Shown here: piece by piece, positions 1 through 64,000 of the stretch
Layout: each line of letters opens with the position of its first letter
How positions within the stretch are numbered: the stretch's first letter is position 1
DNA from: an uncultured delta proteobacterium
Lineage (GTDB): Bacteria > Desulfobacterota > Binatia > UBA9968
Reading direction: 5' to 3'
Length of the DNA: 64,000 bases
NCBI GenBank assembly: GCA_963804165.1
Contig: CAWDPO010000012.1
Coordinates: 18,604-82,603 of the forward strand
Notes under the pieces: model-generated
The model's database searches: none
Seen by the model: only the letters and a program-made list of their open reading frames with translations
Told to the model about the DNA's origin: nothing
Translations under genes and position numbers: made by a program

Positions 1-293
1 ACCCGCTCGGGCGATTTCTCTTGTCGTCTGGATAAGAGATAGATCGTTTGTTTCTCATTGCTCCAAGTCGAGCGTTTATCAGCAGACAAGCGTCTACAGA
101 ATTTAACCCTCTCAAAAGTTCGGCCGTTTGGGGCTACACGCGTCCTCGCTGAACCTGGACGATCTACTCCCCAAAGGTCGCCAACTCACCCGTTCCTTCT
201 ACCGGATCGAGTCTTGCCTGGGCGCGGAAAGCGGAAGCGCCAAGTAAGACCGTCGGAACCCAACCGACGCTACTCTAATGAAAGGATCGAGCC

Positions 294-650
294 ATGCAGA
301 CGCTGGCGCCATTCAAGTTATGGATCTACGTGGCCGTGATTGCCTCGCTGGGCATTGTGAGCGCTTTTTCCATCCCAGCAGCGGCCCCTTCAGCAAGCCA
401 TGCGATCACAGCAATCCGCGTCGCCCACCTGGAACTGTTTTTGGCGAAAATCGCGTTTCGTGATCCCGCTGTCCAGGAAGCCGAGTTTCATCTCAACGAG
501 GCTTGGTCGAACCTGACAGATCGGCAGTATGAGCAGTCCGTCTTGGCGGCTTACAAAGCACTTCATCGAGTCACGAACATAGTGGGCGGGGCTTCCCTGC
601 TCCAGACCGGGCACTGGGATAACCAGAAAGGCGACTCGCCGGAATCCTGA
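294..650 (+). CDS. hypothetical exported/membrane-anchored protein
   Basis: 118-aa ORF with hydrophobic N-terminus, AAAGGA upstream, co-oriented with the ATPase; no family recognised. Confidence 0.55.
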   Translation: MQTLAPFKLWIYVAVIASLGIVSAFSIPAAAPSASHAITAIRVAHLELFLAKIAFRDPAVQEAEFHLNEAWSNLTDRQYEQSVLAAYKALHRVTNIVGGASLLQTGHWDNQKGDSPES

Positions 651-705
651 TACCGGTGATCAAACGATTGTGTGATCTCTAAGAATCTAATTACCGGGGG
701 GATCT

Positions 706-3423
706 ATGGAAAACATACAATGGCATGCCGCGCAGATTGATTCCATTCTCGGCCAACTGGGTACGGATCCCCAGCAAGGGTTGACCGTGGAGGAATCCCG
801 ACGGCGCCTCGAAGCACACGGTTACAACGAACTGAAAAAAGAAGAGAAGAGGTCTCCTTTCCTGCTTTTCATCAATCAGTTCAAGAACACTCTAATTATT
901 ATTTTGGCGGTTGCCACGATCCTATCAGCGATCATCGGGGACCTGCTTGACGCCGGCATCATCCTGGCGATCATCGTCTTCTGCGCTGGATTGGGTTTTG
1001 TGCAAGAGTATCGCGCTGAGCGCGCGCTGGACGCCTTGAAGAAAATGTTGACTCCAACGATTACGGCGCTGAGAGGAGGGCGGGAAGAGGAAATTCCGTC
1101 AAAGGAACTGGTCCCCGGCGATATCATCCTCCTCGAGGCCGGAGACAAGCTACCCGCCGACGGGCGCTTGATCGAAGTTCACTCACTGCAGTGCGACGAG
1201 GCTCCGCTGACCGGGGAGTCCTTTCCCGTAGAGAAAGATCTCAAAATTCTACCCGAAGCGGTACCGGTAGGCGATAGAAAAAACATGGTGTTCACGGGGA
1301 CCGCCGTCAGCTACGGCAGGGGTAAAGCGGTGGTGACGGATACCGGAGTCAAAACCGAGTTCGGCAAGATCGCCACTGAACTGGCTACCGTTTCGCAGGA
1401 GAAAACACCCCTGGAAAAACGCACGGAAGAGATCGGCAAATGGCTTGGAATCATTGCCGTGAGCGTGTGCGTTTTGGTTGTCATAACAAGCATTGTCAGA
1501 GAAGCCATCGATGGAACTTTGGATCTGCAATTCACTTTAACGATGCTGCTGTTCGCAATCGCTCTTGCAGTAGCCGCAGTTCCCGAAGCGCTCGCCGCCA
1601 TCGTGACGGGTGCCTTGGCCATAGGCATGCACGAAATGGCAAAGCGCAATGCGCTCGTGAGAAAAATGCCGGCGGTGGAAACTCTGGGTTGCACGACGGT
1701 TATCTGTTCCGATAAGACCGGAACCTTAACCAAGGGAGAGATGACAGTGCGCCGGGTATTTGGGGGAGGCCAGTCCGTAGAGGTGAGCGGCGTCGGTTAT
1801 GCTCCCGAAGGCGGCTTGAGTCCCGCTTCTAACAATCCATCTCTGAACATGCTTTTTAGGGGCGGAATCCTGTGCAACGACTCGACGCTTCTGGAAGAGG
1901 GAGGTAAGTGGTCCATCAAAGGTGATCCGACTGAGGGTGCCCTCCTGGTTCTTGGAGCCAAGGCTGGGCTGGCAAGGAACGAAATCAGAGAACAATCTCC
2001 CAGGATTGAGGAATTTCCTTTCAGCTCGGACAGAAAAAGAATGACCACGATCCACGGGATCGAGGACGGCAAGCGCAGGGCCTTCATGAAGGGAGCCCCG
2101 GAAGTGATCCTCGATCGATGTTCCTCCCTCTTAAACGGAGATGAGATAACGGCGTTGGACGACGGCGAACGTCAAAAGATCCTTTCAGCAAACGAGGAAA
2201 TGGCCAGCGACGCCTTGAGGGTTCTCGCCATAGCCTACCGCGACCTTCCCGAGGCGGATAAATATAACGAAGAGCTTATTGAAAAAGATCTCGTGTTTCT
2301 GGGCCTGATCGGCATGATGGATCCGCCCAGAGAGGAGGCCGTCGAGGCGGTGCGGGTCTGTCGCCAGGTGGCAATCAAGCCCATCATGATTACCGGTGAC
2401 CACAAACTCACCGCCGTCGCCGTCGCCAAGGAACTTGGAATTCACCGCGAAGGCGATCTCGTATTTACGGGAGAAGACCTAAGTAAAATTGACGATAACG
2501 AATTCGACCGCGTTGTCGATAAGATTAGCGTCTACGCCAGGGTCTCACCCCTCGATAAGCTCAAGATCGTCAAGGCATGGAAGAACCGCGGCGAAGTCGT
2601 TGCCATGACGGGCGACGGTGTCAACGATGCCCCAGCTCTGAAACACGCCGACATCGGGATAGCGATGGGCATCACCGGCACCGAGGTCGCTAAAGAGGCA
2701 GCGGATATCGTTTTGAGCGACGATAATTTTGCCACCATCGTCCGTGCCATCGAGCGGGGCAGATGGATCTATGACAATATCAAAAAATATTTGACCTATC
2801 TCCTGCGAGCGAATATTACCGAAGTCGTGGTGTTGGGCGGCGTTGTCATGGTCATGGGCCCCGCGTACTTGCCGCTGCTTCCGGCGGCGATCCTGTATAT
2901 CAACCTGGCCACAGACGGGCTTCCAGCGCTCGCGTTGGGTGTCGCGCCTCCGGATCCGGACATCATGCAGAGACCTCCGCGCGATCCTCGCGAGAGCGTG
3001 TTTTCAAAGGATATAAGAACGCTGATCCTGATGGCGGTCATCATCGAGTGCCCGATATTCCTATGGATGTTCTTTCGCGCTCAACCGGATATGGAACTTG
3101 CGAGGACTCAAATATTTTTCATGTTCGTTTTCATTGAGCTCATCATCGCCATTAACTTTCGCTCGTTAAGGTACAGCCTGATCCAAGCCCCGCCGCACAA
3201 ATGGCTCCTGATCGCCATCGCCTGGGAACTGGCTTTGATCGTCGTGTTGGTCCAATTTTCAACGGTTCGGAATGCCTTCGGGATCACCATGCCATCGGCC
3301 TCCGACCTTGGGTTGATCTTTGTCCTGGGCGTCGGCATCGTCGTGGTGATCGAGTTGGCTAAACTGGTGTTCAGAACAAATAGGAACACGAAGAATATCG
3401 CTGTCTATGCAGAACGGGCGTAA
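706..3423 (+). CDS. cation-translocating P-type ATPase (type IIA, Ca2+-ATPase-like)
   Basis: 905 aa; LTGES, VPEAL, DKTGTLT phosphorylation motif, KGAPE, MITGD, TGDGVNDAPALK, NLATDGLPALAL. Confidence 0.96.
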   Translation: MENIQWHAAQIDSILGQLGTDPQQGLTVEESRRRLEAHGYNELKKEEKRSPFLLFINQFKNTLIIILAVATILSAIIGDLLDAGIILAIIVFCAGLGFVQEYRAERALDALKKMLTPTITALRGGREEEIPSKELVPGDIILLEAGDKLPADGRLIEVHSLQCDEAPLTGESFPVEKDLKILPEAVPVGDRKNMVFTGTAVSYGRGKAVVTDTGVKTEFGKIATELATVSQEKTPLEKRTEEIGKWLGIIAVSVCVLVVITSIVREAIDGTLDLQFTLTMLLFAIALAVAAVPEALAAIVTGALAIGMHEMAKRNALVRKMPAVETLGCTTVICSDKTGTLTKGEMTVRRVFGGGQSVEVSGVGYAPEGGLSPASNNPSLNMLFRGGILCNDSTLLEEGGKWSIKGDPTEGALLVLGAKAGLARNEIREQSPRIEEFPFSSDRKRMTTIHGIEDGKRRAFMKGAPEVILDRCSSLLNGDEITALDDGERQKILSANEEMASDALRVLAIAYRDLPEADKYNEELIEKDLVFLGLIGMMDPPREEAVEAVRVCRQVAIKPIMITGDHKLTAVAVAKELGIHREGDLVFTGEDLSKIDDNEFDRVVDKISVYARVSPLDKLKIVKAWKNRGEVVAMTGDGVNDAPALKHADIGIAMGITGTEVAKEAADIVLSDDNFATIVRAIERGRWIYDNIKKYLTYLLRANITEVVVLGGVVMVMGPAYLPLLPAAILYINLATDGLPALALGVAPPDPDIMQRPPRDPRESVFSKDIRTLILMAVIIECPIFLWMFFRAQPDMELARTQIFFMFVFIELIIAINFRSLRYSLIQAPPHKWLLIAIAWELALIVVLVQFSTVRNAFGITMPSASDLGLIFVLGVGIVVVIELAKLVFRTNRNTKNIAVYAERA

Positions 3424-3544
3424 CGAAATGCATGATGGTCGATAGATCGCCCAGAACCAGAATGACTTGCCGTCGCTTGTAGATTTTGAGCGGCCGCCGG
3501 GCAAACGGTACTCGGCAACGAGTGCTTGCTCCGAGTTATCTCGA

Positions 3545-3630
3545 GCGCTTCGTAGTGCCGAGGCCCGTCCGTGTTCACCTCCACGGGAAGCGGCAGGAAT
3601 TCACCATAGGGACCACCCGCTCATCAGCAA
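3545..3630 (+). pseudogene. possible relic of a tyrosine-integrase arm-DNA-binding domain
   Basis: Reads HLHGKRQEFTIGT then, after restoring one base, (Y)PLIS, like the GK....lG.YP.iSL motif of P4-type integrase N-termini; no catalytic domain follows. Confidence 0.35.
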
Positions 3631-3779
3631 AACCCAAGTTGGAGCGGGAACGCCTCGGCCCTGACCCAAATCCACTCGCAACCGAGGCACTCATACCCGT
3701 AGCGCGGAAACTGTAACGACCAAAGTGTGGAGCAGATACATACTGTCTGGAGTGTACAAGGAGGGTACGCTCGTCTAGG

Positions 3780-4763
3780 ATGAAGGCTATGCTAGACAAC
3801 TTCCTGCAGATTCTTCCAGAGATCATTTTCGACGCCGCTGAGAAATTGGGCGGGCGTTGCACGGGCCGCTTCTACGCGCTCCATGCGCTGGAAAACCGCG
3901 TGTACGACATCGAGATGGAAGAAGGCCCCCACGTCGTCATCAAATTTTACCGCCCCGGCCGCTGGTGCCGCGCCACCATTCAGGCCGAGCACGATTTTCT
4001 GAAGGCCCTCGAAGCCAGCGAAATTCCCGTCGTCTGCCCGCTCACCGACGACAAGGGACAAAGTATTTTCGAAATTAACGAAGTGATGTTCACCGTCTTC
4101 CCGAAGCGTCCGGGGCGACTCGAGCCGGAACTGACGACGGAACAGCTCACGCGCCTGGGAAGGTTCATGGCTCGCCTTCATAACGTCGGGGCGACGGAAA
4201 AAGCCGCGCCACGGTTACGGCTTGATCCGCAAACTTATGGGCGAGACCCTTTGAAGTTTTTAAAAGACGGAAACTTCGTTCCGATGGAACTCGCAAGTCG
4301 CTTCGAAACGATCGTCACGCAAATTTGCGACGCCATTACTCCTCGTTTCGAGGACGTCCAGTACGTTCTGCTCCACGGGGATTGCCACTCCGGAAATATT
4401 TTGTGGAATAGAGACGATCCGTACTTCATCGATTTCGACGACATGCTCTACGCGCCTCCCGTTCAAGACATCTGGATGCTCACGGGCGGAGACGACGACT
4501 ACGGGAAAGAGCAAAGGCGTATCTTACTCGAGGCCTACGAACAGATCAGAACTTTCGACATGGCGACGATGCAGCTGATCGAGCCGTTGCGGGCGCTGCG
4601 CATGATTCACTTTTCCGCGTGGATCGCGCGCCGCTGGGAAGACAGCGCTTTCAAAGCGTCGTTTCCTGACTTCGGTACCGAGCGCTATTGGCAGGAGCAA
4701 ATCGAAGCGCTCGCGCTGCAATTAGAAAAAGTGCGATACCAAACGACCGATTCCTACCGCTGA
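3780..4763 (+). CDS. srkA: stress response Ser/Thr kinase SrkA (RdoA/YihE family)
   Basis: ENRVY, KFYRPGRW, LHGDCHSGNILW, DFDD, QDIWML, LIEPLRALRMIH..AWIARRWED.AF...FP. Confidence 0.92.
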   Translation: MKAMLDNFLQILPEIIFDAAEKLGGRCTGRFYALHALENRVYDIEMEEGPHVVIKFYRPGRWCRATIQAEHDFLKALEASEIPVVCPLTDDKGQSIFEINEVMFTVFPKRPGRLEPELTTEQLTRLGRFMARLHNVGATEKAAPRLRLDPQTYGRDPLKFLKDGNFVPMELASRFETIVTQICDAITPRFEDVQYVLLHGDCHSGNILWNRDDPYFIDFDDMLYAPPVQDIWMLTGGDDDYGKEQRRILLEAYEQIRTFDMATMQLIEPLRALRMIHFSAWIARRWEDSAFKASFPDFGTERYWQEQIEALALQLEKVRYQTTDSYR

Positions 4764-4810
4764 ACAGTGGCTGATTCTCGGTGTTTTCGCCGAAAGTGCT
4801 TAGTTTCCTT

Positions 4811-4920
4811 TTTCGACGTTTCGAGAATTCCCGAAACGTCGAAGTTTCCCTCTCAATCAGCCCTTGAACCCTTTGAACGTTGAACCTTGAACCGGCGTAA
4901 GCCTTTAAACCGCGCTTGAA
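4811..4920 (+). repeat. intergenic mosaic: TTCGACGTTTCG-AGAATTCC-CGAAACGTCGAA palindrome plus TTGAAC tandem repeats
   Basis: Palindrome recurs near 13088, 26398, 28127 and 55570, each time followed by TTGAAC/TGGAAC arrays. Confidence 0.85.
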
Positions 4921-4924
4921 GCGC

Positions 4925-5521
4925 TCATGCCTCCGTGTACCAGGTGGTATGGCGCTCCACGGGCAGGCGCTTGGCCATCGTCTGCTGCTCGGAGTACCCC
5001 AGAAAAATGCATGCCACCGGCCGCTCTTTCTCCGTGAGTCCGAGAACCGGGCCAACAAAGTTTTGGTCGATCCAGTCGCCCGTGCTGGGATAGCTGCCCA
5101 GGCCTCGCGCCGTCGCGGCGACCAGCAGGTTTTCGATCGCGCACCAGCAGGCCGCGTAGTTCTCCTGGTCAGTAATTTTTTTCTCATCGCCCACCATGGA
5201 AACGATGATGAGAACCGGGGATGAAAAACACTTCGCCCGAGCGAAGTTGAGAGCCTCTTCGCTCGCCTGCTCCCCCTTTTTCTCCGCGGCCCAACGTGTT
5301 GCGGCCTGTCGGGCTCCGACCAAGCGCTCGCGCCCCTCTCCGGAGAACACGTGGAAACGCCAGGGATGGGTCAATTTGTGGTTGGGCGCCCAGTGGGCGG
5401 CGTCGAGCAGCTCCTCGATCCACTCCCGAGGAACCTCGGTGGGAAGGTACTCCTTCACCGAGCGGCGCGTCTTGATTGCGGTGAGCGCATCATCGAGAGG
5501 GCGCTCCGTTGTGATTGCCAT
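4925..5521 (-). CDS. nitroreductase family protein
   Basis: IKTRRSVKEY, AAHWAPNHKLTHPWRFHV, IENLLVAATARGLGS; GGAGG RBS. Confidence 0.92.
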   Translation of the reverse strand: MAITTERPLDDALTAIKTRRSVKEYLPTEVPREWIEELLDAAHWAPNHKLTHPWRFHVFSGEGRERLVGARQAATRWAAEKKGEQASEEALNFARAKCFSSPVLIIVSMVGDEKKITDQENYAACWCAIENLLVAATARGLGSYPSTGDWIDQNFVGPVLGLTEKERPVACIFLGYSEQQTMAKRLPVERHTTWYTEA

Positions 5522-5609
5522 GATCCTACCTCCTAAATTTGTACCGATTGTATCTATAGATATCTATAGAAAATTTAAACTACGAGCAACCTCGCCGGAC
5601 CCGTAGGGG

Positions 5610-5776
5610 GTAGTGACTCAGTTTGGGCGGCCGACATAAGTTTTTAGCAGGAACCAGAGCAAAACAGATTCTTCGCTGTGCTCAGAATGACACCTGCGTA
5701 GAATTGTCATCCTGAATCCTTCGGTCGGACTCAGGATAAACTCCGTGAAGGATCTGCTTTCAAAATGAGTCACTAC
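5610..5776. mobile_element. 167-bp MITE-like element with 16-bp terminal inverted repeats
   Basis: GTAGTGACTCAGTTTG (5610-5625) vs CAAAATGAGTCACTAC (5761-5776), 15/16 complementary; internal REP-like palindromes GATTCTTCGCTGTGCTCAGAATGAC and GTCATCCTGA...GAAGGATC. Confidence 0.7.
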
Positions 5777-5967
5777 GGACCGGGGAGCTGTCAATTCCCT
5801 TGCTGTTTGATGAAAATCCCAGTGTTATTTCGGCTGGCTTGGGCGGCGCAGCGGTCGGTGGAGCGCAAAGTGTTCCAGATCGCAGCGCTCGCTCAAACTC
5901 AGGCCGAGCGGCTCCGTCGGCTTGCGTTGGCAACCGGTTTCGGCACTCAACAAAGGCAAAACAGCAG

Positions 5968-6282
5968 TCAGTTCTGCTTCAGCCCGTCGCGCCAGGCAAT
6001 AGCTTCGAGTTCGACCCGGACAGCGTCCTCGACTTTAATCACGGGCCGCGCCTCGAACTCAAAAGCAGGGAGGGTCGAACAAAATTTGTGAACGGTCAGC
6101 GGATCGTCGCAGTCCACCAACATATGCCCGCCCCACTCGCCCACTCGCACCACGAACACCTCGATCTTGAAATTGGCCGGCGCCTTCCATTGGCCGAACA
6201 CATCAAGGATCCGCTTCTGGGCATTCTCGTAATCCGCAGGGGAGCCTTGCGGACGTTCGAACCAGCTGATCATGTACTTCAT
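5968..6282 (-). CDS. DUF3303-type small protein
   Basis: MKYMISWFERPQGS...RILDVF..WK.P..F...FVVRVGEWGG; GGGGAGG RBS 6 nt upstream of ATG 6282. Confidence 0.75.
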   Translation of the reverse strand: MKYMISWFERPQGSPADYENAQKRILDVFGQWKAPANFKIEVFVVRVGEWGGHMLVDCDDPLTVHKFCSTLPAFEFEARPVIKVEDAVRVELEAIAWRDGLKQN

Positions 6283-6380
6283 CGGCATCCTCCCCATCGA
6301 TTGCGTTGAAATATTCGGAACGATTGCTGTGTAGACCGTTCGTCGGATTTGGCGCTGCCCCTGGAGCGCCAACGCGTTTT

Positions 6381-6926
6381 CTATGCCTTAAGGCGGTCGG
6401 GTGCGTCATCGGGCGGCGTGATATCAAACGCGTTGGCGGTGCAACAGGTCATCGAGAACGAGCCGACGCGGGCAACCAGAGCGACCAGCTCTTCAGTGCT
6501 AAAGGTTGCTGCGGCGGCTGCATAGGTGGCATCGCTGAGTCCCTTGTCGGCGAGCAGTTCGTTGGCCAGCTGATGCGCGAGCAATTCGCGCTTGTCATCG
6601 GTCGGCAGCGCGCCACGGGCGTTGATGGCGTCGATCTCTTTCTGCGTGAGTCCGACTTTAAGACCGTTGCGGCACTGAGCCGCCCACGGGTATTTCGCGC
6701 CCCAGAAACGCGCCACGGTCAAAGTGACGATCTGCTGTTCGCGGGCGGACAGGGTGCAGTCGGCGATACAGGCTCCCGTGTTCTGGACGCTCTGCATCAG
6801 TTTGGGATTGCGGATATAGGCCCAGAATGGCCCGCCATGCGGCTTGCCGTTGGCCTTGGACGCGTCGATCACGGCGCGCTGTTCATCATTCATTTCGTCG
6901 GGCGTCAGAATGGCAATGCGTGTCAT
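6381..6926 (-). CDS. carboxymuconolactone decarboxylase (AhpD-like) family protein
   Basis: GGPF...IRNP, LSAREQQIVTLTVARFWGAKYPW, LSDATYAAA. Confidence 0.85.
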   Translation of the reverse strand: MTRIAILTPDEMNDEQRAVIDASKANGKPHGGPFWAYIRNPKLMQSVQNTGACIADCTLSAREQQIVTLTVARFWGAKYPWAAQCRNGLKVGLTQKEIDAINARGALPTDDKRELLAHQLANELLADKGLSDATYAAAAATFSTEELVALVARVGSFSMTCCTANAFDITPPDDAPDRLKA

Positions 6927-7288
6927 TGGATATCTCCCTGTTTCTATCCTGCCTAGCAGCGCTATTTACGGCAGCTCGATCATGACTGCGATTGCTGCCG
7001 TGGCAATCACGGCGCGAAAGTCGATCGCCCGAATCGCGCACGACGGCAGCTATATCGCCGGACCGACGAGTCGTCAAGCGAGCGTGCGTTTGGTGAAAGT
7101 TGCGGTTTTGCTTCGCTTGGCTCGGGGCGATGCTGTCCGAGCGCTCGCTCATACGCGAGACTGAGCAGCTTCGTCGGCTTGCGTTGGCAACCGGTTTTGG
7201 GGCCTCGGGGGGTCACCCTGAGTTAGCCCTGCTCTAATCTTCTGGCGCGTTTCCGGTTGTAGCAACTTTGTACCAAGGATCCATGTCT

Positions 7289-7648
7289 TCAGCCTCTTGG
7301 ATTTCGGCCCGTCCTAACGCGTCCCGGCTGGACGACTGTAAAAGTTCCGACAAGCCGTTCTCCTCGTTGTCTCACGAGATCGAGTACGGCTACCGCAAGA
7401 TAACGCCGCGCACGCGCCGGAAACCGAATGAAAATTACCCCGCCCGTTCTCCTCATACTCGCATAAACCAACTGACCGAAGTCCTTATCCTCCGTAATCA
7501 AGATCCGCTTATCGCTAACCGCTCGTTCTCTAACGTCGTCGTCCTCCGCACGAGGCGACACTTCAGCGATTGCGACAACATCATGCTTCGCGGAACGAAG
7601 CGCTCGCACCACCGAGAAGTCGCAACTTTCATCGGCCAGAAAGCGCAT
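7289..7648 (-). CDS. DUF5615 PIN-like toxin (VapC45-type)
   Basis: MRFLADES, HDVV, DDDV...A...RILITEDKDFG; directly downstream of a DUF433 gene. Confidence 0.9.
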   Translation of the reverse strand: MRFLADESCDFSVVRALRSAKHDVVAIAEVSPRAEDDDVRERAVSDKRILITEDKDFGQLVYASMRRTGGVIFIRFPARARRYLAVAVLDLVRQRGERLVGTFTVVQPGRVRTGRNPRG

Positions 7649-7651
7649 CGA

Positions 7652-7903
7652 TCATCGTTTCGCGCGCTTTTTCGGCGGCGTCACAATAATGGTCTCTTCG
7701 TGCGCCAAAGTGTCGGCAGCATAGCCGATGGCTGCGTGAATATCCTCTGCCTTGAGACGAGGATAGGCGTCTAGCAAATCGTCGCTGGTAGCACCTTCAC
7801 TGAGCTTCCGCAGAATCAATTCAATGGGGATGCGAGTCCCCTTGATCACGGGCTTTCCCATCATTACTTTTGGATTGATTTCTATACGGTCCGTAATTGT
7901 CAT
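7652..7903 (-). CDS. DUF433 antitoxin (VapB45-type)
   Basis: RIEINPKVMMGKPVIKGTRIPIELIL..LSEG.T..DLLDAYP.L..EDI.AAI.YA; AGGAG RBS before ATG 7903. Confidence 0.92.
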   Translation of the reverse strand: MTITDRIEINPKVMMGKPVIKGTRIPIELILRKLSEGATSDDLLDAYPRLKAEDIHAAIGYAADTLAHEETIIVTPPKKRAKR

Positions 7904-7965
7904 ACTGTCAATCTCCTGCTTTTTTGACGACATTTTCTTTTCGCTAGAGTCATTTTCGAGTAACT

Positions 7966-8139
7966 CTCCTAGTAGCATTGCGTCAGCAGCCGCTTCTCTT
8001 CACTCTCCTTAGGGTACAATGCCGACAGCGCGTTTGCCAAACGAAGGAAATCCCGCCCGCGACCCTGGTCAGCGTTGAGCAAAGCTCTCAATCCATTCGT
8101 CCTACCACTAGCATGCAGGAGCATCGCAGCGTTCACGTT
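7966..8139 (-). pseudogene. 3' relic of a DUF1156-type DNA methyltransferase gene
   Basis: AAMLLHASGRTNGLRALL...RGRDFLRLANALSALYPKESEEKRLL/(frameshift)DAMLL resembles the DUF1156 C-terminus as I recall it; the 5' part is replaced by a TTGAAC repeat mosaic. Confidence 0.55.
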
Positions 8140-8433
8140 AAAATCTTTAATCTTGAAGCTTCGAACTGAGCTCCGCTTTGAACGATTTGAACGGACCCCG
8201 GACCAAATCCGGGGCATTGAACGGCTTGATCGGAGTGAAACGGTTGAACGTGTTTTATTTTACTATTGTCTCATGCCTTATGAGTATTGGGTCGAGCGCT
8301 TCCCGGTAAACGGAAAACCGTCGTTAATTCATTTCCGTCTCGAGATTGTCAGAAATGAAAGTCTGAACATCCCGCTGAAAATTTCAAGCGGATGGAGCCG
8401 ATTTTTCGGTATTCTGCTCGTAGACTTTCGACT

Positions 8434-9717
8434 TTAAGACTTCGCCGAGAGTTTCGGCCTCCGTATTTGCGTTTTAACGAACGCTCTCGATTTGACCTTG
8501 GCCTTGGTATTCCCTTTTTCGGGGCGTATCTGGTACTCGCGTTCTTCGGTGAGCATTTTGTAAATGATCCGGGACAAGTGCCGACCTAGAGCTCGAATCG
8601 CCTGGTTGTGTTTCTTTCCCTCGCTGCGCTTCTTTTCATAGTATCTTTGCGACTCCGGCACGTACTTTCGATGCCGATCCAAGGCGATCATCATCGCTGC
8701 CTTGGCGCGAGTGTTCACGTGCTTGGGTGCTTTAGTTCCCTGATACTTCCCCGAGCTGTTGTCCAACGTGGACATGCCGAGATACAACGAAATACTTCCT
8801 TCGGAGGCAAACCGCTCAATGGTTCCAATCTCTCCGGCCAACTCTGAAGTACACACGGCACCAAACCCTGGAATCGATCGTAAAATCTTGGCGATCTTGG
8901 AGTTCTTAGCAACCTCGGCGATCTTGGTTTCCAACCGTTTGATCTTTTCATCGAGTTCGAGACACCGCTTGGCATCTTCTTGGATCATCTCGCCGACCCA
9001 CTTAACCTCTTGGCTAAAATGGGCACGCTTCTGCCAGGCCTCGATAGTGGCAGCACACTTCACTCCCACCGAGGGGATCTTCAGCACTGTGCTGCGCCGT
9101 AACCGGGCCAGCTGAGGCAGGGTGTCCGCGCTGAGAAGAAAATTTAAAAACCACTGATTGCTCGCTTCTCCAGTGATCTCTAACAAACCAGGACACACCG
9201 CTTGCAGATCGGCCTGTAGACTGTTCACCACTCGCACCCGCTCGTTGACTAATCGTCGCCGGCGCCGCGTTAATCGTTTGAGGACTTCATTCTCGGGCGG
9301 TGTCCCAGTGACTTCCTGAAGCACTTCTTTGGCCAACGGCAGATGATCGCTCAACTGAAACAGCTCCAATCCCTTGCGCGCATCGATACGGTCACTTTTG
9401 GCGGCTGCGGGAAAGATCTCCTTGAACCGGGCAAACTTTAAGTTATTGAGATTATAAAGCCGGTAGCCCCGTTGACGGACCATGCTATCCAGTGGCCGCG
9501 CGTAGCCGTTGTAACCTTCCATGGCTACGGCTACCGGACAGTTCCTTGTCTTACGTTGCCTCTCGATACGAGAAAAGAACTCTTGAAAACCCTCGATCCG
9601 GTGATCGACTTCGAACTCTTCGAGCACCTCGCCGCTGGATAACCCCATCGCTACACTGTGACGACGGTATCCCACGTCCACACTGACTCTCAGTTCTAAA
9701 GGCTTTTCTTCTGACAC
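8434..9717 (-). CDS. IS110 family DEDD recombinase/transposase
   Basis: VSVDVG, VAMEG, KSDRIDA (RuvC-like DEDD), SIPGFG, DNSSGK (catalytic Ser region), Y....EGKKHNQAIRALGRHL; GTG start with GGAGG RBS. Confidence 0.95.
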   Translation of the reverse strand: MSEEKPLELRVSVDVGYRRHSVAMGLSSGEVLEEFEVDHRIEGFQEFFSRIERQRKTRNCPVAVAMEGYNGYARPLDSMVRQRGYRLYNLNNLKFARFKEIFPAAAKSDRIDARKGLELFQLSDHLPLAKEVLQEVTGTPPENEVLKRLTRRRRRLVNERVRVVNSLQADLQAVCPGLLEITGEASNQWFLNFLLSADTLPQLARLRRSTVLKIPSVGVKCAATIEAWQKRAHFSQEVKWVGEMIQEDAKRCLELDEKIKRLETKIAEVAKNSKIAKILRSIPGFGAVCTSELAGEIGTIERFASEGSISLYLGMSTLDNSSGKYQGTKAPKHVNTRAKAAMMIALDRHRKYVPESQRYYEKKRSEGKKHNQAIRALGRHLSRIIYKMLTEEREYQIRPEKGNTKAKVKSRAFVKTQIRRPKLSAKS

Positions 9718-9745
9718 GTAGCTCCTCCTTCGTAGATCGAGTTTT

Positions 9746-9910
9746 CATCATCCTTCGGTCTCGTCTACTTACAGAGCCACGTATTCTGGTAAGAGAATAT
9801 GGCACCATCCCGGTCGACCCTCGGATGATGCAGGTGACGAGGGCGGCATTTCAGACTGGGTGAGCCTGAATGAACAGGCCACTGACCCCAAGAGCCACAC
9901 CCTCGTCAAG
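9746..9910 (-). ncRNA. predicted IS110 bridge RNA (target-binding loop then donor-binding loop)
   Basis: Two stem/internal-loop/hairpin domains: TGACGAGGG/CCCTCGTCA with GCCTG/CAGGC cap, and CATCATCC/GGATGATG with GCCA-TATTCT/AGAATA-TGGC cap; loop strands match element ends and flanks. Confidence 0.8.
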
Positions 9911-10065
9911 AATTTCTTTACAGGATTCTTTTAGATCCTGCTACCTGCTAAATTCCGATGGTAGACCTCGCTTTTCCGTGTCCGATGGGTTTTGTGCTAG
10001 GTTGTTTGTCGAACAAGAAGTTATTTTTCCACGGTCAGCATTGACGTAATGCAAAGGAGGTTTTC

Positions 10066-10500
10066 ATGGCAACATTCAAAATCGAAGGTGTTACTCACTG
10101 GTCGATTCCCGTCAACAACTTAAAGGCTTCCGAAGATTTCTACGGCGGGCTGCTCGGGCTCAAACCGGTCGGGCGCCTCAGCAATAACGTGATGTCCTGC
10201 TTTAATGTCGGCGATCATAACATCCTTTTGTGCGAGCGGGAGAAACCGCAGGATAGAACCATCGTCGAAGATCGCGTGCATCATTCCTTCACGGTAAGCT
10301 CCGAAGGGTTCGTGCAGGCTTGCAAGACGCTTCACGAAAAGAAGATTCCCATCGTCGAGCTGGAATACCGCGGCAAGGGCTATTTCACCGGACGAGAGCT
10401 CTACTTTTACGATCCCAGCGGGAACCGTCTCGAGATCCGCGACCCAAGCTGGAAGAAGGGAATGCCGGAACCGCCCTATGAAGAGATCGTAAAGTCGTAG
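10066..10500 (+). CDS. VOC (glyoxalase/bleomycin resistance) family protein
   Basis: VTHWSIPV..L..SEDFY..LLGL, HHSF, LYFYDPSGNRLEI; AAGGAGG RBS. Confidence 0.9.
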   Translation: MATFKIEGVTHWSIPVNNLKASEDFYGGLLGLKPVGRLSNNVMSCFNVGDHNILLCEREKPQDRTIVEDRVHHSFTVSSEGFVQACKTLHEKKIPIVELEYRGKGYFTGRELYFYDPSGNRLEIRDPSWKKGMPEPPYEEIVKS

Positions 10501-10611
10501 GTCTACGACGACACGGCTTGCTTGGACGAAGCCCGCTGAATGGAGAGCGTCTTAAGCTGACCGGTAGCGTGATAATGTTTTCCAGAAACCGCGGTTTACC
10601 CGGAAAACGAT

Positions 10612-10725
10612 CGGAACGTGTGAAACGGTTGGAACACGCTTCGCTCTGACTTTGAACATTGAACCTTGAACTTTGAACGAGGTTGATCAGTTAACGTCTT
10701 GAACCGAGTGAAACGGTCGAACGAG
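10612..10725 (+). repeat. TTGAAC/TGGAAC tandem-repeat mosaic
   Basis: GGAACGTGTGAAACGGTTGGAACACGCTTCGCTCTGACTTTGAACATTGAACCTTGAACTTTGAACGA is repeated identically near 27260-27328. Confidence 0.85.
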
Positions 10726-10727
10726 TT

Positions 10728-11969
10728 CTATTTTACTGGGGTGACGGTTTCTTTTACGGAAAAAGCCAATAGCATTGCGGTGGCGAGCGAGCACAAACCG
10801 ATCATCGCGAATGAAACCGTGTAGCCCATATGCTCGGCGACAAAGCCGAATAGCGCCGGGCTGACCATGCCACCGATCTCGCCGATCAAGCGCCAGAAAC
10901 CGAAGAACCGCCCGCGCGCATGGGCCGGCGCCATGTCCGAGCCGAGCACCTGCATGCTTCCCGCTGTAACCGCTTGGCTGGCATGCATCCAGAGAAAAGC
11001 GCCGACAAAAATCGCCAGGCCCCAATGCCACTGAGCGTTCGCCGCGAGAAAAAATAATCCCAACGCCATGGACACAAAGCCGGGCACCATCGTGGTCTTG
11101 CGTCCGAAGCGGTCCATTAGATAGCCGCACGATAGGGTGATCGGGATGCCGACGACCGTGCTCATGGTCGCCAAGCCGCCCAACCCGCGCGCCCCGACAT
11201 CGTAAGTAAAGGTTGCGTACAACAGCAGTGTGCCGCCCCAGAGCACGCCGCGAGTCATCGATGCGAAGAACTGGGCGCAGAGAAAACCGCGGTACCTGTC
11301 GTCGAGCATCAAGGCTACCAAGGCTTTGGTGTCGAGCTGATCTTCGGTTTTTTTGCCGGCGCTCTTCGCTCCGGCCGGTGCCGATTCGCGGACGAGAAAA
11401 AAACTTGGCACGATGGCCAACAGCGCGAGAACGCCGTGGGCGACGAACGGCAGCCGGATACTCCACGCGGCCAGCAATCCGCCGAGCGCGGGGCCGATCA
11501 GCCGGCCGGCTCCCTCGGTGCCGATCATGCCGCTCATCTGCCGGCCGCGCTGCCGGCGCTTGCCGACATCGGCGATGATCGCGAGCCTGGACTGACGCCA
11601 CATTTCCATGGCCGCGCCGCCGATCAAGCGATAGATCAAAAGCTCGCCGAACGAGTGCGCCACGGCGATGAGACAAGACGACACCGCCACGAGCACCGGC
11701 CCGGCGATGAGAATCGGGCGGCGGCCCATGCGATCGACGAGAAAGCCGGTCGGCACGGCGGCGAGCAACGCGCCCAGGGCATGCACGACGATCACCAGGG
11801 AAGCGACGCCGAAGCCGGTGTCGAAGGATTTCGCAAATACCGGTATCGCCGGTGTTGCGATGCTGTAGCCCAGCGCAAAGACGAACGCCGGGAAATACAG
11901 AGTTAAAAGCTGGTAGGAAGAAAAAAAGCCGTCGTTCTCGTGCGGCTGTGAATCTTTCTGTAAAGCCAT
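10728..11969 (-). CDS. MFS transporter
   Basis: 413 aa, about 12 hydrophobic segments, motif A in both halves (GFLVDRMGRR, GYLMDRFGRK). Confidence 0.93.
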   Translation of the reverse strand: MALQKDSQPHENDGFFSSYQLLTLYFPAFVFALGYSIATPAIPVFAKSFDTGFGVASLVIVVHALGALLAAVPTGFLVDRMGRRPILIAGPVLVAVSSCLIAVAHSFGELLIYRLIGGAAMEMWRQSRLAIIADVGKRRQRGRQMSGMIGTEGAGRLIGPALGGLLAAWSIRLPFVAHGVLALLAIVPSFFLVRESAPAGAKSAGKKTEDQLDTKALVALMLDDRYRGFLCAQFFASMTRGVLWGGTLLLYATFTYDVGARGLGGLATMSTVVGIPITLSCGYLMDRFGRKTTMVPGFVSMALGLFFLAANAQWHWGLAIFVGAFLWMHASQAVTAGSMQVLGSDMAPAHARGRFFGFWRLIGEIGGMVSPALFGFVAEHMGYTVSFAMIGLCSLATAMLLAFSVKETVTPVK

Positions 11970-12119
11970 ACTGGTACGCGACGCTGTTCCCAGTATGAAG
12001 CGGTCAGCGGGAAAGCCTCGTTGATTCCCCTCGTCGATTTAGCTGTGCGACTCGAGAATCAAGCATATAATTCGATCTTCGCGCCGGGTCAATCCGCCGC
12101 ACGCCACGTTTGCCGAGCT

Positions 12120-12250
12120 GATTCCTGACATTCTCAACAAATGCCAAAACTCCCAAACCACAATAGCTTCCGACCAGCGATCATCGCGGACCGCCGGCCG
12201 TTCTCCAGCCCTTGCTCAACCCACTATCGATCTGCTCTTTGAAAATCTTC
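12120..12250 (-). pseudogene. degenerate C-terminal fragment of a RAYT/Y1-type transposase
   Basis: Broken reading DFQRA..WVEQGL...VRDDRWSEAI.V..LAFVENVRN; related relics at 15895-16010 and 16818-16930. Confidence 0.5.
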
Positions 12251-12254
12251 AAAA

Positions 12255-12497
12255 AATGGAACGATTGGAACCTCTGGAACTATTGGAACGGGCGATAGCC
12301 TTTGGTTTGAACGAAGTGCTTCCTTCGAGCAGCTCAGAGCCTGTCCTGAGTTTTATCGAAGGAACGAGCGGATGATCGAGCCGGTCATGGTGATTCCTCG
12401 ACGGGCTCGGAACTGAAGGCCGTCGAGGAAGCCTGCCGTGAGGCCTCTCGAACGGCCGAACCATTGAACGGCTTGAACTGAGTGAAACGGTTGAACG
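12255..12497 (+). repeat. repeat mosaic with ~160-bp nested-palindrome element (copy 1)
   Basis: CCTTCGA...GTCCTGAG...TCGAAGGAACGAGCGG...GTCATGGTGATTCCTCGACGGGCTCGGAACTGAAGGCCGTCGAGGAAGCCTGCCGTGAGGC..CTCGAACGGCCGAACCATTG; near-identical at ~13215-13370 and ~17000-17150. Confidence 0.9.
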
Positions 12498-12503
12498 ATG
12501 TGT

Positions 12504-12926
12504 TTAGCCATTCTCCAGCAAATAAGTGCGCCGATCGATCTTTACGGTACCGTTGGTAAAGCTGATCGAAATGTTGATATCCCCTTCCCCCCGGGTCCAG
12601 GGAACCACCCTCATGGTTCGAAGACCCGCTTTGGTATTGGGCTCCTGAAAGGCGATCGCTTCCGCCTCCGCCCTGGTCTCCGCGCGCAGGATGAACATGC
12701 CGTAACCGAGATCGCAGGTTGTTTCATTGTCCTTGTCGTTCTTGAGCAGGCCCGCGGCGAACAGGCGCCCCTCGCTTTCGAGTTTCGCCATGTATTCCTT
12801 GTGCGGCCGGCGCACCGCCTCACGGGATGGAGCGTTTGCCGGAGGGGGCTCAACGAGCGTCGTGAAACAAAGATAACATTGCTCGTGTTTCAACGGATGC
12901 ATCGGGTCTTGCTTCAGCTCTGCCAT
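12504..12926 (-). CDS. YciI family protein
   Basis: RRPHKEYMAKLESEGRLFAAG, GMFILRAETRAEAEAIAFQEP..KAGLR. Confidence 0.85.
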   Translation of the reverse strand: MAELKQDPMHPLKHEQCYLCFTTLVEPPPANAPSREAVRRPHKEYMAKLESEGRLFAAGLLKNDKDNETTCDLGYGMFILRAETRAEAEAIAFQEPNTKAGLRTMRVVPWTRGEGDINISISFTNGTVKIDRRTYLLENG

Positions 12927-13074
12927 GGTCTTTCCTCCTCGAAATGAATTCTGCTACGTGCATGCATTCCTTTCTGATGGATCAACCGACGGTTCTACAA
13001 TTTTAAACCGGACAATCAACCGCCTAATGGGTCATGCTTACGCGGCAGCTTTACACGTTAGCGCCAATCTCCCC

Positions 13075-13470
13075 GGTTTTCGAACGTTTCGACGTTTCGA
13101 GAATTCCCGAAACGTGGAAGTTCCCCCTCCGGGTTGTATTTGCCGTTAACGCTTTGAACGGAGCAAAGCGGTTGAACGGCTTGAACCATTTGAACGGACC
13201 GATCCCCATGATGAACGGAGCGAATCCTTCGACGACGCTCAGAGCCCGTCCTGAGCTTTATCGAAGGAATGAGCGGAAGATCGGGCCGGTCATGGTGATT
13301 CCTCGACGGGCTCGGAACTGAAGGCCGTCGAGGAAGCCTGCCGTGAAGCTTCTCGAACGGCCAAACCATTGGAACGGATGGAACGCCTGAGAATCTGCCG
13401 TTGAACTTTTGAACCTTGAACTTTGAACGAGGTTAATCCAGTTAATGGCTTGAACGGTTTGAACGAGCTC
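13075..13470 (+). repeat. repeat mosaic (palindrome, 9-mer array, nested-palindrome copy 2, 7-mer array)
   Basis: Contains most of the module types seen in the other intergenic mosaics. Confidence 0.9.
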
Positions 13471-13477
13471 AGAAGTT

Positions 13478-14497
13478 TTAGACCTTCGCACCTTCGACTA
13501 CGCCCATAGCACGGGAGGAAGGAAACCAGGTCCCACGATATTTCCAGCCGGCCCTCTCCAGCAAAGACGCGTACTCGTCCTCGGTTCGTTCCCGTCCCGT
13601 ACCCCAGCACATCATGTGTATGTCGAACAACTTGGAAAAGTGGGCTGTCCTTGGCTCGGGGATAACATGCTCGACGATGAAAACCCGGCCACCGGGCTTA
13701 ACTTCCCGGTACTGGTTCTGAAGAATCTGAACGCATTCATCATCGTTCCAATCATGCAGGATGAGCTTCATGATGTAAGCGTCGGCGTTCGGTACGGCAT
13801 CGAACATATCGCCGGCCACATACTCACAGCGGTGACTCATGCCCATTGCTCGTGCCCACAACCGGGTGGGATTCGAGATGACTTCCGCCCGCTCCAATAC
13901 TGTTCCCCTGAGATGGGGATGCTTCTCGAGGAACCTGCATAACAGGTAGCCGTGGCCGCCGCCGACGTCGCACAAATGAGTTATCTTTCCGAAGTCGTAT
14001 GACTCAAGCGCCTCGAGTATCCAATCCGTCTGGGCGCGGGAGTAACTGCTCATCGCGCCATCGAATACCTCGGCATAGCTTGGATCGTGCATCGCGTGAT
14101 CGAAGGCCATTCGTCCGAACTCGCGCACAAACGCATTCTGCTTTCCGTCACGAATCATCGCCGGCAGATGCGTCCAGAGCGCATAGTGCTCGGGACCTTC
14201 TTCCAGCAACGTGACCCCGCGCAACGTTTGCGGATGATCCGATCGGAGCAGCTCTCCCGCCTCGGTGAGCGAGAATGTTCGCTCCGCGGCCTCCGCAAGC
14301 AGATCGAGCGAGCCGAGGGCTCGCAGGAGCCGATAGGCGAGATGGGGGGCGAGCCCGAGCTCATGGGCGATTGCCGTCGCTTTCCTCGGGCCGTTGCGCA
14401 GGGCGTCGAAGACTCCCAATTTGACGCCGGCGTACAGAATCTGGCTACGCCATCTGCCGAAGATGAGGTCGAGCACCTTTGGTTGCGGGTCGGACAT
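13478..14497 (-). CDS. SAM-dependent O-methyltransferase with dimerisation domain
   Basis: N-terminal LYAGVKLGVFD..L..GP; DVGGGHG, VAGDMF, DAYIMKLILHDWNDD, GRERT..EY..LL..AG. Confidence 0.93.
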   Translation of the reverse strand: MSDPQPKVLDLIFGRWRSQILYAGVKLGVFDALRNGPRKATAIAHELGLAPHLAYRLLRALGSLDLLAEAAERTFSLTEAGELLRSDHPQTLRGVTLLEEGPEHYALWTHLPAMIRDGKQNAFVREFGRMAFDHAMHDPSYAEVFDGAMSSYSRAQTDWILEALESYDFGKITHLCDVGGGHGYLLCRFLEKHPHLRGTVLERAEVISNPTRLWARAMGMSHRCEYVAGDMFDAVPNADAYIMKLILHDWNDDECVQILQNQYREVKPGGRVFIVEHVIPEPRTAHFSKLFDIHMMCWGTGRERTEDEYASLLERAGWKYRGTWFPSSRAMGVVEGAKV

Positions 14498-14634
14498 GTT
14501 TATCCCCCTCTCATGCTTTTAACTTCTAGTTCCCTTGGAGCGATTGAAACACGCTAAGGCACCACCGAGTCCCTGCCGAGTGCGCTTTTCTGTTCGATCG
14601 TTTAGTCACGCTCGGGTTCTGACTTTCTATTCTT

Positions 14635-14720
14635 GACTGAACGCTTTGGATGGTTCCGAGCTACGTTGAACTTTGAACCTTGAACTTTGAACGAGTTCTT
14701 TTTGACTGTTGCCTGTTGCC
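14635..14720 (+). repeat. ~65-bp dispersed repeat ending in TTGAAC heptamers
   Basis: GACTGAACGCTTTGGATGGTTCCGAGCTACGTTGAACTTTGAAC... also near 16121, 20036 and 55842. Confidence 0.9.
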
Positions 14721-14797
14721 TATGCACGTTGCATAGTGCCTGTTTGCCTGCTTGTTGTGCTTCACCTTGAGCATCAAAAGTCGTTTCCTGCAGAAGC

Positions 14798-15586
14798 TCA
14801 CGAAACCTTAGTACCAAGGCTAACCCGATATCGGAAGGGGGAGTCCCGAGTGCCTAACACAAGAAGCCCTTCTGTCCCAGTAAAAAACACGGGGCCAGAC
14901 AGGCCAGACGGCCCGCCTACCGGTCGACCATCTACCCATGAACCCAGGGTGCTACCTCGGTCCTGAACCCCTACCCGGCCTTCGTGTTTGATAAAGGCAA
15001 GATGATGCCGAGAGATTTGTAGTGGCACAGAGTCGGGAAGCATCAGATCATTATAGACAAGCGGATCTGCACTCTCTCTGCCAATACGAAAGGGGAATTG
15101 TGTGATCGGAAAAGGAGTTACCGGTAGAGCGTCGGCAGCTCGCGGGGTTATCCCTTCCAGCGCAACAGTGGGCTGATCCCTAGCTAGAACTACGGGCAGG
15201 ACTTCAGGGACCAGCGCCTGCTGGCGGTCAGCTTTTTGGAGCTCCAAGATCCTGGCATCCGCCTCACGTAAACGCTCAAAGAGAACTTTCAAGAGTTGGA
15301 GCACCACTTTGGGGTCTGTCTGAAAGCTGTTGAAAAAGTCGTCCCGCCGGATCTCACACACCAGAGTCTCGGTAACGGCTGTCACGGTTGCGCTGCGTGG
15401 CTTCTCGTCGATCATGCTCATTTCGCCAAAGGTTTCTCCATCCCCGAGGTAAGCCAGGTGAACCTTTTGCCCCTGTAGTTCCTTGCTTACTTCAACCTGC
15501 CCTTGGTTGATGACATAGGCCGTTTCGCCAAGGTCGTTTTCTTGAATAATAACTTCTCCAGCCTCATACCGGCTCAGCGGAATCAT
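14798..15586 (-). CDS. cyclic nucleotide-binding domain plus FHA domain protein
   Basis: GETFGEMSMIDEKPRSATVTA (cNMP); FRIGR, ISRHH, DRGSTLGSWVDG (FHA). Confidence 0.9.
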   Translation of the reverse strand: MIPLSRYEAGEVIIQENDLGETAYVINQGQVEVSKELQGQKVHLAYLGDGETFGEMSMIDEKPRSATVTAVTETLVCEIRRDDFFNSFQTDPKVVLQLLKVLFERLREADARILELQKADRQQALVPEVLPVVLARDQPTVALEGITPRAADALPVTPFPITQFPFRIGRESADPLVYNDLMLPDSVPLQISRHHLAFIKHEGRVGVQDRGSTLGSWVDGRPVGGPSGLSGPVFFTGTEGLLVLGTRDSPFRYRVSLGTKVS

Positions 15587-15894
15587 AATTGATCCTCCCT
15601 ATGAACTCTCAGCACGCGTTTGCTGCGATGAGTCTAATTGTTTCCACAGCAGCTTGTCCACTGCAATGCGCGGCAATCTCCGAGCCGAAAAAGCCATGGA
15701 GGCCACCGGAATGTTGGCAGCTCTTGAAGAAGCGCCACAGCTTGTTTTTGCCATCTTCGGCGAACGGCTATTCCAAAGGAGGATGCCGAGTTTCTAACCG
15801 CCGCAGGCTTCACGCAGGCCGAGGTTGACGTTCTGCTCGCGATAGCCCTGGACATCGCGCCCCGACTGGCCAAAGAGACGCCGCCAACCTGATT

Positions 15895-16200
15895 CTTTAC
15901 GTTCTCAACCAATGCCAAACTTCCAACCGCAATCGCTTCCGACCCGCGCATCATCTTGAGTATCGAACGTCGTTCCACGCGTTTCGCCGGATCTCGCGCT
16001 CCATGCCGCGATTTGAACAGCTGGAACCTTTGAAACAATTGGAACTACTGGAACCGCTCTTCAATGGTTAACGACTGGAACGATTGAAACGGGCCGCAGC
16101 AGTAAGCGCAGCAGCTAAACGACTGAACGCTTTGGATGGTTCCGAGCTACGTTGAACTTTGAACCTTGAACTTTGAACGAGTTCTTCTTGACTGTTGCCT
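15895..16200 (+). repeat. RAYT-relic plus tandem-repeat mosaic; ~165-bp direct repeat of 16818-16980
   Basis: ACGTTCTCAAC..ATG.CAAACTTCCAA.CGCAATCGCTTC...GAAACAATTGGAACTACTGGAACCGCTC lies on both sides of the cupin gene. Confidence 0.85.
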
Positions 16201-16351
16201 ATTGCTCTTTACGATATCGTACACAGCTAAATCAAGAAGCTGTGTTGGACCGACCCGAAGTCGGCCTTCCGAAATCCCAGCCAAGCACTTGACGAATTTT
16301 GCTCCCTGGGGATACATACGTGCATAGGAACAACTCAATGGAGGAACTCAC

Positions 16352-16759
16352 ATGGAGACCAAGGCGAAGCCCGTTCCGAAAAGTGCGGTGCAGGTGGTCA
16401 ACACCAAGTGGCAGCCCGGTGAGCGCAATGTCAAGCGGCTCGCACGCAGCGAGCTGCTCAATATCCTGCTGCACCACTGGGATACGGGCGGTGAGGTGGC
16501 GCTACACCATCACACCGACGGGGATGCTACGTGGGTCGTCGTCGGGGGCGAAGTGACGTTCTATGGCGAAAACGACCAGGTCATCGCCAAGGCAGGGCCG
16601 CGAGAAGCTGTCCTGATTCCGCGCAATACGATGTACTGGTTCACCAATTCGGGAACCGCACCTCTCGAGATGTTCCGCATCTCGGCAAAAGTCGGCGGCA
16701 TCAGCGAAGGGGACGACCGCATCTACCACCAGCGAGTAACTGACATGACCCAGACATAG
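16352..16759 (+). CDS. cupin domain protein
   Basis: GGEVALHHHTDGDATWVVVGGEVTF, VLIPRNTMYWFTN; GGAGG RBS. Confidence 0.88.
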   Translation: METKAKPVPKSAVQVVNTKWQPGERNVKRLARSELLNILLHHWDTGGEVALHHHTDGDATWVVVGGEVTFYGENDQVIAKAGPREAVLIPRNTMYWFTNSGTAPLEMFRISAKVGGISEGDDRIYHQRVTDMTQT

Positions 16760-16817
16760 TCTCGAGCCGGAGCGGCGGTTGTTTCAAAACCCGGCTTCGC
16801 CACTGCCGCGCGACCCT

Positions 16818-17245
16818 AACGTTCTCAACAAATGTCAAACTTCCAAACGCAATCGCTTCAAACCCGCGCATCATCTTGAGCATCGAACGTCGTTCCACGC
16901 GTTTCGACGGATCTCGCGCTCCATGTCGCGATTTGACCGGCTGGAACCACTGAAACAATTGGAACTACTGGAACCGCTCCTCAGTACTTAACGACTTGAA
17001 CGAAGCGCATCCTTCGACAGAGCCCGTCCTGAGTTTTACCGAAGGAACGAGCGGATGATCGAGCCGGTCATGGTGATTCCTCGACAGGGCTCGGAACTGA
17101 AGGCCGTCGAGGAAGTCTGCCGTGAGGCTTCTCGAACGGCCGAACCATTGATCGGCTTGAACGATTTGAATGCTCCGCGCCTTCCTCAAATTATGCCGCT
17201 CATGGTGAGACTGTCGAACCATTGAACCTTGAACCTTTGACCGGT
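16818..17245 (+). repeat. repeat mosaic (RAYT relic, nested-palindrome copy 3, TTGAAC arrays)
   Basis: Direct comparison with 15895-16060 and 12300-12470. Confidence 0.85.
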
Positions 17246-17417
17246 CCGTTCTTAGTTCTACCAAAAATATCTCTAAGTTCTTTCAATTCAACAAGACCAG
17301 ACGCGTTTTGACTACCAGCCTTGTTCTCAACCTAACAGAAGCGTATAAAGCCCCGGTGCGAGATGGTTGCATGCATGGAGTGGCAAAGATGTGGGTGATG
17401 ACTCTAGGAGACGCAGT

Positions 17418-19376
17418 ATGAATTTGCCGCCGGAACAAGAAGCGATACGGGCCCGATGTTTTCACCCTTCGGGGAGCTTTGTTGAATTCCCTCAAGAGGA
17501 CGTCGAAACTTCTATCCCGGAGCGCTTCGAGAAGATTGCGCGAACTTACCCTAACCGAATCGCGGTAAAAATAAATGACAGGTTCGTAACCTACGATGAG
17601 TTGAACAAATCGGCGAACCGGGTGGCGCGGGCGCTCCTCGAAAAACTCGGTCGAGGAAACCGGCCCGTCGTTGTCTTTTCTGAGCATAATTTAACAGCAG
17701 TCATTTGTTGTTTTGCGATCTGGAAAGCTGGGAAAATCGTGATAGCGATAGAGCCGTCCTTTCCCATAGAACGGGTCATTTCGACTATCAACGATTCCCA
17801 AGCAGAAGCTATATTAACCAGTGACGAGTATCTCGAACCCGCCTCAACTGTCGCGAAGGGATTGATTCCCGTTGTAAGTTTTGACTCATTGGCAGCCGAC
17901 GCACCGGATGACAATTTGGAACTTATGATTCCAAGCGCGGTGACGGCCGAAATTCGCTATAGCTCGGGCTCCACTGGAAAGCCGAAAGGCATTGTTCGCA
18001 GTCATCGCAGGCTTCTCAGTAGCGCTCGGTCGACGATCAACTTGGCGCACATTTGTCCCGACGACCGTCTGCTCGCCTTGATCAGGCTCAGTTATGGCAC
18101 CCGAGACCTGCTTACAAGCTTGCTCAGCGGCGCTGCTCTTTTCCCATTTGATATCGAGAAAGAAAGCATCGGGAACCTGGCCCGATTGCTCAGTCGAGAG
18201 GGAATAACCTGTTACAAATCGGTGCCAACGGTTTTTCGCTATCTGGTCGGAGAATTAGCCGAATTGGCAGCATTTCCATCCATCCGTATCATCCAGCTTG
18301 GAGGCGACGTTTTATTCAGGAATGATCTCCTCTCCTATAAAAAGTATTTTTCGAACGAATGTATTTTGATGAACAGACTCAGCGCAGGCGAAACGGGAAA
18401 CCTGTGCGTATTCTTCATCGACAAGAATACGGAGATCGACACTGCGATTGTTCCCGTTGGCTATCCGATTGAAGATAAACGAATACTACTGCTGGATGAC
18501 GCGCAAAATGAAGTTGGCGTGAATCAGATTGGCAAAATCGCGGTGGCGAGCCGCTATTTGTCGTCCGGCTATTGGAATAATTCCGAACTCACTAACGAGA
18601 AGTTCTCGGATAGCGAAGAGAGCGCGGACGTACGGCTGTATGTTTCGGGTGATCTGGGGCGGACGCTGCCCGATGGTTGTTTGGTTTATATGGGGCGGAA
18701 AGATGATCAGGTCAAGATCAGAGGCGCAAAAGTGGAGATAGGCGAGCTTGAAGCCGTACTATCGGAGCACCCGGAAATAAGGCAATCGGCGGTGGTCGCG
18801 TTTGACCGATCGAATGGTGACAAGTACTTGACCGCCTATGTCGTTTGTCGCTCTCATCCGGCGCCCAGGGTGACCGACATCCGTGACTATTTAGGAAGGA
18901 AAATGCCCGACTACATGATTCCATCTGCGTTCATGTTTATGGAGTCGCTGCCTTTGACCAATGGGAAGGTGGACCGCAAGGCGTTACCTAGACCGGATGA
19001 TAAGCGGCCGGATCTCACTACGCCCTTTGCTTTGCCGGTAAGCGAGATCGAAAAGAGTCTGGCGCGGATTTGGGAGGAAGTCCTTGATGTTCGTCCTATA
19101 GGAAAGCATGACAGGTTTTTCGACCTTGGCGGGCACTCGCTGTCGGCGAGCCGGGTTGTGTCGCGGGTGATCCAGCAGTTTCAGCTAGATATTCCACTAC
19201 AATCACTATTTGAATCACCGACCATTGCGGATATGGCAACCATGATTACGACACATCAGGGAAAGACTTTAGACGAGCAAGGCATAACGAAACTAATCGA
19301 CGAATTGGATGCGTTGTCGGAAGAAGAAGCCAGGCGGCTTTTAGACGAACAGCGTAATGAAAACTCCGATAAGTAA
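17418..19376 (+). CDS. stand-alone NRPS-like adenylation-PCP didomain protein
   Basis: TYDELN (A1), YSSGSTGKPKG (A3), SGDLG (A7), GRKDDQVKIRG.KVEIGE (A8), PDYMIP, NGKVDR (A10), FFDLGGHSL (PCP); AGGAG before ATG 17418; no C or TE domain. Confidence 0.93.
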   Translation: MNLPPEQEAIRARCFHPSGSFVEFPQEDVETSIPERFEKIARTYPNRIAVKINDRFVTYDELNKSANRVARALLEKLGRGNRPVVVFSEHNLTAVICCFAIWKAGKIVIAIEPSFPIERVISTINDSQAEAILTSDEYLEPASTVAKGLIPVVSFDSLAADAPDDNLELMIPSAVTAEIRYSSGSTGKPKGIVRSHRRLLSSARSTINLAHICPDDRLLALIRLSYGTRDLLTSLLSGAALFPFDIEKESIGNLARLLSREGITCYKSVPTVFRYLVGELAELAAFPSIRIIQLGGDVLFRNDLLSYKKYFSNECILMNRLSAGETGNLCVFFIDKNTEIDTAIVPVGYPIEDKRILLLDDAQNEVGVNQIGKIAVASRYLSSGYWNNSELTNEKFSDSEESADVRLYVSGDLGRTLPDGCLVYMGRKDDQVKIRGAKVEIGELEAVLSEHPEIRQSAVVAFDRSNGDKYLTAYVVCRSHPAPRVTDIRDYLGRKMPDYMIPSAFMFMESLPLTNGKVDRKALPRPDDKRPDLTTPFALPVSEIEKSLARIWEEVLDVRPIGKHDRFFDLGGHSLSASRVVSRVIQQFQLDIPLQSLFESPTIADMATMITTHQGKTLDEQGITKLIDELDALSEEEARRLLDEQRNENSDK

Positions 19377-19519
19377 TGCCGCTTCGCTGCGAGCGTAATT
19401 GCCACCATCCTCAAAAGGCGAAGCAATAGCCGAGGGCGAGCGCGCAGCTTCCCTTGGTCCGACCCGCGCCTAGCGAGATCCCTTGCTAGACTTAAGCCCT
19501 TTATTTTCTATCATTTTGA

Positions 19520-19765
19520 TTGATGAACACTCTGATACTGAAAACGTTTAAACAGGCGAAAAGAGTCATTGTGATCGTAGTCGGTTCTACAATTCTCGTT
19601 ATGGGAGTCGCAATGATCGCGCTGCCGGGTCCCGCTGTTGTTGTAATACCAGTCGGACTAAGTATCCTTGCAACTGAATTAGTCTGGGCAAGAATACTGT
19701 TGAACAAACTCAAAAGTACATTTCAAAAAGGAAAGGGAAAGGACCAGGCTTGCGAAACCAAGTGA
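19520..19765 (+). CDS. small membrane protein (PGPGW-type)
   Basis: G..MIALPGPAVVVIPVGLSILATELVWAR. Confidence 0.8.
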   Translation: MMNTLILKTFKQAKRVIVIVVGSTILVMGVAMIALPGPAVVVIPVGLSILATELVWARILLNKLKSTFQKGKGKDQACETK

Positions 19766-19919
19766 GAGGGGGCCATTGCTACTTTTCTTCTCACTGCGGC
19801 CAACCGCATGCTCGCCATGTGCTTCCGTGTCCGAACGTCGCCGCCCTTTCAGCTGCGTAATCTGTTTTTACGAAGGGCCGTTACTGATTCGGATATCACG
19901 AACGATGTGATTCGGCGGC

Positions 19920-20160
19920 AAAACGTCTTGAACGGAGCGCATCCTTCGACAAAGCTCAGAGCCCGTCCTGAGTTTTATCGAAGGAACGAGCGGATGGTTG
20001 AGCCGGTCATGGTGAGCCTGCCGAACCATTAAACGACTGAACGCTTTGGATGGTTCCGAGCTACGTTGAACTTTGAACGACCGTTAATCTGACGTCTTGA
20101 ACGGACCCCGAACTCCGATCCACGGGATTGAAACGTTTTGAACGATTTGAACGGGCCTCG
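19920..20160 (+). repeat. repeat mosaic containing the un-nested form of the palindrome element
   Basis: GTCATGGTGAGCCTGCCGAACCATT lacks the two internal inserts of copies 1-3. Confidence 0.85.
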
Positions 20161-20182
20161 GTATTTGTTGGCAAGCGACGGA

Positions 20183-20692
20183 TCACGGGCATTCTGAGCC
20201 ACCTTTTCCTCGCAATAATTCTATTTGTTTTTCAGAAGTAAACACCTCGAAACAATTAAGACACACCCTTTCGTCTCGGTATCCGACTGGAACCGCTGCT
20301 CTCCACACATCCTCCAACACTGTGAAATCACAATTTTGTGAAGAACCGCACACTTTGCACACCCTTCTTCCAGTTGCCGTTGGCGCTGACTCTGGAACAT
20401 CAATTTCACCAATTTTGTGAATGAGTTTGCCACGATGACGTAGGAGAAGTTTGTAGGTTCTCCGGCACGCGAATTGATCATCAAATAATAGTGCGCCTAA
20501 ATATTCTTCGCCCTCATGTTCGATCGTTAGATAAAGCCGATTAACTGGTTTCATCTTGGACTGAATCACATTCTTGAGAATGCCTATCTCACCGCCTAGC
20601 TGTTGAGATTGTTTGGCGTCCCTTCCAACCCAGGCGGGTGGCCAGTTAGAGACTCCCCGGTAACACATCAATGAGTGATCTCGAAGCTTCAT
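20183..20692 (-). CDS. hypothetical protein with C-terminal CxxC...CxxC motif
   Basis: MKLRDHSLMCYRGVSNWPPAW...; GAGG upstream of ATG 20692; CKVC and CLNC in tail. Confidence 0.6.
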   Translation of the reverse strand: MKLRDHSLMCYRGVSNWPPAWVGRDAKQSQQLGGEIGILKNVIQSKMKPVNRLYLTIEHEGEEYLGALLFDDQFACRRTYKLLLRHRGKLIHKIGEIDVPESAPTATGRRVCKVCGSSQNCDFTVLEDVWRAAVPVGYRDERVCLNCFEVFTSEKQIELLRGKGGSECP

Positions 20693-21003
20693 GTAACCTC
20701 TGAATCGAGGTGAAAGTTGGCCTAGCGTCCACATGTCATCAGGAGATCAGATTCACTAGATCGTAGTGACTCTGTGGGTGCGAGGTTTCGTCATCAAAAA
20801 TGCTCCACCGTCCACATACATCACCTAATCTCATGATCCAGCGGGGCCTTTTCCGAAGCAGAAGAGCACAACTACTTTCCTGAGCCTCCAAACGTGGCAG
20901 CCAGGGTCATTGTCCTTGGAGCTTGGTGTCTGCTGCCGCGCCATGACAATGACCCTGACGGTAATTCGCCAAACTCTGCCTCGGTTCTACTCAGCGAGGG
21001 TTC

Positions 21004-21972
21004 CTATTGAAAAAGGGGCTGTGGCTCGCCGTAGATAAAGTCATCCATCATGACGATGTCTCGCTTTTCATCATCATCCGGCCCCGGCGCGATGTCGCCG
21101 GTTCTGATCCGCACCCGCGCGATGCGCGCGTCGTCAAACACGATGCCGAAGAAGGAAAGACTCGCATCGCCCGGAGAGGCCGGAACGAAACTGCTGAAGA
21201 TCAGCCTGTCATCCACGTCGAAGTACTCCATTAACGTGCTGGCCCCACGAGGGTCGCCACGCCTCCCCCTACGCCCGATCCCATTCGGCTCATCAACGTC
21301 GGTGAACACCGCGCCAAAGCCACGGACCGTTGCCGGCTCCGCCGGATTGGTGCCGGGCTGCAGATTGGGATTGGCGCCAGGTACGAAAAACAAAGCTTCG
21401 GTGATGTTGCTGTCTACCGGAGTGAACAGGCGCAAAGGACTGAAGGTGCTGAAGGTGGTGCCGTAGGTCGGATTGTTAAAGAGCGCCTCAAGGCCGCCTT
21501 GGGGTCCACCCGATGGGGGAGCCTGAGAAAGGCCGACTCCCGGTGTGGTGAACTGGCCCCCGCGTGTGTTTAAGAACACGTTGAACGGCGTTACGGGGGC
21601 TGTAGTGATATCCACCGGGGGGTTGCCGCCATCCCAGTTGATCTCTCGGCGACCGCTTCTGTCGAGCGGCGGTGGGTTATTGCCGTTGTTGGGATCGCCC
21701 AGAGCGGCGCGGAACGCATCGACTGTGCTCTGAATCGATTCGGCGATTGGCCCAGCCGCCTGGAATATGATCGGTGGAACCAGATCCTTGGATTTGTTCC
21801 CTTGCGCCTGTGCAGTCTGGCCAACGGGGACGATGACGGCGAGCAAGCCAAACGCGAGTACGCGATTTAAAAGTACATGCCTCTTCATGATTGCATGCTC
21901 TATCGAGCGCCATAGGCGGGGATTGTTATCATTTTCGACTTTCTCAATTTTCGTTGTAGCTATTGTTTTCAC
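21004..21972 (-). CDS. hypothetical secreted protein
   Basis: Long ORF with signal-like segment ending AQA, RREINWDG, GFGAVFTDVD, DIVMMDDFIYGEP; start may be 21888. Confidence 0.75.
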   Translation of the reverse strand: MKTIATTKIEKVENDNNPRLWRSIEHAIMKRHVLLNRVLAFGLLAVIVPVGQTAQAQGNKSKDLVPPIIFQAAGPIAESIQSTVDAFRAALGDPNNGNNPPPLDRSGRREINWDGGNPPVDITTAPVTPFNVFLNTRGGQFTTPGVGLSQAPPSGGPQGGLEALFNNPTYGTTFSTFSPLRLFTPVDSNITEALFFVPGANPNLQPGTNPAEPATVRGFGAVFTDVDEPNGIGRRGRRGDPRGASTLMEYFDVDDRLIFSSFVPASPGDASLSFFGIVFDDARIARVRIRTGDIAPGPDDDEKRDIVMMDDFIYGEPQPLFQ

Positions 21973-22290
21973 TTCTTCTTCCTTTTTTATTTATTTCTTA
22001 TTTGTTATTTGGACATGAACGGTTGTTCTCCACGCTTCATTCGATCCTCCGCTTCGCGATGAAGTAATTTTTCTTTGGCTTACTGTAGAGGGGGTGGATA
22101 GCTGGATGAATGATAACTATCACAATCAGCAAAAACTCATTCATAAAATTCCTCTATCTCCTAACGTAAGTCTATTTTGCGAAATCTATTTCCGTGATTA
22201 GCAATCGCCGATTTCTCAGGGTTTCCATCCAACCCAACGACCGCTTATTCCGAGCCCACGTGAACATTGTTTTCGCCAACTGTTTCTCGT

Positions 22291-22923
22291 TTACTTGTCC
22301 CAACAGCCGGGCGAAACGATATCAGTCGAGTCGTTGGTTTCTTCGACCCAGTCCTTGCCGACGAGCGACAGGACCATGGAAGCGACTTTGTCCTCCCCAA
22401 GCGCTGCAAAGGCTTTTGCTACCGCAACCAGCCCAGATTGACTTTGCCTTTTCTCGGCGGCGACCCTAGCGCGAAGAAAAAGCGCATTAGCAGAGGAATA
22501 AGGACCCCTTTCCCTTTCCAGCTGTTTAATCCCACAGGCGGCGGCGAGTAACCCCGCCCAATCGTCGCGCCAGACTGCGAACTTCCCCGCCTGCAAATAC
22601 AAATGCTTCGCGTAATCGAGATCGCCCTTTCCCCACGCCGCATCCGCGAGTGCAAGAATGGGCTTCCAGTCTGGAATCTCCCGCCCGCTGAAGTCGCACT
22701 GCGTCCATGTCAAAGCCGCCAGAACCGGAAAGACCACAAGGCTTGCCCGAGAGGTGATCGACCACCACGACTTTCTGCGAAGATTCTGCCTCGAGTGAGG
22801 TTGCGCTATAGGGAGAGTTCCGCTTTCGACGGGACGGTTTTGATCGCTTAAACTCTGATCACCGGGTTCAATTTCACCAGAAGGTGAGTAAGTTGAGTGC
22901 ATGGATACGTTATTCTCGTTCAA
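22291..22923 (-). CDS. hypothetical membrane-anchored helical protein
   Basis: 210 aa, one TM segment then Ala-rich TPR-like helices. Confidence 0.5.
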   Translation of the reverse strand: MNENNVSMHSTYSPSGEIEPGDQSLSDQNRPVESGTLPIAQPHSRQNLRRKSWWSITSRASLVVFPVLAALTWTQCDFSGREIPDWKPILALADAAWGKGDLDYAKHLYLQAGKFAVWRDDWAGLLAAACGIKQLERERGPYSSANALFLRARVAAEKRQSQSGLVAVAKAFAALGEDKVASMVLSLVGKDWVEETNDSTDIVSPGCWDK

Positions 22924-23168
22924 TGTATATCCCCCTGCGTAAGCAAACGGTTCTAACGCGTCCTGGCTATATAGGCTTGCAAATCAGATCAATGAACAAA
23001 TGGGGACGCAGCCTAGCTATCGCAGGCAGAGATATGAGTAGGGCACTTGACCTTATGAGCTGCGTCTAAAGCCAAGTATTAGGACGTGACTGTGAAGACA
23101 GTGAAATGAGTTGCAAGAAGTCCAATTTTTGGCAAGAGTTTGGATGTAGCGTCTTGCGAATCATCAAG

Positions 23169-23374
23169 CTAGTGTCCTGTCCAGAAGGTCGCGACATAAT
23201 TCTCGCGTCATTCCGTCGGAAAATCTCCCCTTCCCTTCTTTGGCAAAGAGGGGTGAGAATCGCACGGAGAAAATTCCCCCTTTGAAAAAAGGGGGATAAA
23301 GGGGGATTTGAGTTCAACTTCAGTGGCTGCCATCGTTTGGACTTTTTAAACGAACTTCTGAGACGCCACACTAG
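23169..23374. mobile_element. ~205-bp MITE, copy 1 (inverted relative to copies 2 and 3)
   Basis: CTAG at both ends, ~20-bp imperfect TIR (TGTGGCGTCTCAGAAGTTCG / TGTCCTGTCC(C)AGAAG.TCG), internal CCCCCTTT..AAAGGGGG palindromes. Confidence 0.9.
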
Positions 23375-23391
23375 ATCGCGGTAAAAAATAT

Positions 23392-24636
23392 CTACCAACA
23401 TGACCCACGCACAACTCGCCGCAGCGCCTCACAAGCATCCACTTGACGGAGTGACACCGTTTCTGGATCGTTGCCATTGACGGGGTGGCCACTGTCGACG
23501 AGTAGGTCCCTCACCTCCCGCGGCGACAATTGTGGATTTCCTTCGAGCAGTAAAGCCACAATTCCGGAAACATGAGCTGTGGCAAAGGAACTGCCGGAGA
23601 GAAAATCGTAGGCTCCATTGGGCACTGTGGTCAGTACCTCGACGCCTGGCGCAGCCAGTGGCGTTGGATGTTTGCCCACGCGCGCACGCACGCGACCCTG
23701 TGCGTCACTGGCGATCACAGCGATGACTGTCGATAAGCTGGCGGGAAAGCTAAGCGCTGGATCTCCACGTTCCATCACGGCAGCGACTACTGTGATGCTT
23801 TGTTCGCTTACGGCTTTTACGATCAGCCGCCTAAGAAGAGGATCAGGAGGTCCGGATAAGCTGAGGTTTAGAACCCGAACCCGCTCAACAATAGCAAAGT
23901 CGATCGCCTTGGCGAGGGTCCAGCTACTACACCACGCCTCCGAGGTTCCGGGCCGACGATGCCAGCACGCTTTTACAGCTAAAAGGTCAGCATCAGGAGC
24001 GATTCCGTAGATTCCCATCCCATTGTCGGCCCGCGCCCCGATCACGCCAGCAACAGCAGTGCCGTGATGATCGGACGTAAACGTCTTTTCGCCCCCCTCC
24101 ACAAAGTTAATCGTCTTGACAACTCGATCCCTGAGGTCGGGATGGTTGGTATCCACCCCAGTATCCACAACGGCTACGCGCACACCTCGACCGGTTACCC
24201 AGGCGTGAGCTCGGTCAGCGCCGACCGCGCGCGGCCCATATTGAAGAGACGCGTAGGGATCTCCAGTGAGCGCTCCGAGACCTTGGAAAAATTGGTTCTG
24301 CTGAACTGATTCCACGCGAGAGTCAACCGTTAACTGCGCCAGCACATCATCTAGCGGACGATTTTCGCTTACCTGAAAAACAACGCATTGCACGCCGAGC
24401 GAGGTAAGCGGAAAAGCGCCGACCTGATCCAGGCCATACTCACCTGAAAGGTCTTTGGCGAGGGTTGCCCAGACGTCTGGTGTGGCTGGAGCAAGGGTGA
24501 CAATCAGCTGCCGAGCCTGTAGTTGCCTGGGAAGTGCCTCAGCCTCTTCACCCATTCCTTCCTGTAAAGCGAGACCGCTACACCCGGCAGTCAACAGCGC
24601 TAGTCCAGCGAGAATAGACAATATTCGTATCATCAC
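23392..24636 (-). CDS. S8 family serine peptidase, lipoprotein
   Basis: Lipobox TAGC; catalytic VDTG, HGTAVAG, SGSSFATAHVSG. Confidence 0.93.
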   Translation of the reverse strand: MMIRILSILAGLALLTAGCSGLALQEGMGEEAEALPRQLQARQLIVTLAPATPDVWATLAKDLSGEYGLDQVGAFPLTSLGVQCVVFQVSENRPLDDVLAQLTVDSRVESVQQNQFFQGLGALTGDPYASLQYGPRAVGADRAHAWVTGRGVRVAVVDTGVDTNHPDLRDRVVKTINFVEGGEKTFTSDHHGTAVAGVIGARADNGMGIYGIAPDADLLAVKACWHRRPGTSEAWCSSWTLAKAIDFAIVERVRVLNLSLSGPPDPLLRRLIVKAVSEQSITVVAAVMERGDPALSFPASLSTVIAVIASDAQGRVRARVGKHPTPLAAPGVEVLTTVPNGAYDFLSGSSFATAHVSGIVALLLEGNPQLSPREVRDLLVDSGHPVNGNDPETVSLRQVDACEALRRVVRGSCW

Positions 24637-25334
24637 GGCTGTTTCGCTTCCGCTAAACGCACTTTCGGATGTGACCGCAACAACGCAAGTCTCTCCTCAG
24701 TTTGCCCAGGTGCTGCGCGATCATCAGCGGCTAAAGCTACAGTGTAGACGGCCATCGGCGACGGGCCCGCCACAATCGTGGCTCCAATGCTGCTGAGCAA
24801 TGTCCTGATTTCCCGCTCAGTGATATCGTCGGCAAAAACCACTTGAAGGGTCACTCCACCCGGCTCCGGGCCGCTCCCCGCGTCCGACAGTGTCTGATAG
24901 CGTAATGAAGGAGCGACCGAAGCCTGCCATAGAGTAGCCGCGGCGAGCAGGACGATCGCCACAGTCTGCGCGGCCAGTGCCCAACGAAATAAAGACGGTG
25001 TCTCCTGAAAACCAAGCCGGATTTTTTCGATCCACTCGCGCACAAGAATCCGCCAGCGCTCCGGGGCGGCCGACGCGCTGGCACGGTCGATGCGCTCCAT
25101 TAAGCGCGCAAGATGCTCCGGTGATAGCGTCCTCGCAGCCTCTTCGGAGCTGCGCACTGCGGTGGCGATGGACTGGCATCGCACGACCTCGTCCGCGCAG
25201 CTCTGACAGCTCAGAATGTGGCGAGCCACAAATTCGTGTTCGTGACCTTCCAAAGTACCGTTTACGTACCAGGGCAGGATCTCCCACACTTTTTGGTGGT
25301 CGTTCCCATCGGATGGATCACTCGGGTCTCGCAT
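24633..25334 (-). CDS. zf-HC2 anti-sigma factor
   Basis: LPWYVNGTL...V..HILSCQSC (HxxxCxxC), TM segment, YQTLS; lies between sigma and peptidase. Confidence 0.88.
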   Translation of the reverse strand: MRDPSDPSDGNDHQKVWEILPWYVNGTLEGHEHEFVARHILSCQSCADEVVRCQSIATAVRSSEEAARTLSPEHLARLMERIDRASASAAPERWRILVREWIEKIRLGFQETPSLFRWALAAQTVAIVLLAAATLWQASVAPSLRYQTLSDAGSGPEPGGVTLQVVFADDITEREIRTLLSSIGATIVAGPSPMAVYTVALAADDRAAPGQTEERLALLRSHPKVRLAEAKQP

Positions 25335-25338
25335 ATGT

Positions 25339-25935
25339 TCAGGTTCCTTCTTCTGATCCTGATCCTTTCGACTCAGCGGCGAACAGTGCAGCCAGCCGTC
25401 GGCGGGCATGGAACATTCGGGTCTTGACGGTGTTCACAGGGCACCCAACAATCTTCGCGATCTCCGCGTAGGACAGGTCGTGATAGAAGGTTAGCTCCAC
25501 AACCGCTCCTTGCTCAGGAGGCAGGCTGTCAATTGCCCGCGCCACAGCGCTAGCTAACTCACGGTGGGCCCAGGCATCCTCAGGGCCACTGGACTCGACT
25601 CCGTATGGCTCCGCCTGCGGGAGCTCGGTATCGAACTTAGCAGACCGTGCCCGCGCCTTCAGCGCCTTGTAGTGAGCAATGCCCAGGATCCAGGTTGAGA
25701 GGCGCGAGGTTCCATTAAAGCGCGACGCGGTCTGCCACACCACCATCATCACGTCGTTGAGCGCTTCCTCAACGATTTCTCGCTGGCGGATTAATTTCCA
25801 CAAGTAACGGTAGACCACGGGTGAATAGCGGTGATAGAGAGTCTCGAACGCTTGGCGGTCTCGTCCGACCACGCGCCGCATAAGGTTCAGGTCGTCCTCT
25901 AAGCCGGAGGGTTGCATGGGAGCCTTTCCATGCAT
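25339..25935 (-). CDS. ECF RNA polymerase sigma factor
   Basis: D..AFETLY.RY, F.G.SRLSTWILGIA, LSYAEIAKIVGCPVNTVKTRMFHARRRL; exact start uncertain (25917-26013). Confidence 0.92.
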   Translation of the reverse strand: MHGKAPMQPSGLEDDLNLMRRVVGRDRQAFETLYHRYSPVVYRYLWKLIRQREIVEEALNDVMMVVWQTASRFNGTSRLSTWILGIAHYKALKARARSAKFDTELPQAEPYGVESSGPEDAWAHRELASAVARAIDSLPPEQGAVVELTFYHDLSYAEIAKIVGCPVNTVKTRMFHARRRLAALFAAESKGSGSEEGT

Positions 25936-26394
25936 GAGTTGGCCCACGGTCGGGCCATTCGCTCCCGCATGCACAGCGCCCCTCAATGTAGGGTAAACGT
26001 ATTGTTCCAGCAAGTAAAAATCGTAGATGGGGCGTTATCTCATCCCATGCGATGGATATACTCTGCCCTCCTACTCACCCTCCGTCAGTTTCGATGTCTA
26101 CACGTATATCCCTGGAACCGACGCCGAGGTTCTCTATCGACAGTGTTTTAATGAAACAGCTGTCCACTAATTTGTGGAGCACTTAAAAAACTCGGGGACT
26201 AGCGCCGCTCGTGCCGGGTCGGACCAGGCTATGTTGCTGCGTTTTCAACGCTTTCATTCCAAAGGACCGTGTTTTCGGAGCTTAGAGCCTCAGTTTGACC
26301 TGTAAAATTGGCCGCGTAAGCTTCAGCAGGCTCGCGCAGTGCGTAGGTTTCGTCTGCTTCTAGCACTTCCCGATGCATCGCTTTGATTCCAAGC

Positions 26395-26570
26395 TCATTT
26401 CGACGTTTCGAGAATTCCCGAAACGTGGAAGTTCCATGTTATTGAATCCGGCAAACGATTGGAACAGAGCGAAGCTGTGGTACGGCTGGAACCATTGGAA
26501 CGGTCTTCGTAAGCAGTGAAACGTTTGGAACGACTGGAACGCCTGGAACGGACCGCTCCCCGTGATGAAC
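26395..26570 (+). repeat. palindrome plus TGGAAC 9-mer array
   Basis: Same modules as the other mosaics. Confidence 0.8.
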
Positions 26571-26581
26571 CAAGTTAGATT

Positions 26582-26890
26582 TTAACTTCGCTTTCTTGTC
26601 CAAAGCGCTTCTAAATCTCTGGCTCCGTGGGCTAGCGCAAGAATGGCCACTCGCGAGCGGTTTGCTTTATATATCAGTCGATAACTTTGGACGAGCAGTT
26701 CGCGAATCTGGCGATCGCCGATCTCGGGAACAACACGACCGCGCGCCGACATTCGGCTCAGGCTGCGCGCATGACTGCGGATTTCACGGACAAAAGAAGC
26801 GGCGTAATACGGCGAGTCTCGGGCGATGAAGTCGGCGATGGTTTCCAGGTCTATCCAGGCACTCTCAGTCCAGACTACCTTTTTAGCCAC
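26582..26890 (-). CDS. RelE/ParE family toxin
   Basis: VVWTESAWIDLETIADFIARDSP, GRVVPE, RELLVQSYRLIY, HGARDL. Confidence 0.92.
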   Translation of the reverse strand: MAKKVVWTESAWIDLETIADFIARDSPYYAASFVREIRSHARSLSRMSARGRVVPEIGDRQIRELLVQSYRLIYKANRSRVAILALAHGARDLEALWTRKRS

Positions 26891-27063
26891 TTTTGCATCC
26901 GCTCTTCCACTTGTCGTTGGCTAACGGTTCGTCTACTTTTGACCTCAGTCAACCCTCGCTCTACCTTTTCACGTACGTAGAGATGGTATTGAATATCTTC
27001 GAGTGTGGAGTCATCGGGAAGATTCTGAATAAGCGTGAGAGCTTGCCGCTTTGCTGTTTCCAT
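26875..27063 (-). CDS. antitoxin of the RelE/ParE module
   Basis: TAK.....LI.NLPDDSTLEDIQYHLYVREKVERGL; overlaps toxin start; AAGGAG RBS. Confidence 0.88.
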   Translation of the reverse strand: METAKRQALTLIQNLPDDSTLEDIQYHLYVREKVERGLTEVKSRRTVSQRQVEERMQKWLKR

Positions 27064-27214
27064 CGGTCACTCCTTGGACGTCATTTTGCCACTATACCGT
27101 CACCCTCGCTGGTTTCCAACGACTCCTCACATCTTCAAACGGGTATACTGCCCACGCTGAAATCATTTCACGCGCAATTCCCAAAAATAGACTGGAAGAT
27201 ACGGCTACAATCGA

Positions 27215-27330
27215 CTGAACCCTGGAACGTTTGGAACAAAGCGAACCATTGGAACGACTGGAACGTGTGAAACGGTTGGAACACGCTTCGCTCTGACTTT
27301 GAACATTGAACCTTGAACTTTGAACGACCG
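27215..27330 (+). repeat. TGGAAC/TTGAAC tandem-repeat mosaic
   Basis: Shares an identical ~68-bp block with 10612-10680. Confidence 0.85.
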
Positions 27331-27338
27331 TTTATCTG

Positions 27339-27878
27339 TCAGCGACCCACGATGTGTTTATCGGTGAGCAGCACTTGAGGCGGCCCGCCATTCGGCAGGG
27401 TCATTTCTGTGATCAATATACCGCCGTGCTTGGCATTCACTTGCGTCAATACAAACCACGTACCGTCTGGAATTTCCGAAAACGAAAACTTTCCTTGGGC
27501 GTCGCACTCAGTCCGCCTGATCATGCTTTTCAAACTGGGATAGGGTGTCTCCGGGGGTTTAGGTTCGCTTCCAGCGACGATCATGTGCCAAAACATTTCA
27601 CGAAAGTAAGATGTCGCCGGCAGCAACAAAACGCGGTTCCCCGCACATGTGACGACGCTATCTCCCTGCCGCGTGAGAAAGGCTTGTCCGCTTATGCCGT
27701 TTTCGCCTGATTTCGCGTAGGGTTCATGTTCGGAGTAATCGAACTTGGTCTGCATTTGCACAAACGATGGCGCAAACTGTCGCACAGGCTCTCGACGAGC
27801 AGAGCATCCGGCATATGCGAGCGGCAAGGCGAGCACTACCGCACCCACCCTGACGATGTTTTCCCTAAAGGTTTTCAT
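27339..27878 (-). CDS. hypothetical lipoprotein (transthyretin/carboxypeptidase-regulatory-like fold)
   Basis: Lipobox YAGC; ISGQAFL...G..VTCAG..V.LLPAT.Y; CDAQGKFSF..IPDG.W. Confidence 0.75.
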   Translation of the reverse strand: MKTFRENIVRVGAVVLALPLAYAGCSARREPVRQFAPSFVQMQTKFDYSEHEPYAKSGENGISGQAFLTRQGDSVVTCAGNRVLLLPATSYFREMFWHMIVAGSEPKPPETPYPSLKSMIRRTECDAQGKFSFSEIPDGTWFVLTQVNAKHGGILITEMTLPNGGPPQVLLTDKHIVGR

Positions 27879-28100
27879 TTGACCTATAGCGATGGCGCGT
27901 CAGGTCCTTTGGCCCTCAAGTGAATTACTTTTCATCACTGGGGGTGCCGGTGCCACCCTCCTAGAAGAACTATATCACCGGTGTTCTATGGCTCTAGACG
28001 GGTAGCCGAATTTGAGTGGTTTATTACAGGATGTGTGACCGATTCAGCGCAACGAAAGGATTGAACTCAGTTTGAGGAACTTTGCGCTTGATTAGAACCC

Positions 28101-28360
28101 CAAGAGACTTTTACTGGTAAGGCTCATTTCGATGTTTCGAGAATTCCCGAAACGTGGAAGTCCCCCCTCCGAGTCTTAATTGTATTAAACGGTTTGAACG
28201 GAGCGTAGCGGTTGAACGGCTTGAACCATTTGAACGGACCGGTCCGCTGATGAACGGAACGTAGTGATTGAACGTTTTGAACGACTTGAACCGGCTGCAG
28301 TATTAGATAGCGGTTGAACGGCTTAAGTTGATAAATCAAGAAGTTCGCTTGGTCCGACCG
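28101..28360 (+). repeat. repeat mosaic
   Basis: GAGACTTTTACTG..TAAGGCTCATTTCGATGTTTCGAGAATTCCCGAAACGTGGAA shared with ~55544-55602, then TTGAAC 9-mers. Confidence 0.85.
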
Positions 28361-28382
28361 CGTGGACTCCCCCCTTTTATTT

Positions 28383-29006
28383 TCACCCACCCCGCTCCCT
28401 ATTTCCCCGCAAGATGCCGCCTCCCATGAGCGTGCGCTCAATCTTTGCCTGATACAGCTTCATCAGTTGCGCCCCCACCCCGTCACCTTCAATAATCGCA
28501 AGGGCATGAGCTATGGCCTGTAAGGTGGCCATGCCTTCCGGTCTACTTTGAGCGCGCAGCTGAAATGTCGAGTGATTCGGCGTGCTGATCTTCACCCTCG
28601 GTAAGTCTTTTAACTCAGGATGACGGGAGTGAATTTTTCTCGCCTGTCGCCACGTGCCATCGGGAACGATGAGTTGAATAGGCGTGCGTTCCTGCATCAC
28701 CAGTGCCTGATCCAATTCCACCGCATCGTTGGTGGGATAAAACAAAAACGTCCGATACTGAGAGGATAAGAGATCTTTAAGATCGAGAGCTGCTCTTCCT
28801 TCACTTCGTATCCGCACTTCGCTATTGACCAATGCTCTTACCGCGAGCAGACCGGTGTTGCTGCTGCGCGACAGTTCTCTGTGATGAATGACCAGACAAA
28901 TCCTAGTCCTTAATTCAATTCGCGGCACCGCGTCGCACAGGCACAGAGTCCGCGACGCTGCACACATCGGACATCGCTCTATTCTTCGCTGATCAGTCAA
29001 CTTCAC
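28383..29006 (-). CDS. DTW domain protein (tRNA-uridine aminocarboxypropyltransferase, TapT/YfiP-like)
   Basis: RC..C.....LCLC, H.RE....SNTG, PDGTWRQARK, LR......GMATLQA; start uncertain. Confidence 0.88.
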   Translation of the reverse strand: MKLTDQRRIERCPMCAASRTLCLCDAVPRIELRTRICLVIHHRELSRSSNTGLLAVRALVNSEVRIRSEGRAALDLKDLLSSQYRTFLFYPTNDAVELDQALVMQERTPIQLIVPDGTWRQARKIHSRHPELKDLPRVKISTPNHSTFQLRAQSRPEGMATLQAIAHALAIIEGDGVGAQLMKLYQAKIERTLMGGGILRGNRERGG

Positions 29007-29554
29007 GGCTCACACAAGGGACAGCCTATTTCTCTTCCTGTTTCACCGTCGCCCACGCGCTGATTTGCGGTATTCGTACTTCGCTCATTTGGCATGCGGC
29101 TTTGACTCCTGCGCTGGCACCCTGCCCTGTTAACCGAGTCATTCCAGCTAGTCAACAAACGTCTCCGCGTGCGCCAGGGCGCTGAGCTTGGCGAGAAGAA
29201 AGTGAGGTGAGTTCGAGAAGAAGACCGGCGATCAGGAATGCCAGCCCAAGCACCGAAACGTTTCCACGAACAAGACTCCAAATCAAAAACAGTACGCCCG
29301 CTGCAAGGGCGCCATACGCGAGCAAATGATTCCACTCCGACCATGCCACAGTTGGCAATTTATCGCAGGTCCAGTTGCTTAGAGCAACAAAAACTTCACG
29401 AGTAATTGGTGAGTCGGGGAGATTGTCAGGCTCCTTTAACGAAAAGTCGAATAGACTTGTGAGCTCAAATGAGAGAAGTAATCACCACCTGATATACCTC
29501 CAAGAAGGCAATCGAGGGATTTTGAAACTCGCCATCGGCATGCCTAATTTTGGA

Positions 29555-29815
29555 TTAAGCTTGGTTTATTAATTTTCCTTCAAAAAAGAGATCTATCCTG
29601 GCTGTAAATAACCCCTTTTCGCGCAAGACGGCAGGTTTGCCTCCTACCTCGAAAGCGATTTCTTTCGGGACGTCCAGCCACTGAGAATTCATCCACCTCT
29701 GTACTTCGTCTCCGTCGACCATGAGTTTGCCGGTCCAGCTGTTATTCCTGCCATAGTCAACTTCAATTCGGTGTTTCTTCCCTTCGATTTCTACTGACCA
29801 GGTCCTATCCATCAT
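29555..29815 (-). CDS. hypothetical small beta-rich protein
   Basis: 86-aa ORF with GGAG RBS; W.VEIEGKKHRIEV...GKLMVDG. Confidence 0.65.
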   Translation of the reverse strand: MMDRTWSVEIEGKKHRIEVDYGRNNSWTGKLMVDGDEVQRWMNSQWLDVPKEIAFEVGGKPAVLREKGLFTARIDLFFEGKLINQA

Positions 29816-29989
29816 GTTTCTCCAAAATGGCTGAGCCTTCCAAAGCTGGTAGGCCGCCGTCCAAAGGTTTCATCACGCAATTCAATTCGTGAGCTTAACG
29901 TATGCCAATGGGTAGGGATTACTGTCCAATAGTAGACAGTTGTCGAAAAATTATCGTGGGCTTTGAGCGACACGAGAAAGCAGAAACCA

Positions 29990-30067
29990 CTAGGATTGAA
30001 CTGTATTCTCCTTCAAAGCACAGTCCTACGTGAGAAAAAACTGACGCGTCGTTCAGTTCAATCCTAG
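29990..30067 (+). repeat. GATTGAAC hairpin site A (complete)
   Basis: CTAGGATTGAACTG-TATTCTCCTTCA-N26-TGACGCGTCGTT-CAGTTCAATCCTAG. Confidence 0.9.
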
Positions 30068-30269
30068 TGTGGCGTCTCAGAAGTTCGTTTAAAAAGTCCA
30101 AACGATGGCAGCCTCTGAAGTTGAACTCAAATCCCCCTTTGTCCCCCTTTTTCAAAGGGGGGATTTTCTCCGTGCGATTCTCACCCCTCTTTGCCAAAGA
30201 GGGGAAGGGGAGATTTTCCGACGGAATGACGCGAGAATTATGTCGCGAACTTCTGGGACAGGACACTAG
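30064..30269. mobile_element. ~205-bp MITE, copy 2
   Basis: CTAG-bounded, near-identical to 23169-23374 and 61743-61947. Confidence 0.9.
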
Positions 30270-31728
30270 TACTACTGTGTTAATAAAATCATGCTATTAT
30301 GCATGGAAATTCGTGTAGGAGGTGAAGATCCATGCCAAAGCTTGCTGAATTCGAACGCTACATCGATCAATTGTGCGAAGTACTGGGTCATCAGGACCGT
30401 CACGCCGGATTCGCTGATTACAGCCGGGGGTTGATGCTGCCCATCGAACGCAAGAGTGTGGAACCGTTGGCGGCGCACACTGATCCGTTGCATGTGAGTT
30501 CCCAGCACCAATCGCTGCACCACTTGGTGGCAATGTCGGAATGGTCGGATACGGCGGTTCTGGAGCGTGTGCGCAATTGGGTGATGGCGCGGCTTGGACA
30601 CAAGAGCCAGTTTTATTGGATCATCGATGATACCGGTTTTCCGAAAAAAGGGGAGCACTCTGTAGGAGTAGCGCGCCAGTACTGTGGACAATTGGGCAAA
30701 CAGGATAATTGTCAGGTGGCGGTTAGTTTGTCGTTGGCCACTGAGCAGGGCAGTGTGCCGATAGAGTTTCAGCTGTACTTGCCGGAAAAGTGGGCTAAGG
30801 ATCAGCGGCGTCGGAAAAAAGCCGGCGTACCCAAGGAAGTGAAATTTCTTACCAAGCCCGAGATCGCACTGGAGCAGATCCGAGCGGCGAAAGCCGCGGG
30901 AGTTGCGGTTGGCATCGTGCTGGCAGATGCGGCCTATGGCAATGAAACGGCATGGCGCCAGGGGCTGAGCGAGATAGAGTTGGAGTACTGCGTGGGAGTG
31001 CAATCGAGCACGACGGTGTGGTTGGCGGGCACGGGGCCACTGCCTCCCAAGCCACGAAAGAAAATGGGACGCCCGCCGACGCGGTGGCGGCGCGGTGTGG
31101 GTGCTTCGCCAGGGAGTGTTAAAGCAGTGGCCGAATCCTTGAAAGCGCGCCGCTGGTACACGGTGCGCTGGCGCGAGGGGAGCCATGCGGTGCTGTCCTC
31201 GCGTTTCGCAGCGCTGCGCGTGCGTGCGGCGCATCGTGATGAAAAGCGTAAGACCCTGCGTGAAGAAGAATGGTTGCTGATCGAATGGCCACGCGCTGAG
31301 GCTGAACCGACGAAGTACTGGCTTTCGACGTTGCCCGCTGACACGCCCCTTATAGAATTGGTCAGAGTCGCCAAGATGCGCTGGCGCATTGAGAGGGACT
31401 ACCAGGAATTGAAACAGGAGTTCGGCCTGAGCCATTATGAGGGACGAAACTGGCGTGGCTTTCATCATCACGCCACATTGTGTATTGCGGCGTACGGGTT
31501 CTTGCTGGCAGACCGTCTTAAACATGGCGGCTCTAAAAAAAACTCCACTCAATCAAAAACGCCTTCCCTACCCGCAAATTACACACCTCGCGGGAGCCCA
31601 ACGCGCGCAACGTCACCTGCCCGATTCCATCGCCACGCTGCGCTACCGTCTGGCGTGGGCGATCATAAGAAAACTCCCTCGATGTCCCTGCTGCAACATG
31701 GTGAATCGGTATTAGTGACACAGTAGTA
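30270..31728 (+). mobile_element. complete IS701-family element (1459 bp)
   Basis: TIR TACTACTGTGTTAATAA / TTAGTGACACAGTAGTA, flanked by CTAG (30266-30269, 31729-31732). Confidence 0.9.
30332..31726 (+). CDS. IS701 family DDE transposase
   Basis: RKSVEPLA, IIDDTGFPKKG.HSVGVARQYCGQLGKQDNCQ, LADAAYG, RWRIERDYQELKQEFGLSHYEGR.WRGFHHH. Confidence 0.96.
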   Translation: MPKLAEFERYIDQLCEVLGHQDRHAGFADYSRGLMLPIERKSVEPLAAHTDPLHVSSQHQSLHHLVAMSEWSDTAVLERVRNWVMARLGHKSQFYWIIDDTGFPKKGEHSVGVARQYCGQLGKQDNCQVAVSLSLATEQGSVPIEFQLYLPEKWAKDQRRRKKAGVPKEVKFLTKPEIALEQIRAAKAAGVAVGIVLADAAYGNETAWRQGLSEIELEYCVGVQSSTTVWLAGTGPLPPKPRKKMGRPPTRWRRGVGASPGSVKAVAESLKARRWYTVRWREGSHAVLSSRFAALRVRAAHRDEKRKTLREEEWLLIEWPRAEAEPTKYWLSTLPADTPLIELVRVAKMRWRIERDYQELKQEFGLSHYEGRNWRGFHHHATLCIAAYGFLLADRLKHGGSKKNSTQSKTPSLPANYTPRGSPTRATSPARFHRHAALPSGVGDHKKTPSMSLLQHGESVLVTQ

Positions 31729-31844
31729 CTAGGTGAAAAGTGACAAAGGTAGTAAGATAGTAACGCTTTTGTTGTCCACGATGTAAGTTCACCCGCATGC
31801 TTCTCCGATTTAGAAAAGCATCGACGAAGCCTTAGCTGGATGCC

Positions 31845-33149
31845 ATGAATCTCCTTGTCACCAACACCCGCAACTCCCAAGCTTACTCCATCATCCGAGC
31901 GTTGCGCCCCCACTGTGAGAAGCTCGTGGTGACGATGGAGGGAAAAAACCGGCTGATCGCAAGACTTTCCCACGCGGCTAATTCCCGCGTGGTGGACAAG
32001 CGCTATTACGTCCCTTCGCCTGTAGAAGATTGGCGAGCGGGAATAATCCAGAAACAGAACACGGAGCGGGAAGAGGCTTATATCCAGGCGATTGTGAAGA
32101 TCTGTGAACAGGAGAAAATCGATACCATTTTTCCCTCTTTCGATGCCCACGTCTATGTCTTTTCCAAGAACAAGGAGAGGTTCGAAAAGATGGGCGTGAT
32201 GATCACGGTTCCAGACTACGAGGCGGTGATAACGCCGCTAGACAAGTATCGGACGATCCAAGCAGCGCAAGAGGTAGGGTTTCCTTGTCCAAGGACCTTC
32301 TTGCCGGAAAATGAGGAGGATCTCAGACGCATCGCTCATGAACTGAGTTTTCCCTTAATCATTAAGCGCCGATTTACCGCAGCGGGCCGAGGCATGCACC
32401 TAGTCAAAGATCTCGCGGAACTCTCAGACAGGGTAAAACTAAACGAAGGAAACCAAGGCACCCTCCTAATACAGGAATACATCCCAGGCAGGGTTACCGA
32501 AAGCATTGCTATTACACTGGACAAAAAGGGCGAGCTGAAGATGGTCTTCTGCAGGAAAGCTCTGTGTCGTTTAAGTCGGTTTCGCCGAATTAGGATGCTG
32601 GATTCGCCGCTATCACATCCCTACGCCGCGGATGCCGCGAGACTGATACAGACGCTGGGATGGTGGGGTGGGGTCACGGTTCAAACTGTGATTGACTCCC
32701 GCGACCACACCCCTAAGCTCATGGAGATCAACCCCAGAATTGGAGAGATACTTTGGCAAAGAATACAGGCGGGCATCAACGAGCCTTTGATGATTTTGAA
32801 AATCGCTCGCGGCGAAGAGGTCGAACCGATACGGGAATATCCCGTGGGGATAATATTTGCCGACCCAGTAGAGGACGCGGTGAGCGTTGCTATGGCCCTT
32901 ATGGATATCCTGATCTATCGGCTCCGCATTGGGATTCTGGGCAAAGAGCCTATCGACCGGAGCATTCCGGCGATGTCCCTGCGGGAACTCATTCAATCTC
33001 TAAGGCAGACCTATTTCTCTGACCGTCATAGGGTTTCCAGTCTGTATACGAAGTATTTTTTTCAGGACCCCTTCGTATCGATCATTTGGTGGTTTCAAAT
33101 CATGGCCAATCGATGGATACAGAACCGCCCAAGAGACCTTGGGCAGTAA
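31845..33149 (+). CDS. ATP-grasp domain protein (putative carboxylate-amine ligase)
   Basis: DKYRT, FPLIIKRR..AAGRG, LIQEYIPG, KLMEINPR. Confidence 0.88.
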   Translation: MNLLVTNTRNSQAYSIIRALRPHCEKLVVTMEGKNRLIARLSHAANSRVVDKRYYVPSPVEDWRAGIIQKQNTEREEAYIQAIVKICEQEKIDTIFPSFDAHVYVFSKNKERFEKMGVMITVPDYEAVITPLDKYRTIQAAQEVGFPCPRTFLPENEEDLRRIAHELSFPLIIKRRFTAAGRGMHLVKDLAELSDRVKLNEGNQGTLLIQEYIPGRVTESIAITLDKKGELKMVFCRKALCRLSRFRRIRMLDSPLSHPYAADAARLIQTLGWWGGVTVQTVIDSRDHTPKLMEINPRIGEILWQRIQAGINEPLMILKIARGEEVEPIREYPVGIIFADPVEDAVSVAMALMDILIYRLRIGILGKEPIDRSIPAMSLRELIQSLRQTYFSDRHRVSSLYTKYFFQDPFVSIIWWFQIMANRWIQNRPRDLGQ

Positions 33150-33270
33150 CAATTCGGCGCAGAGATAGCTGAGTTTGGGGATTGAAATGAGACAGACACG
33201 ACTGGCTCGGTCCAGTGATGGTTAACGCCGCTTAGGCTTCAGCACTAGTCTTCTTTGCGATTTTCAAGTG

Positions 33271-33325
33271 TAGGATCGAACTGTATTCTCCTTCTAACGG
33301 CAGGTCTTCGATAACTGCATGAAGC
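33271..33325 (+). repeat. GATTGAAC site B (left arm; right arm eroded)
   Basis: TAGGATCGAACTGTATTCTCCTTC-N25-TGAAGC. Confidence 0.8.
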
Positions 33326-33639
33326 CTTAGGCGATACTATAAGGGTTCGAAGCAGAAAAGCGCGGAAACAATTTATCCGGGTCGGACCAAGCTATCTCCT
33401 TGCCACACATGCAGAGGATGAGCTTTTGAAGCATCGGCTACATGCCCAAATATTTTTCTGAAATTCTTTGATGCAAAATTGCACTGCCTTTTGAATTTCC
33501 GCCTTTAGCTGAATGCCGCCATTCTCAAGCAGCTTCTCATAAGGAAAATTTGGAATCTGGAGTGTCTGGCATACTCCGGCACGCACTTTCGGCCAATATC
33601 TTACCGCTTTCGGTAGCGGGTGCCGCTTACCTACCTCAC

Positions 33640-33668
33640 TTGACACTGTGACACGCCGTGATTAAGTT
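33640..33668 (+). promoter_or_regulatory. putative sigma70 promoter of hsp20
   Basis: TTGACA-17 nt-TAAGTT about 40 nt upstream of the ATG. Confidence 0.5.
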
Positions 33669-33709
33669 CCCGCTATGTTAAAGAAAAGGTTTAAAAAGGA
33701 GAGCTAATT

Positions 33710-34156
33710 ATGGAACTAGTAAGATGGGATCAAGTGGAGGGGGTAAACAGAATTCAGTCCCGAATCAATGAGCTATTCGAAGACACGTTGGGGCGGACAC
33801 GGGCGCAACAGGGTGCTACCACTGGAGTCTGGTATCCTCCCGTAGACATTCTTGAAAGTAAGGATTCGTATATTATTCGCGCCGAGCTGCCCGGGATGAG
33901 AAACGAGGACCTCAAAACGGAAGTCAACGAAGGGATGTTGACCCTCAGTGGCGAGAGAAAGTTTGAAGAGCCGGCCAATGGGGTCGAGTACCACCGGGTC
34001 GAGCGCGTTGCAGGTAAATTTTCTCGATCCTTTTATCTGCCGCAAACGGTGAAGCAAGATAGTATCAAAGCGACCTATCGCGATGGAATACTTGAGGTAC
34101 AAGTTCCCAAGGCCGAAGAGGCCAAGCCAAGACAGATCGCTATAAGCCTGAACTGA
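33710..34156 (+). CDS. Hsp20/alpha-crystallin small heat-shock protein
   Basis: W.PPVDI.E, AELPG, LTLSGER, YHRVER..GKFSRSF.LP, ATYRDGILEV.VPK. Confidence 0.95.
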   Translation: MELVRWDQVEGVNRIQSRINELFEDTLGRTRAQQGATTGVWYPPVDILESKDSYIIRAELPGMRNEDLKTEVNEGMLTLSGERKFEEPANGVEYHRVERVAGKFSRSFYLPQTVKQDSIKATYRDGILEVQVPKAEEAKPRQIAISLN

Positions 34157-34187
34157 TTCATCACAAGCCGGCAAACAGCAACGCAAA

Positions 34188-34220
34188 GGGGAAAGCGCCA
34201 GCTTTCCCCCTTGGGTTTCT
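34188..34220 (+). terminator. probable intrinsic terminator after hsp20
   Basis: GGGGAAAGC-GCCA-GCTTTCCCC hairpin with a weak T tail. Confidence 0.55.
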
Positions 34221-34586
34221 CATTACACCGTCAAACAACACGTAGCCTGAGTGACGAAGATTAGCAAAAAACATCTCGGATCGACTTCATTCTTTTTCAT
34301 GACCGTGGTGAGCAGCGCCAAGGAATTGGCTACCCCTGACCGAGGGCCATGAGCATGTCGAGCAAGAAGTTTAGCGCGGGCCAGGCCCCGGTAACTCCCT
34401 CTTTGGAGGATTCAGGGACGTAGTTGACTAGCTGGAATGACTTCTTCCGAGGCTCTTTGAGGTCGCCGATGTGGAGACCCCAAGCTGCCGCGCTACCTCG
34501 GCTAGAGTCGTTCCGTAGTTCTCAACCAATTTGCGTGAAACCGCTGCTCTCACCGCCGGAATCCTGATTTCCCCCCGACTCATGGG

Positions 34587-34732
34587 TGAGTTAGCCCCGG
34601 TTTGACGGACACCTTAGATAAGGGACAAATAACCTGAAGGGGGTGTTCGATGACCAAGCGGAAGAAATACACATCAGAGTTCAAGCGAGAAGCAGTGCGG
34701 CTGATGGAAAGTTCGGAGAAGCCATCGTCTGA
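34587..34732 (+). pseudogene. IS3-family left end and truncated orfA
   Basis: TG-starting end TGAGTTAGCCCCGGTTTGACGGACACC, then ATG 34650 MTKRKKYTSEFKREAVRLMESSEKP. Confidence 0.8.
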
Positions 34733-34943
34733 AGGCGGCCGCCTGTTTCATCGCATTCGAACCGTGGAAGCAACTTGAGCGGTATCGATTCAAGGGGGAC
34801 CTAAAGAAGCTAAAACTGTCGTTGAATGAATCGGTTCTGCTGCAGAGCGCCGGTGGACTGTAAGGCGACTCAAGTGTCATCAAAGGACTTGATTCCCAAT
34901 ATTCTATCAGCGCATGGAATAGAAAAAAGCAGGAGAAAACAAA

Positions 34944-35201
34944 ATGGATTTCGAAAAAGCAAAGCTGAATCCCGCAGCCGTTTTTAAGACCCCTGAAGAG
35001 ATCGTTTCGAGCCAAGAATTGTCGCGCAAACAAAAACTTGAAATCCTTCGGCGATGGGAACAGGACGCGATGTCGATGGAAGTCGCCGAGGAAGAAGGCA
35101 TGCCCGGCCCGCAACCCAAATTGCTCCAGCCGATTCGCGCCGCTCTGCACGGCCTCGACTATTGGCCGGATACCGAGCACTCGAGTCCCAGCAAAGCCTG
35201 A
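34944..35201 (+). CDS. hypothetical protein
   Basis: AGGAG RBS; A.LNP..VF.TPEEIV....LSR.QK.EILRRWE.DA....VAEEEGM. Confidence 0.75.
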   Translation: MDFEKAKLNPAAVFKTPEEIVSSQELSRKQKLEILRRWEQDAMSMEVAEEEGMPGPQPKLLQPIRAALHGLDYWPDTEHSSPSKA

Positions 35202-35540
35202 TGAGTCGCGATGAACTAACCCACTCGGTTCAACGCTGAGGACCGGGACACGGTAAATTAGAAAAGGATTCCTCGATGAGATCTACGAAATCAATCGGCG
35301 CACTCGTCATTTTATTCGCCTCGTTTATTGGATGCACCGCAGCTCCCGACCGTATTCTAAGGAACAAGGCGACGATAATCGCTGTCACATGAAAATCGAG
35401 ACTTACGGCGATCCCAAAATGCCAACCGAACGAGAAGTTGTTGATTATTACGGGCCGTGTGATGAACGGCCTGCGAAAAGATGAGACCAAACCTGAGACG
35501 CGTCGGCCTTTCAACGAAAAAGTAGCCTGTTCCCTTTTCA

Positions 35541-35797
35541 CCTAGTCCTTAATTCAATTCGCGCCACCGCGTCGCACAGGCACAGAGTCCGCGATCTGCA
35601 CACATCGGACATGGCTCTATTATTCTTCGGTGATCAGTCAACTTCAGGGCTTACACAAGGGACACACCATTTCTCTTCGTGTTCACGGTGGCCCACGCGC
35701 TGATTTGCGGTATTCCACTCCGCTCATTTGGCACGCAGCTTTGACTCCTGCGCTGGCGCCCTGCCCTGTCAACCGAGCTATTCCGGCTAGTTAACAA
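35541..35797 (-). pseudogene. diverged partial copy of the DTW gene 5' end and upstream region (28902-29158)
   Basis: Base-by-base similarity with scattered substitutions and indels. Confidence 0.85.
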
Positions 35798-36172
35798 CGC
35801 CCTCAACTGGGCAACTAGGTCCGCTGGGTATCTGCGCGAGCAGCGCGATATTTCTTTTCAAGACTGTCCCGTATTGGACAGCAAGCCCTACCGAGTCAGC
35901 GTAGCATAAGACAGTTTAAATGTCCGCGCGGTCAAGGACGATCTCCGGCTCGCGACACCTCAGGGCTGTATAAATGCCGGGCAATATTGAAAAGGACAAG
36001 ACAGACGGTTTCACAAAGACATGACCTTATTAACAACGCGGCACGATGCCGACATGAGACAATCGCTTGGCGGTTCGTCTCGGTGAAGGAAAGGAGCACG
36101 GTAATAAGTGGAAAAATCGATCAGATCAAAGAGGCAGCGGTTGCGCCATCCATTGTGACAGGAGGACGGACA

Positions 36173-36769
36173 ACGAAACCACGACTACTGGCGCTGCTCC
36201 CGCTCTGCGCGGGGCTGTTGGTGGCGGTGGCGTGCACGGGGCCAGCGGGTCCGGCGGGTCCGACGGGGATGACGGGGCGCCAGGGCTCCACCGGGATGAC
36301 GGGCGTACAGGGCTCTACCGGCATGACCGGCGTGCAGGGCTCGGCTGGGGTAACGGGCGTACAGGGCCCGGCAGGAATCACAGGGGCCCAGGGCGCGCCG
36401 GCGTCGTCGCCGCAGCCGAGGGTTCACTGGACGTTGGTGAAGGAGTTCATGTTCGACTTTGACAGGTCGGACATCCGGTATTCGGAGTCGAGAAAGCCCG
36501 CCGAGGTCGCGGCCTACATGAGCCAGAACCCGTCCGTGCGGCTCGGGCTCGCCGGCTACACGGATAGGCAGAGCACCGATCAGTACAATCAGCCGCTGAG
36601 CCAGCGCCGGGTCGCGACCGTTCGTGACGCGCTGATTCAGGCGGGGGTGGCGGCGGACCGGATCGAGACCGGCACGTTCGGTACGGATCGGTTCATGTGT
36701 AATTCGTCCACCGAGCAGTGTTCGCAGCGCGAGGGGCGAGTCGAAGTGCTGGTCCGCGCCAGCAGCTAG
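36173..36769 (+). CDS. OmpA-family lipoprotein with collagen-like Gly-X-Y repeat
   Basis: Lipobox VAVAC, G-X-Y run, [12 protein letters not shown]...YN..LSQRR...V...L; start codon uncertain (ACG after AGGAGG; ORF track starts at 35987). Confidence 0.85.
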
Positions 36770-36950
36770 CACCCGCGGTCGGGGATCTCCTTCGCGTCCT
36801 GTACGCGGAGGAGATCTCAGGTGCCGGGCTTCATCGGCCAAGGTCCACCAAGCGTCATTGCTGCCGTGCTCATAGACATAGGAAAGATGATTGGTGCTGG
36901 CCTGCATATTTGACTGTTGAGTGTGTCGGGAAGTGTGGGAGTAACAGACT

Positions 36951-37481
36951 ATGGGAACTATTGCTAAGCGACTTCTTATAGCCTTTGTAATACCACTTGT
37001 CCTTGCCGGATGCGTGTCTGGTGAGGACGAGAACCAAGAGACTAAGAAGATCGCCGAGAAAGTAAAACGACAGGCCGAACTTTCCGAAAAAGCTGAGGGC
37101 AGTCAGGATATGGTGAAGGACGAGGTTACCGTCCGAAAGGGCGAGAAGGGTCAACCGATTATCGAACAGGTCGGAGAAGCCTCATCTTACGGCCCAGGTT
37201 TCCACGGAAAGAAGACTGCCACCGGCGAAAAATTTAACCAAAATGATCGAACTGCGGCCCATCCGACCCTACCTATGGGAACGCAGGCAACTGTAACAAA
37301 CCTCAAGACTGGAAACTCCGTCGATGTCAAGATTAACGACCGGGGTCCCTACGTCAAAGGGCGTGACATAGATCTTTCAAAACGTGCAGCTAAAGAATTG
37401 GGTATTACTAAGGAAGGTGTCGCTGCTGTGAAAATTGAGGCAGAAATGGCCCCCGCTGACAAAAGCAAGGAGAAGAAATAG
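36951..37481 (+). CDS. RlpA-family lytic transglycosylase lipoprotein (DPBB domain)
   Basis: Lipobox LAGC; GEASSYGPGFHGKKTATGE, TAAHPTLP.GT, INDRGPYVKGRDIDLS. Confidence 0.92.
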   Translation: MGTIAKRLLIAFVIPLVLAGCVSGEDENQETKKIAEKVKRQAELSEKAEGSQDMVKDEVTVRKGEKGQPIIEQVGEASSYGPGFHGKKTATGEKFNQNDRTAAHPTLPMGTQATVTNLKTGNSVDVKINDRGPYVKGRDIDLSKRAAKELGITKEGVAAVKIEAEMAPADKSKEKK

Positions 37482-38094
37482 CCGGGACAGGCCGAAGCAT
37501 GCCTCCGCACGTTTTCCCAAGCGAATACCTTTTCAGCGGTTGCTTTGGTGCCCGTTTCAAGCACTCGCGTATAGTCGCCACCTGCCGTCCATCTAGCCGA
37601 CTTTCCAACTGCTCTGACCACCGAATCTCTTCATCCACAGGTGAACGATCCACAAGCTGCCTTCTACGCGCACTCGACCATGGCCACTCGTGCACCGTCT
37701 CCGACAAGCCGGCACGGACCGGATTCTGTAAAACGTAACGTAAGGCAGTGATCAAGTGTTCATCACGCTGAACTGCAAAGCTCTTAAAGCGCCCCTGCCA
37801 AACATGTCCGCTGCTTCCATAATGTTTGTGATAACGACGCACGTGGCTCGTCAGCAGCCACTGCATGAACTGACTCAACGCGGTTTGGTGAGCAGGTTCG
37901 ACAACGAGGTGAAAGTGATTCGGCATCAGGCAGTAGGCATAGATGCTTATGGAAAATTTAGCGCAATACTTCTCCAAGTGCTCGAGGTAGGCTTTATAGT
38001 CGGCCTCGGCACGGAACGTCTGGCGTTGCTGATTGCCCCGAACTATGACGTGATAGAGACGGCCTGGCGCAAATACTCTTGGACGGCGTGCCAT
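37408..38094 (-). CDS. REP-associated tyrosine (HUH/Y1) transposase, RAYT; C-terminus probably truncated
   Basis: MARRPR...G..YHV..RGN, YCLMPNHFHL (HUH), WQGRFKS, YVLQNPVRAG, WPWSS; the tail after ~37555 runs into rlpA antisense. Confidence 0.9.
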   Translation of the reverse strand: MARRPRVFAPGRLYHVIVRGNQQRQTFRAEADYKAYLEHLEKYCAKFSISIYAYCLMPNHFHLVVEPAHQTALSQFMQWLLTSHVRRYHKHYGSSGHVWQGRFKSFAVQRDEHLITALRYVLQNPVRAGLSETVHEWPWSSARRRQLVDRSPVDEEIRWSEQLESRLDGRQVATIRECLKRAPKQPLKRYSLGKTCGGMLRPVPAISSPCFCQRGPFLPQFSQQRHLP

Positions 38095-38145
38095 GGACAG
38101 CGCAGTATCGGAAACCGCGCATCGCTGTCACCCTGGTTATCCGGG

Positions 38146-38165
38146 TATTGGACTAAGGTCCAATA
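38146..38165. repeat. REP-like palindrome TATTGGAC-TAAG-GTCCAATA
   Basis: About 50 bp upstream of the RAYT start; identical copy at 53313-53332. Confidence 0.8.
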
Positions 38166-38411
38166 TAAAGCTTCTTTTTGTTCCAATAGATTTGTCCGTA
38201 AAGAAGATCCTTGTGGATTAATCAGGCCGACCAGTAATTGTCGCTGCCTAACGGCGGCTCACTTAATAGGTAGCTCTCAGAAATCGTAAAAAACGCATAC
38301 GCCAAACAAAGGAGACCAAGAACCTGTACCCGCCCCTGTTGTTACTGACATCTTCAAAATGGGCGCTGGCGTTTCAAACCGGTTGGAGTCATAAATTCTA
38401 GAGCGCTGCTC

Positions 38412-39371
38412 ATGGCTTCGACCAAGGCAATTAACCCCGGTGGAGGGGTCGAAATGGAAGCGAAGAAAACAGTTCATATCACTTGGGAGGACGCCCATCG
38501 GGCAGAGACGGAGCGAGACAAGGCGAGACAGACATGCTGCCGATCCATACCGCCAAATCGATTGAAACTTACCACCGTTTACGATTCTAGAGACCTCCGT
38601 AGACTAAAAGCTTCGGCGTTGCGTCTCTGGGACGTGACGTTTAACCACAGGGTTGGGGCATCGGGCTATAAGGGGAAAACCCTTTTTAGTCCTGCAGGGG
38701 TCGAGAGAATCACAGAGTGTTCAAAAGGGTTACCCCGGCTCGTCAACGCAATTTGCGACAACGCGGCGTCGACGGAAACAAACGTGGCAGGGACAAATTC
38801 TCAACCGTTGGAGAACCGACATAAAGCCGAGGCGGAGGAAGCCCAACGAACGCAATTCGGAGAGGATGAGCTTCGAGAGATTTGTTTTAAGCGTGGCTTG
38901 ACGAAATCGGCAGTCGGGATATTCCTGGGGGTCATTTTACTGGCCGGTGTCGGGACGGTGTCCTATTCGCAACAGAGCAAAAGCTATTTGTCCCATCTAG
39001 CTGTGAAGTGGGGAGCTATCGCTCAGCGCGCCGTACGCCATACTTCTGACCTAGAGGTGATGGTTGAGAGCTCGAAGGCGCAACCCGTCGAGCCGCGACT
39101 CTCTTCAACAAATCAGGAACCTGTTCAACCTGACGATCGAGAAAGCACGGCGACAAGACCGCGGGACTATTTGGGTAACTTTGAAGTCGTCGACGATTCC
39201 TTCGTTCGCGATAACCCTCAACCGAATGCCACCGTCATCGCGACTCTCCCGCCCGGTACGCAGGTTAGGGTAGAAAGCAAAACAGGAGAGTATTTCCGTA
39301 TCCGCTCATTGCACGATCCGGAGGTTATCGGTTATGTGCATAAAGAAGACGCCTTCTTTCAACCGCATTAA
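38412..39371 (+). CDS. degenerate ExeA-like fragment, TM segment and C-terminal SH3-like domain
   Basis: FSPAGVERITECSKGLPRLVNAICDNA (ExeA/GspA C-terminal motif, no Walker A); VRDNP...A.VIATL..GT.V.V....G.Y..I...GYV; N-terminus doubtful. Confidence 0.55.
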   Translation: MASTKAINPGGGVEMEAKKTVHITWEDAHRAETERDKARQTCCRSIPPNRLKLTTVYDSRDLRRLKASALRLWDVTFNHRVGASGYKGKTLFSPAGVERITECSKGLPRLVNAICDNAASTETNVAGTNSQPLENRHKAEAEEAQRTQFGEDELREICFKRGLTKSAVGIFLGVILLAGVGTVSYSQQSKSYLSHLAVKWGAIAQRAVRHTSDLEVMVESSKAQPVEPRLSSTNQEPVQPDDRESTATRPRDYLGNFEVVDDSFVRDNPQPNATVIATLPPGTQVRVESKTGEYFRIRSLHDPEVIGYVHKEDAFFQPH

Positions 39372-39443
39372 ATGAGGATACATTTCCGTCGAGTTGACGG
39401 TTAAAAGGGAGAAATGTTTTTGTTGGTTAATTTTGCGCTTATT

Positions 39444-39515
39444 GAGATTGAACTGAATTCTCCTTCTGCTTAATCCCCCGCCAGATTTCATTGACGCGTC
39501 GATCAGTTCAATCTC
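39444..39515 (+). repeat. GATTGAAC hairpin site C (complete)
   Basis: TGAGATTGAACTGA-ATTCTCCTTC...TGACGCGTCGA-TCAGTTCAATCTCA, 14-bp perfect arms. Confidence 0.9.
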
Positions 39516-40000
39516 AGGCTGAATCTGGTCGAATGCCTTCCATCGTAAATCTGACCTTTCTCCACCTGTGCTCTACGATCCGGGTGACCCAGCAAAGATA
39601 GCCGAGTTTAAGGAGACACAGGCCGCAGCTCAAGGGTTACTTTGGGAGTCCAGCGGTCAGTGCCGTGAGCGCGCAGAGCGCAAACCCACGATGTGATAGT
39701 CTTGATGAAATTCACCAAGCATGGCAGTACCTCCTTTCCAAAAATTGCCAACGCCTGACGAATATCTGTTGTCTAAATGCTCCGAGTCTATCCGTAATCA
39801 TGGCTTTCTAGTTGGTCAAGACCTGAAAGCCTAGAAGTGGCAACATGTTGAACGTTGCCGGTCTCCATGAAACCTTCCGACATACCGTATCCGCAAGCTC
39901 GCCACATTTGACAGTTTAATATAGGCGGGGTTATACCTGCGCCATTCACCGCAACAGAGACTCGCCGCGACTTTACGTGAGATTAGCCAAGGAGAGCCAA

Positions 40001-40518
40001 ATGCCTTACGCCGAATCTTTGAGAGCAATCGGTCAGTCCCTGGAAATGGTGCATATTGAGAGCTTTAGGCTGGAAAAAGAAGGCGATTCTTATGTAGTGC
40101 GGAGCGAGTCTCTAACACCGGCCCGGCTATGGATCTTGAGCAATAGTCTCGCCGAGGACGTTAGGGACTCTCCACCCCTGACCCGAAAACCACCCAGCTC
40201 ACTGTGGGTGAGGGATGGTTCTGTTACCGTCCTCCTGATATTGCAAGGCTTGACGCCCAGGAACGGAGAAAAAGACAAAATCACGGTGTCACACAAATGC
40301 CTCAGAAGACGCTAGCTCAGCTTTTACGTACTCTAGGTGAGTACCTGGATACAAAGGAGGCGACCACTTTTCACATCTCGTGTGCTCCTGATTCGATGTC
40401 GGTTGATTATCAAATGCCGGCCGGCATCTCTGAGCGCAAAGATTTTACCGTCGAGCGACTCCACAAACTCGCTTTGTACTCGAGATTCCGGCGGGTGCAG
40501 CCAACCGATTCTCACTGA
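40001..40518 (+). pseudogene. frameshifted copy of the hypothetical gene at 52569-53087
   Basis: Near-identical DNA; C4 at 40175-40178 versus C5 at 52743-52747 (may be a sequencing indel). Confidence 0.85.
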
Positions 40519-40590
40519 AGAAATTTGTGTCCGCGAAGAAACTCAAACTTAGCGCGTAATCGATCGCGGTAAGCGTGCGGCCTAACGCTG

Positions 40591-40612
40591 AAATCGAACT
40601 GAATTTTCCATC
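40591..40612 (+). repeat. GATTGAAC site D (left arm only)
   Basis: AAATCGAACTGAATTTTCCATC. Confidence 0.75.
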
Positions 40613-40826
40613 AAACCAATTGTCCTTGCTTTCACGCAACTCTGTGACTGCTGGCGCCGCTCTTTGTTTCCCACTTTGAACTTACGTGGAGGGAAAAACC
40701 ATTGTGCATCGATCATTGCGACCAGTAACTGGCGACCGGTTTGATTCCGAAAGGCAGCAACTGGCTCATCGTGAGTCTTGCTCCGCAATTTTCCAAGTCG
40801 ACACTACGCTGACGCAAATTTCGGAA

Positions 40827-41456
40827 CTATTTCTTAGGATGAAGCTGTTCTCCAGGCTTCTGGTCGACTTCCGTCTCATCCCAGGCGGTTTTTCCCTCCA
40901 AACTTTCCACGTTGAACTGGTAGTCGTAGACTAGCGAACCGCCATAAATAGCTCCATAGGAAACAAGCAGGCCGGCAACGATGGACAAGATCATTGTGAA
41001 AAGCCGCGCATATCCATCACTGAATTGGAGGAGACGAATAATAATGTTGATGATCACGATTACAGTGACAGTGAGCATCACCGTCATATGCCAGTTTGCA
41101 GTGCGCCACACCTGTGTGTGTTTCGCCGTGCCAAGAATGCCGGTCGAGTGATCCCTGTCCATGCCCTTCCACCAATCCCAGAAGCCGGTGAGGGCCGTCC
41201 CTACGGAAACGATTGCACCCGCGACGATGATGTAGGTGGCGGCGACAAAGAAATTACGGGCTGCGCTGGGGTACTCTACTGGCTCGTCATAAGCTTTATA
41301 ATACGAGATGATGTCGAACAATGCTGTGAGAACATAACAGACGATAGGAAAATCAGTGAGAGGCGGGTGCAGGGGCTTACCTGCCCAACCGCGCAATCCC
41401 CTGGACTCCCGCCCTTTAAGGGTCATTGACGGCTTAATTGAAAAAAGCCTGGTCAT
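40827..41456 (-). CDS. DUF2231-type membrane protein
   Basis: GKPLHPPLTDFPI, ALTG..DW, H, G..YGGSLVYDY; GGAG RBS before ATG 41456. Confidence 0.85.
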   Translation of the reverse strand: MTRLFSIKPSMTLKGRESRGLRGWAGKPLHPPLTDFPIVCYVLTALFDIISYYKAYDEPVEYPSAARNFFVAATYIIVAGAIVSVGTALTGFWDWWKGMDRDHSTGILGTAKHTQVWRTANWHMTVMLTVTVIVIINIIIRLLQFSDGYARLFTMILSIVAGLLVSYGAIYGGSLVYDYQFNVESLEGKTAWDETEVDQKPGEQLHPKK

Positions 41457-41516
41457 GTGTTTCTCCCCGGGCCACCGGATCATCCGGCCGGACGCCCGGA
41501 TGAACCCACAACTCGA

Positions 41517-43085
41517 TTAGGTGTCGCTTCCCATCACGCGGGTTAGCAACGCATCGGGAACCCTGGTGAGATTTGCGGCTGCATCCTTTAAGTCGCGATG
41601 CTCGACAGCGCGCGATAGCAACTCGTTTTTAGTCGGGCCTTGCTTTTTGCCGAGGAACGGCTTGGCGATCAGGTGAAAGACATCACGTAGTGGCATGTAA
41701 CGCATGAAGCGGAAAAGCAGCCGGAAGGTCTGGATCGGATAGTGGGTCAGCTTGTACAAAAAAAGTCGCCTCAACCCAGAATTTCGCTCAGCATTGATTA
41801 GCGGACCGGGTAGACAGGTCGGATCAATCTCTGAGCACTTGAAGTACTTGTACCAATCAGCTGCATCGTTGACCAGACCCCGCGCCACGTACTCTTTCCA
41901 CAGAGGAGTTCCCCGGTACACACACAGCCGGTTGAAACCGAACGTGTCCAGCCGCAGCTTCGCTGCGAAGTCAAACGTGGCACGTATATCGTGAACCGTC
42001 TCGTCCGGAGATCCAACAACAAAGAAGCCGTGCACGATGTCGATACCAGCCTGCTTAGCGGTATCCACCGCATTCTTAGTCTGCTCTAGGGTTTGCTCCT
42101 TCTTCAGCCGGTCGAGGACTTTCTGGCTACCGCTCTCAACTCCAAACATCACAGTGCGGCAGTGGGCCTTGGCCATTGCCGGGAACAGGTGTTGCGCCGT
42201 CGAATCAACCCGTCCCTCACAGCCCCATTGGATAGTGACCCCGCTCTCATTAATACCTTTGCAGATCGCCTCAATACGCTTAGGTTGCAAGAGGAAGTGG
42301 TCATCGACAAAGTAAACGGCACCGTATCCCAAGGCCTGTAGCTGTTTTAATTCGCCAACAACATGCTGCGGGGTGCGGGCGCGCCACTTGCCCTCGTTAA
42401 ATATAGGAATATCGCAAAAAACACAGGGCCAAGGACAACCGCGCGATGTCTGCATCGTCGTGAAGCGCTCCATAGATAAGACGGCCGGCACATCGAGCGG
42501 CATCGATTCAATGTAATCCAACGGCAAGCTCTCGCGGTCAGGAAAGGGCCACTGGTCGAGATCTCGGTCCAACACCCGATTTGGGTTGCTGACAGGGCGG
42601 CCATCCTGGGTCCATGTGAGACCTGCCACATCGGCAGGATCTTCCAAGCGTTCGACAAGATCGAGAATGAGTTGCTCACCATCCCCTCGACAAACGAAGT
42701 CCACTTCGGGGCACTGGAGCTTGACGAGTTCGGCGTTCAGTGTGGCGAAAACACCACCGAAGGCAAGCGGCACACGGGAGTCAGCCGCCCGTATCTGACG
42801 CGCAAGGAGCTTGGCATACGGATAACTCGTCGTGCTTAAAAAACTTAAGCCAACGAGGTCGGGTTTTTGCCTGCGGATTTCTTCGATAATGACATCATTG
42901 GGCGTCTCAGGATTGGCTTGATCGAACATGATGCTATCGTGGCCTTCGCGTTTGAGCACAGCCGAGAGCGACATGATACCAATCGGTGGAAACCCCATAA
43001 CGCGAATCCTGCCGTTCTTGGCGCGAGTTGCTGCAGGCAACGCGTAAAACTGAGGGTCGCGAATATGAATCAAAACGATTCGCAT
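41517..43085 (-). CDS. B12-binding radical SAM protein
   Basis: PPIGIMSLSA.L, GGVFAT, VDFVCRGDGE, TSRGCPWPCVFC (CxxxCxxC), GVESGSQKVL. Confidence 0.94.
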   Translation of the reverse strand: MRIVLIHIRDPQFYALPAATRAKNGRIRVMGFPPIGIMSLSAVLKREGHDSIMFDQANPETPNDVIIEEIRRQKPDLVGLSFLSTTSYPYAKLLARQIRAADSRVPLAFGGVFATLNAELVKLQCPEVDFVCRGDGEQLILDLVERLEDPADVAGLTWTQDGRPVSNPNRVLDRDLDQWPFPDRESLPLDYIESMPLDVPAVLSMERFTTMQTSRGCPWPCVFCDIPIFNEGKWRARTPQHVVGELKQLQALGYGAVYFVDDHFLLQPKRIEAICKGINESGVTIQWGCEGRVDSTAQHLFPAMAKAHCRTVMFGVESGSQKVLDRLKKEQTLEQTKNAVDTAKQAGIDIVHGFFVVGSPDETVHDIRATFDFAAKLRLDTFGFNRLCVYRGTPLWKEYVARGLVNDAADWYKYFKCSEIDPTCLPGPLINAERNSGLRRLFLYKLTHYPIQTFRLLFRFMRYMPLRDVFHLIAKPFLGKKQGPTKNELLSRAVEHRDLKDAAANLTRVPDALLTRVMGSDT

Positions 43086-43280
43086 ATCGTATACACTCTT
43101 TCATTGTGATCGCCTCCGCGCAAGACCGACCAAGGGCGCATCTCTCGGGCATTGTGGCCAAGCAGCGGGAATCTTTTTACAACCCCTTCGACGCCATCAT
43201 AGTCGGCTACAGATAGACCGGTTTTGGTTTTGAGGGTTTCGGTCGGTCATGATAGTCGGAGTCAAAGGGAGAATTTGAAT

Positions 43281-43304
43281 TGAAGCGTCGTTCAGTTCAA
43301 TCCT
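43281..43304 (+). repeat. GATTGAAC site E (right arm only)
   Basis: TGAAGCGTCGTTCAGTTCAATCCT. Confidence 0.85.
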
Positions 43305-43402
43305 ACGCTGAAATTAGCCTTTTCTCGCTCGATGAATCTGGTTCTCTCTACTGCCGTAAATTGCACTTTTCATCGCTTGGCTCCGCGTGGTATGTAGCGG
43401 CC

Positions 43403-44386
43403 ATGAAAAAAGCGGGCTGGGCGTCGGCGTTGGTTGCCGTGATACTGCTTGCTGTTGCAGTTATAGCCGAGGCGCAGCAGGCGAAGGTCCACCGCATAGG
43501 AGTTCTCACGCCACGCTCTCCGTCGGATAGCGCGCCCTGGCATCGGGCATTTCGAGAAGGTCTCCAGGGCCTCGGATGGGTAGACGGAAAGAACATCGCG
43601 ATCGAATACCGATACGCCCAAGGCAATCGCGACCGCCTCCCTGACCTCGCAGCCGAGATCCTCCATCTGAAGGTTGAAGTCGTTGTTGTCGTGAGTGTCC
43701 ACGCGGCCCGTGCTATTCAGCAGATCAACAAGGCAATCCCTATCGTAATGGCGTCCGCCGCTGATCCTGTCCAGTTGGGCTTGGTTGCCAGTCTTGCTCG
43801 GCCTGGCACCAACATCACGGGCTTATCGGAAATTACCCCAGAGATGGCCGGAAAGCGGCTGGAGCTGCTCAAGGAAATGGTCCCCAAGCTTTCCCGTGTG
43901 GCCACGCTTTGGGATCCAGGAAACGACGCCTCGGCGCTCAGTTGGAAAGAGGTCCAGTCCCCTGCTCGGCAGCTCGGTCTGTATCTGCATTCGCTGGAGG
44001 CACGGAGCCCCAAGGATTTTGACAAAGCGTTCGAAGACGCTACCAGGGCACGCGCTGGCGCCATTGCCGTCATGCCGGCTCAGTTGTTCGGCGCGAATTT
44101 AAAACGGATCGCGGATCTTGCGGCAAAGAGCCGCTTGCCGTCAATATGGCATCTCTCGGAATTTGTGGACTCAGGCGGTCTCGCTGCATATGGGCCAGAC
44201 CGTGCCGACCAGTTCCGTCGCGCGGCGATCTACGTGGACAAGATATTGAAAGGCGCCAAGCCCGGGGACCTACCAGTGGAGCAGCCGAAGAAGTTCGAGT
44301 TCATCGTCAACCTGAAAACGGCAAAACAGATCGGCTTAACTATTCCGTCCAATGTATTGGCTAGAGCCGACAAAGTTATCCGATGA
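43403..44386 (+). CDS. orphan ABC transporter substrate-binding protein (ABC_sub_bind type)
   Basis: Signal peptide AEA-QQ, GKNIAIEYR, IPIVM...DPV..GLVASLARPG.NITG, GAKPGDLPVEQP.KFE..VNLKTAK.IGLTIP..VLARADKVI. Confidence 0.93.
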   Translation: MKKAGWASALVAVILLAVAVIAEAQQAKVHRIGVLTPRSPSDSAPWHRAFREGLQGLGWVDGKNIAIEYRYAQGNRDRLPDLAAEILHLKVEVVVVVSVHAARAIQQINKAIPIVMASAADPVQLGLVASLARPGTNITGLSEITPEMAGKRLELLKEMVPKLSRVATLWDPGNDASALSWKEVQSPARQLGLYLHSLEARSPKDFDKAFEDATRARAGAIAVMPAQLFGANLKRIADLAAKSRLPSIWHLSEFVDSGGLAAYGPDRADQFRRAAIYVDKILKGAKPGDLPVEQPKKFEFIVNLKTAKQIGLTIPSNVLARADKVIR

Positions 44387-44391
44387 CCGAA

Positions 44392-44477
44392 CAATCGAAA
44401 ATCCAAAATCGAAAATCTAAAATGGTAGGGCGATTCCGCCGAATGTGCTGGCGAGGGCGGATAGAGTGATCAAATAA
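44392..44477 (+). pseudogene. collapsed relic of another substrate-binding-protein paralog
   Basis: AAAATC-core heptamers followed by IPPNVLARADRVIK* (44433-44477). Confidence 0.75.
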
Positions 44478-44493
44478 CGACGCGGCAATCGCA

Positions 44494-44547
44494 GGATTGG
44501 ATTGAATTCTCCTTCAACGCAATCTCGCTGAAACACATTGACGTTCG
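44494..44547 (+). repeat. GATTGAAC site F (left arm; right arm eroded)
   Basis: GGATTGGATTGAATTCTCCTTCA-N22-TGACGTTCG. Confidence 0.8.
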
Positions 44548-44583
44548 CATGTGTCCTAAGTGTATTCGCGGTATGTGCGCGTA

Positions 44584-44970
44584 TTAATGTTTGTCATCGT
44601 CGCGGATAGGCAAGTGGCGCAGTAACACGGTCTGGAGTTGATTAACAGAAACGGGTTTGAAGATGACTGCACGGGCGCCGCATCTCAAGGCGCCCTCGCA
44701 ATGTTGCTCGGCCATCCAGGCAGTACAAATGATGATTGGAGTATTCCTAGTTACCGAGCTCTCTCGCAGACAGGTTGTTGCCTCAATACCGCCCATACTC
44801 GGCATATTGAGGTCCATTAGAATTAGATCGGGTCTTTCTCTCAAAGCCTTTTGCACGCCGGTTTCGCCGTCGTCTGCCTGGAGAACCTGAAAGCCCAAAT
44901 GACGAATAATCATGGCGAAGAGTTCGCGGCAGTCTGTATTATCGTCGATCAATAAGACTTTGTAGGCCAT
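44584..44970 (-). CDS. single-domain response regulator (receiver)
   Basis: KVLLIDD, PDLILMDLNMP..GG, ICTA, FKP. Confidence 0.9.
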   Translation of the reverse strand: MAYKVLLIDDNTDCRELFAMIIRHLGFQVLQADDGETGVQKALRERPDLILMDLNMPSMGGIEATTCLRESSVTRNTPIIICTAWMAEQHCEGALRCGARAVIFKPVSVNQLQTVLLRHLPIRDDDKH

Positions 44971-45118
44971 AAACCCGTCCTTCAAAGCAGACTATGTGCC
45001 AAGACAAAAATCCTATTTGACCATCGTTTCTTTCTTCAACTAAGCTTAAAATCGCGGGTTGACGGCCAGCGTTGCCAAATTTGGCAGTGCGTAATGACAA
45101 GGCGATGGGCCTTATAGA

Positions 45119-45383
<265 letters not shown>

Positions 45384-45577
45384 ATCCATTTCTTTGCGAA
45401 TAGAAGACCGTCCATTTCCGCTTCTTCTCGTAGACGAAACGTGCGATTAACAGTTAACTTACTAGTTATCCCTCTACCATCTTCGCTCCAAATTATAGTA
45501 AGGCATAGCTTCCACTGACGCGGGGCCCGTCGCGAGGATGACACGAGAATCCTGTGACCTTTGTGAGTTTCGTTCAT
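45384..45577 (-). CDS. small hypothetical protein, 3' end lost in the homopolymer tract
   Basis: AGGAG RBS; MNETHKGHRI...EEAEMDGLLFAKKWI. Confidence 0.6.
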
Positions 45578-45618
45578 GAATTTTTCTCCTAGACGTAGCG
45601 AGTGAATTCCTACCACCT

Positions 45619-46011
45619 CTAGGCGGCCAGCAAATGGGTCCGCAGGACATCCCGTAGCTGCGGCAACTGAAACGGCTTGTACAAAATCTCTGCGGCACCA
45701 GCATTGAGTGCACGGTCTAGGCGCGCTTCAACATTGCATTCAGTAGTCCAGCCGCTATTTAGAACCACAGGTATATTGCGGGTGGACATATTCCTCTTTA
45801 ATTGGACTGTAACTTCATCTCCATTTAGTCCAGGTAAACGTATGTCCATCATGATCAGATTAGGATGGATGCTGAAAGCCTTATCGAGAGCCTCTGGACC
45901 CGTGGCCGCTTCAAAAACTTCATGGCCCAAACCACGGAAAAACGCGCGAAGCGACTCGCGAAACTTTTCGTTGCCATCCACGATCAATATCTTCTTAGGT
46001 GTTTTACGCAT
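45619..46011 (-). CDS. single-domain response regulator (receiver)
   Basis: KILIVD, PNLIMMDIRLPGLNG, IPVV..SG, LYKPF. Confidence 0.88.
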   Translation of the reverse strand: MRKTPKKILIVDGNEKFRESLRAFFRGLGHEVFEAATGPEALDKAFSIHPNLIMMDIRLPGLNGDEVTVQLKRNMSTRNIPVVLNSGWTTECNVEARLDRALNAGAAEILYKPFQLPQLRDVLRTHLLAA

Positions 46012-46276
46012 GGAAGAAGGTAGCAGCACAAGGCATGCCAGCGCCCGCAAACGTCAGTATTTTGGTATTTTATCGCCGTTAGTGCATATGCAGAGATATT
46101 TGGCGCTGCAACACGCTCAGAGAATGACTGCACTTTGTCACGAGGCGATCAGTCCAAAGCTGGGACGAAGTACACTCGGGCAGAAGCTAAGAATTGTGGG
46201 TAATGATCAGCAGTCCTGAGCGAGATAAGTCGACGCGGCTTCCAACAAGAGATCGGATTGAACTCTGCGTCACCGC

Positions 46277-47770
46277 TCAATCGCCGGTGAGATACGCGTC
46301 CCGATGCCCCTCTTGGCGCGCCAACGACTGGCGAACTGCATCCGCCTCTTCTCGCGCGGTGAAATGTCCGACCCGCACTCGATAATAAGTTTGTCCCTTG
46401 ACTTCGGTCTGGACCACGTAACCATCGTAACCGTTGGCCTTTAATTTCTGCACCAAAGTATCGGCAACATCTTTCGCGGGCGCCGCGGAAATCTGCACCG
46501 ACCACTTTTTGCTCAAGTTCGCGCTATCTGTAGAGTGCGCCATCGGAATTATGGCCGCCCGATCCACGGTGCTCTTCGTGGCAAACCGCACCGCGGTATT
46601 CCGAGCGGAGCCATGAACGTTCGGCTTTGCTCGTGTTGCCTCGGCACTTTGATTCGCAAGTCCGCCAACGGTGTCGATAGAAGACACATTCTGCGGCCTT
46701 AAACTGATCTCAGTCTGATCCGAGGTGGGATTCGCGCCATTGGCTCGCTTTTGAATATCATAATCGGCGGGCATGCCAAGATAAAAGATAACCACCGCGC
46801 TCGCGACAAAGATCGCTGCGAACGTCGCGCCCTGCGTCCGATTCAACGAGAAGCGCCGGCGAACGTTCTGGCGCTTTCCACGCTCGTGTAGGGGCAATTC
46901 CTGATGATCGGGGTAAGTTTTTAACTTCTCAGCGCCCATGCCAACCCCGCTCACCATTGAACTATTTGATAGCGACAAGGTTTCGGTCAACGCCGCTTCG
47001 GTTTGTAGCACGGGGTGGAATTTTGCGACTAGCTCATCCGCCTTGCGCTTGCGTATTTCGGCCTCGCAAGGTTCAAAAGTAAAACCCGTCGGCTGTAAGT
47101 GCTGAGATTGAAAATCGGTTTCGCTTTCGTGGCGTAGCAAGGCCTTCTGGATATTTGCCGACTCGCCGATAAAGACTTGGCAACCGAAGTAGAAGAGCCC
47201 ATATACGCCGGATGTTGGCGGCGCGAAGAGTAGGATTGTCTCCCTAGTGAAACTGTTGCAACGACCGTCTGGAAGCCAAGACAAGCTCCAGCGCACCGCC
47301 TCTTTGTCAATATTAGCGGTTGACTTCAAGACAGAGGAGCGATTGGGGTCATCTGAAATCTTCGCCCTCTCGGACGAGGACCCACTGGGATAGGCATGAT
47401 TTCGAAGCTTTCGATCACCATTGTTCGTAATTGATTTCGGCTCGTATTTCGGGAAATCGACAGAAACCTCGGCTGTAGCGCTATTGGCTCGTCGTTCGCG
47501 CTCGAGGAGCAGTGTGCGGGCTTCATCGATAGACTGACACGGCAGCAAAGCGTCGCGGATGTAGTGAACGGAATCATCAAATCGTCCTATTGTCGGTGAA
47601 AATATGCACTTGAGCTTGTGAATATAGTCGCTGTAACCTCCAGCCCTCATTGGATTGTATTCCCAAATAGTTTGCCATGGGACGAAGCCACCTAAACATA
47701 GACGTACGAGTTCGACGGAAGGCGCCGGCATGCCAGCGACTAAGACAAGCAGCTTGCTCACCGCTGGCAA
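46277..47770 (-). CDS. membrane-anchored SPOR-domain protein with an upstream GIY-YIG-like segment
   Basis: C-terminal WSVQISA....A..L..KLKANGYDGYV....G.TYYRVRVG.F..REEA; TM FAAIFVASAVVIFYL; SGVYGLF...FIGES.NI; true start uncertain. Confidence 0.75.
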   Translation of the reverse strand: MPAVSKLLVLVAGMPAPSVELVRLCLGGFVPWQTIWEYNPMRAGGYSDYIHKLKCIFSPTIGRFDDSVHYIRDALLPCQSIDEARTLLLERERRANSATAEVSVDFPKYEPKSITNNGDRKLRNHAYPSGSSSERAKISDDPNRSSVLKSTANIDKEAVRWSLSWLPDGRCNSFTRETILLFAPPTSGVYGLFYFGCQVFIGESANIQKALLRHESETDFQSQHLQPTGFTFEPCEAEIRKRKADELVAKFHPVLQTEAALTETLSLSNSSMVSGVGMGAEKLKTYPDHQELPLHERGKRQNVRRRFSLNRTQGATFAAIFVASAVVIFYLGMPADYDIQKRANGANPTSDQTEISLRPQNVSSIDTVGGLANQSAEATRAKPNVHGSARNTAVRFATKSTVDRAAIIPMAHSTDSANLSKKWSVQISAAPAKDVADTLVQKLKANGYDGYVVQTEVKGQTYYRVRVGHFTAREEADAVRQSLARQEGHRDAYLTGD

Positions 47771-48386
47771 ATTTTATCTGACAGAAGGGTTGGCGTTCTA
47801 TGAAATGACGAAGGACTCGTAGGACGGGACCAATTCTTGTTTCCGTTCCGATGATCATTTTCACTCGTCCAGTTTGGTTCAGCGTATCAAGTTAGTGGAG
47901 CAACTTTCGTTGGATCCTTACCACTAAAAACCCCTGTTAGATTTTGGTGCGGCTGTCACTGAACATCCCCGAGCAATGCTTATGCCTTGAACGGCTTCCT
48001 TTGACAGGACTGGATAAAAGCACACAAGAGCATCAATACAGGGCAAGACCGACAGCTGTCCCGCGATAAGAAGACGGATTAGTGTAAAATCGTGCGAAAA
48101 TGTGCTCCCGTTAATCTCGGCTTTTGGGCCCTGTCATTGATCACTCGCCACTGAAGAAGGACGCAGGTATCGCGGAAGTCGCAAATTTGCCTGAGCCTCA
48201 TCAGATATGGGCCGCTCGTCCTCAAAGTAAGCAGCCAATCCAGAAAGCTTCTCGGAACGATGTATCACATGATGAAGGAAACTCGTTTTCCGCCACGTAG
48301 CGAAACCACAGCCCCGTTTCTACCAATCGCCATTTTGGCATTCTGATTGCTCCGTGGGTCAACAACAAGTTTAAAAGGAGGATGAA

Positions 48387-48914
48387 GTGATGTTCTTCGG
48401 CCTTAAACGATCGTGGAAGCTGCTATTCGTTGGACTCTTTCTTCCGTCAATCACGGGGTGCAGCACGACGCGTTTGGAAAGTCCCGCCGTCCCCACGGCG
48501 GTCGAACCCAAGATTCTCGAGGAGCCGATTGCCTTGGGTTCATCAGTTAACGCGCGTGTTACGAAAGTCCGATTTTTCGAAGGCGAACGTTCTAAACTAG
48601 CATTTATTTCGGATAGGACATATGAAACCCGGTTTGCAAAGACGCTCACTAGAACCGTTTACACAGAAATTAACCTTGACTATCCCCGGCCCGAAACCAA
48701 TGTCTATTTTCCTATTACCCTGTATTTTCGCCAGAACGGAAGAACGCTGCGCATCGAGGAAGTCCAGAGTTGGATTCGATCAGAGTGGACTTCGTCTGAT
48801 CACTTGGTAAGCGCTGGAAATTTCGACCCGGGAAAATGGACTGTTGGCAATTATGAGGTAGACGTTTACATCAACGCTAAAAAGGCAGCCACGGGTTATT
48901 TTGCAATCTATTAA
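48387..48914 (+). CDS. hypothetical lipoprotein
   Basis: AGGAGG RBS, lipobox ITGC, beta-rich tail GKW.VG.Y.VDVYIN. Confidence 0.75.
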   Translation: MMFFGLKRSWKLLFVGLFLPSITGCSTTRLESPAVPTAVEPKILEEPIALGSSVNARVTKVRFFEGERSKLAFISDRTYETRFAKTLTRTVYTEINLDYPRPETNVYFPITLYFRQNGRTLRIEEVQSWIRSEWTSSDHLVSAGNFDPGKWTVGNYEVDVYINAKKAATGYFAIY

Positions 48915-49133
48915 TCACTTGAATGAGCCGGGGAGGCTGTGGGTCTAGTTTAACTATTCCTTACCAATCGTCAAAATTGATTTATCGATTGGCCGCTAAA
49001 GAGCTATTGAATCAGCCTCACGGAATTCTGTGGATCGTGTCCGTGACGCCACCGCTAGTCTATCGCATTGCCCCTGGAACGGCCTGTCGCCTTTCCTCCG
49101 TAGTTAATGGACTTGTTGGCATCGGTCAGTGTA

Positions 49134-49718
49134 TTACAACGTCGGTGCCGCAGCGGTAATAACAAAGCGGTCCCGGCGATTCTTCTCCCAGCACGATTCC
49201 GTGTGTTCCGTGCATACGGGAATTTCCTCGCCGTAACTTACCGTGGACAATCGTTGAGCGGAAATTTCTAGTGACACTAGATAGTCCCTGGCCGCCTGTG
49301 CTCGCTTCGCGCCCAATCCCGCATTGTACTCGTTGGTACCGCGCTCATCGCAGTGTCCCTCGATCTCCACTCGGACCGACGGATGTTCCTTAAGCCACTT
49401 CGCATTCGCTTCGAGAGCGTCGCGCGCATCCGCCCGTAGCTCGTATCGGTCAAATTCAAAATGAATGTCTTTAAGGGGACTCGATGCCGGTGTCGCCGTG
49501 CTTTCTCCTTTTTGCAGAGCTTCGAGGCTAGAAGAAATGGGAACTCGCGACACGATTCGGGATGACCCTGCTGATGCGCCTGTAGACGCAAGTGGATTTT
49601 CGACCGTCCAATTCGGCTCTGTTGTGTATTTTGGAGTCCTAATTTCAGGTGCGCAACCGATCAGTACCAAAGCCAGAAGGCTCCCATAAGGCAGCAAGCT
49701 ACGATATTGCTGAAACAT
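49134..49718 (-). CDS. pal: peptidoglycan-associated lipoprotein (Pal/OmpA family)
   Basis: Lipobox LIGC; IHFEFDRY, IEGHCDERGTNEYN..LG.KRA, VSYGEE.P, NRR; no tol genes adjacent. Confidence 0.88.
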   Translation of the reverse strand: MFQQYRSLLPYGSLLALVLIGCAPEIRTPKYTTEPNWTVENPLASTGASAGSSRIVSRVPISSSLEALQKGESTATPASSPLKDIHFEFDRYELRADARDALEANAKWLKEHPSVRVEIEGHCDERGTNEYNAGLGAKRAQAARDYLVSLEISAQRLSTVSYGEEIPVCTEHTESCWEKNRRDRFVITAAAPTL

Positions 49719-49830
49719 CGATTTTTCCTTTCATAGCCGGGGTGATTAGGAAGAATTCTGAGCAACACCCAAGCGGCTTCATAAGACGTGGTCGAGGGAG
49801 TCGGATAACAATCCCGGCGACGTTTCCCGA

Positions 49831-50727
49831 TTACTGTGTGCCTAAGATGGAAACTTGCTTTAACTCGAATTCTCCGCCTTTATTGATAACAGCGAAACCA
49901 TCAAAGGGATCGTCGTGAGCACGGTCAACAGTCCGCATGACTTCCTTGTTATCGAACAGCACGACCATTTCACCGTCATTGTTGCGGCGCCACTCAAGCG
50001 TGTGTGGCACTCCGTCGTCCACTAATATTCCCTGGTCGACCATTTCGATGACCGCCGAACGGTTTGGCCCGAAACGCAACAACGATAAAGACGGAGTCCT
50101 TCCAGACTCAAATGCGAGCCGATATCCTGAGTTGCCGTCTTCGCCTTGGAACGGACCGAATTCCAGCCGCGACTTGCGGTCTACGTAATTCTTTATGTTC
50201 AGCTGAAGCTTGAGCGCAAACGCTTTGGTAATCCCGACCCGGGTAAATATCTCAGCTTCGGGTTTCGAGCGGCTTTGTGTATCGCCGACTGCCCGTTCTC
50301 TGGCGCCCAGCAACTCACCCAATAACCCCAATGCCGGGCCGTCGCTCCTGCGGTCGGATGTGCGGTACATTCCCGACGTAGATGGATCGAAATAAGATCT
50401 GAGCCCCGCTCCTCTTACGACCCGAAACTCACCATGTTTTACCAGCCATCGAGGATCATAATTATAATCTCCATCACGAAAATCATCGTAGAGAAGCGAA
50501 ACTTTCCACGGCCAATCGTAACGGCGCACCAGATCGCGGAGCTGCTTAGTTAGCGCGGGATTTGACCGCCCATCCTGCTCCGCTCCGCGGATCAATTCCT
50601 TCAACTGATCCACCAATTCCTGAGTCTGCCCACCCCCAACCGGGCCCGGATCCGTCTGGGCCTGGACGAAAAAAACCGGAGCTACCGTCAAAAAAATCGC
50701 AAGAGCGATGATACGGCGCATATTCAT
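49831..50727 (-). CDS. hypothetical secreted protein
   Basis: Signal peptide ending VQA; DDFRDGDY..DPRW; beta-sandwich-like C-terminus. Confidence 0.7.
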   Translation of the reverse strand: MNMRRIIALAIFLTVAPVFFVQAQTDPGPVGGGQTQELVDQLKELIRGAEQDGRSNPALTKQLRDLVRRYDWPWKVSLLYDDFRDGDYNYDPRWLVKHGEFRVVRGAGLRSYFDPSTSGMYRTSDRRSDGPALGLLGELLGARERAVGDTQSRSKPEAEIFTRVGITKAFALKLQLNIKNYVDRKSRLEFGPFQGEDGNSGYRLAFESGRTPSLSLLRFGPNRSAVIEMVDQGILVDDGVPHTLEWRRNNDGEMVVLFDNKEVMRTVDRAHDDPFDGFAVINKGGEFELKQVSILGTQ

Positions 50728-51015
50728 ACTCCCTTTCTCACTCGATCCTTCTAAAACCAAGCAAGGTGCATACCGCGAGCTAATTCATTCATGCCTAAGG
50801 AAACCTTGGATAATGTCTGGATTTCAGAGGACCAACTCTAACCAGGAATGAGCGAAAATGTACTATGCGATAAAGCCATGTTTTACTGAGCCTGCTGAAG
50901 GTAGTTGGAACTGTTAAAGGAAAAGTTCATCCCGCCAATTTTCGTTTCAGTCATCGCAACACAGGTAGCTACCAAAGAGCGAGCACATGTTGGAGCCATT
51001 GCATGAGATTGTATA

Positions 51016-51038
51016 GAGGCGTCGTTCAGTTCAATCCT
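51016..51038 (+). repeat. GATTGAAC site G (right arm only)
   Basis: GAGGCGTCGTTCAGTTCAATCCT. Confidence 0.85.
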
Positions 51039-51147
51039 GCGCCGAAATTTAGCCCTTTCCCTATCAACAAATCCGGTTTCCCGTCCGCCGTAAATAATCG
51101 TTTCCGCAATTACCGTGCGCGTGATAGCGTCCGCAACGAGGTGAGGA

Positions 51148-52152
51148 ATGAAGAAAGTTGGTTGGTCATCAATCTTGGTTGCAACGCTAGTGCTTGTTTT
51201 TGGAGTCGCTGCCAACGCGCAGCAGCCGACGAAAATCCTGCGCGTGGGGATTCTCTTCATCGGCGGGCGCGATCAACCCCACCTTGAAGCATTCAAGCAA
51301 GGCCTTCGAGAGCGTGGATACACGGAAGGCAAAAACATCGTCCTGGATTACCGATATGCGGAGGGCAAGTTAGATCGCCTTCCTTCGCTTGCGGCTGAAT
51401 TGGTTCAGCTGAAAGTGGACGTCATTGTCACTACGTCAGGAAATAGCGCCAAGGCGGCTTCAGAAGCCACAAAGACGATACCGATTGTGCTAACAACGGG
51501 AGCAGATCCGGTGAAATCAGGTCTGGCTGAGAGCTTGGCGAAACCCGGGGGCAATGTTACGGGACTCAGTATTATCGAGGAAGATTTAAGCGGTAAACGG
51601 GTGGACATTCTGAAAGAGACTTTTCCGAAAATGACACGCATGGCGTATCTTTGGCACCCCCTTGCCGTATCTTATCCCGCGGCGGATACGACGAGCGGAA
51701 ATCCATCTTATGACCAGGTAGAAAAAGCGACGAAAACTGCTGGCGTACAGCTTCTTTCGTACAAGGTTCGGACTTTGGCCGAAATCGAGAGGGCGTTTGC
51801 CGATATGCCAAAGGTTCGGCCGGACGTCCTACTAGTATTACAAAGTCCGCTGATGACTCTTAACTCAAAAAAGATCGTTGAGCTGGCGCTTAAGCAGCGC
51901 CTCCCGGGCATGTACCCAACGCTCCAATTCGCCGAGGAAGGTGGATTGATGGCTTACGGTCCTCTGATTGGCGACCTCTATCGCCGCGCCGCGACTTACG
52001 TGGACAAAATCTTAAAAGGTGCCAAGCCCGCCGATCTGCCGGTGGAACAGCCGATGAAGTTTGAACTGGTGATTAATCTCAAGACGGCGAAAAAGATCGG
52101 TCTTACGATTCCGCAGAGAGTGCTGGGGCGAGCGGATAAGGTGATCAAGTAG
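51148..52152 (+). CDS. orphan ABC transporter substrate-binding protein (ABC_sub_bind type)
   Basis: Same family motifs as 43403-44386, clearly diverged paralog. Confidence 0.93.
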   Translation: MKKVGWSSILVATLVLVFGVAANAQQPTKILRVGILFIGGRDQPHLEAFKQGLRERGYTEGKNIVLDYRYAEGKLDRLPSLAAELVQLKVDVIVTTSGNSAKAASEATKTIPIVLTTGADPVKSGLAESLAKPGGNVTGLSIIEEDLSGKRVDILKETFPKMTRMAYLWHPLAVSYPAADTTSGNPSYDQVEKATKTAGVQLLSYKVRTLAEIERAFADMPKVRPDVLLVLQSPLMTLNSKKIVELALKQRLPGMYPTLQFAEEGGLMAYGPLIGDLYRRAATYVDKILKGAKPADLPVEQPMKFELVINLKTAKKIGLTIPQRVLGRADKVIK

Positions 52153-52175
52153 TCGAAGAAAACGAAGTGACGAGG

Positions 52176-52251
52176 CTAGGATCGAATTGAATTCTCCGTC
52201 AAACCGATCTGCGGCAGCATCGAATTGAAGCGTCGTTCAGTTCAATCTTAG
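52176..52251 (+). repeat. GATTGAAC hairpin site H (complete)
   Basis: CTAGGATCGAATTGAATTCTCCGTCA...TGAAGCGTCGTTCAGTTCAATCTTAG. Confidence 0.9.
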
Positions 52252-52568
52252 GCTGAATCTAGTCGAATGCTTTCCATCGTAAATCTGACTTTCTCTACCT
52301 GTGCTCTACGATCCGGGTGATCCGGCAAAGATAGCGGAGTTCAACGAGGCACAGGTCGCAGCTTGGTAATCATGGCTTTCTAGTTGGTCAAGATCTGAAG
52401 GCCTAGAAGTGGCAACATGTTGAACGTTGCCGGTCTCCGTGAAACCTTCCGACATACCGTATCCGCAAGCTCGCCACATTTGACAGCTTAATATAGGCGG
52501 GGTTATACCTGCGCCATTCACCGCAACAGAGACTCGCCGCGACTTTTACGTGAGCCAAGGAGATCCAA

Positions 52569-53087
52569 ATGCCTTACGCCGACTCTTTGAGAGCAATCGG
52601 TCAGTCCCTGGAAATGGTGCATGTTGAGAGCTTTAGGCTGGAAAAAGAAGGCGATTCTTATGTAGTGCGGAGCGAGTCTCTAACACCGGCCCGGCTATGG
52701 ATCTTGAGCAATAGTCTCGCCGAGGACGTTAGGGACTCTCCACCCCCTGACCCGAAAACCACCCAGCTCACTGTGGGTGAGGGATGGTTCTGTTACCGTC
52801 CTCCTGATATTGCAAGGCTTGACGCCCAGGAACGGAGAAAAAGACAAAATCACGGTGTCACACAAATGCCTCAGAAGACGCTAGCTCAGCTTTTACGTAC
52901 TCTAGGTGAGTACCTGGATACAAAGGAGGCGACCACTTTTCACATCTCGTGTGCTCCTGATTCGATGTCGGTTGATTATCAAATGCCGGCCGGCATCTCT
53001 GAGCGCAAAGATTTTACCGTCGAGCGACTCCACAAACTCGCTTTGTACTCGAGATTCCGGCGGGTGCAGCCAACCGATTCTCACTGA
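52569..53087 (+). CDS. hypothetical protein with an internal repeat (LRAIGQSLE / LRTLGEYLD)
   Basis: AAGGAG RBS; intact version of 40001-40518; paralog at 60677-61126. Confidence 0.8.
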   Translation: MPYADSLRAIGQSLEMVHVESFRLEKEGDSYVVRSESLTPARLWILSNSLAEDVRDSPPPDPKTTQLTVGEGWFCYRPPDIARLDAQERRKRQNHGVTQMPQKTLAQLLRTLGEYLDTKEATTFHISCAPDSMSVDYQMPAGISERKDFTVERLHKLALYSRFRRVQPTDSH

Positions 53088-53160
53088 AGAAATTTGTGTC
53101 CGCGAAGAAACTCAAACTTAGCGCGTAATCGGTCGCGTGTAAGCGTGCGGCCTAACGCTG

Positions 53161-53229
53161 AAATCGAACTGAATTCTCCTACAACCAAATCCTGTGAGAT
53201 TTGACCGTCGCGTCGTTCAGTTCAATCCT
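53161..53229 (+). repeat. GATTGAAC hairpin site I (complete)
   Basis: AAATCGAACTGAATTCTCCTAC...GTCGCGTCGTTCAGTTCAATCCT. Confidence 0.88.
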
Positions 53230-53563
53230 GATAACCTTGTCTCCGTTCCACCAACCGTCTCCATGGCATCATTTTGACCCAAAATTTCCATTCGGGCCCC
53301 TGCTCATCCGCGTATTGGACTAAGGTCCAATAGAATAACTTTCAGTTCGTGATTAGGAATCTAGGAAGCAAGAAGGAGGGCACTTATGAAACCAATAAAA
53401 CAATTCACATTGTTGATCGCGCTGCTCGCCGCCAGCTTGGCGCTGCCGGCATTCGCACAAACACCCAAGTCTCTCTGCCCTCTGAGTAGTGATCCGGCGA
53501 GCAAACTCTTGCTGGCAACCTTTGTCTGTCCACAATCTGAGTAGCCATAAGAAAGGAACTGTA

Positions 53564-54891
53564 ATGCTTTGCTCTGTCCTGACACGTACCCGGATGTTCT
53601 CTCTTGCCCTTGCGTTGCTTGGCCTCACTGTAGCAACGCCTGGCTCTGCCCGTGATTTCGAAGTGTGGTTGGTCGATCAGTCAGACTCGTTTGGCAAAAC
53701 GTACGGTGGAACGATCTACATCTACGAAGGGTCCGATCTTAACGGTGCGAACGCCTCCTCAGCCACGCCGACGGATGTGCTCGATCTCGGTGGCTGCCAC
53801 GGCTGCACCTCTGTCTTGCTCAGACCGGCGCCAACCCAGTCCGAGCGCACATGTTGTCTTTTAATGCCACCCATAGCCACGCCATCTTGACATTCGTAGC
53901 AAGCGGACACGTCGTCGTCTTTGAGGCGGCGACGCGCACGCCGGTCGCATGTGTCAGAACCTCAGTCGGCGCCGGAGGACAGCGCCAGGCGCACGCCGCC
54001 CAGCCCACACCTGACGATTCGTACATTCTCGTGGCAAACCAGAATGGCAAACGCCTGGACCGTATCACCACAGATTACGCCACCAACACGTTCGTGCTCG
54101 ACGCCACGCTGGACCTCGCCAACGGGGTGACGCCGAATGGCGTCCTCAGGGAGTTCGCGGGGCGGCCCGACAACGCCCCCATCCTGGTCGTGCCGGACGC
54201 CACCAGTACCCTGGCCTTCGTCACGCTGCGCGGCGGTGGTTTATTCGTGGTCGACCCGAACACCACGCCGATGGAAATCCTGGCGGAGTACGATAGGACG
54301 ACGGTCCACGCCAATGGCTTCGGAGGCATCCAAGCGAACGGCCGCATGTACATCAACTCCGGAGCGGGTGGTGCTAGCACGAATCCGTCGCAATTCGATG
54401 TCTATCGCTTTCCGCTTTCAGGATATGCTGCCTCGAATCCACCCAACACCCCAGCCCCAGTGCGTGGTGTTCTCCGATGACACCGTGCCCCCAGCGCACG
54501 AACGGGACGCCCACGGCCTGGTGGCGACCAATCAAAATCGTTATATCTGGGTGTTAGATCGTGCACTGGAGTGTTGCGGAAGTGTTCGATACCTCTTCCG
54601 ACGCGCATGTGAATACGATCGCTCTCGACCACCCGTCGAGTGACCACCCCACACCAGATCTCGCGGATATTTCTCCTTCCGGTAATCGGATCTTTGTGTC
54701 TCTCAGGGGGCCCAATCCCCTGAGTGGGAGCCCACATGCTGCGACTGGCAGCGCGCCAGGACTGGGCGTTATTCAGGTCACCAGGGAGGCAAAGGCGGAG
54801 ATGCTCAAAAGTGTGGTTCGAGATTAGCAACATCGACACCGCAGGAGTGGAACGAGCCGATACTCACGGTATTCGTGTGCGGCTGAGATAA
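53564..54891 (+). pseudogene. secreted beta-propeller-like protein, split by several frameshifts
   Basis: Consecutive frames join into one protein (EVWLVDQS...HML.FN...AHAA.PTPD..YILVANQNG...AFVTLRGGGLFVV...DAHG...PDLADISPSGNRIFVSLRGP...ERADTHGIRVR*). Confidence 0.75.
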
Positions 54892-55051
54892 AACTGTCTG
54901 TTGTACTTTGTGTTGTGGACCTGGGTAGCCACTCCAGCCTCGCTCTAGCACAGGACAAATGCAGGTTGAGCGGTGAGGAATAAGACGGTTGCCCCAGTCC
55001 TGAGGACGTCCCACGCGGAACAATGGCATGCAGGCGACGGCGTTAGCCTTC

Positions 55052-55074
55052 AGATTGAATTGAATTCTCCATCA
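55052..55074 (+). repeat. GATTGAAC site J (left arm only)
   Basis: AGATTGAATTGAATTCTCCATCA. Confidence 0.8.
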
Positions 55075-55543
55075 ATCCATTCACAACGTTACTCTTCATG
55101 CCCTCCGCTCTGCTCAGTACCTGTTGCGCCATAGGCGGAAACGGAACCAAATATCGGCCGCCCGCCGTGGGCTCCGAGTCATTGTCCGCCGAAGTTTAAT
55201 TGAGCCCATTCGAACCAGATGGAAGCATAACGTTGGCCAGAATAAATTTCCGACAGCATAACCTTGCCTAGCGTACTGCTTAAATACGATTTCGGACTCG
55301 ACGGGGTCCTTACACATTTGATCAGTTCCGTAAGACGAAATGATTTCGAACAGTTCTAAAGTTTGGTGCGAAGTGCCAAGATTATGGATAAAGTTATATT
55401 CCGTTAAACTTGAACCATAGTTTTGCCTAAATGGCGGTATTGGTGCTTCAAACGTTTCTACTCGCTCTCGTTTAAAAACGTCTTCTGTCTATGCTTCCCC
55501 GCACGATCACGTGATACAGAACTCCGGAAGCCAACCAAACGCC

Positions 55544-55925
55544 CGAGACTTTTTACTGAGTAAGGCTCATTTCGATGTTTCGAGAATTCCCGAAACGTGG
55601 AACTTCCCGTCCGAGTCTGTCCTTGAACCATTTGCACTTTGAACCTTGAACCGGCGTAAGCCTTTGAACGGAACGTATCCTTCGATTAACTCAGGACGAG
55701 CGGAAGATCGAGCCGGTCATGGTGAGCCTCGTCGAAAGCCGCTCATGGTGAGCCTAGCCTGTCCTGAGGCTGCTCGAAGGATCGAACCATTGAACGACTG
55801 GAACGAATGGAACGGGCCGCAGTAATGGATAGCGGTTAAACGACTGAACGCCTTGGATGGTTCCGAGCTACGTTGAACTTTGAACCTTGAACTTTGAACG
55901 AGTTCTTTTTGCCTGTTGCCTGTTG
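55544..55925 (+). repeat. repeat mosaic (palindrome, TTGAAC arrays, GTCATGGTGAGCC palindromes)
   Basis: Shares blocks with the mosaics at 4811, 14635, 19920 and 28101. Confidence 0.88.
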
Positions 55926-55953
55926 CCTCACGCCGATCATCTCCTTACGCATG

Positions 55954-56944
55954 TTAAGATCGAATCTTGTATTTGCGCTCGAGTTCCTCCACGTAACCAC
56001 TCTCGACTACCTTTTTGAGGACGCGCTGATCCAGAAGATCCTCAACATTGTATTTCGCAATCTTGGGATCACGCAGAGCGACGATTTCCTGTACAGTTCT
56101 TAAGCCCTTTACGCTAGTAAACGTATAAGCCGTCAGATCCGCCAGAAGATTTTTGTATCCTATCTCTGCGAGCGCCCTGTCCGTTTTGATATGTCTCTGC
56201 AGAACGGCAAGGCCCCTTTCTTTTTGAGCGCGCATGATCGTACTGGCCTCGATCAGCGCCTTGATAAACTTCTCTACGACCTGCGGATTTTTTTCGATAA
56301 ACGACTCCGCACCTATGAAAGGGCTTGAAGGAAAAGCGATCCGGCTTAAATCCAAAAGAACTTTGACTCCCAGGCCCTGAAGCCTGACAGACTGCAATTT
56401 ATCCAGCGGGGCCGCGTCGATGATTCCCGTTGCCAGCGACTGGGCGATCACGGTGCTGTCGCCTATGGCCTGTATACTGATGTTGTCCTTTTGCGGGTCC
56501 AGCCCCATTTCCCTGAGCGACAACATAGTGAGAGTCCAGAGAAGGCCGCTAAAATCCTGAACCCCGATCTTTTTGCCTTTCAAATCGGCAGGACGGGTAA
56601 TTGACGGGGACACGCAGAAAATCGTAGGAGGCCCTTTCGGCGAAAAGGGACAAGAGAATTTTTAGCTTCGCCCCTTGCGCCGCGGCCGTCAGCATACTGG
56701 AAACACTCCCTCTGACAAACTGCACCTCGTTAGAGACGAGAGCCGTAACTTGCAGTGGAGCGCTACGCACCGCTACGAGATCCGCCTCTAATCCGTGCTT
56801 GGTAAAAATCCCTTCCTCTTTGGCGAGCCACACAGGAGTCCCTGCCGCAGACACACCGGAATAGGCAATTTTGATTTGCTCAGCGTTCACCTGCACGGCA
56901 AATGTTGTCAGGGCCAGGATCAGCCAGACCTTTTTGGCAAACAT
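55954..56944 (-). pseudogene. NMT1/SsuA-type ABC substrate-binding protein with one frameshift near 56615
   Basis: Signal peptide, PVWLAKEEGIF.KHGL, then SPSITRPADLKGKKIG in another frame; may be a sequencing indel. Confidence 0.85.
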
Positions 56945-57404
56945 AGCGAACCTCCTCGCTCGGATTATTGAGGCAAATTATTCAGCAACCACGCTATTTC
57001 GCGTCAATGCAGCCTGTCAAGCCAAACTTGCGGCCGAAAAAGCGGACCAGAGTTTAGTGGATCCAGAAAGCGCGAGGAAATTAAACAGCCGCGATCGAGA
57101 TAGGCCGCTCAAGTCAGTCACGACGCCGCGGAATCCTTCGAACCGCTAGTCGAGCGTTTCCTGGTGAACGGAAAAAGCAGCGCTAATTCAAGGCCGGCTC
57201 AAGAGTGTGTAGAGAAGTGAAATTCTGACCACGTGATCTTCCCAATCCTCAATAACAGCAGCGAACAAAAGTTTCAAGATTGGTTAGATTAGGATTAGAA
57301 ACCCCGCGCCCTGCCCTTTTCCCGTGCGTCGCAGATCAATCAGGCAAACTACGGACCTGTTGCAGGACAGGGCATGCGTCAGAATCGGATAAGGAGGTAA
57401 AGCT

Positions 57405-57442
57405 ATGACCGTTGTTCTCGATCACACCATCGTGCCGGCGAA
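57405..57442 (+). pseudogene. 5' stub of a VOC-family gene
   Basis: TAAGGAGGT RBS then MTVVLDHTIVPA and early termination. Confidence 0.55.
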
Positions 57443-57604
57443 CCTAAGCACCTGTTTCCACGCGACTAACCGACCGCTCTCCTTGTCGCTTCTCGACCGG
57501 AGCGGTCGCCTTTAGGGCGCTCTACCGCAGCCGATGTCGAATTCCGCCCTTCTCGTTCGACTTAAGGGTAGTACACTTACTAGTTCTAAAGGAGACAAAA
57601 TAAA

Positions 57605-58180
57605 ATGAGAAAATTAAAATTACAAATGCAAATGTCCTTAGACGGATATGTTGCACGACCAAATGGAGAACTGGACTGGATGACTTGGAACCAGGACGAC
57701 AAACTTATACAGTTTATCAATTCCCTAATCGACTCGTCAGACACCATTTTGCTTGGCCGAAAAATGACGGACGGATTTGTGAGTCATTGGGAGAATGTTG
57801 TAAACAACAAACCTGACAGCCCTGACTTTTCATTAGCAAAAAAAATGGTTGACACTCCAAAAGTTGTTTTCACCAAAACACTTGACAAATCAACTTGGAA
57901 CAACACCACTTTGGCAAAAGGAAATCTTGCAGAAGAAATTGCCAACTTAAAAAAACAAACCGGTAAAGACATTATTGTTTACGGCGGTGCAGGTTTTGTT
58001 TCATCACTAATAAAAGAAGGGCTTATTGACGAGTATCATCTTTTTGTAAATCCAACAGCTATTGGTAACGGTATGACTATTTTTAAATCACTTGACAGAA
58101 CGCAGAAATTTTCAGTTATACAATCAAGGTTCTATTCTTGTGGCATAACTGTTTTAAGTTACAAACCAAAAAATGATTGA
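57605..58180 (+). CDS. dihydrofolate reductase family (RibD C-terminal) protein
   Basis: MSLDGYVA.PNGELDW, ILLGRK, PKVVF.KTL, LKKQ.GKDI.VYGG, GLIDEY.LFVNP..IG.G; visibly AT-rich. Confidence 0.92.
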   Translation: MRKLKLQMQMSLDGYVARPNGELDWMTWNQDDKLIQFINSLIDSSDTILLGRKMTDGFVSHWENVVNNKPDSPDFSLAKKMVDTPKVVFTKTLDKSTWNNTTLAKGNLAEEIANLKKQTGKDIIVYGGAGFVSSLIKEGLIDEYHLFVNPTAIGNGMTIFKSLDRTQKFSVIQSRFYSCGITVLSYKPKND

Positions 58181-58297
58181 GTTGACACACGAGGACGCAT
58201 AAGAGCGCTCTTGGTTAACCGCAGCTCCAGGTAGAATCGGCACGGTGGCGGTGACCCCCATTTATCAAAGCCTCGGGACCAAGGAAGAGAAACGGGC

Positions 58298-58696
58298 ATG
58301 AAGAAGAGCGGGTCGCAGAAAAGCAAGTCTCCTTCTCAGCTGATAGACGCGAGAATCAAGGAGCTAGGCGACTGGCGGGGCGAGATGCTCAGCCGGCTCC
58401 GTACCTTAGTCAAGGAAGCCGATCCCGAAGTCGTCGAGGAGTGGAAGTGGAGAGGGGTTCCGGTGTGGTCGCACGACGGATTGATCTGCACAGGCGAGAC
58501 TTACAAGAACGTCGTGAAGATGACCTTCGCCAAAGGGGCGGCTCTGAAGGATCCTTCGGGCCTCTTCAACTCCAGTCTTGACGGGAACACAAGGCGTGCC
58601 ATCGACTTCCACGAGGGCGAGAAGATAGACGAGGAGGCGTTGAAGACTCTCGTTCGCGCCGCCGTGACCCTGAACAAGTCCACAGCCCAAAGCTAA
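58298..58696 (+). CDS. DUF1801 (YdhG-like) protein
   Basis: LGDWRGE.L.RLR, EEWKWRGVPVW...G.ICTGETYK..VK.TFAKGA.L.DP.GLFNSSL.GN.RRAID. Confidence 0.92.
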   Translation: MKKSGSQKSKSPSQLIDARIKELGDWRGEMLSRLRTLVKEADPEVVEEWKWRGVPVWSHDGLICTGETYKNVVKMTFAKGAALKDPSGLFNSSLDGNTRRAIDFHEGEKIDEEALKTLVRAAVTLNKSTAQS

Positions 58697-59033
58697 TCCA
58701 CAGAATGGGGATAGGCCGGATGGCCCGCCTTTCGACGCCTAACAACGCGTTCCACTCGGGCATTAGGCGCACCTACACTCGGCTCTCCGATGAATTTTTG
58801 GAGCACATACGAGGAGAGTGGAAAGGCGGTCGCCGAGGCGTCCGTGAGGCGGCGGATCATTTTGGCCCTGGTGGACTTACTCGAAAGTCAGCCTGCAGGT
58901 GTTATCGCGTAAGGGTTAGGTGGGGTTAAAGCTTTAAAGTGCAACGTTTGCCCCGGTTCAAGTTTGATGTGCAACTCGCGCCTAAGAAAGCCAGTGCAGG
59001 GGACGCCGCGCGGCGGCGAGAGGAGACTAAAAC

Positions 59034-59645
59034 ATGAAGGTTCTTATCGTCTATTATAGCACCTACGGCCATGTCTACCGTATGGCTACCCTTGTTGCCG
59101 AAGGTGTTAAAGAGATTCCGGGCGTCCAGCCAGTGATCCGGACAGTGCCCGAACTCATACCGAAATCCGTGATCGATTCTCACGCGGACATGAAGGCCGG
59201 AAGGGAGATGCAGCAGGACGTGCCTTTGGTCACCATGGATGATTTCCGCGAAGTGGGTGCCATTGCTTTCGGTACTCCGACTCGCTTCGGAAACGTCGCG
59301 GCACAACTCAAGAACCAGATCGACCAGCTGACGTCACTCTGGCTCAAGGGAGAACTGGAAGGCAAGCCGGCTGGTGTCTTCGTTGCCACCAGCAGCCTGC
59401 ACGGCGGACAGGAAACGACGATTCTGACGCTAATGGCGCCACTGCTCCACTTGGGGATGATTCTCGTCGGTGTCCCATATTCCACTCCGGAACTGTTCAC
59501 CACGCAGGGTGGCGGCTCACCCTATGGTCCGGGGCACGTCGCGGGAGATGATAACAAGCGCCAAATCGACGAACAGGAAGCGGCGATCTGCCGCGCTCTG
59601 GGTCGCCGTCTAGCAGTAATCGGTCTGAAGCAGCAACAAAGCTAA
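59034..59645 (+). CDS. wrbA: NAD(P)H:quinone oxidoreductase WrbA
   Basis: YYSTYGHV, FGTPTRFGN, LW.KG.L.GK, HGGQETT, GGSPYG. Confidence 0.93.
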   Translation: MKVLIVYYSTYGHVYRMATLVAEGVKEIPGVQPVIRTVPELIPKSVIDSHADMKAGREMQQDVPLVTMDDFREVGAIAFGTPTRFGNVAAQLKNQIDQLTSLWLKGELEGKPAGVFVATSSLHGGQETTILTLMAPLLHLGMILVGVPYSTPELFTTQGGGSPYGPGHVAGDDNKRQIDEQEAAICRALGRRLAVIGLKQQQS

Positions 59646-59726
59646 CGGACAAATACAAGTCGCTGCCTAACATGGCCGTAGAGCCGATGCGCCGGAGCCT
59701 GCGGTCATGGCCAGTGTTAAGTTTAT

Positions 59727-59794
59727 AATTGAATTGAATTCTCCTTCTGCTTAATCCCGTCAGATTTCATTGAAGCGTCGTACAGTTCCATCCT
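59727..59794 (+). repeat. GATTGAAC hairpin site K (complete)
   Basis: AATTGAATTGAATTCTCCTTC-TGCTTAATCCCGTCAGATTTCAT-TGAAGCGTCGTACAGTTCCATCCT; loop nearly the same as site C. Confidence 0.88.
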
Positions 59795-59973
59795 GTCTGT
59801 GCAGGTAGATTGGCAACCATTGATCAGTGGAGTGTGGTTGATTTGAAGGGTCGTGTTTGCCACGCTATTGAGAGGCTGGTTAAATTTTCTACGTCATAAT
59901 TCTCAGTAACTTTAATACACTGGTCCGGTGTCCCCGCCGATTTTTTCCAGCGAAATGTGAAAGGAGAACAACC

Positions 59974-60387
59974 ATGAACGAACAAGCAAACACGCGATTG
60001 GTGCAACAGGCGTATCAGAGTGTCGGAATGGGTGACTTTCAATCGTTCTTGAATGCGCTGGCCCAAGATGTTCAGTGGCAACTGCCCGAAATGGAAAACG
60101 TGCCGTTTGCCGGAACCTGGCGCGGACGGGAAGAAGTCGGACGGTTCTTCAGCACAACTGCCCAGGCGCAAGATGTCATCGAATTTGAGCCGGTGGACTT
60201 TATCGCGCAAGGCGACAAAGTGGTTGTTTTAGGCCGTTTCGCTTCGCGCGTCAAATCTACCGGCAGAGTTTCCGCCTCAGCGTGGGCGCACGTTTGGACC
60301 GTCAAGGATGGCAAAGTAACCCATTTTCGCGAATACGTAGACACCGCCGCCGTCAGCAAAGCACACACCGCCGCACCGGCCGGTTAA
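59974..60387 (+). CDS. NTF2/SnoaL-like family protein
   Basis: GD....L..LA.DV.W, PFAG..RGREEV..FF, AQGDKVVVLG, WAHVWTVKDGKV..FREYVDT. Confidence 0.92.
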   Translation: MNEQANTRLVQQAYQSVGMGDFQSFLNALAQDVQWQLPEMENVPFAGTWRGREEVGRFFSTTAQAQDVIEFEPVDFIAQGDKVVVLGRFASRVKSTGRVSASAWAHVWTVKDGKVTHFREYVDTAAVSKAHTAAPAG

Positions 60388-60676
60388 CCGGCTATGCGCG
60401 CAGGGCGTGCCTTCGCCCAACGGCCTCATGCATGCCACGCGCTACACGGCCGGGCGAAACATCAGATAGCGTTGACCGGAATTCCGGAAATTTACTATGC
60501 GGTGCTCGTGCTTAATTTTGTGGAGGAGTTAACTGTCATGCTCGACCATACTGGGATCCCAAATGGAAAAAGATCCAGATTCGATATTCGCCGAGATTCA
60601 TTGTCAGGTCAGTTAAGCCCGCGGGTGGGTCGTTCTGTGCACCATCCTAAAGCTTGGGCGCCGTTTCATCCGCTGG

Positions 60677-61126
60677 TCAAGAGAAGTGTCGTATGAAAGA
60701 AAAATTTGCTCTAGTAACGCGATCTTCCCTCTCTGGCTGTAATGAATCAAATTGCTGCAATTCCTTAGCAGTAAATACGCGATGCTCGATCTGTCCAGCG
60801 ACGGTCTCGTAATCCACCGAAACCGAACGAGGGGTCCAGGATAGATGAAACTTGCGTGTATCGGCGCTATTAAACTGATTGCCTAAACTGCGAAGCGCGC
60901 GGGAGAGTCCGTTTACGGTTGCCCTACGTGGCAAAGAATGATTTCTTTCTTGGCTTGCCCGCGCATCAAGCCGCGAGATGTGCGCCGGAGTGAAACGCAC
61001 GAGCCGATGAGTCAAATAATCGCTAAGCACAAGATAATTTTCGCCAGCATTTTCGATCTCAAACTTCCGAACTCGGGCGTCCGCAAGGGACTGACCGATC
61101 GCCCTCAATGCCATGGCGTGATTCAA
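60677..61126 (-). CDS. hypothetical protein, paralog of 52569-53087
   Basis: LRAIGQSL, F.P..I.RLDA, LR.LG, F.LSW....VSVDY. Confidence 0.7.
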   Translation of the reverse strand: MNHAMALRAIGQSLADARVRKFEIENAGENYLVLSDYLTHRLVRFTPAHISRLDARASQERNHSLPRRATVNGLSRALRSLGNQFNSADTRKFHLSWTPRSVSVDYETVAGQIEHRVFTAKELQQFDSLQPEREDRVTRANFSFIRHFS

Positions 61127-61742
61127 GTGGGCTCCCTCCCCTATTTTGGAAATCGATTGTGGACGGTTTGACGGTCATACGGGAGAGCAAGTTGTATGCC
61201 GCGTATTAATTACTGAAAATGCGTTATGCGATGCTTGGTCATGTAGAGTATTTCCAGCACTACTAATGTAGGTTGTCTGGTATCGCAGACAGTGCTGCAG
61301 AACTGAAAAAAAATTCTGTTGCCGCTCTTAGCGAACCATCGGCAACGCTGGCGCCTGCACGATACGCACTTTGGATTCTGCGCCATTTTTCACTTATAGC
61401 GTCGATCTCGCGCTGGTAGAAATGAGAAATCATGGACCGCCTTATTTTGGCTGTCGAAAAATCCTTGCGATCTCGTTACGTAGATCGGTCGGAAGACGCG
61501 TGGTCAGCTCGATCAGCCGTTTCACATCCTCCGTGTCGCAGAGGACCTCGACGATCCGCTCGATTTTGTCGGGGTTCTGGCGTAACACAGGCAGCCATCA
61601 GGATGTAATACTCGGCCGAGTCCCGGCTGCAGAGCCGGAGCAATTCGTCATATTGGTCCGCGGGCAGCTCGATCCGAACTCTCATGGAAAAAGTCCGGCG
61701 CGGGACGGCTCAGAACGAGCAGAACCGGGCCCTACTTCTTTG

Positions 61743-61947
61743 CTAGTGTGGCGTCTCAGAAGTTCGTTTAAAAAGTCCAAACGATGGCAGCCACTGAAGT
61801 TGAACTCAAATCCCCCTTTGTCCCCTTTTTCAAAGGGGGAATTTTCTCCGTGCGATTCTCACCCCTCTTTGCCAAAGAGGGGAAGGGGAGATTTTCCGAC
61901 GGAATGACGCGAGAATTATGTCGCGAACTTCTGAGACAAGACACTAG
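61743..61947. mobile_element. ~205-bp MITE, copy 3
   Basis: CTAG-bounded, near-identical to copies 1 and 2. Confidence 0.9.
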
Positions 61948-62152
61948 TTCGCCGTACGCTATCGCCGAAAGAGCCGGAGACCGACGATCACAGCCAAGCA
62001 AGCCACGGCAATCGAGAAGAACAGATTGAAGATGTTGTCGTGGTCCGACCCGGACTAACCTCTTCGCAGAACGGCGAAGAAGATTATGCTAGTTTTGGAT
62101 GATGATCGAACTACCTTCGATCGCATGCCGCCGAGCTTCAGCGACATCGACG

Positions 62153-64000
62153 CTAATTTCTCGGGATAGGACGAATAGCCGACAACCGGCTCTCGTTTGA
62201 CAGCGTTCCTTGACTTTTGGCAATCACAGCGGCCATCTCCGCAACCGTGGGTGAATCCAGCAGGAACTTTATAGGCAGTTCTAGTTTGAACTCCATGACG
62301 ATTCTCGAGATGACCTGAGTAGCCGCCAGCGAATGGCCGCCGAGGTCGAAAAAAGTGTCGTGGGTGCCCACCTGTTTCAACCCCAACACCTCCGCCCAGA
62401 TTTTTGCTAGTTTCTCTTCAATGGGATTTCTAGGCGGGACGTACAAGTTATCCAGTGCAGGCCGCGAGTCATCCGGCACCGGAAGCCCGTGGCGATCCAA
62501 CTTACCGGCAGGCGTCGTCGGCATTGCCGCCAGCATAACAAAGGCCGAAGGAATCATGTATTCGGGCAGCGTTTTGCGAAGCCATCGGCGCAACTCGCTT
62601 ACGGTGATCCCGGGCCATTTATGCGGCACGCAATAAGCCACCAGCCGCCTTTCCCCGGCGTGATCCGCTTGACCGATGACAATGGCTTCCTTGACGCCGT
62701 CATGCCGCAGCAAAACCCGCTCTATTTCGGCGATCTCAACCTGGAACCCCCTGATTTTTATTTGCGAATCCTTGCGCCCCCCGTGGAACAGACACCCATC
62801 GTCGGTGAGCCAGCCTAGATCGCCGCTCAAATAGGTTCTTTCATCCCCGCCGTTCGGATCGGACAAGAATCTGGACTCGGTCATCTCGCGCATGCGCCAG
62901 TAGCCCGGTGAAAGAAAGCGGCTTCTGATGGCGATCTCCCCGATCGCGCCTGCTTTGGCTGGTTCTCCGTCTTCATCGAGTATAAGGATTTGCAAATCCT
63001 CATGTGCATAACCCACAGGCACATCGTTGTTTTGAATTTCTGTGCTCTTGTCGATCATGTAGTGGCTCACCTTCCCCGCTTCGCCGCAACCCAACCTCCC
63101 AACCAATATACACTCGTCGGCGAAATGCTTTTTATAGATTTCCACATCGTTCGCATAAACCGGTTCGCCTCCGATGCAAAGCAGGCGCAGGTGCGGGAAG
63201 CTCTCGCCGGAAAGAGCGCCCGCGAAGTGCCGGAAAGAGGATGACACGGAATCGAAAACGGTAATCTCCTCATGAATCAACCAAGCAGCGAGACGAACGA
63301 ATCCGTCCTTTGCGACGCTATACGGATAAACAGCGGCGCCGTTGAGCAAGCCGTCAAACAAATCAGCGATGGACCCGGAAGTGCTCGGTGATCGAAGCAG
63401 CGCCATTCGGTCGCGCGGTGAAAAATGATCCGCAAGGGTATCCCGTAATAGGGTGTGGAGAATATTTCGGTGCGTCTCCATGACACCCTTGGGCTGGCCG
63501 GTCGAACCGGACGTATAAATCAAAGCGGCAAGACTGTCCGGAGATAAGAATAGATCGAGATTTTCACCGATGTTGATGAGGCAAGTCCCCTCTTGAAGAT
63601 TACCTTTTGCGAGCCGGAACTGCTTTCAAGTTCATCGCGATCAGCCAGCGCGCCTGCGAATCAGCCAGCAAGTATTTGATTCTTTCCTTGGGAAAGGACG
63701 GGTCGATAACGACGAAGATCTTGCCCGCTTTCAGGATGCCGAGCATAGCCGGGATAACCGGCCCGCCATGCTCCAGGAAGATCGCTACCGGCTCATTTCC
63801 CTCGCCTTGTCGATCTATTATTGCCCTAGCCAAACGATTGGCGGTCCGATTGAGTTCGTCATAGGTCAGCGCGCAACCGCTCATACTGACCGCTGGCCAC
63901 TCCGGATACATCCGAACGATCTTTTGAAACCGTTCGGGGATCGACGATTCAACGTCAGCTACAGGAAACTCGACGAATATCCCCGACGGGTGAAAGCACT
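62153..64000 (-). CDS. second NRPS-like A-PCP protein (5' end just outside the window; frameshift near 63600)
   Basis: CFHPSGIFVEFP..DVESSIPERF N-terminus shared with the 17418 gene; YTSGSTGQPKG, GRKDSQIKIRG, GKLDR, FFDLGGHSL. Confidence 0.88.

Follow-up and report, generated by a model that had tools for sequence, protein, structure and literature searches.

The window analysed here, a stretch of 64,000 nucleotides, carries on its minus strand a whole IS110-family element at positions 8365..9965, which measures 1601 bases counting the TC at each end but represents a net insert of 1599 bases because one TC belongs to the target. The recombinase gene (8434..9717, minus strand) begins with a GTG start codon, has a GGAGG 7 bases upstream, and encodes a protein of 427 amino acids whose stop codon lies only 69 nt from the right end. 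The initial annotation had recognized an IS110-family recombinase of this length, and the assignment is borne out by an open reading frame and by matches to the N-terminal DEDD (RuvC-like) domain (Pfam PF01548, E = 8.1e-19, residues 12-176), the C-terminal Tnp domain (PF02371, E = 4.4e-13, residues 277-361) and the NCBIfam model NF033542.1 'IS110 family RNA-guided transposase' (176.3 bits; cut-off 140). The protein carries the motifs VSVD, AMEG and KSDRIDAR; of its motifs, AMEG, KSDRIDAR and NSSGK align with CIEA, KTDTVDAR and YESGS of IS621, with the N-terminal part of this alignment being weak (-1.2 bits). Serine S322 in NSSGK aligns with the YESG serine of the IS621 chain 8wt6 (S241 in the numbering of the paper, the chain being offset by 2), and the predicted catalytic residues are D14, E67, D109, D112 and S322. 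The recombinase and its RNA had also been described as divergent. This is true with respect to studied enzymes, as IS621 (8wt6) matches the window protein at E = 8.4e-5 and 25 bits in the Tnp domain only and the best plasmid match is 28% identical; it is not true in the sense of rare, with 3050 proteins found at E <= 1e-10, the best of which are 91-92% identical to the recombinase.

To delimit the element we compared it with its relatives, for which blastn homology extends from query position 59/60 to 1661-1663, equivalent to window positions 9967/9966 to 8365-8363. On the minus strand, the window sequence reads GCGAGG-TC-TACCAT at the left junction (9971..9958) and CAGCGGGATGT-TC-AGACT at the right junction (8376..8360). 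The left copy of the TC core occupies 9964..9965, and at the other end the left donor CGGGATG is followed by a T and then by the right copy of the core (8365..8374). TC is the sole sequence common to both junctions, where no longer target duplication was found, and no terminal inverted repeats were seen at the element ends when the window sequence was judged by eye. Our family junction table has 17 left rows (one cut at a contig end) and 17 right rows (16 that show the junction and one that stops just before it), and every junction row reads GG(G/T)G-TC-TACCAT on the left and CGG(G/A)ATG(T/A)-TC on the right. A wider locus set has TC-TA(C/T)CAT in 71 loci, with the left end being TCTACCAT in 66 and TCTATCAT in 5, and AGCGGGATG(N)TC in 67; without exception, these 71 left ends and 67 right ends have TC as their core. 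These alignments of same-genome copies and about 70 relatives confirm the ends as GGGG-TC-TACCAT and CGGGATG(T)-TC-AG, and therefore the TC core that the initial annotation had favored.

The left end of the element, upstream of the gene, has the anatomy of a bridge RNA, again on the minus strand: a 5' stem-loop CAGGAT..ATCCTG (9921..9940) that is part of the MFE fold and variable in sequence among relatives, a target-binding loop composed of a basal stem, an internal loop and an apical stem-loop (9835..9908), and a donor-binding loop (9746..9830). The arms of loop 1 run from TGACGAGGG (9908..9900) by way of GGC-TCTTGGGGTCAGTG-GCCTG/CAGGC-TCACCCAGTCTGAAAT-GCC to CCCTCGTCA (9843..9835), and those of loop 2 from CATCATCC (9830..9823) by way of GGTC-GACCGGGATGGT-GCCA..TGGC-TCTGTAAGTAGACGA-GACC to GGATGATG (9753..9746). 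Every loop, junction, promoter part and open reading frame that the initial annotation had listed is in the sequence where it had been placed. We also identified a leader-linker helix, P0, in which GCAGGT (9943..9948) pairs with ACCTGC from the linker joining loop 1 to loop 2 (9830..9835); across a MAFFT alignment of 50 sequences, the 9 pairs of this helix have 90.2% of 441 cells paired compared with 15-61% when the strands are slid.

The computed fold of the 248-nt leader has an energy of -90.3 kcal/mol, compared with -73.1 +/- 4.7 in shuffled sequences (z = -3.67; 1/200 shuffles as good). This single-sequence fold recovers loop 1 but not all of loop 2, which it draws differently, and comparative analysis was therefore used. 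We built a covariance model, R1, on 14 close relatives; its 78 matches fall in 76 of the 79 loci, which come from many phyla, and all lie directly upstream of the gene. In an alignment fitted to the model (A2), 95.3% of 2137 cells are paired compared with 35-54% when slid, 30 of the 38 pairs change on both sides, and 0/500 shuffles, which ignore kinship, reach the observed values. The helices of the target loop (1-3) have 96-100% of cells paired and both-side changes in 12 of 17 pairs, and those of the donor loop (5-7) have 94-99.7% of cells paired. It is thus the relatives, and not the single-sequence fold, that argue for an RNA whose structure is not due to chance. A search of positions 7500..10800 against Rfam returned no family beyond two chance matches at E ~9, so there is no independent model of this RNA; Rfam 15 appears to be without a bridge-RNA model.

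For IS621, the published rule (Durrant 2024, PMC11208160) is that the 5' arm of a loop has the sense of the left flank plus core and the 3' arm is complementary to the core together with the right flank. The rule by which the initial annotation had read the arms is the same, as is the order of target loop then donor loop. Read in this way, the left target guide CTTGGGGTC (9884..9892, minus strand) consists of 7 left-target letters plus the core TC, in the same sense as the target top strand, and the right target guide AGTCTGA (9851..9857, minus strand) is the complement of TC-AGACT. The right flank in the window fits its guide at 7/7 positions. The left half of the split target, AGCGAGG (9966..9972, minus strand), is identical to its guide at 3/7 positions, or compatible at 5/7 when rG:dT and rU:dG wobbles are allowed; the same left guide matches at 9/9 positions the flank GCTTGGGGTC of a left-end (LE) relic of about 70 nt on contig C40 of the same genome, and also the flank of the relative L065.

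Relatives of the element carry 36 distinct guides in the 3' arm of loop 1, and the right flank follows the guide. Over 53 unique guide-flank pairs and 5000 shuffles, which likewise take no account of kinship, the right flank (positions 1-7) averages 3.81 matches compared with 2.80 +/- 0.15 when shuffled, and the left flank 4.72 compared with 4.22 +/- 0.10, with 0/5000 shuffles as high for either. Several groups are clearly reprogrammed in nature: L056-58, whose guide has the reverse complement TCAGAGTAAG, are flanked by AGAGTAAG/AGAGTAAT; L102-108, with the reverse complement TCGGGCCAGG, are flanked by GGGCCTGG in 5/6 and GGGCCTAG in 1/6; and L039, L040 and L016, with the guide GGCUUGA, are flanked in 3/3 by TCAGGTC, which fits via two wobbles.

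On the donor side, the left guide CGGGATG (9806..9812, minus strand) is in the same sense as the right-end letters 8374..8368 (7/7) and the right guide GTAGA (9764..9768, minus strand) is the complement of TC-TAC (5/5). The left donor guide and the right-end CGGGATG are invariant in all loci listed, and this arm therefore shows conservation without covariation; at its end (G, U, then stem G), only the first letter of the core in T-TC is matched. In the 3' arm, the donor and guide letters are C:G in 66 and T:A in 5 of 71 loci with none discordant. The letter that follows each 3' guide, C9763 after the right donor guide and A9850 after the right target guide, is probably a handshake letter, with C9763 directed to target position 7 (G). 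The handshake C or A pairs with a target G or T in 64 and 7 of the 71 loci, respectively, again with none discordant, and both of these discrete covariations represent few events, the donor T:A class being 5 related loci and the T:A handshake class 7 copies of one element. The covariation between loops and DNA that had been named as a check on the bridge RNA reading is thus found for both flanks of the target loop and for the 3' arm of the donor loop.

The promoter of this RNA is likely split between the two ends of the element. The right end contains TTGAAA (8382..8387, minus strand), a putative -35 hexamer with 17 letters on to 8365, and the left end contains TACCAT (9958..9963, minus strand), a putative -10 hexamer that also holds right-donor letters. 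Joining the right end (RE) to the left end would yield TTGAAA-17-TACCAT, the arrangement proposed in the initial annotation, and its hexamers and spacing are conserved: a TTGACA-like hexamer lies exactly 17 letters before the end in 48/48 distinct right ends (TTGAAA in 36, TTGCAA in 7, TTCCAA in 2, and TTCAAA, TTGATA and TTGACA in 1 each). By analogy with IS621 (PMC11208160), we hypothesize that the element excises as a circle in which the RE-LE junction forms a sigma-70-like promoter, from which about 210 nt of the left end is transcribed as the bridge RNA. The target loop would specify TTGGGG-TC-AGACT, and the second internal loop (donor), with CGGGAUG and GUAGA, would hold the element's own junction CGGGATG-T-TC-TAC. 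In the handshake, A9850 and C9763, each one letter past a 3' guide, would fit position 7 of the other DNA, and the DEDD/Ser recombinase, presumably bound to this RNA, would exchange strands at the two-base TC core.

The right half of the split target, AGACTTTCATTTCTGACAATCT (8343..8364, minus strand), is a REP-like repeat. We found the same motif after GGGGTC at four unoccupied places in the genome (C34:158405, C34:162703, C1:180989 and C2:250976), where it flanks genes for REP-associated tyrosine transposases (RAYT). The ideal site TTGGGGTCAGACTT has one exact occurrence in the genome compared with 0.05 expected, which sits on the edge of a RAYT gene (NF047646, 82.8 bits against a cut-off of 80). 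A RAYT homolog was also present no more than 350 nt from the right end in 10 of the 53 relatives whose right flank spans 1000 nt or more. The natural target of the element is a REP-like repeat that also flanks RAYT genes. True members of this repeat family number only a handful in the genome, which shows no enrichment for near-targets: 35 sites lie up to 2 mismatches from the ideal 14-mer, whereas composition predicts 45. No significant hairpin was found in the REP-like motif, whose imperfect palindrome GTCAGACTT..AAGTTGAC folds no better than shuffles. We also observed short tandem duplications of the left target at both occupied and empty sites, which could be footprints of element activity.

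Four matches to the element were found in the same genome: the window copy, a copy on contig C26 that differs from it at 1/1600 bases, a copy on contig C18 that is 84% identical and carries in-frame stops, and the C40 relic. The left flank is conserved in 30/31 genomes of the genus, none of which offers a clean empty allele at the orthologous site. In the closest of these genomes (95% identity), similarity ends 15 nt short of the insertion point, and the 1.3 kb of window sequence that follows, comprising the REP-like site, an 82-aa ORF and a DUF433/DUF5615 pair, is missing. The assembled contigs of four of 23 listed public runs (X1, X2, X5 and X20) contained no RE-to-LE joint and no contig that skips the element; the sole joint listed in them is in one contig and leaves out 89 bases within the gene. 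A contig of run X1 is identical to window positions 8359..8551 and continues into RAYT-flank-like sequence. Depth peaks over the RNA region in run X5 (DNA) as well as in run X20 (RNA library); the peak reflects conservation among relatives and says nothing on expression. Overall, we conclude with a probability of about 0.9 that 8365..9965 is an intact IS110-family insertion sequence of the IS110 type that was mobile recently, with its guide RNA upstream of the gene, and it may well be active today.

Three other explanations were weighed against this reading. One retains the element but shifts the crossover core to GT, with ends GAG-GT-CTACCAT and GGGAT-GT-TCAGACT and a 16-nt promoter spacer, an alternative that the initial annotation had left standing. 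In the window copy alone, GT is indeed also present at both junctions, one base leftward of TC. However, the tails following AGCGGGATG in the 67 right ends of relatives are TTC (55), ATC (5), GTC (1) and TC (G-TC, 6), so that TC is found in 67/67 while GT is missing from many. The 84% identical copy ends GGGATGATC, the unoccupied paralogous sites read GGGGTCAGACTT where a GT register would predict GGGTTCAGACT, and the overlap of the two target guides is TC. With the ends fixed in this way by same-genome copies and relatives, the GT register is excluded, and we regard it as extremely improbable. It would also seem very unlikely that the two stem-loops are simply a structured 5' leader, involved in recombinase binding or translation control, whose matches to DNA are a by-product of a protein-set preference for GGGGTC-type repeats. 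Across phyla there is almost no variation in the left guide or anywhere in the donor loop, nor in the left target GGGG or the donor ends, so much of the fit could reflect shared ancestry, and the left flank of the window copy fits its guide poorly. Set against this, the right flank tracks the variable 3' arm of loop 1 through its 36 guides, the lone lineage with a left target of CCCT rather than GGGG has both an altered 5' arm (GCCCTT) and an altered handshake letter, and the donor change from C to T is matched by a change from G to A in the RNA. The same arm-to-strand rule has, moreover, been shown experimentally for IS621 (PMC11208160, PMC11208158).

The poor fit of the left flank also bears on whether the window copy is a dead relic that has kept its bridge RNA anatomy but is immobile, as do the decayed, stop-bearing copy and the LE stub elsewhere in the genome and the lack of either a circle junction or an empty site in the public-run contigs. 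We consider this explanation unlikely, as two copies at separate sites are 1/1600 bases apart, the reading frame is open with its catalytic motifs in place, all stems and guides are either identical to those of relatives or compensated, and in the X1 contig an identical right end is followed by a third flank.

The target, donor, core and predicted split promoter of this bridge RNA could be read correctly from raw sequence, and covariation in natural relatives supports the reading. Its practical value lies in a natural bridge system distant from IS621, with a TC core, a 7-base right target guide and dozens of naturally reprogrammed relatives, which is raw material to widen the sequences addressable by bridge recombinases. 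For biology, it adds a case of an IS110-type element homing on RAYT/REP repeats across many phyla. We further put forward, as a tentative and rather doubtful possibility, that the element belongs to a lineage spread across many phyla of mostly uncultured bacteria that is IS621-like with three differences, none of them described in the literature consulted: the TC core, near-frozen donor and left-target guides, and the leader-linker helix. If so, a C at the protein-contacted, near-invariant T position would imply a different core reading, and TC would be an orthogonal core for bridge-recombinase engineering. The donor and left-target guides would be directed to the GGGGTC border of REP repeats associated with RAYT, and only the right guide would drift, which would make the lineage a specialised hitch-hiker on another mobile-element system. 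In many members the covarying leader-linker helix would compete with the target loop's basal stem, and it might act as a conformational switch in the guide RNA.

Among known systems, the IS1111-type elements with their seekRNA combine a DEDD transposase, as found here, with RNA-guided target choice, a circular intermediate and a junction promoter, as predicted here (Siddiquee 2024, PMC11187229). In that group, however, the non-coding region usually follows the gene, the order of the two target-matching regions is reversed and subterminal inverted repeats are present, whereas the window element has its RNA upstream and no end inverted repeats by eye. ISPpu9 and ISPpu10 of Pseudomonas putida are IS110-family elements whose insertion sites are REP or conserved intergenic repeats (PMC12288879; bioRxiv 10.64898/2026.03.19.712850); their hosts and target sequences differ from those of the window element, and the likeness is one of published description. 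ISCro4/IS622, which has been put to use as a bridge recombinase in human cells (bioRxiv 10.1101/2025.05.14.653916; PDB 9t56), is reported to follow the same two-loop handshake-guide logic with a CT core, and matches the window protein at E = 5.4e-4 and 22.5 bits. In the literature consulted, the only natural IS110 core mentioned is CT, with AT, GT and TT as engineered ones, and no natural TC core; the element and core tables of Durrant 2024 may already hold this lineage.

The closest likeness in layout is to IS621 of E. coli, which also has a left end made up of a 5' stem-loop, a target loop and a donor loop upstream of a DEDD/Tnp recombinase. It further shares the arm senses, a two-base core at both ends, and a REP-type repeat as target, and, as predicted for the window element, a handshake letter after each 3' guide and a promoter split between right and left ends. 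The differences concern the core, which is TC in the window element but CT in IS621, placing a C where the second core letter, T, is almost invariant in IS621 and its near relatives (Hiraizumi 2024, PMC11208158); the right target guide, which covers the core plus 5 letters compared with the core plus 2; and the protein, which has 427 residues compared with 328 in the solved IS621 chain (with its 2-residue numbering offset) and is barely alignable with it. The extra leader-linker helix is not described in the IS621 literature consulted. The window element therefore falls outside the IS621-like CT-core subgroup by its TC core and by having no close sequence relationship to it. It leaves the known mechanism unchanged and is a further bridge-RNA member of the IS110 family, unusual mainly in its use of TC instead of CT as the core.

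The minus strand of the window carries, at positions 9965 to 8365 and with TC at both edges, an element that belongs to the IS110 family by every criterion tested. It comprises a non-coding left end (LE) of 248 nt upstream of the open reading frame, a reading frame of 427 aa with a GTG start (9717..8434, minus strand; GGAGG lies 7 bases 5' of the start) and a right end (RE) of 69 nt downstream. The protein contains both IS110 recombinase domains (PF01548, 8.1e-19; PF02371, 4.4e-13) and scores 176.3 bits against NF033542, 'IS110 family RNA-guided transposase' (cut-off 140). The two 'loops' that the initial annotation assigned to a bridge RNA are stem-loops with large internal loops on the minus strand, at 9908..9835 (loop 1, target-binding) and 9830..9746 (loop 2, donor-binding), and all the strings it quoted were found in place in the window sequence. 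Its observation is confirmed and its interpretation supported; we give the bridge-RNA mechanism, as read for this element, a probability of about nine in ten.

Four matches to the element occur in the source genome (7.5 Mb in 46 contigs, 81% complete), namely the window copy and those on contigs C26, C18 and C40. The C26 copy differs from the window copy by 1 base in 1600 (window position 9193) and is broken off by a contig end just short of its right terminus, and the C18 copy is cut at its left terminus. Own-genome comparison gives left junctions of GCGAGG-TC-TACCAT for the window copy (minus strand), GAAGGG-TC-TACCAT for C26 and CTTGGGG-TC-AACCGT for C40, and right junctions of GGGATGT-TC-AGACTT for the window copy (minus strand) and GGGATGA-TC-TGACTT for C18. 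A protein search through the taxonomic family (90 genomes, E <= 1e-30) found relatives in 18, and blastn homology between the window element and the loci of those 18 genomes starts at 9967/9966 and stops at 8365-8363. The ends are identical in all 17 left-junction and 17 right-end rows of the family loci (per set, one row is truncated by a contig end and one comes from the family genome G041), so that the copies and the relatives give the same ends as the initial annotation.

That annotation had placed the core, the dinucleotide at both ends and the target, at TC while keeping a GT register as an alternative. In the wider set of relatives, left ends read TC-TA[C/T]CAT in 71 loci and right ends read AGCGGGATG(N)TC in 67; just before the right-end TC, 55 of these 67 carry T, 5 carry A and 1 carries G, and 6 lack this letter. 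Since TC alone is common to both ends, the core is TC, and the GT register is ruled out both by the right ends that lack GT and by unoccupied sites in the source genome that read GGGGTCAGACTT. Neither a circle junction nor an empty site turned up in the contigs of 4 public runs, and no orthologous empty allele was found among related genomes.

The C18 copy (G000:C18:56482-58101) is 84% identical and decayed, with in-frame TAA, TGA and TAG stops in its gene and intact loop sequences, and the C40 stub (G000:C40:122739-122807) consists of 70 nt of left end beside a perfect left-target flank. Seven copies of one element in a single Chlamydiae MAG (L102-L108), whose right end runs directly from CGGGATG into TC, also have 75-190 nt of sequence in common on either side of the element, so the target there belongs to a longer repeat. 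On a Burkholderiales MAG contig (L095:669-1451), three left ends with bridge-RNA matches lie head to tail, and with each additional TC-TACCAT start the preceding copy is truncated, once in the gene and once in the 3' arm of loop 2; tandem build-up of non-coding units beside IS110 genes is reported in a 2026 preprint (10.64898/2026.08.14.744561).

The two-loop RNA was checked with a covariance model of both loops (162 positions, 38 pairs) derived from an alignment of 14 close relatives with 94% mean column identity (A1). Scanning a single genome for each species gave 80 loci encoding relatives at 50-87% identity, in MAGs labeled Candidatus Binatia (closest), Nitrospirota, Thermodesulfobacteriota, Methylococcales, Gallionella, Chlamydiae, Flavobacteriales, Aquificota, Bacillota and others. 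The model was searched against 79 of them (L041 was excluded) and returned 78 full-length matches in 76 loci, every one directly 5' of the gene. At the loci with no match (L035, L085 and L088), the protein match begins at most about 15 bases from the locus start, so their left ends lie outside the stored DNA. In the alignment of the relatives' RNAs, which was fitted to the model and so favors the structure, standard pairs fill 95.3% of 2137 cells, versus 35-54% with partners slid by 1-3 columns. Two-sided changes occur at 30 of the 38 pairs and in 271 cells (16-43 when slid), and 0 of 500 shuffles came up to the values observed. On the other hand, the A1 stems were hand-drawn on a single sequence, and the compensating changes are found in sequences outside model building. 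No Rfam family matches the region.

The donor loop can be read against the element's own ends. The 5' arm of loop 2, CGGGATG, is the right-end sequence at 8374..8368, and its 3' arm, GTAGA, is the complement of the left-end TC-TAC. Donor loop and element ends are nearly invariant in all phyla sampled, so the 5' arm has its support from conservation, and covariation between loop 2 and donor, as the initial annotation had foreseen it, appears in the 3' arm: at letter 3 of the left end, 66 loci have C opposite an RNA G and 5 have T opposite an RNA A, with 0 discordant. In a sixth such locus, L110, the RNA reads ATAGA and the left end is truncated to TATCAT. The letter that follows GUAGA, which matches the IS621 'handshake' guide by position, is C with target G in 64 loci and A with target T in the 7 Chlamydiae copies, which represent a single event; the IS621 structure paper describes this guide as pairing, once strands have been exchanged, at position 7 in the other DNA (PMC11208158). 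The final letters of the 5' donor arm, G, U and a stem G, face T-TC with the first core letter alone matched, and for IS621 that paper reports a donor-side guide with one pair fewer than the target guide has (PMC11208158).

All four guides of IS621 contain the core; the 5' arms read in the sense of the left flank plus core, and the 3' arms complement the core plus the right flank (PMC11208160, PMC11208158). The 5' arm of loop 1 holds CTTGGGG-TC and the reverse complement of its 3' arm holds TC-AGACT, the two guides overlapping exactly at TC. The window right flank, TC-AGACT, fits the right target guide at 7/7 positions; the left flank, AGCGAGG, is identical to its guide at only 3/7, or 5/7 counting rG:dT and rU:dG wobbles, and the left-guide fit is 9/9 at the C40 stub and at L065. 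For 53 unique pairs of guide and flank (36 distinct right guides), the mean guide match over right-flank positions 1-7 is 3.81, versus 2.80 +/- 0.15 with flanks shuffled among elements, and that of the left flank is 4.72 versus 4.22 +/- 0.10, the observed value being reached in 0 of 5000 shuffles on either side; these shuffles ignore kinship, and in their fixed register the shifted Chlamydiae guide scores as mismatch. Individual elements follow the same pattern. L056-58 have the guide TC-AGAGTAAG and flanks AGAGTAAG or AGAGTAAT, and the guide GGCUUGA of L039, L040 and L016 meets the flank TC-AGGTC in 3/3 cases via two wobbles. In the seven Chlamydiae copies the guide TC-GGGCCAGG accompanies flanks GGGCCTGG (5/6) and GGGCCTAG (1/6), and CCCT replaces GGGG as left target with GCCCTT in the 5' arm. 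Flanks thus follow guides, as the proposed pairing of loop 1 with its target predicted.

Joining of RE to LE would place TTGAAA (8387..8382, minus strand), a putative -35 half that is followed by 17 letters up to the element end, ahead of TACCAT (9963..9958, minus strand), the junction geometry described in the initial annotation. The parts are in place, and the position of the hexamer is kept in 48/48 distinct right ends, where it reads TTGAAA in 36, TTGCAA in 7, TTCCAA in 2 and TTCAAA, TTGATA and TTGACA in 1 each; the left end opens TC-TACCAT or TC-TATCAT in 71/71 loci. The integrated window copy has no such hexamer upstream. The predicted transcript would begin roughly 7 nt past TACCAT and measure about 200-210 nt. 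A promoter split over RE-LE has been reported in IS621 as well as in earlier IS110 members (PMC11208160).

Just past the predicted transcription start, GCAGGT (9948..9943) is complementary to ACCTGC (9835..9830) of the inter-loop linker, and the two could form a leader-linker helix (P0). Relatives show the paired changes GCAGAT/ATCTGC, GTGGAT/ATCCAC, GCGAAT/ATTCGC, GTAGGT/ACCTAC and GCAAAC/GTTTGC. In a MAFFT alignment of 50 distinct sequences, fitted to no structure, 90.2% of 441 P0 cells are paired (15-61% slid) and 45 show double changes (5-20 slid). The covariation score was reached by 0/500 shuffles, and the count of further pair types was unexceptional, being equaled in 87/500. In many relatives P0 is extended by GAC/GTC and then by the same GTCA as the target-loop basal stem, which would set the two helices in competition.

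The element's target is a REP-like repeat associated with genes for REP-associated tyrosine transposases (RAYTs). The ideal 14-mer TTGGGGTCAGACTT occurs exactly once in the source genome (0.05 expected), and 3 sites lie within one mismatch of it (2.2 expected); near-targets with up to 2 mismatches are not over-represented there (35 seen, 45 expected), and folding of the target motif as a hairpin was no better than shuffles. Near-ideal sites with inverted partners about 1 kb away bracket a 309-aa gene, present twice on C34 and once on C1, whose product combines a Y1 transposase domain with a DnaA-type helix-turn-helix and scores 82.8 bits against NF047646, 'REP-associated tyrosine transposase' (cut-off 80). 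The window right flank AGACTTTCATTTCTGACAATCT is of the same motif family as AGACTTCTATAAGTTGACTGTCT, found at the RAYT genes, and AGACTTTCTATTCTTGACAATCT, found on C2. Of 53 relatives whose right flank extends for 1000 nt or more, 10 have the edge of a RAYT homolog within 350 nt of the right end, one of the 10 resting on a 33-residue match only. A 746-nt contig from the public run X1 is another insertion of the window element: it is identical to window 8359..8551, the identity stopping just past TC-AGACTT, and continues in sequence resembling the far flank of a RAYT gene.

The source genome has about 15 homologs of the 309-aa RAYT, including three near-identical copies flanked by inverted GGGGTCAGACTTCTA.. 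repeats (G000:C34:158457-159383, C34:162755-163681 and C1:180011-180937). The window itself contains a partial homolog covering residues 1-140 at 48% identity, at about 37672..38094 (C12:56275-56697), distant from the element. The 8-15 letters ending in the core TC occur a second time, as a direct repeat, 13-33 nt upstream in 5/60 unique left flanks (mean 0.05 and maximum 2 after shuffling), at L037, L039, L040, L057 and L070 (also L048, L002, L020 and L062); its unit varies by locus, and it is present too at empty RAYT-flank sites (G000:C34:158399 and C1:180982). Just past the right flank, window 7289..7978 (minus strand) encodes a DUF433 protein (108 aa) and then a DUF5615/PIN-like protein (119 aa), which look like a toxin-antitoxin-type pair; the 1.3-kb stretch that contains them is missing in the closest related genome. 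Adjoining the left flank is a 144-aa glyoxalase/VOC-family protein (10066..10500, plus strand), for which a fosfomycin-resistance label is unwarranted since its fosfomycin-model scores are far under the cut-offs (42 bits versus 180).

The lineage is common in metagenomes: of 8000 proteins scored, 3050 reached E <= 1e-10, the best 120 of these at 84-92% identity. A literature search found no IS110 paper with a 'TC core', its scope lying outside the Durrant 2024 supplementary lists of natural elements and cores. The TC core, the donor and left guide nearly fixed across phyla and the extra helix may merit specialist attention, within a class whose logic has been known since 2024. As far as can be read from sequence, the window element would work like IS621 in all respects. 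It stands outside the IS621-like CT-core group: its core is TC rather than CT, the second core letter T of IS621 and near relatives being described in the structure paper as almost invariant and contacted by the protein (PMC11208158); its protein matches IS621 no better than E = 8.4e-5; and its closest plasmid-borne relative is 28% identical.

Follow-up and report, generated by a model that had tools for sequence, protein, structure and literature searches.

Double-core palindromic sites resembling Xer-type recombination sites probably mark an undescribed gene-cassette system in a Binatia genome

Introduction

The attC sites of integron cassettes have the layout R''-L''-variable-L'-R', and pdif modules, which are mostly plasmid-borne, are flanked by sites of alternating (inverted) orientation and depend on the host recombinases XerC/XerD. 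Here we describe sites of ~70 bp in a 64-kb window, i.e. the whole stretch of DNA analysed, of a Binatia genome. The sites are real and look like recombination sites of a Xer-type recombinase, the gene of which is found within the same site in related soil bacteria, so that an undescribed gene-cassette system is probably at hand.

The sites share with integrons co-oriented arrays of diverse small cassettes separated by an imperfect palindrome of ~70 bp. As in attC, this palindrome consists of four boxes, strong outer and weak inner ones, with unpaired, non-complementary spacers and a variable centre, and a tyrosine recombinase, orphan arrays and insertion sequences targeting the sites are further features in common with integrons and CALINs. 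In contrast to integrons, the boxes comprise 13 instead of 7 bp with a core consensus that deviates at one position, the gene of the recombinase is enclosed by the site instead of standing divergently beside attI, and the cassettes carry their own promoter-like leaders; the extrahelical bases and single-strand folding of attC may have no counterpart in these sites. Like the pdif modules of Acinetobacter, the modules are bounded by sites of dif format (arm, 6 bp, arm) and linked to a Xer-family enzyme, but the sites are co-oriented within arrays instead of alternating, doubled (two cores with differing central regions), located on the chromosome and associated with a recombinase gene of their own. 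A pair of cores that share their arms but have incompatible central regions is also the principle of engineered lox/FRT cassette exchange, from which the present system would differ in being natural, with the exchange itself putative. Finally, the sites resemble MITEs and REP/REPIN elements in that they are short, palindromic, multi-copy and intergenic and occur in gene-bearing and empty forms, yet they show no target duplications, have an orientation tied to that of the genes and leave half sites at module ends.

Results

Each ~70-bp site is composed of four boxes, a, a', a and a', with a being GGATTGAACTGAA and a' its complement. The boxes form two tandem 13-6-13 cores, core-L (a-TTCTCC-a') and core-R (a-GCGTCG-a'), 3-8 nt apart, both of which thus have the proportions of a Xer/dif site. 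The outer arms of the cores are near-perfect, the outer boxes a and a' being perfect inverted repeats, and the inner arms are weaker, matching the a'/a consensus in 8.1 and 8.0 of 13 positions (25 distinct complete sites) as compared to 3.2 ± 1.6 of 13 positions for random 13-mers. TTCTCC is invariant in the 25 aligned sites, as is G-G-T-G within GCGTCG, the other two bases of which are at least 90% conserved. By sequence, each core has the simple tyrosine-recombinase site format, i.e. two inverted arms of 11-13 bp around a 6-bp central region, and since both halves of the site can be read as common double-stranded 13-6-13 cores, a folded single strand would not be needed. Every complete site does form a long imperfect hairpin, as claimed in an earlier note on this DNA, but the 5x5 bubble and inner stem described there are better read as the 6-nt stretches TTCTCC and GCGTCG amid four arm boxes. 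The co-variation of outer bases proposed in the same note was not borne out, 4.75 of 7 outer positions pairing within a site and 4.53 of 7 within a module as against 4.42 ± 1.15 for random L/R pairs. Its statement that the sites do not match the dif pattern holds for the sequence but not for the architecture, as each half-site is a double-stranded core in dif/lox format.

All 11 sites previously located on the + strand of the window are present. With up to 3 mismatches, the L arm and the R arm each gave seven matches, all on the + strand (0.00 expected from shuffles), and site I with 4 mismatches and the degenerate site D complete the set. Complete sites are A (29993-30064; core-L, 8 nt, core-R), C (39445-39514), H (52179-52248), I (53161-53228) and K (59726-59793), the latter having a weakened outer arm (TACAGTTCCATCC). 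L-only sites are B (33273-33325), consisting of core-L, the middle and an a2-like box and diverging at the expected beginning of the GCGTCG central region, D (40591-40621), a degenerate core-L with TTTTCC as central region, F (44494-44551), with core-L, middle and a2 and diverging at the boundary of a2 and the core-R central region, and J (55052-55082), a core-L with shortened inner arm. These L-only sites are copies of core-L, and many such sites represent a complete site disrupted by an insertion sequence. E (43272-43303; AATTTGAATTGAA-GCGTCG-TTCAGTTCAATCC) and G (51006-51037), formerly regarded as half sites, each represent a full 13-6-13 palindromic core, namely a lone core-R. The next arm after an R is always an L, as noted before. 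Between sites F and G, at 45120-45384, 189 G are followed by 52 A and these by 21 G, which suggests an assembly join.

Across the whole genome, complete sites number 28 and arms about 50. Orientation is uniform only within arrays; genome-wide both strands are used (L: 29+/23-, R: 35+/30-). In runs of at least two sites the final site was R-only in 0 of 14 cases, the first site being complete in seven, a lone core-R in four and L-only in two of 13 runs. The isolated modules E-F, C10 M08 and C12 M09 (the latter two on contigs C10 and C12) have a lone core-R at their 5' end and core-L at their 3' end. Neither direct repeats nor a target-site duplication were apparent at the 28 genome sites.

Among 121 genomes of the order the R arm was found in 45, with 0-50 copies per genome. 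Five genomes of the same genus that are at least 95% complete are devoid of any R arm, and an identical 18-mer is present in several genera while being absent from close relatives; such patchiness resembles that of mobile DNA. Elements resembling IS91 (tyrosine recombinase orfA plus Y2 transposase) adjoin arrays, which recalls IS91/ISCR systems. In contrast to those, they are inserted into sites, three times at the identical position TT^CAGTTCAATCC, and do not co-occur with the sites, as genome G018, with its 25 arms, gave no Y2 match. IS91/ISCR was rejected as mover since the Y2 transposase neither co-occurs with nor bounds mobilised DNA. REP/REPIN elements with RAYT were likewise discarded, as 16 of 18 Y1_Tnp genes have no a-box within about 1.5-1.8 kb; of the other two, one lies near site C of the window and one near a single match on contig C39.

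We then compared the modules enclosed by R and L arms, all on the + strand in the window. Module A-B (30064-33149) does contain the ATP-grasp gene reported earlier (31845-33149), but also, directly 3' of the R arm of site A, a 207-bp MITE copy (30064-30270; at least 25 copies in the genome by blastn) and a DDE_5 transposase gene (30332-31726), both genes being assigned by Pfam. Module C-D (39515-40590) is a diverged copy of module H-I with split ORFs (97.6% identity over 829 bp). Module E-F (43304-44493) combines a conserved leader of the substrate-binding protein (SBP) type with an ABC_sub_bind (PF04392) gene ending at 44386, and module G-H (51038-52178) an SBP-type leader with a PF04392 gene (51148-52152). 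The 172-aa ORF (52569-53087) of module H-I (52249-53160) matched no family. Module I-J (53229-55051) has three overlapping ORFs without any Pfam family, so that its previous beta-propeller label is not supported. Genome-wide, 50 of 61 module ORFs run forward, i.e. are co-oriented with the sites, and 22 of the 61 encode PF04392 binding proteins, which occur in 14 of 34 modules and account for 154 matches in the genome. Further cargo comprises genes for a TIR-methyltransferase fusion, GNAT, SGNH, TenA, lipocalin-like proteins and methyltransferases. Unrelated cargo genes have in common a leader of ~230 nt and a 3' tail of ~100 nt beside the cores: the conserved leaders, one class of which carries TTGACA-N17-GATATT, come after the R arm, and the L arm begins ~20 nt past the stop codons.

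A gene for a Xer-like tyrosine recombinase of 301-307 aa is located inside the site in related genomes of the Binatia type and in contigs from soil metagenomes. An ORF of 307 aa is enclosed by a1-TTCTCC and GCGTCG-a'2 in G515 and G512 (two copies each) and in G018; in G504 only the R side was seen. In NCBIfam it scores highest with XerC (205 bits), followed by XerD (201 bits), and its closest solved relative is XerD (E = 2e-43). With 65 bits on the integron-integrase model (cut-off 265) it differs from the enzymes of integrons. The a' box agrees with a XerD-arm motif at 8 of 11 positions. Of 80 metagenome loci we evaluated the 50 with near full-length matches. At loci with at least 65% identity an R arm follows the recombinase stop by 9-10 nt in 29 of 36 cases and an L arm precedes the start by 48-53 nt (39 nt once) in 22 of 37, whereas below 65% identity arms are so placed in 1 of 10 (R) and 0 of 10 (L). 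Site and recombinase gene are thus physically coupled. Recombinase clusters are mostly on short contigs. Within the order a homologue is found in 7 of 121 genomes, compared with 45 for the sites. No cognate recombinase was found in the genome of the window (81% complete), where host Xer-type genes are present and the best matches are Xer or IS91-orfA proteins with 30-40% identity.

Breakpoints occur at the R arm, both in contig pairs and in duplicated units. From 36 R arms with flanks we obtained 19 contig pairs that are at least 93% identical over 150 nt upstream. In 12 of these identity drops below 50% within 0-4 nt past the R arm, the other seven staying alike; in most of the 12 the upstream sequence is the recombinase gene. 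Two units are duplicated from R arm to R arm within the genome, one of 1521 bp on contigs C21/C23 and one of 1009 bp on C12/C20, the latter containing module H-I, which recurs on C20 with 97.4% identity. Such duplicates could also be obtained by homologous recombination between 70-bp repeats. At the right ends of arrays (F, B, C10_49585, C18_47613, C7_13985 and C23_250514) the a2 box is retained, and divergence sets in at the core-R central region or beyond it. We saw no excision circles or empty sites, read and contig data giving weak joints only.

Discussion

Our favoured reading, which we consider rather likely, is that of a composite double-core site served by a dedicated Xer-family tyrosine recombinase, with cassettes bounded by core-R and core-L. 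A cassette would consist of core-R, a leader with its own promoter, one or more genes, a 3' tail and core-L. Like cores in direct repeat (R x R or L x L) would recombine to release a circle with one cassette and one complete site, and in the reverse reaction the circle would insert at a like core or a weak secondary site, repeated insertion giving rise to co-oriented arrays. As the central regions at the two ends of a cassette differ, recombination between these ends is not expected, and a double exchange (R x R plus L x L) could swap a cassette. We infer that this Xer-like enzyme moves the cassettes; it would catalyse exchange via circular intermediates and on double-stranded rather than folded substrates. 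The proposal that the sites are recombination sites bounding modules is supported by their behaviour, and that an enzyme acts on those of the window in trans is plausible, a candidate existing in relatives. Arrays that mostly start with a complete site instead of a lone core-R, sites in far more genomes of the order than the recombinase homologue and the failure to see excision circles or empty sites speak against this reading.

Several observations could be explained in another way if the a box, recombinase gene and a' box made up an IS-like element with 13-bp terminal inverted repeats that is moved by its own tyrosine recombinase; the 70-bp sites would then be MITE-like internal-deletion derivatives and the genes between them ordinary genes, not cassettes. 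The perfect inversion of the outer boxes, the coexistence of gene-bearing and empty forms, the change of flanks precisely at the outer border of the a' box, the range from 0 to 50 copies among relatives and the recombinase clusters on mainly short contigs, as is the case for repeats, are consistent with such an element, and most of the 12 switching contig pairs would also fit one ending at the a' box. We nevertheless judge it unlikely, as it does not account for the lone core-R 5' and core-L 3' of isolated modules, runs that never end on an R-only site, R-arm-to-R-arm duplicates holding a whole module, the co-orientation of sites and module ORFs, the leader and tail shared by unrelated cargo or the absence of an apparent target-site duplication.

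That the sites are an unusual class of attC in integrase-less clusters, which integron integrases of the lineage would recombine in the form of folded single strands, appears very improbable despite the similar four-box layout with its spacers and variable centre. With ATTGAAC and GTTCAAT the outer boxes come close to RYYYAAC and GTTRRRY, respectively, but depart from each at one position, so the sites are not canonical attC, in agreement with the earlier note. Of the 121 genomes in the order 32 have integron integrases above the TIGR02249 cut-off, but none was found in the genome of the window (best score 104.9 bits, cut-off 265). In five genomes (seven regions) no site was found within the stretches of ~6-20 kb to either side of the integrase gene, one region containing an attC-like inverted repeat (GTCTAAC...GTTAGAC). 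Within the genus, the 18 genomes with sites include 7 that have an integrase match, and the 12 without sites likewise include 7. The Xer-like nature of the site-embedded gene and the promoter-like leaders of the cassettes also argue against attC. Regulatory or RNA elements (terminator or operator plus promoter) that spread with paralogous, mainly PF04392, duplications would agree with the position of the L arm past stop codons, the R arm ahead of promoter-like leaders and the many modules with PF04392 genes. We give this explanation hardly any weight: on contig C6 the spacers in a large tandem array of PF04392 genes are short and lack the site, unrelated genes are flanked by the same site, the identical 18-mer skips close relatives, and the site can harbour a recombinase gene. 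An intrinsic terminator or known RNA was dismissed, no T-run following the R arm and 132 kb yielding no Rfam match.

To return to the double-core cassette reading, no cognate recombinase was found in the genome, and the arrays of the window are therefore orphan; they are partly decayed and colonised by insertion sequences, like attC clusters without integrase. Tentatively, the sites may belong to an undescribed integron-like cassette platform of soil Binatia, run by a Xer-family recombinase whose gene lies within the double-core site itself, with cassettes that bring promoters of their own and are flanked by two cores of incompatible central regions. If so, the capture, stacking and exchange of cassettes would be a natural counterpart of cassette exchange by heterospecific sites, and the platform may drive the expansion of the substrate-binding protein repertoire.

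Sites in the window and in the genome

All 11 sites that the earlier note had described in the window were recovered by direct reading of the sequence, a profile search and a box-by-box parse. The set comprises five complete sites (A, C, H, I and K), four that have the left part alone (B, D, F and J) and two that have the right part alone (E and G), all on the + strand. Searches with the single arms resulted in seven matches to the left arm (at most 3 mismatches) and seven to the right arm, again exclusively on the + strand, and shuffled sequences yielded none. The source genome (G000; 7.5 Mb in 46 contigs, numbered with C, 81% complete), in which the window corresponds to C12:18604-82603, carries 52 left arms (at most 4 mismatches) and 65 right arms (at most 3 mismatches), which make up 28 complete sites. 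The same arms define 34 modules of 0.6-4.5 kb each, a module being the DNA from a right arm to the next left arm, which we read as a gene cassette. The co-orientation proposed for the sites holds inside each cluster and does not extend across the genome, where both strands carry arms. A suggested co-variation of the outer bases was not upheld, with 4.75 of 7 positions pairing within a site and 4.53 within a module as compared to 4.42 ± 1.15 in random combinations, nor is there any family support for the label "beta-propeller" given to one module. Positions 45120-45384, located between sites F and G, consist of 189 G followed by 52 A and 21 G. The run has almost certainly arisen as an artefact of sequencing or assembly, so that F and G may have been falsely joined in the contig.

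Structure of a site

Inspection of every half site revealed that the right-only sites are whole short palindromes, e.g. AATCGAACTGAA-GCGTCG-TTCAGTTCAATCC, and that some of the left-only sites read GGATTGAACTGAA-TTCTCC-TTCAGTTCAATCC. A complete site is thus composed of two cores in tandem, a-TTCTCC-a' (core-L) and, after 3-8 nt, a-GCGTCG-a' (core-R), where a is an arm box and a' its complement. The inner boxes are degenerate, yet clearly kin to the consensus, agreeing with it in 8.1 and 8.0 of 13 positions over 25 distinct sites (random 13-mers: 3.2 ± 1.6). Each core shares the format of simple tyrosine recombinase sites, i.e. inverted arms flanking a 6-bp central region; dif is organized as 11-6-11 and lox as 13-8-13. 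Due to the tandem arrangement of the cores the whole site is an imperfect palindrome, and each site, folded alone as a single strand, would give a stem, a 6x6 bubble, a second stem and a loop, the same box layout as in integron attC sites. The predicted hairpin is a consequence of this layout. RNAalifold, applied to the alignment of 25 sites, returned a consensus stem of only 6 bp and no compensatory pairs.

A tyrosine recombinase nested in the site

In the arrays of related genomes of the same order that we inspected, an ORF coding for a 307-aa tyrosine recombinase, our candidate enzyme, is located between a1-TTCTCC and GCGTCG-a'2, and thus within the site. G515 and G512 have two such copies each and G018 has a single copy with one stop codon. 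Around the gene of G504, just the right side of the site has been retained. The protein is Xer-like, with XerD as closest solved relative. It scores 205 bits with the XerC, 201 with the XerD and 192 with the XerA model, each under the cut-off, and 65 bits with the integron-integrase model.

A metagenome scan identified 80 loci, of which 50 near full-length ones were evaluated and 30 partial ones excluded. At an identity of at least 65% the right arm follows 9-10 nt past the stop codon in 29 of 36 loci, and in 22 of 37 the start codon is preceded by the left arm at a distance of 48-53 nt (39 nt at one locus). Below 65% identity these numbers drop to 1 of 10 and 0 of 10, respectively. The family is abundant in soil metagenomes and comprises more than 100 clusters at 90% identity, named only XerC/XerD-like by their sources. 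Seven of the 121 genomes of the order encode a close homologue, and no contig of G000 does; we regard the arrays of the window as orphan and partly decayed.

Probable recombination at the site

To analyze breakpoints, we used 36 right arms whose metagenome contigs provide sufficient flanking sequence. Nineteen pairs from different contigs are at least 93% identical over the 150 nt upstream of the right arm; 12 of these turn unrelated 0-4 nt after it and 7 remain alike. The genome itself contains recent duplicates that extend from right arm to right arm, namely H-I and a stretch on C20 (1009 bp, 97.4% identity) as well as C21 and C23 (1521 bp, 99.4%). Six array right ends, F and B among them, retain the a box on the inner side of core-R and diverge at or just after its central region, where a tyrosine recombinase would cut. 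Finally, the last site is right-only in none of 14 runs of at least two sites, and the first site is left-only in 2 of 13. Breakpoints, duplicates, array ends and run polarity all agree with cassettes that span from one core-R to the next. The main rival explanation, an IS-like unit whose end is the a' box, would also be compatible with most of the 12 right-arm pairs that turn unrelated, but is at odds with the lone cores at module ends, the duplicates of whole modules, the strict co-orientation of sites and genes, and the leaders and tails that the cassettes have in common (see below).

A synteny comparison with 40 relatives revealed no conserved neighbourhood that would offer an empty site for comparison. 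In 20 soil runs at most a fraction of 0.23 of the words sampled from positions 49000-57000 is present, and contigs of four runs cover 49000-53270 piecewise, with almost no depth at 53272-55400. Single contigs join 52151 to 53166 and 52077 to 55054, and one leads back from 53209 to 51019. We do not count these joints as evidence since their sides are only 22-32 nt long with 90% likeness and may originate from other organisms.

Insertion sequences and other enzymes

Several mobile elements have inserted in or next to the sites. An IS91-like element, consisting of a tyrosine recombinase gene (orfA) and a Y2 transposase gene, is found three times at the identical position of an a' box, TT^CAGTTCAATCC, twice in core-L (C23:251690-254230 and C23:259585-262121) and once in core-R (C24 near 174618). 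Its orfA protein is 29% identical to the nested recombinase, and the arms of its right-end hairpin resemble the a box. We rejected IS91-like elements as movers of the modules because their copies interrupt sites and their occurrence does not follow that of the sites: in G018, 25 arms are accompanied by no Y2 match. An IS110-family element follows one left arm on C26; genes of this family are common in the genome and, apart from this case, show no tie to the arrays. The right arm of site A is abutted by a 207-bp MITE (window 30064-30270) that is kin to the terminus of a DDE_5 (IS701-like) element and recurs at no fewer than 25 other places of the genome with 94-99% identity. The sequence GTCCGCCTTT(T)GTCCG..., present after core-L at C23:240674, C23:267814 and C14:163749, probably represents the terminus of a further insertion element. 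In view of these insertions, many left-only sites are broken complete sites.

In G000 no protein reaches the cut-off of the integron-integrase model and none matches a serine recombinase. The genome has 18 Y1_Tnp places. One of them, a gene for an IS200-like Y1 transposase (228 aa; window 37408-38094, - strand), is situated 1.4 kb upstream of site C without showing any link to the sites; the idea of a RAYT/REP system was rejected as the Y1 transposase genes of the genome are not flanked by boxes. True integron integrases over the cut-off occur in 32 of the 121 genomes of the order (e.g. G018:C6:42134-43036, G518:C1:45987-46880 and G014:C15). No site adjoins the integrase gene in seven fetched regions from five genomes, and the three regions scanned (G018, G518 and G459) contain no repeat array or repeated site family beside it. 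One integrase region holds an attC-like inverted repeat, GTCTAAC...GTTAGAC. Within the genus, integrases are present in 7 of 12 genomes without sites and in 7 of 18 with sites. When a canonical dif site was sought with an 11-nt XerD-arm motif, copies of core-R accounted for three of the eight best matches and no clear chromosomal dif emerged. G512 (C23:70760-80000; loci L092 and L093) has two recombinase-bearing sites that bracket a gene for a 354-aa protein and, about 5 kb upstream of these sites and in the same orientation, a gene for an integron integrase.

Cargo, leaders and tails

The 34 modules contain 61 non-overlapping ORFs, 50 of which have the same direction as the sites. Twenty-two of the 61 belong to the substrate-binding family PF04392; further cargo comprises a TIR-methyltransferase fusion, GNAT, an SGNH hydrolase, TenA, a lipocalin-like protein, methyltransferases and an acyl-CoA dehydrogenase. 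The TIR fusion (C5:13199-14872, locus L009), a cassette gene beside a GNAT/FeeM-like gene, may represent a defence or signalling cassette. PF04392 has 154 matches in the genome, many fragments among them, and is massively expanded in tandem at C6:1-34000, C37, C38 and C16, most copies being without a site. As the large array on C6 has short spacers and no site, genes of this family are not generally accompanied by the site.

One leader after the right arm is common to the binding-protein modules. A second leader, about 230 nt long and following core-R, is shared by several unrelated cargo genes (C24:175640-175900 and C21:5539-5800, also on C15, C9, C10, C23 and C43) and contains three GAGATAGGC boxes, a promoter-like pair TTGACA-N17-GATATT and, ahead of the start codon, a conserved CACTTAATAGTTAG stretch. 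On the other side, these unrelated genes also have a common tail, which precedes the left arm and is about 100 nt long. Neither the site nor the ~230-nt leader matches an Rfam family.

Distribution

The right-arm 18-mer (at most 1 mismatch) is present in 45 of the 121 genomes of the order, 43 of them among the 87 genomes of the family of the window, and in none of 28 genomes of a sister family. Copy numbers range from 0 to 50, and five genomes of the same genus that are at least 95% complete lack it. A phylum-wide sample gave matches in 6 of 401 genomes, those outside G000 being single matches with one mismatch. The titles of public contigs with complete sites name Candidatus Binatia or "uncultured delta proteobacterium", and a few short contigs are binned elsewhere. 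Three unpublished genomes (G005, G490 and G501) count only in the tallies of synteny, 18-mer distribution, Y2 and integron integrase.

Discussion

Taken together, the sites are probably recombination sites of the nested Xer-like recombinase and delimit putative self-expressed gene cassettes. From the layout of the cores we infer that like cores would recombine (R x R or L x L), that circular intermediates would arise and that the unlike cores of one cassette would not recombine, with double exchange being possible. The titles and abstract openings of the literature we searched contain no description of such a site, system or site-nested recombinase.

The compact recombinase with its two 32-bp cores, whose natural central regions are apparently incompatible, could serve as a genome-engineering tool. 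For annotation, the system would account for one class of repeats and assembly breaks in genomes of the Binatia type, and would mark these "XerC/XerD" calls as accessory enzymes rather than chromosome-resolution enzymes. To our knowledge, integrons are the principal general system for stacking promoterless cassettes through site-specific recombination, and the plasmid-borne pdif modules are a second such case. The system proposed here would differ from both by the clade of its recombinase, a doubled site of dif format, the nesting of the enzyme gene in the site and the putative self-expression of the cassettes. If true, it would be a third platform and would widen the picture of how bacteria assemble flexible gene arrays.

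Follow-up and report, generated by a model that had tools for sequence, protein, structure and literature searches.

A module of about 1 kb occurs in two direct copies (A and B) within the window, the whole 64,000-nt stretch of DNA analysed here, and in a third copy elsewhere in the same genome, with its edges falling in conserved blocks of recurrent attC-like sites. On balance, the evidence favors the identification of this module as a gene cassette in an integrase-less (CALIN-type) integron-like array, with non-canonical attC-like sites and mobilization by a tyrosine recombinase. In passages of Cury et al. (2016, PMC4889954), CALIN designates clusters of attC sites lacking an integrase. The sites described here are clustered and no integron integrase was found nearby, in line with both elements of this description, the formal attC status of the sites being a separate matter.

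Site architecture and array organization

Each complete site is an attC-like double site of ~75 nt (70-80 nt), composed of two palindromic simple sites with a 12-6-12 layout. The first simple site (S1) comprises GATTGAACTGAA, the spacer TTCTCC and a weaker inverted arm; the second (S2) comprises a weaker arm, the spacer GCGTCG and TTCAGTTCAATC. In an alignment of 29 complete sites, from which the figures on site anatomy derive, the spacers were nearly invariant (TTCTCC in 27/29, GCGTCG in 25/29), and the outer arms fit a 12-nt motif at 10.8 and 11.5 of 12 positions. When read inverted, this motif is also recognisable in the inner arms, with 8.0 and 7.5 of 12 positions fitting, which exceeds all 500 shuffled references (maximum 6.7); the four arms of a site represent a single motif. 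Matches to the arm motif in the window numbered 7 and 9, against 0.26 and 0.13 expected from shuffles, and an Rfam search with the sites returned no match. The following sites were identified in the window:

29990-30067, + strand: site A, a complete double site with which the array opens in the window (nhmmer; fold z -4.5)
33271-33297, + strand: site B, S1 only (nhmmer)
39443-39517, + strand: site C, complete double site (nhmmer, model positions 3-77, E 5e-18)
40587-40622, + strand: site D, S1 simple site only, AATCGAACTGAA-TTTTCC-ATCAAACCAATT (nhmmer, model positions 1-36)
43275-43306, + strand: site E, S2 simple site only (nhmmer, model positions 46-77)
44493-44543, + strand: site F, consisting of S1, the loop and the inner arm, with a degraded R arm (nhmmer)
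50996-51040, + strand: S2-only site, preceding a substrate-binding-protein cassette whose end is site H (nhmmer)
52175-52251, + strand: site H, complete double site (nhmmer, model positions 1-77, E 8e-18)
53157-53230, + strand: site I, complete double site (nhmmer, model positions 1-76), near-identical to C20:6887-6961
55052-55079, + strand: site J, S1 only (nhmmer)
59725-59795, + strand: site K, complete but degraded, carrying the loop of site C (nhmmer)

Within site C, the S1 arm and TTCTCC (39446-39463) are followed by the loop, GCGTCG (39496-39501) and the S2 arm (39502-39513), with a 14-bp outer stem in the predicted fold (z -3.5). Site D is a half site, with the R arm absent in its sequence. 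Across the 29 aligned sites, pairing was observed in 91% of cells for the outer stem and 61% for the inner stem, and covariation was evident in seven inner pairs altered on both sides, a score matched by none of 500 shuffles. Judging from these patterns, a single-stranded site may adopt a fold in which a 6x6 unpaired bubble separates the outer stem from an inner stem capped by a small loop, and this predicted architecture would be that of a folded attC. The inner arms are equal in length in most sites, no conserved extrahelical single-base bulge was evident across the aligned sites, and the outermost 6 nt of the two site sides lack complementarity.

The same grammar extends through the genome under study (G000), a 46-contig draft that is 81% complete and has many site clusters at contig ends. 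A total of 87 sites or half-sites were detected on 22 contigs, each cluster being co-oriented, and free-standing S1 or S2 simple sites were common, some of them perfect (e.g. C5:22609 and C5:21531). The loop type of sites C and K was found also at C8:26421 and C23:259520. The arm motif was present in 17/24 genomes searched of the genus. In G000 and a second genome (G018), the intervals from S2 to the next S1 (n=57) presented a median of 1168 nt, and 83% of their ORF content pointed in the direction of the sites (18,941 aa versus 3,890 aa). Many cassettes are multi-gene, reaching about 4.4 kb, and the G018 arrays are flanked by ordinary chromosomal genes.

Copies, cargo and boundaries of the duplicated module

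The features relevant to the duplication are as follows:

38145-39466, + strand: second duplicated module, with a hairpin and an SH3-domain gene, also at C26:23816-25011
39496-40609, + strand: cassette copy A, starting at site C (S2 spacer) and ending at site D (S1 spacer) (three-copy alignment, BLAST)
39631-39793, + strand: 163-nt segment specific to copy A, missing from copy B and the C20 copy
40001-40518, + strand: 172-aa gene in copy A, its frame disrupted near 40175, where a C run is one base short
52230-53215, + strand: cassette copy B, starting at site H and ending at site I, at the S2 spacer of each when delimited by integron convention (BLAST, alignment)
52569-53087, + strand: intact 172-aa gene of copy B (ORF)

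The original prediction had proposed an exact duplication of a ~1-kb module. BLAST and alignment recovered the two copies (39490-40620 and 52224-53190), but the duplication is not exact: the copies differ by ~2.5% divergence, one large indel and several small ones. Identity was 97.5% between 39794-40620 and 52366-53190 (830 aligned columns, 13 mismatches, 4 gaps) and 90.1% over 141 positions in the first part (39490-39630 versus 52224-52363). The segment of ~165 bp said to be missing from the second copy consists of 163 bases, of which copy B holds none. In contigs from three of four metagenome runs 39629 is joined to 39791, and in the fourth 39614 is joined to 39794 with 17 other letters between them. 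Further copies, for which the prediction had proposed to look, also exist: a third genomic copy lies on another contig (C20:5958-6957, 97.4% identical to 52224-53227 by BLAST), and relatives of the module were found in contigs from all four soil or sediment metagenome runs. In all, 41 loci carry the 172-aa gene, in several site contexts, and the genomic and metagenome copies of the module are followed by at least four different downstream loops.

The module amounts to one 172-aa gene without assigned family and its leader. The protein matched no Pfam family; 184 of 219 candidate proteins were relatives at E<=0.001, and among the 120 matches listed none presented a Pfam domain and at least one was named from a Candidatus Binatia MAG. 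Its structure model (pLDDT 80.9) matched no PDB fold at E<=0.001. In copy A the gene is split into ORFs 39977-40315 and 40204-40518; near 40175, one additional base is present in copy B, in the C20 copy and in contigs of all four metagenome runs, and the frame break may mark a true pseudogene or stem from a sequencing error in the homopolymer.

As had been predicted, similarity between the copies starts within the R arms of C and H, with GCGTCG at 39496 and 52230 and the preceding 12-13 nt differing. This left edge, in the R arm at the S2 spacer, is common to all three genomic copies, each with a different inner arm before GCGTCG. For the right edge, the proposal of an end within the L arms of D and I stands insofar as similarity decays just past the L arm and spacer, at 40609 (the L-arm spacer in the three-copy alignment) and at 53179, the end of copy B taken as an R...L segment. 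Site D, however, lacks the R arm, so that the apparent L-arm stop partly reflects a truncated or single simple site, and the C20 copy continues to match copy B up to 53227. The loops beyond the arms of C/H and D/I differ, as stated in the prediction, and sites C and K do share a loop (identity 0.88) despite differing 100-nt flanks (0.55 and 0.55); of the 168 pairs of sites whose flanks are unrelated, three reach a loop identity of 0.85. That modules start and end at sites is supported by the edges of the three copies and by an independent duplicate, 38145-39466, which is 98.3% identical to its C26 counterpart over the last 700 nt and ceases to resemble it just past the TTCTCC of site C. The edges could be mapped to the sites, as had been proposed, but base-level mapping is limited, since the breakpoints are confined to two 18-nt conserved blocks of nearly all sites.

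The proposal that the R...L segment is the unit of movement was only partly upheld: edges fall at S2 and at some S1, but other pairs carry the whole downstream site. Where the upstream flank is shared and the downstream flank is not, the gene is accompanied by the whole loop and by the inner arm that belongs to the following R half, and similarity ceases only past the next R arm. This is the case for the I/C20 pair (upstream flank 0.91, loop 0.93), the C21/C23 and C22/C23 pairs (0.99 and 1.00, C21 and C22 being possibly a single locus assembled twice) and the C14/C18 pair (0.83 and 0.97). Sites C and H, with only the downstream flank in common, present a loop identity of 0.59, against a background mean of 0.63. 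In the first four pairs the whole site appears, from the alignments, to travel with the upstream gene, which is the integron cassette rule, and the differing loops of C and H agree with it; the A/B and C/C26 pairs, with a breakpoint at S1, are exceptions to it. In addition, one and the same cassette start may follow either a complete site or a bare arm with TTCTCC (C21 versus C23; L042-L044 versus L047).

Candidate recombinases and competing explanations

Under the cassette interpretation, a tyrosine recombinase would excise and reinsert cassettes through strand exchange at the spacer/arm junction, chiefly GCGTCG|TTCAG, and such events would have placed cassette copies behind sites C and H and onto contig C20. 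Integron crossover takes place at G|TT, and this junction holds the same position. The likely enzyme would be the integron integrase of relatives in the genus, acting in trans. A search with the TIGR02249 profile yielded nothing above cut-off in the 81%-complete G000 assembly and hits above cut-off in 9/41 related genomes, a count that takes in the unpublished G005, with full-length matches scoring 445-471 bits. G000 contains an intI remnant at C34:24299-24415, encompassing the last 39 codons only, 79% identical to the IntI of G014 and fused to a repeat block that is situated upstream of intI in G012. The structure of this locus indicates that intI has been deleted in G000 with a remnant left behind, although an intact copy may lie outside the 81%-complete assembly. 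Given this deletion, the arrays are probably frozen and decaying, and the half sites, the IS insertions in sites and the frameshifted copy A are probably signs of such decay.

Sites and IntI are both present in the genus and in family f2, and neither was found in 11/11 genomes of family f3. Within the genus, IntI was detected (E<=1e-40) in 11/17 genomes with sites and 3/7 without, a weak link among genomes that are kin and not independent samples. No L/R-type sites were found near intI in 15 stretches from 9 relatives, with one match at E 0.53; the intI-adjacent array of G014 carries ordinary GCCTAAC...GTTAGGC sites, and the attI and the intI gene with its extra domain that mark a complete integron were not observed beside the arrays of S1/S2 sites. 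This location of the sites away from intI speaks against the CALIN/attC interpretation, as do the weak link within the genus, the near-invariant spacers, the lack of an evident conserved bulge, the free-standing halves, the S1 breakpoints, the multiple downstream loops per module and the long multi-gene cassettes.

Several of these observations would suit a different, and unlikely, arrangement, in which S1 and S2 are independent double-stranded core sites (12-6-12, dif/lox-like) for a classical tyrosine recombinase, such as the host XerCD or another enzyme. Under this equally doubtful scheme, either the gene module or the short loop would be replaced through S1xS1 and S2xS2 exchanges, in what amounts to a natural cassette exchange. 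Such exchanges would be consistent with the near-invariant 6-bp spacers, the single motif in all four arms, the occasionally perfect free-standing sites, the breakpoints at S1 as well as S2, the loops common to sites with unrelated flanks and the occurrence of sites in four genomes of the genus (G003, G004, G020 and G022) where IntI was not found. The candidate dif of G000 (C15:118091-118118), however, is single-copy in 21/23 related genomes having one, and its arm, TTATGTAAACT, matches the site arm at 6/11 positions. No recombinase gene was found as a regular array neighbour; the sole recombinase gene within an array of G018 carries a frameshift, and a close relative of it was present in just 1/40 other genomes. 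The inner arms, moreover, covary as in pairing. The Xer-like recombinases of G000 belong to IS91-type elements, which encompass a Y2 transposase, a Zn-binding domain and their own tyrosine recombinase gene, and insert exactly at the crossover point of the sites. A related and rather improbable reading is that the double sites, instead of being attC sites for an integron integrase, constitute a distinct two-crossover system in which S1 and S2 are each an independent site for a non-integron tyrosine recombinase, swapping modules and loops separately, genus-wide in Binatia-type soil bacteria; there is a similarly slim chance that nature would here parallel recombinase-mediated cassette exchange with heterospecific sites.

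There is a low probability that no site-specific enzyme made this duplication and that the segment was copied between the shared 18-nt blocks by homologous recombination, gene conversion or replication slippage. Under this scenario, breakpoints would lie in the arms because identity is longest there, in agreement with their placement only inside conserved blocks and with the failure to find an intact integrase in G000, and slippage between direct-repeat arms can turn full sites into seemingly perfect half sites. Yet an 18-nt identity is very short for RecA-type recombination, and one cassette appears in differing site contexts across unrelated samples. The copies have also diverged by 2.5% plus indels, which implies that the event is old and could precede integrase loss.

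It is very unlikely that a transposase moves the R...L segments as non-autonomous transposons with terminal inverted repeats (mobile insertion cassettes). Each module does start with TTCAGTTCAATC and end with its inverse, and G000 harbors DDE_5, IS110 and IS91-type transposase genes, but no target duplications were seen at the junctions read, clusters maintain one orientation, set by two different spacers, and the downstream loop often moves with the module. Moreover, the outermost 6 nt of the two sides are non-complementary, IS91-type elements have other ends and no transposase with site ends was found. An assembly artefact is scarcely credible: the draft state of the assembly, the clusters at contig ends and public runs holding at most 0.21 of the stretch's sampled words would allow for it, but the copies lie in unique flanks on the same contig, separated by 13 mismatches, the 163-nt indel and small indels, a third, diverged copy resides on a different contig, and independent metagenome contigs account for the long and short forms. 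REP/REPIN elements with RAYT, hairpin doublets that are scattered between genes in either orientation and associated with a Y1 transposase, were rejected, the sites being clustered and co-oriented. The Y1_Tnp gene in the window pairs with a different hairpin, present in 10 copies.

Relationship to known systems and significance

Canonical attC sites are imperfect palindromes that span about 55-140 nt and carry R''/R' and L''/L' boxes, a core consensus GTTRRRY and inverse RYYYAAC, variable unpaired central spacers and extrahelical bases that set strand choice; Stokes is said to have described them in 1997 as two simple sites. The sites reported here agree with them in length, in their two simple sites and in a predicted fold with R box, unpaired spacer and L box, and the crossover, as in integrons, would lie at G|TT, where the right-hand arm begins. 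Unlike in attC, their 12-bp arms extend the stem past the core. The spacer/arm junction reads G|TTCAGT, matching GTTRRRY at 6/7 positions, and the inverse side reads ACTGAAT, matching RYYYAAC at 5/7, with GTT kept and AAC lost at the equivalent place. Both spacers are almost invariant and no extrahelical bases are evident, whereas attC spacers are described as poorly conserved in passages of Cury et al. (2016, PMC4889954). As far as those passages describe CALINs and their attC sites, the arrays resemble them in their co-oriented imperfect palindromes located 3' of mostly co-oriented, promoter-poor gene units, in cassette duplication, and in the presence of several arrays per genome off or without intI, with an intI remnant elsewhere. 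They depart from classical integrons in the frequency of free-standing half sites and in some breakpoints at the left-hand simple site, and their cassettes differ from those of integrons in being often multi-gene and in having sites that were not found beside intI in relatives.

Other systems share individual features. In the attP of CTX phage and other Xer-dependent elements, two inverted dif-like half sites anneal around an unpaired central bubble, and a single strand-pair exchange suffices in the folded site, making spacer homology unneeded. The predicted fold would likewise generate a recombinase site with a central bubble from inverted half sites, but in many-site arrays with cargo genes, not in one phage attachment site. 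Xer/dif-type sites (IMEX, pdif) combine two 11-bp arms, matching the host XerC/XerD arms, with a 6-bp spacer; the 12-6-12 geometry agrees with them, and the arms match the arm of the candidate dif of G000 at only 6/11 positions. The pdif modules of Acinetobacter plasmids, with oppositely oriented flanking sites, are also discrete gene modules with short Xer-type boundary sites in differing contexts, but the sites in G000 are co-oriented, chromosomal and paired into hairpin-capable doublets. The IS91-type insertions recall the IS1111-attC group and group IIC-attC introns in targeting a fixed point inside a recombination site, although the invader here is an IS91-family element with its own tyrosine recombinase gene.

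Cassette duplication alone is routine in integron arrays; the two-part site design is unusual. A two-term literature search pairing 'integron' with 'Binatia' found no paper. The results reveal an uncultured soil genus with dozens of cassette sites per genome, following a clean, recognisable two-part design with halves and dual breakpoints. If the IntI of the genus serves these sites, the known range of attC architecture would be widened, and the arrays would offer a view of how integrase-less arrays form and decay after intI loss. If another enzyme serves them, they would define a separate gene-capture system. Either way, the sites provide a precise marker of gene flow in soil metagenomes.

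Copies of the duplicated module

A repeat search over window positions 38000-55000 outlined direct collinear repeats about 12.57 kb apart, which correspond to two copies of a module comprising a 172-aa gene and its leader.

39490-40620, copy A of the module, from recombination site C to site D
52224-53190, copy B of the module, from site H to site I
52569-53087, intact 172-aa ORF of copy B

A BLAST search of the whole genome with positions 39380-40720 aligned 39794-40620 with 52366-53190 at 97.5% identity over 830 columns, and 39490-39630 with 52224-52363 at 90.1% identity over 141 columns. BLAST also identified a third copy on another contig of this genome (C20:5958-6957), with 97.4% identity to 52224-53227. 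A three-way alignment revealed 163 additional bases in copy A (39631-39793) and several small indels, as well as a base missing from a C run near 40175, which splits the 172-aa frame. The original prediction of an exact duplication hence holds as to near-identity over the 830 aligned columns, but the 163-nt and smaller indels and the mismatched bases contradict its exactness. Source reads were not found among public runs, the best of which contained 0.21 of the sampled words of the stretch. Since the copies have diverged, their flanks are unique and a third copy exists, the sequences argue against an assembly artefact as the source of the duplication.

Contigs from four metagenome runs, each from a different study, were compared with positions 39300-40800, leaving 39657-39758 and 40626 onward uncovered. 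The module was present in all four, with roughly 90-97% likeness. An extra base at 40174-40176 relative to copy A was observed in every run, and the short form seen in copy B (39629 joined to 39791) in three of them; in the remaining run, 39614 was joined to 39794 via 17 different letters. The added base and the short form point to the insert and the frameshift of copy A as derived states, or to the frameshift as a sequencing error. Elsewhere, the 172-aa gene was detected at one genome-collection locus and 40 metagenome loci, lying directly behind a complete site, 30 nt behind one, or where no site was detected. The encoded protein matched no Pfam family, an atlas search gave no usable match, and its top PDB fold match (only E 8e-3, TM 0.25) yielded no assignment from PDB.

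Site architecture and breakpoints

The window contains 7 matches to one arm motif and 9 to the other, all on the + strand, where 0.26 and 0.13 would be expected. A genome-wide search (E<=0.05) with a profile derived from 34 complete sites identified 87 sites or half sites on 22 contigs, clustered, identically oriented inside each cluster and frequently at contig ends. In an alignment of 29 non-redundant complete sites, the 5' part encompasses an arm (GATTGAACTGAA), the spacer TTCTCC (27/29) and an inner arm (consensus TTCAACTCAATC), followed by 6-8 variable bases and by a 3' part with an inner arm (consensus GATTTGACTGAA), the spacer GCGTCG (25/29) and an arm (TTCAGTTCAATC). A single 12-nt motif in alternating orientation makes up all four arms, with agreement of the inner arms at 8.0 and 7.5 of 12 positions (shuffled maximum 6.7, 500 references). 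This arrangement of four arms of one motif around two spacers indicates that the complete site is composed of two 12-6-12 simple sites back to back, S1 (5') and S2 (3'). Many sites with only the left or only the right pattern are an S1 or S2 standing alone, and these include perfect palindromes.

On a single strand, the complete site could form two stems separated by a 6x6 bubble; the outer stem spans 12 bp and has 91% of its cells paired, the inner stem 61%, as counted on a hand-written structure. Seven inner pairs presented double-sided changes, with a covariation score reached by none of 500 shuffles. RNAalifold returned no consensus structure for the 29 sites, and the z of single-sequence folds ranged from -4.5 to -0.05. 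Rfam searches returned nothing at gathering score in the window, and nothing at E<=1 within 39300-53400. Integron attC sites consist of two simple sites, with an R box, an unpaired spacer and an L box. The double sites have this architecture, which is also that of CTX attP in its folded form. Two exact matches to the R arm were found in viral contigs. Within the cassette, GCGGCCTAACGC lies just ahead of the L arm (40569-40600, 53139-53170) and resembles the start of the GCCTAAC-type canonical sites adjoining the integrase gene intI in the related genome G014; loci of the L041 class are 9 nt shorter at this stretch.

At the left edge of the module, each of the three genomic copies has a different inner arm ahead of GCGTCG, and identity begins in the spacer and outer arm. 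On the right, the similarity of copy B to the C20 copy extends across the entire site I and is lost after TTCAATC, while copy A diverges immediately past the S1 spacer, S2 being absent from site D. To extend these observations to flanks (100 nt each side) and loops, the 34 complete sites found by arm patterns were compared. Pairs alike upstream but not downstream have the whole loop in common: I/C20 (upstream 0.91, loop 0.93), C21/C23 and C22/C23 (0.99 and 1.00; C21 and C22 are possibly one locus assembled twice) and C14/C18 (0.83 and 0.97). The loops of sites C and H, which are alike only downstream (0.90), are unrelated (0.59; background mean 0.63 over 168 pairs). These patterns indicate that the breakpoints follow the integron rule, whereby the site would go with the upstream gene and crossover would fall where the right-hand arm begins.

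Breaks also occur at the S1 spacer, as seen between copies A and B. Likewise, window 38145-39466 and C26:23816-25011 are 98.3% identical over the last 700 nt, ending right past TTCTCC. Different downstream loops follow the module at loci L041, L045, L046 and L048 and in the contigs from X1 and X2, two of the metagenome runs. Furthermore, one cassette start occurs in two left contexts (a full site, or arm plus TTCTCC alone) in C21 versus C23, with the variant arm TTCAGG as a marker, and the same pair of contexts was observed in L042-L044 versus L047. Comparison of these contexts places one junction exactly between spacer and arm. The remaining breakpoints can be placed no finer than within two conserved 18-nt blocks, and homologous exchange or slippage inside these blocks may have produced breakpoints. 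The segment from R arm to L arm had been proposed as the unit of movement, with crossovers at or just outside the arms; left edges in the R arm and the S1 breaks of A/B and C/C26 agree with this, but in the upstream-alike pairs (I/C20, C21/C23, C22/C23 and C14/C18) the whole loop moves.

Array cargo and associated mobile elements

Intervals that open with an S2 and close with the following S1 (n=57, from the genome studied and four arrays of its relative G018) have a median of 1168 nt, with 83% of ORFs co-oriented with the sites; all other interval types presented mixed ORF orientation. The G018 arrays are flanked by ordinary chromosomal genes. Recurrent cassette products include ABC-type substrate-binding proteins (PF04392) and SnoaL-like proteins, among others. 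PF04392 paralogues are repeated as cassettes in the window (43280-44386, 51148-52152), on C5, C18 and C23, and in the G018 arrays, and their conserved 3' ends account for many 80-86% upstream-flank similarities between sites. A DDE_5 transposase gene (464 aa, 30332-31726) lies directly behind site A and shares its interval with an ATP-grasp gene. An NMT1-like gene and an AMP-binding/PP-binding gene (55954-56944, 62153-63911) seem split into adjacent frames, which may represent frameshifts, possibly sequencing errors.

An IS91-family element, encompassing a tyrosine recombinase gene and a Y2/Zn-finger transposase, has GGACTAAACCGCTTCGCGG as its conserved left end and a hairpin at its right end. 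In the genome studied, it is inserted precisely where spacer and arm meet in S1 or S2 sites.

C23:251689-254215 and 259580-262106, IS91-family element
C18:37165-39700, IS91-family element
C24:174617, IS91-family element
C30:154988-155067, IS91-family element

In contigs of runs X1 and X3, its right end abuts the module at 39503/39504. Members of a sister family of 284 aa (C5, C9, C10, C37, C41) are located in non-site DNA after ...GTT.

Candidate enzymes and the nature of the arrays

No intact intI was detected above cut-off in the genome studied; among 41 related genomes, counting the unpublished G005, 9 were above cut-off and 16 had matches at E<=1e-40. Contig C34 aligns collinearly with the stretch ahead of the G012 intI, where a 9-bp repeat block precedes that gene. 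At C34:24250-24415, a TTGAAC/TTGGAAC block of 9-bp period is fused straight to the last 39 intI codons, a configuration indicating that this genome has lost intI by deletion. At 1.4 kb downstream of the remnant is a canonical attC-like palindrome of 60 nt (25835-25894), conserved in G012 and G018.

Among genomes of the genus, 17 of 24 contained the L-arm pattern, as did 3 of 5 from family f2 and 0 of 11 from f3, with 0 occurrences of the reversed pattern as a control; IntI presents the same distribution over clades. Inside the genus the link is weak, with IntI in 11/17 genomes with sites versus 3/7 without. No L/R site was detected in the stretches examined around intI of nine relatives (G006, G008, G012, G014, G015, G017, G018, G021 and G023), and the intI neighbourhood of G029 returned a single match (E 0.53). 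The array adjoining intI in G014 has ordinary GCCTAAC...GTTAGGC sites; a simple canonical-attC pattern is too strict for counting canonical sites. Arrays of about four 9-bp repeats (GTTCAAnnC or inverse) adjoin intI and flank conserved genes in relatives.

L027:9433-9487, 9922-9970 and 10246-10300, 9-bp repeat arrays
L028:7283-7336 and 8482-8602, 9-bp repeat arrays
L029:169-202, 513-555, 3884-3977 and 6135-6186, 9-bp repeat arrays

The GTTCAA core is common to these repeats and the site arms, and the repeats may be integrase binding repeats.

A candidate host dif (TCTGATAA-GAGATA-TTATGTAAACT; C15:118091-118118), with an Xer-like gene of 313 aa some 15 kb away, is found in 23 of 41 related genomes, single-copy in 21 of these. 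Its arm matches the site arm at 6/11 positions, a comparison that does not favour XerCD, which may nevertheless be the enzyme. An Xer-like recombinase inside a G018 array was rejected, given its two frameshifts and the presence of a close relative (70%) in only 1 of 40 other genomes; G033 encodes an intact 325-aa relative with 70% identity, and other matches (38-44%) look like housekeeping Xer proteins.

L031:3975-4876 (G018:C11), frameshifted Xer-like gene that fills an array interval bounded by one S1-only and one S2-only site

Xer-like recombinases encoded near sites of the genome studied were also discarded: ahead of each lies one conserved end, and behind each an IS91-family transposase (Y2_Tnp + Zn_Tnp_IS91). 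Their family was not found in the site-rich G018, G017, G024 and G003. A REP/RAYT reading of the sites was dismissed, the hairpin beside the Y1 transposase being unrelated to the L/R sites. The IS200-like Y1 gene (228 aa, 37408-38094, minus strand) adjoins hairpin TATTGGACTAAGGTCCAATA (38146-38165, 53313-53332), which has 10 genome copies.

On balance, we lean towards the module being a gene cassette; the array that holds it would be integron-like but lack an integrase, and its attC-like sites would be of a non-canonical type in two parts. We infer a recombining enzyme for such arrays. A two-term literature search found no paper naming both 'integron' and 'Binatia'; the Binatia-type assignment of the genome draws on the source name given for one homologue. 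In its passages on attC clusters lacking integrases, Cury et al. 2016 (PMC4889954) reports these to be abundant, with half in genomes without intI and few near intI remnants, a pattern that the arrays of this genome fit. Cassette duplication is ordinary for integrase-less, integron-like arrays; the unusual features are how the sites are built, breakpoints in both of their halves, and the targeting of the crossover point by an IS91-type element.
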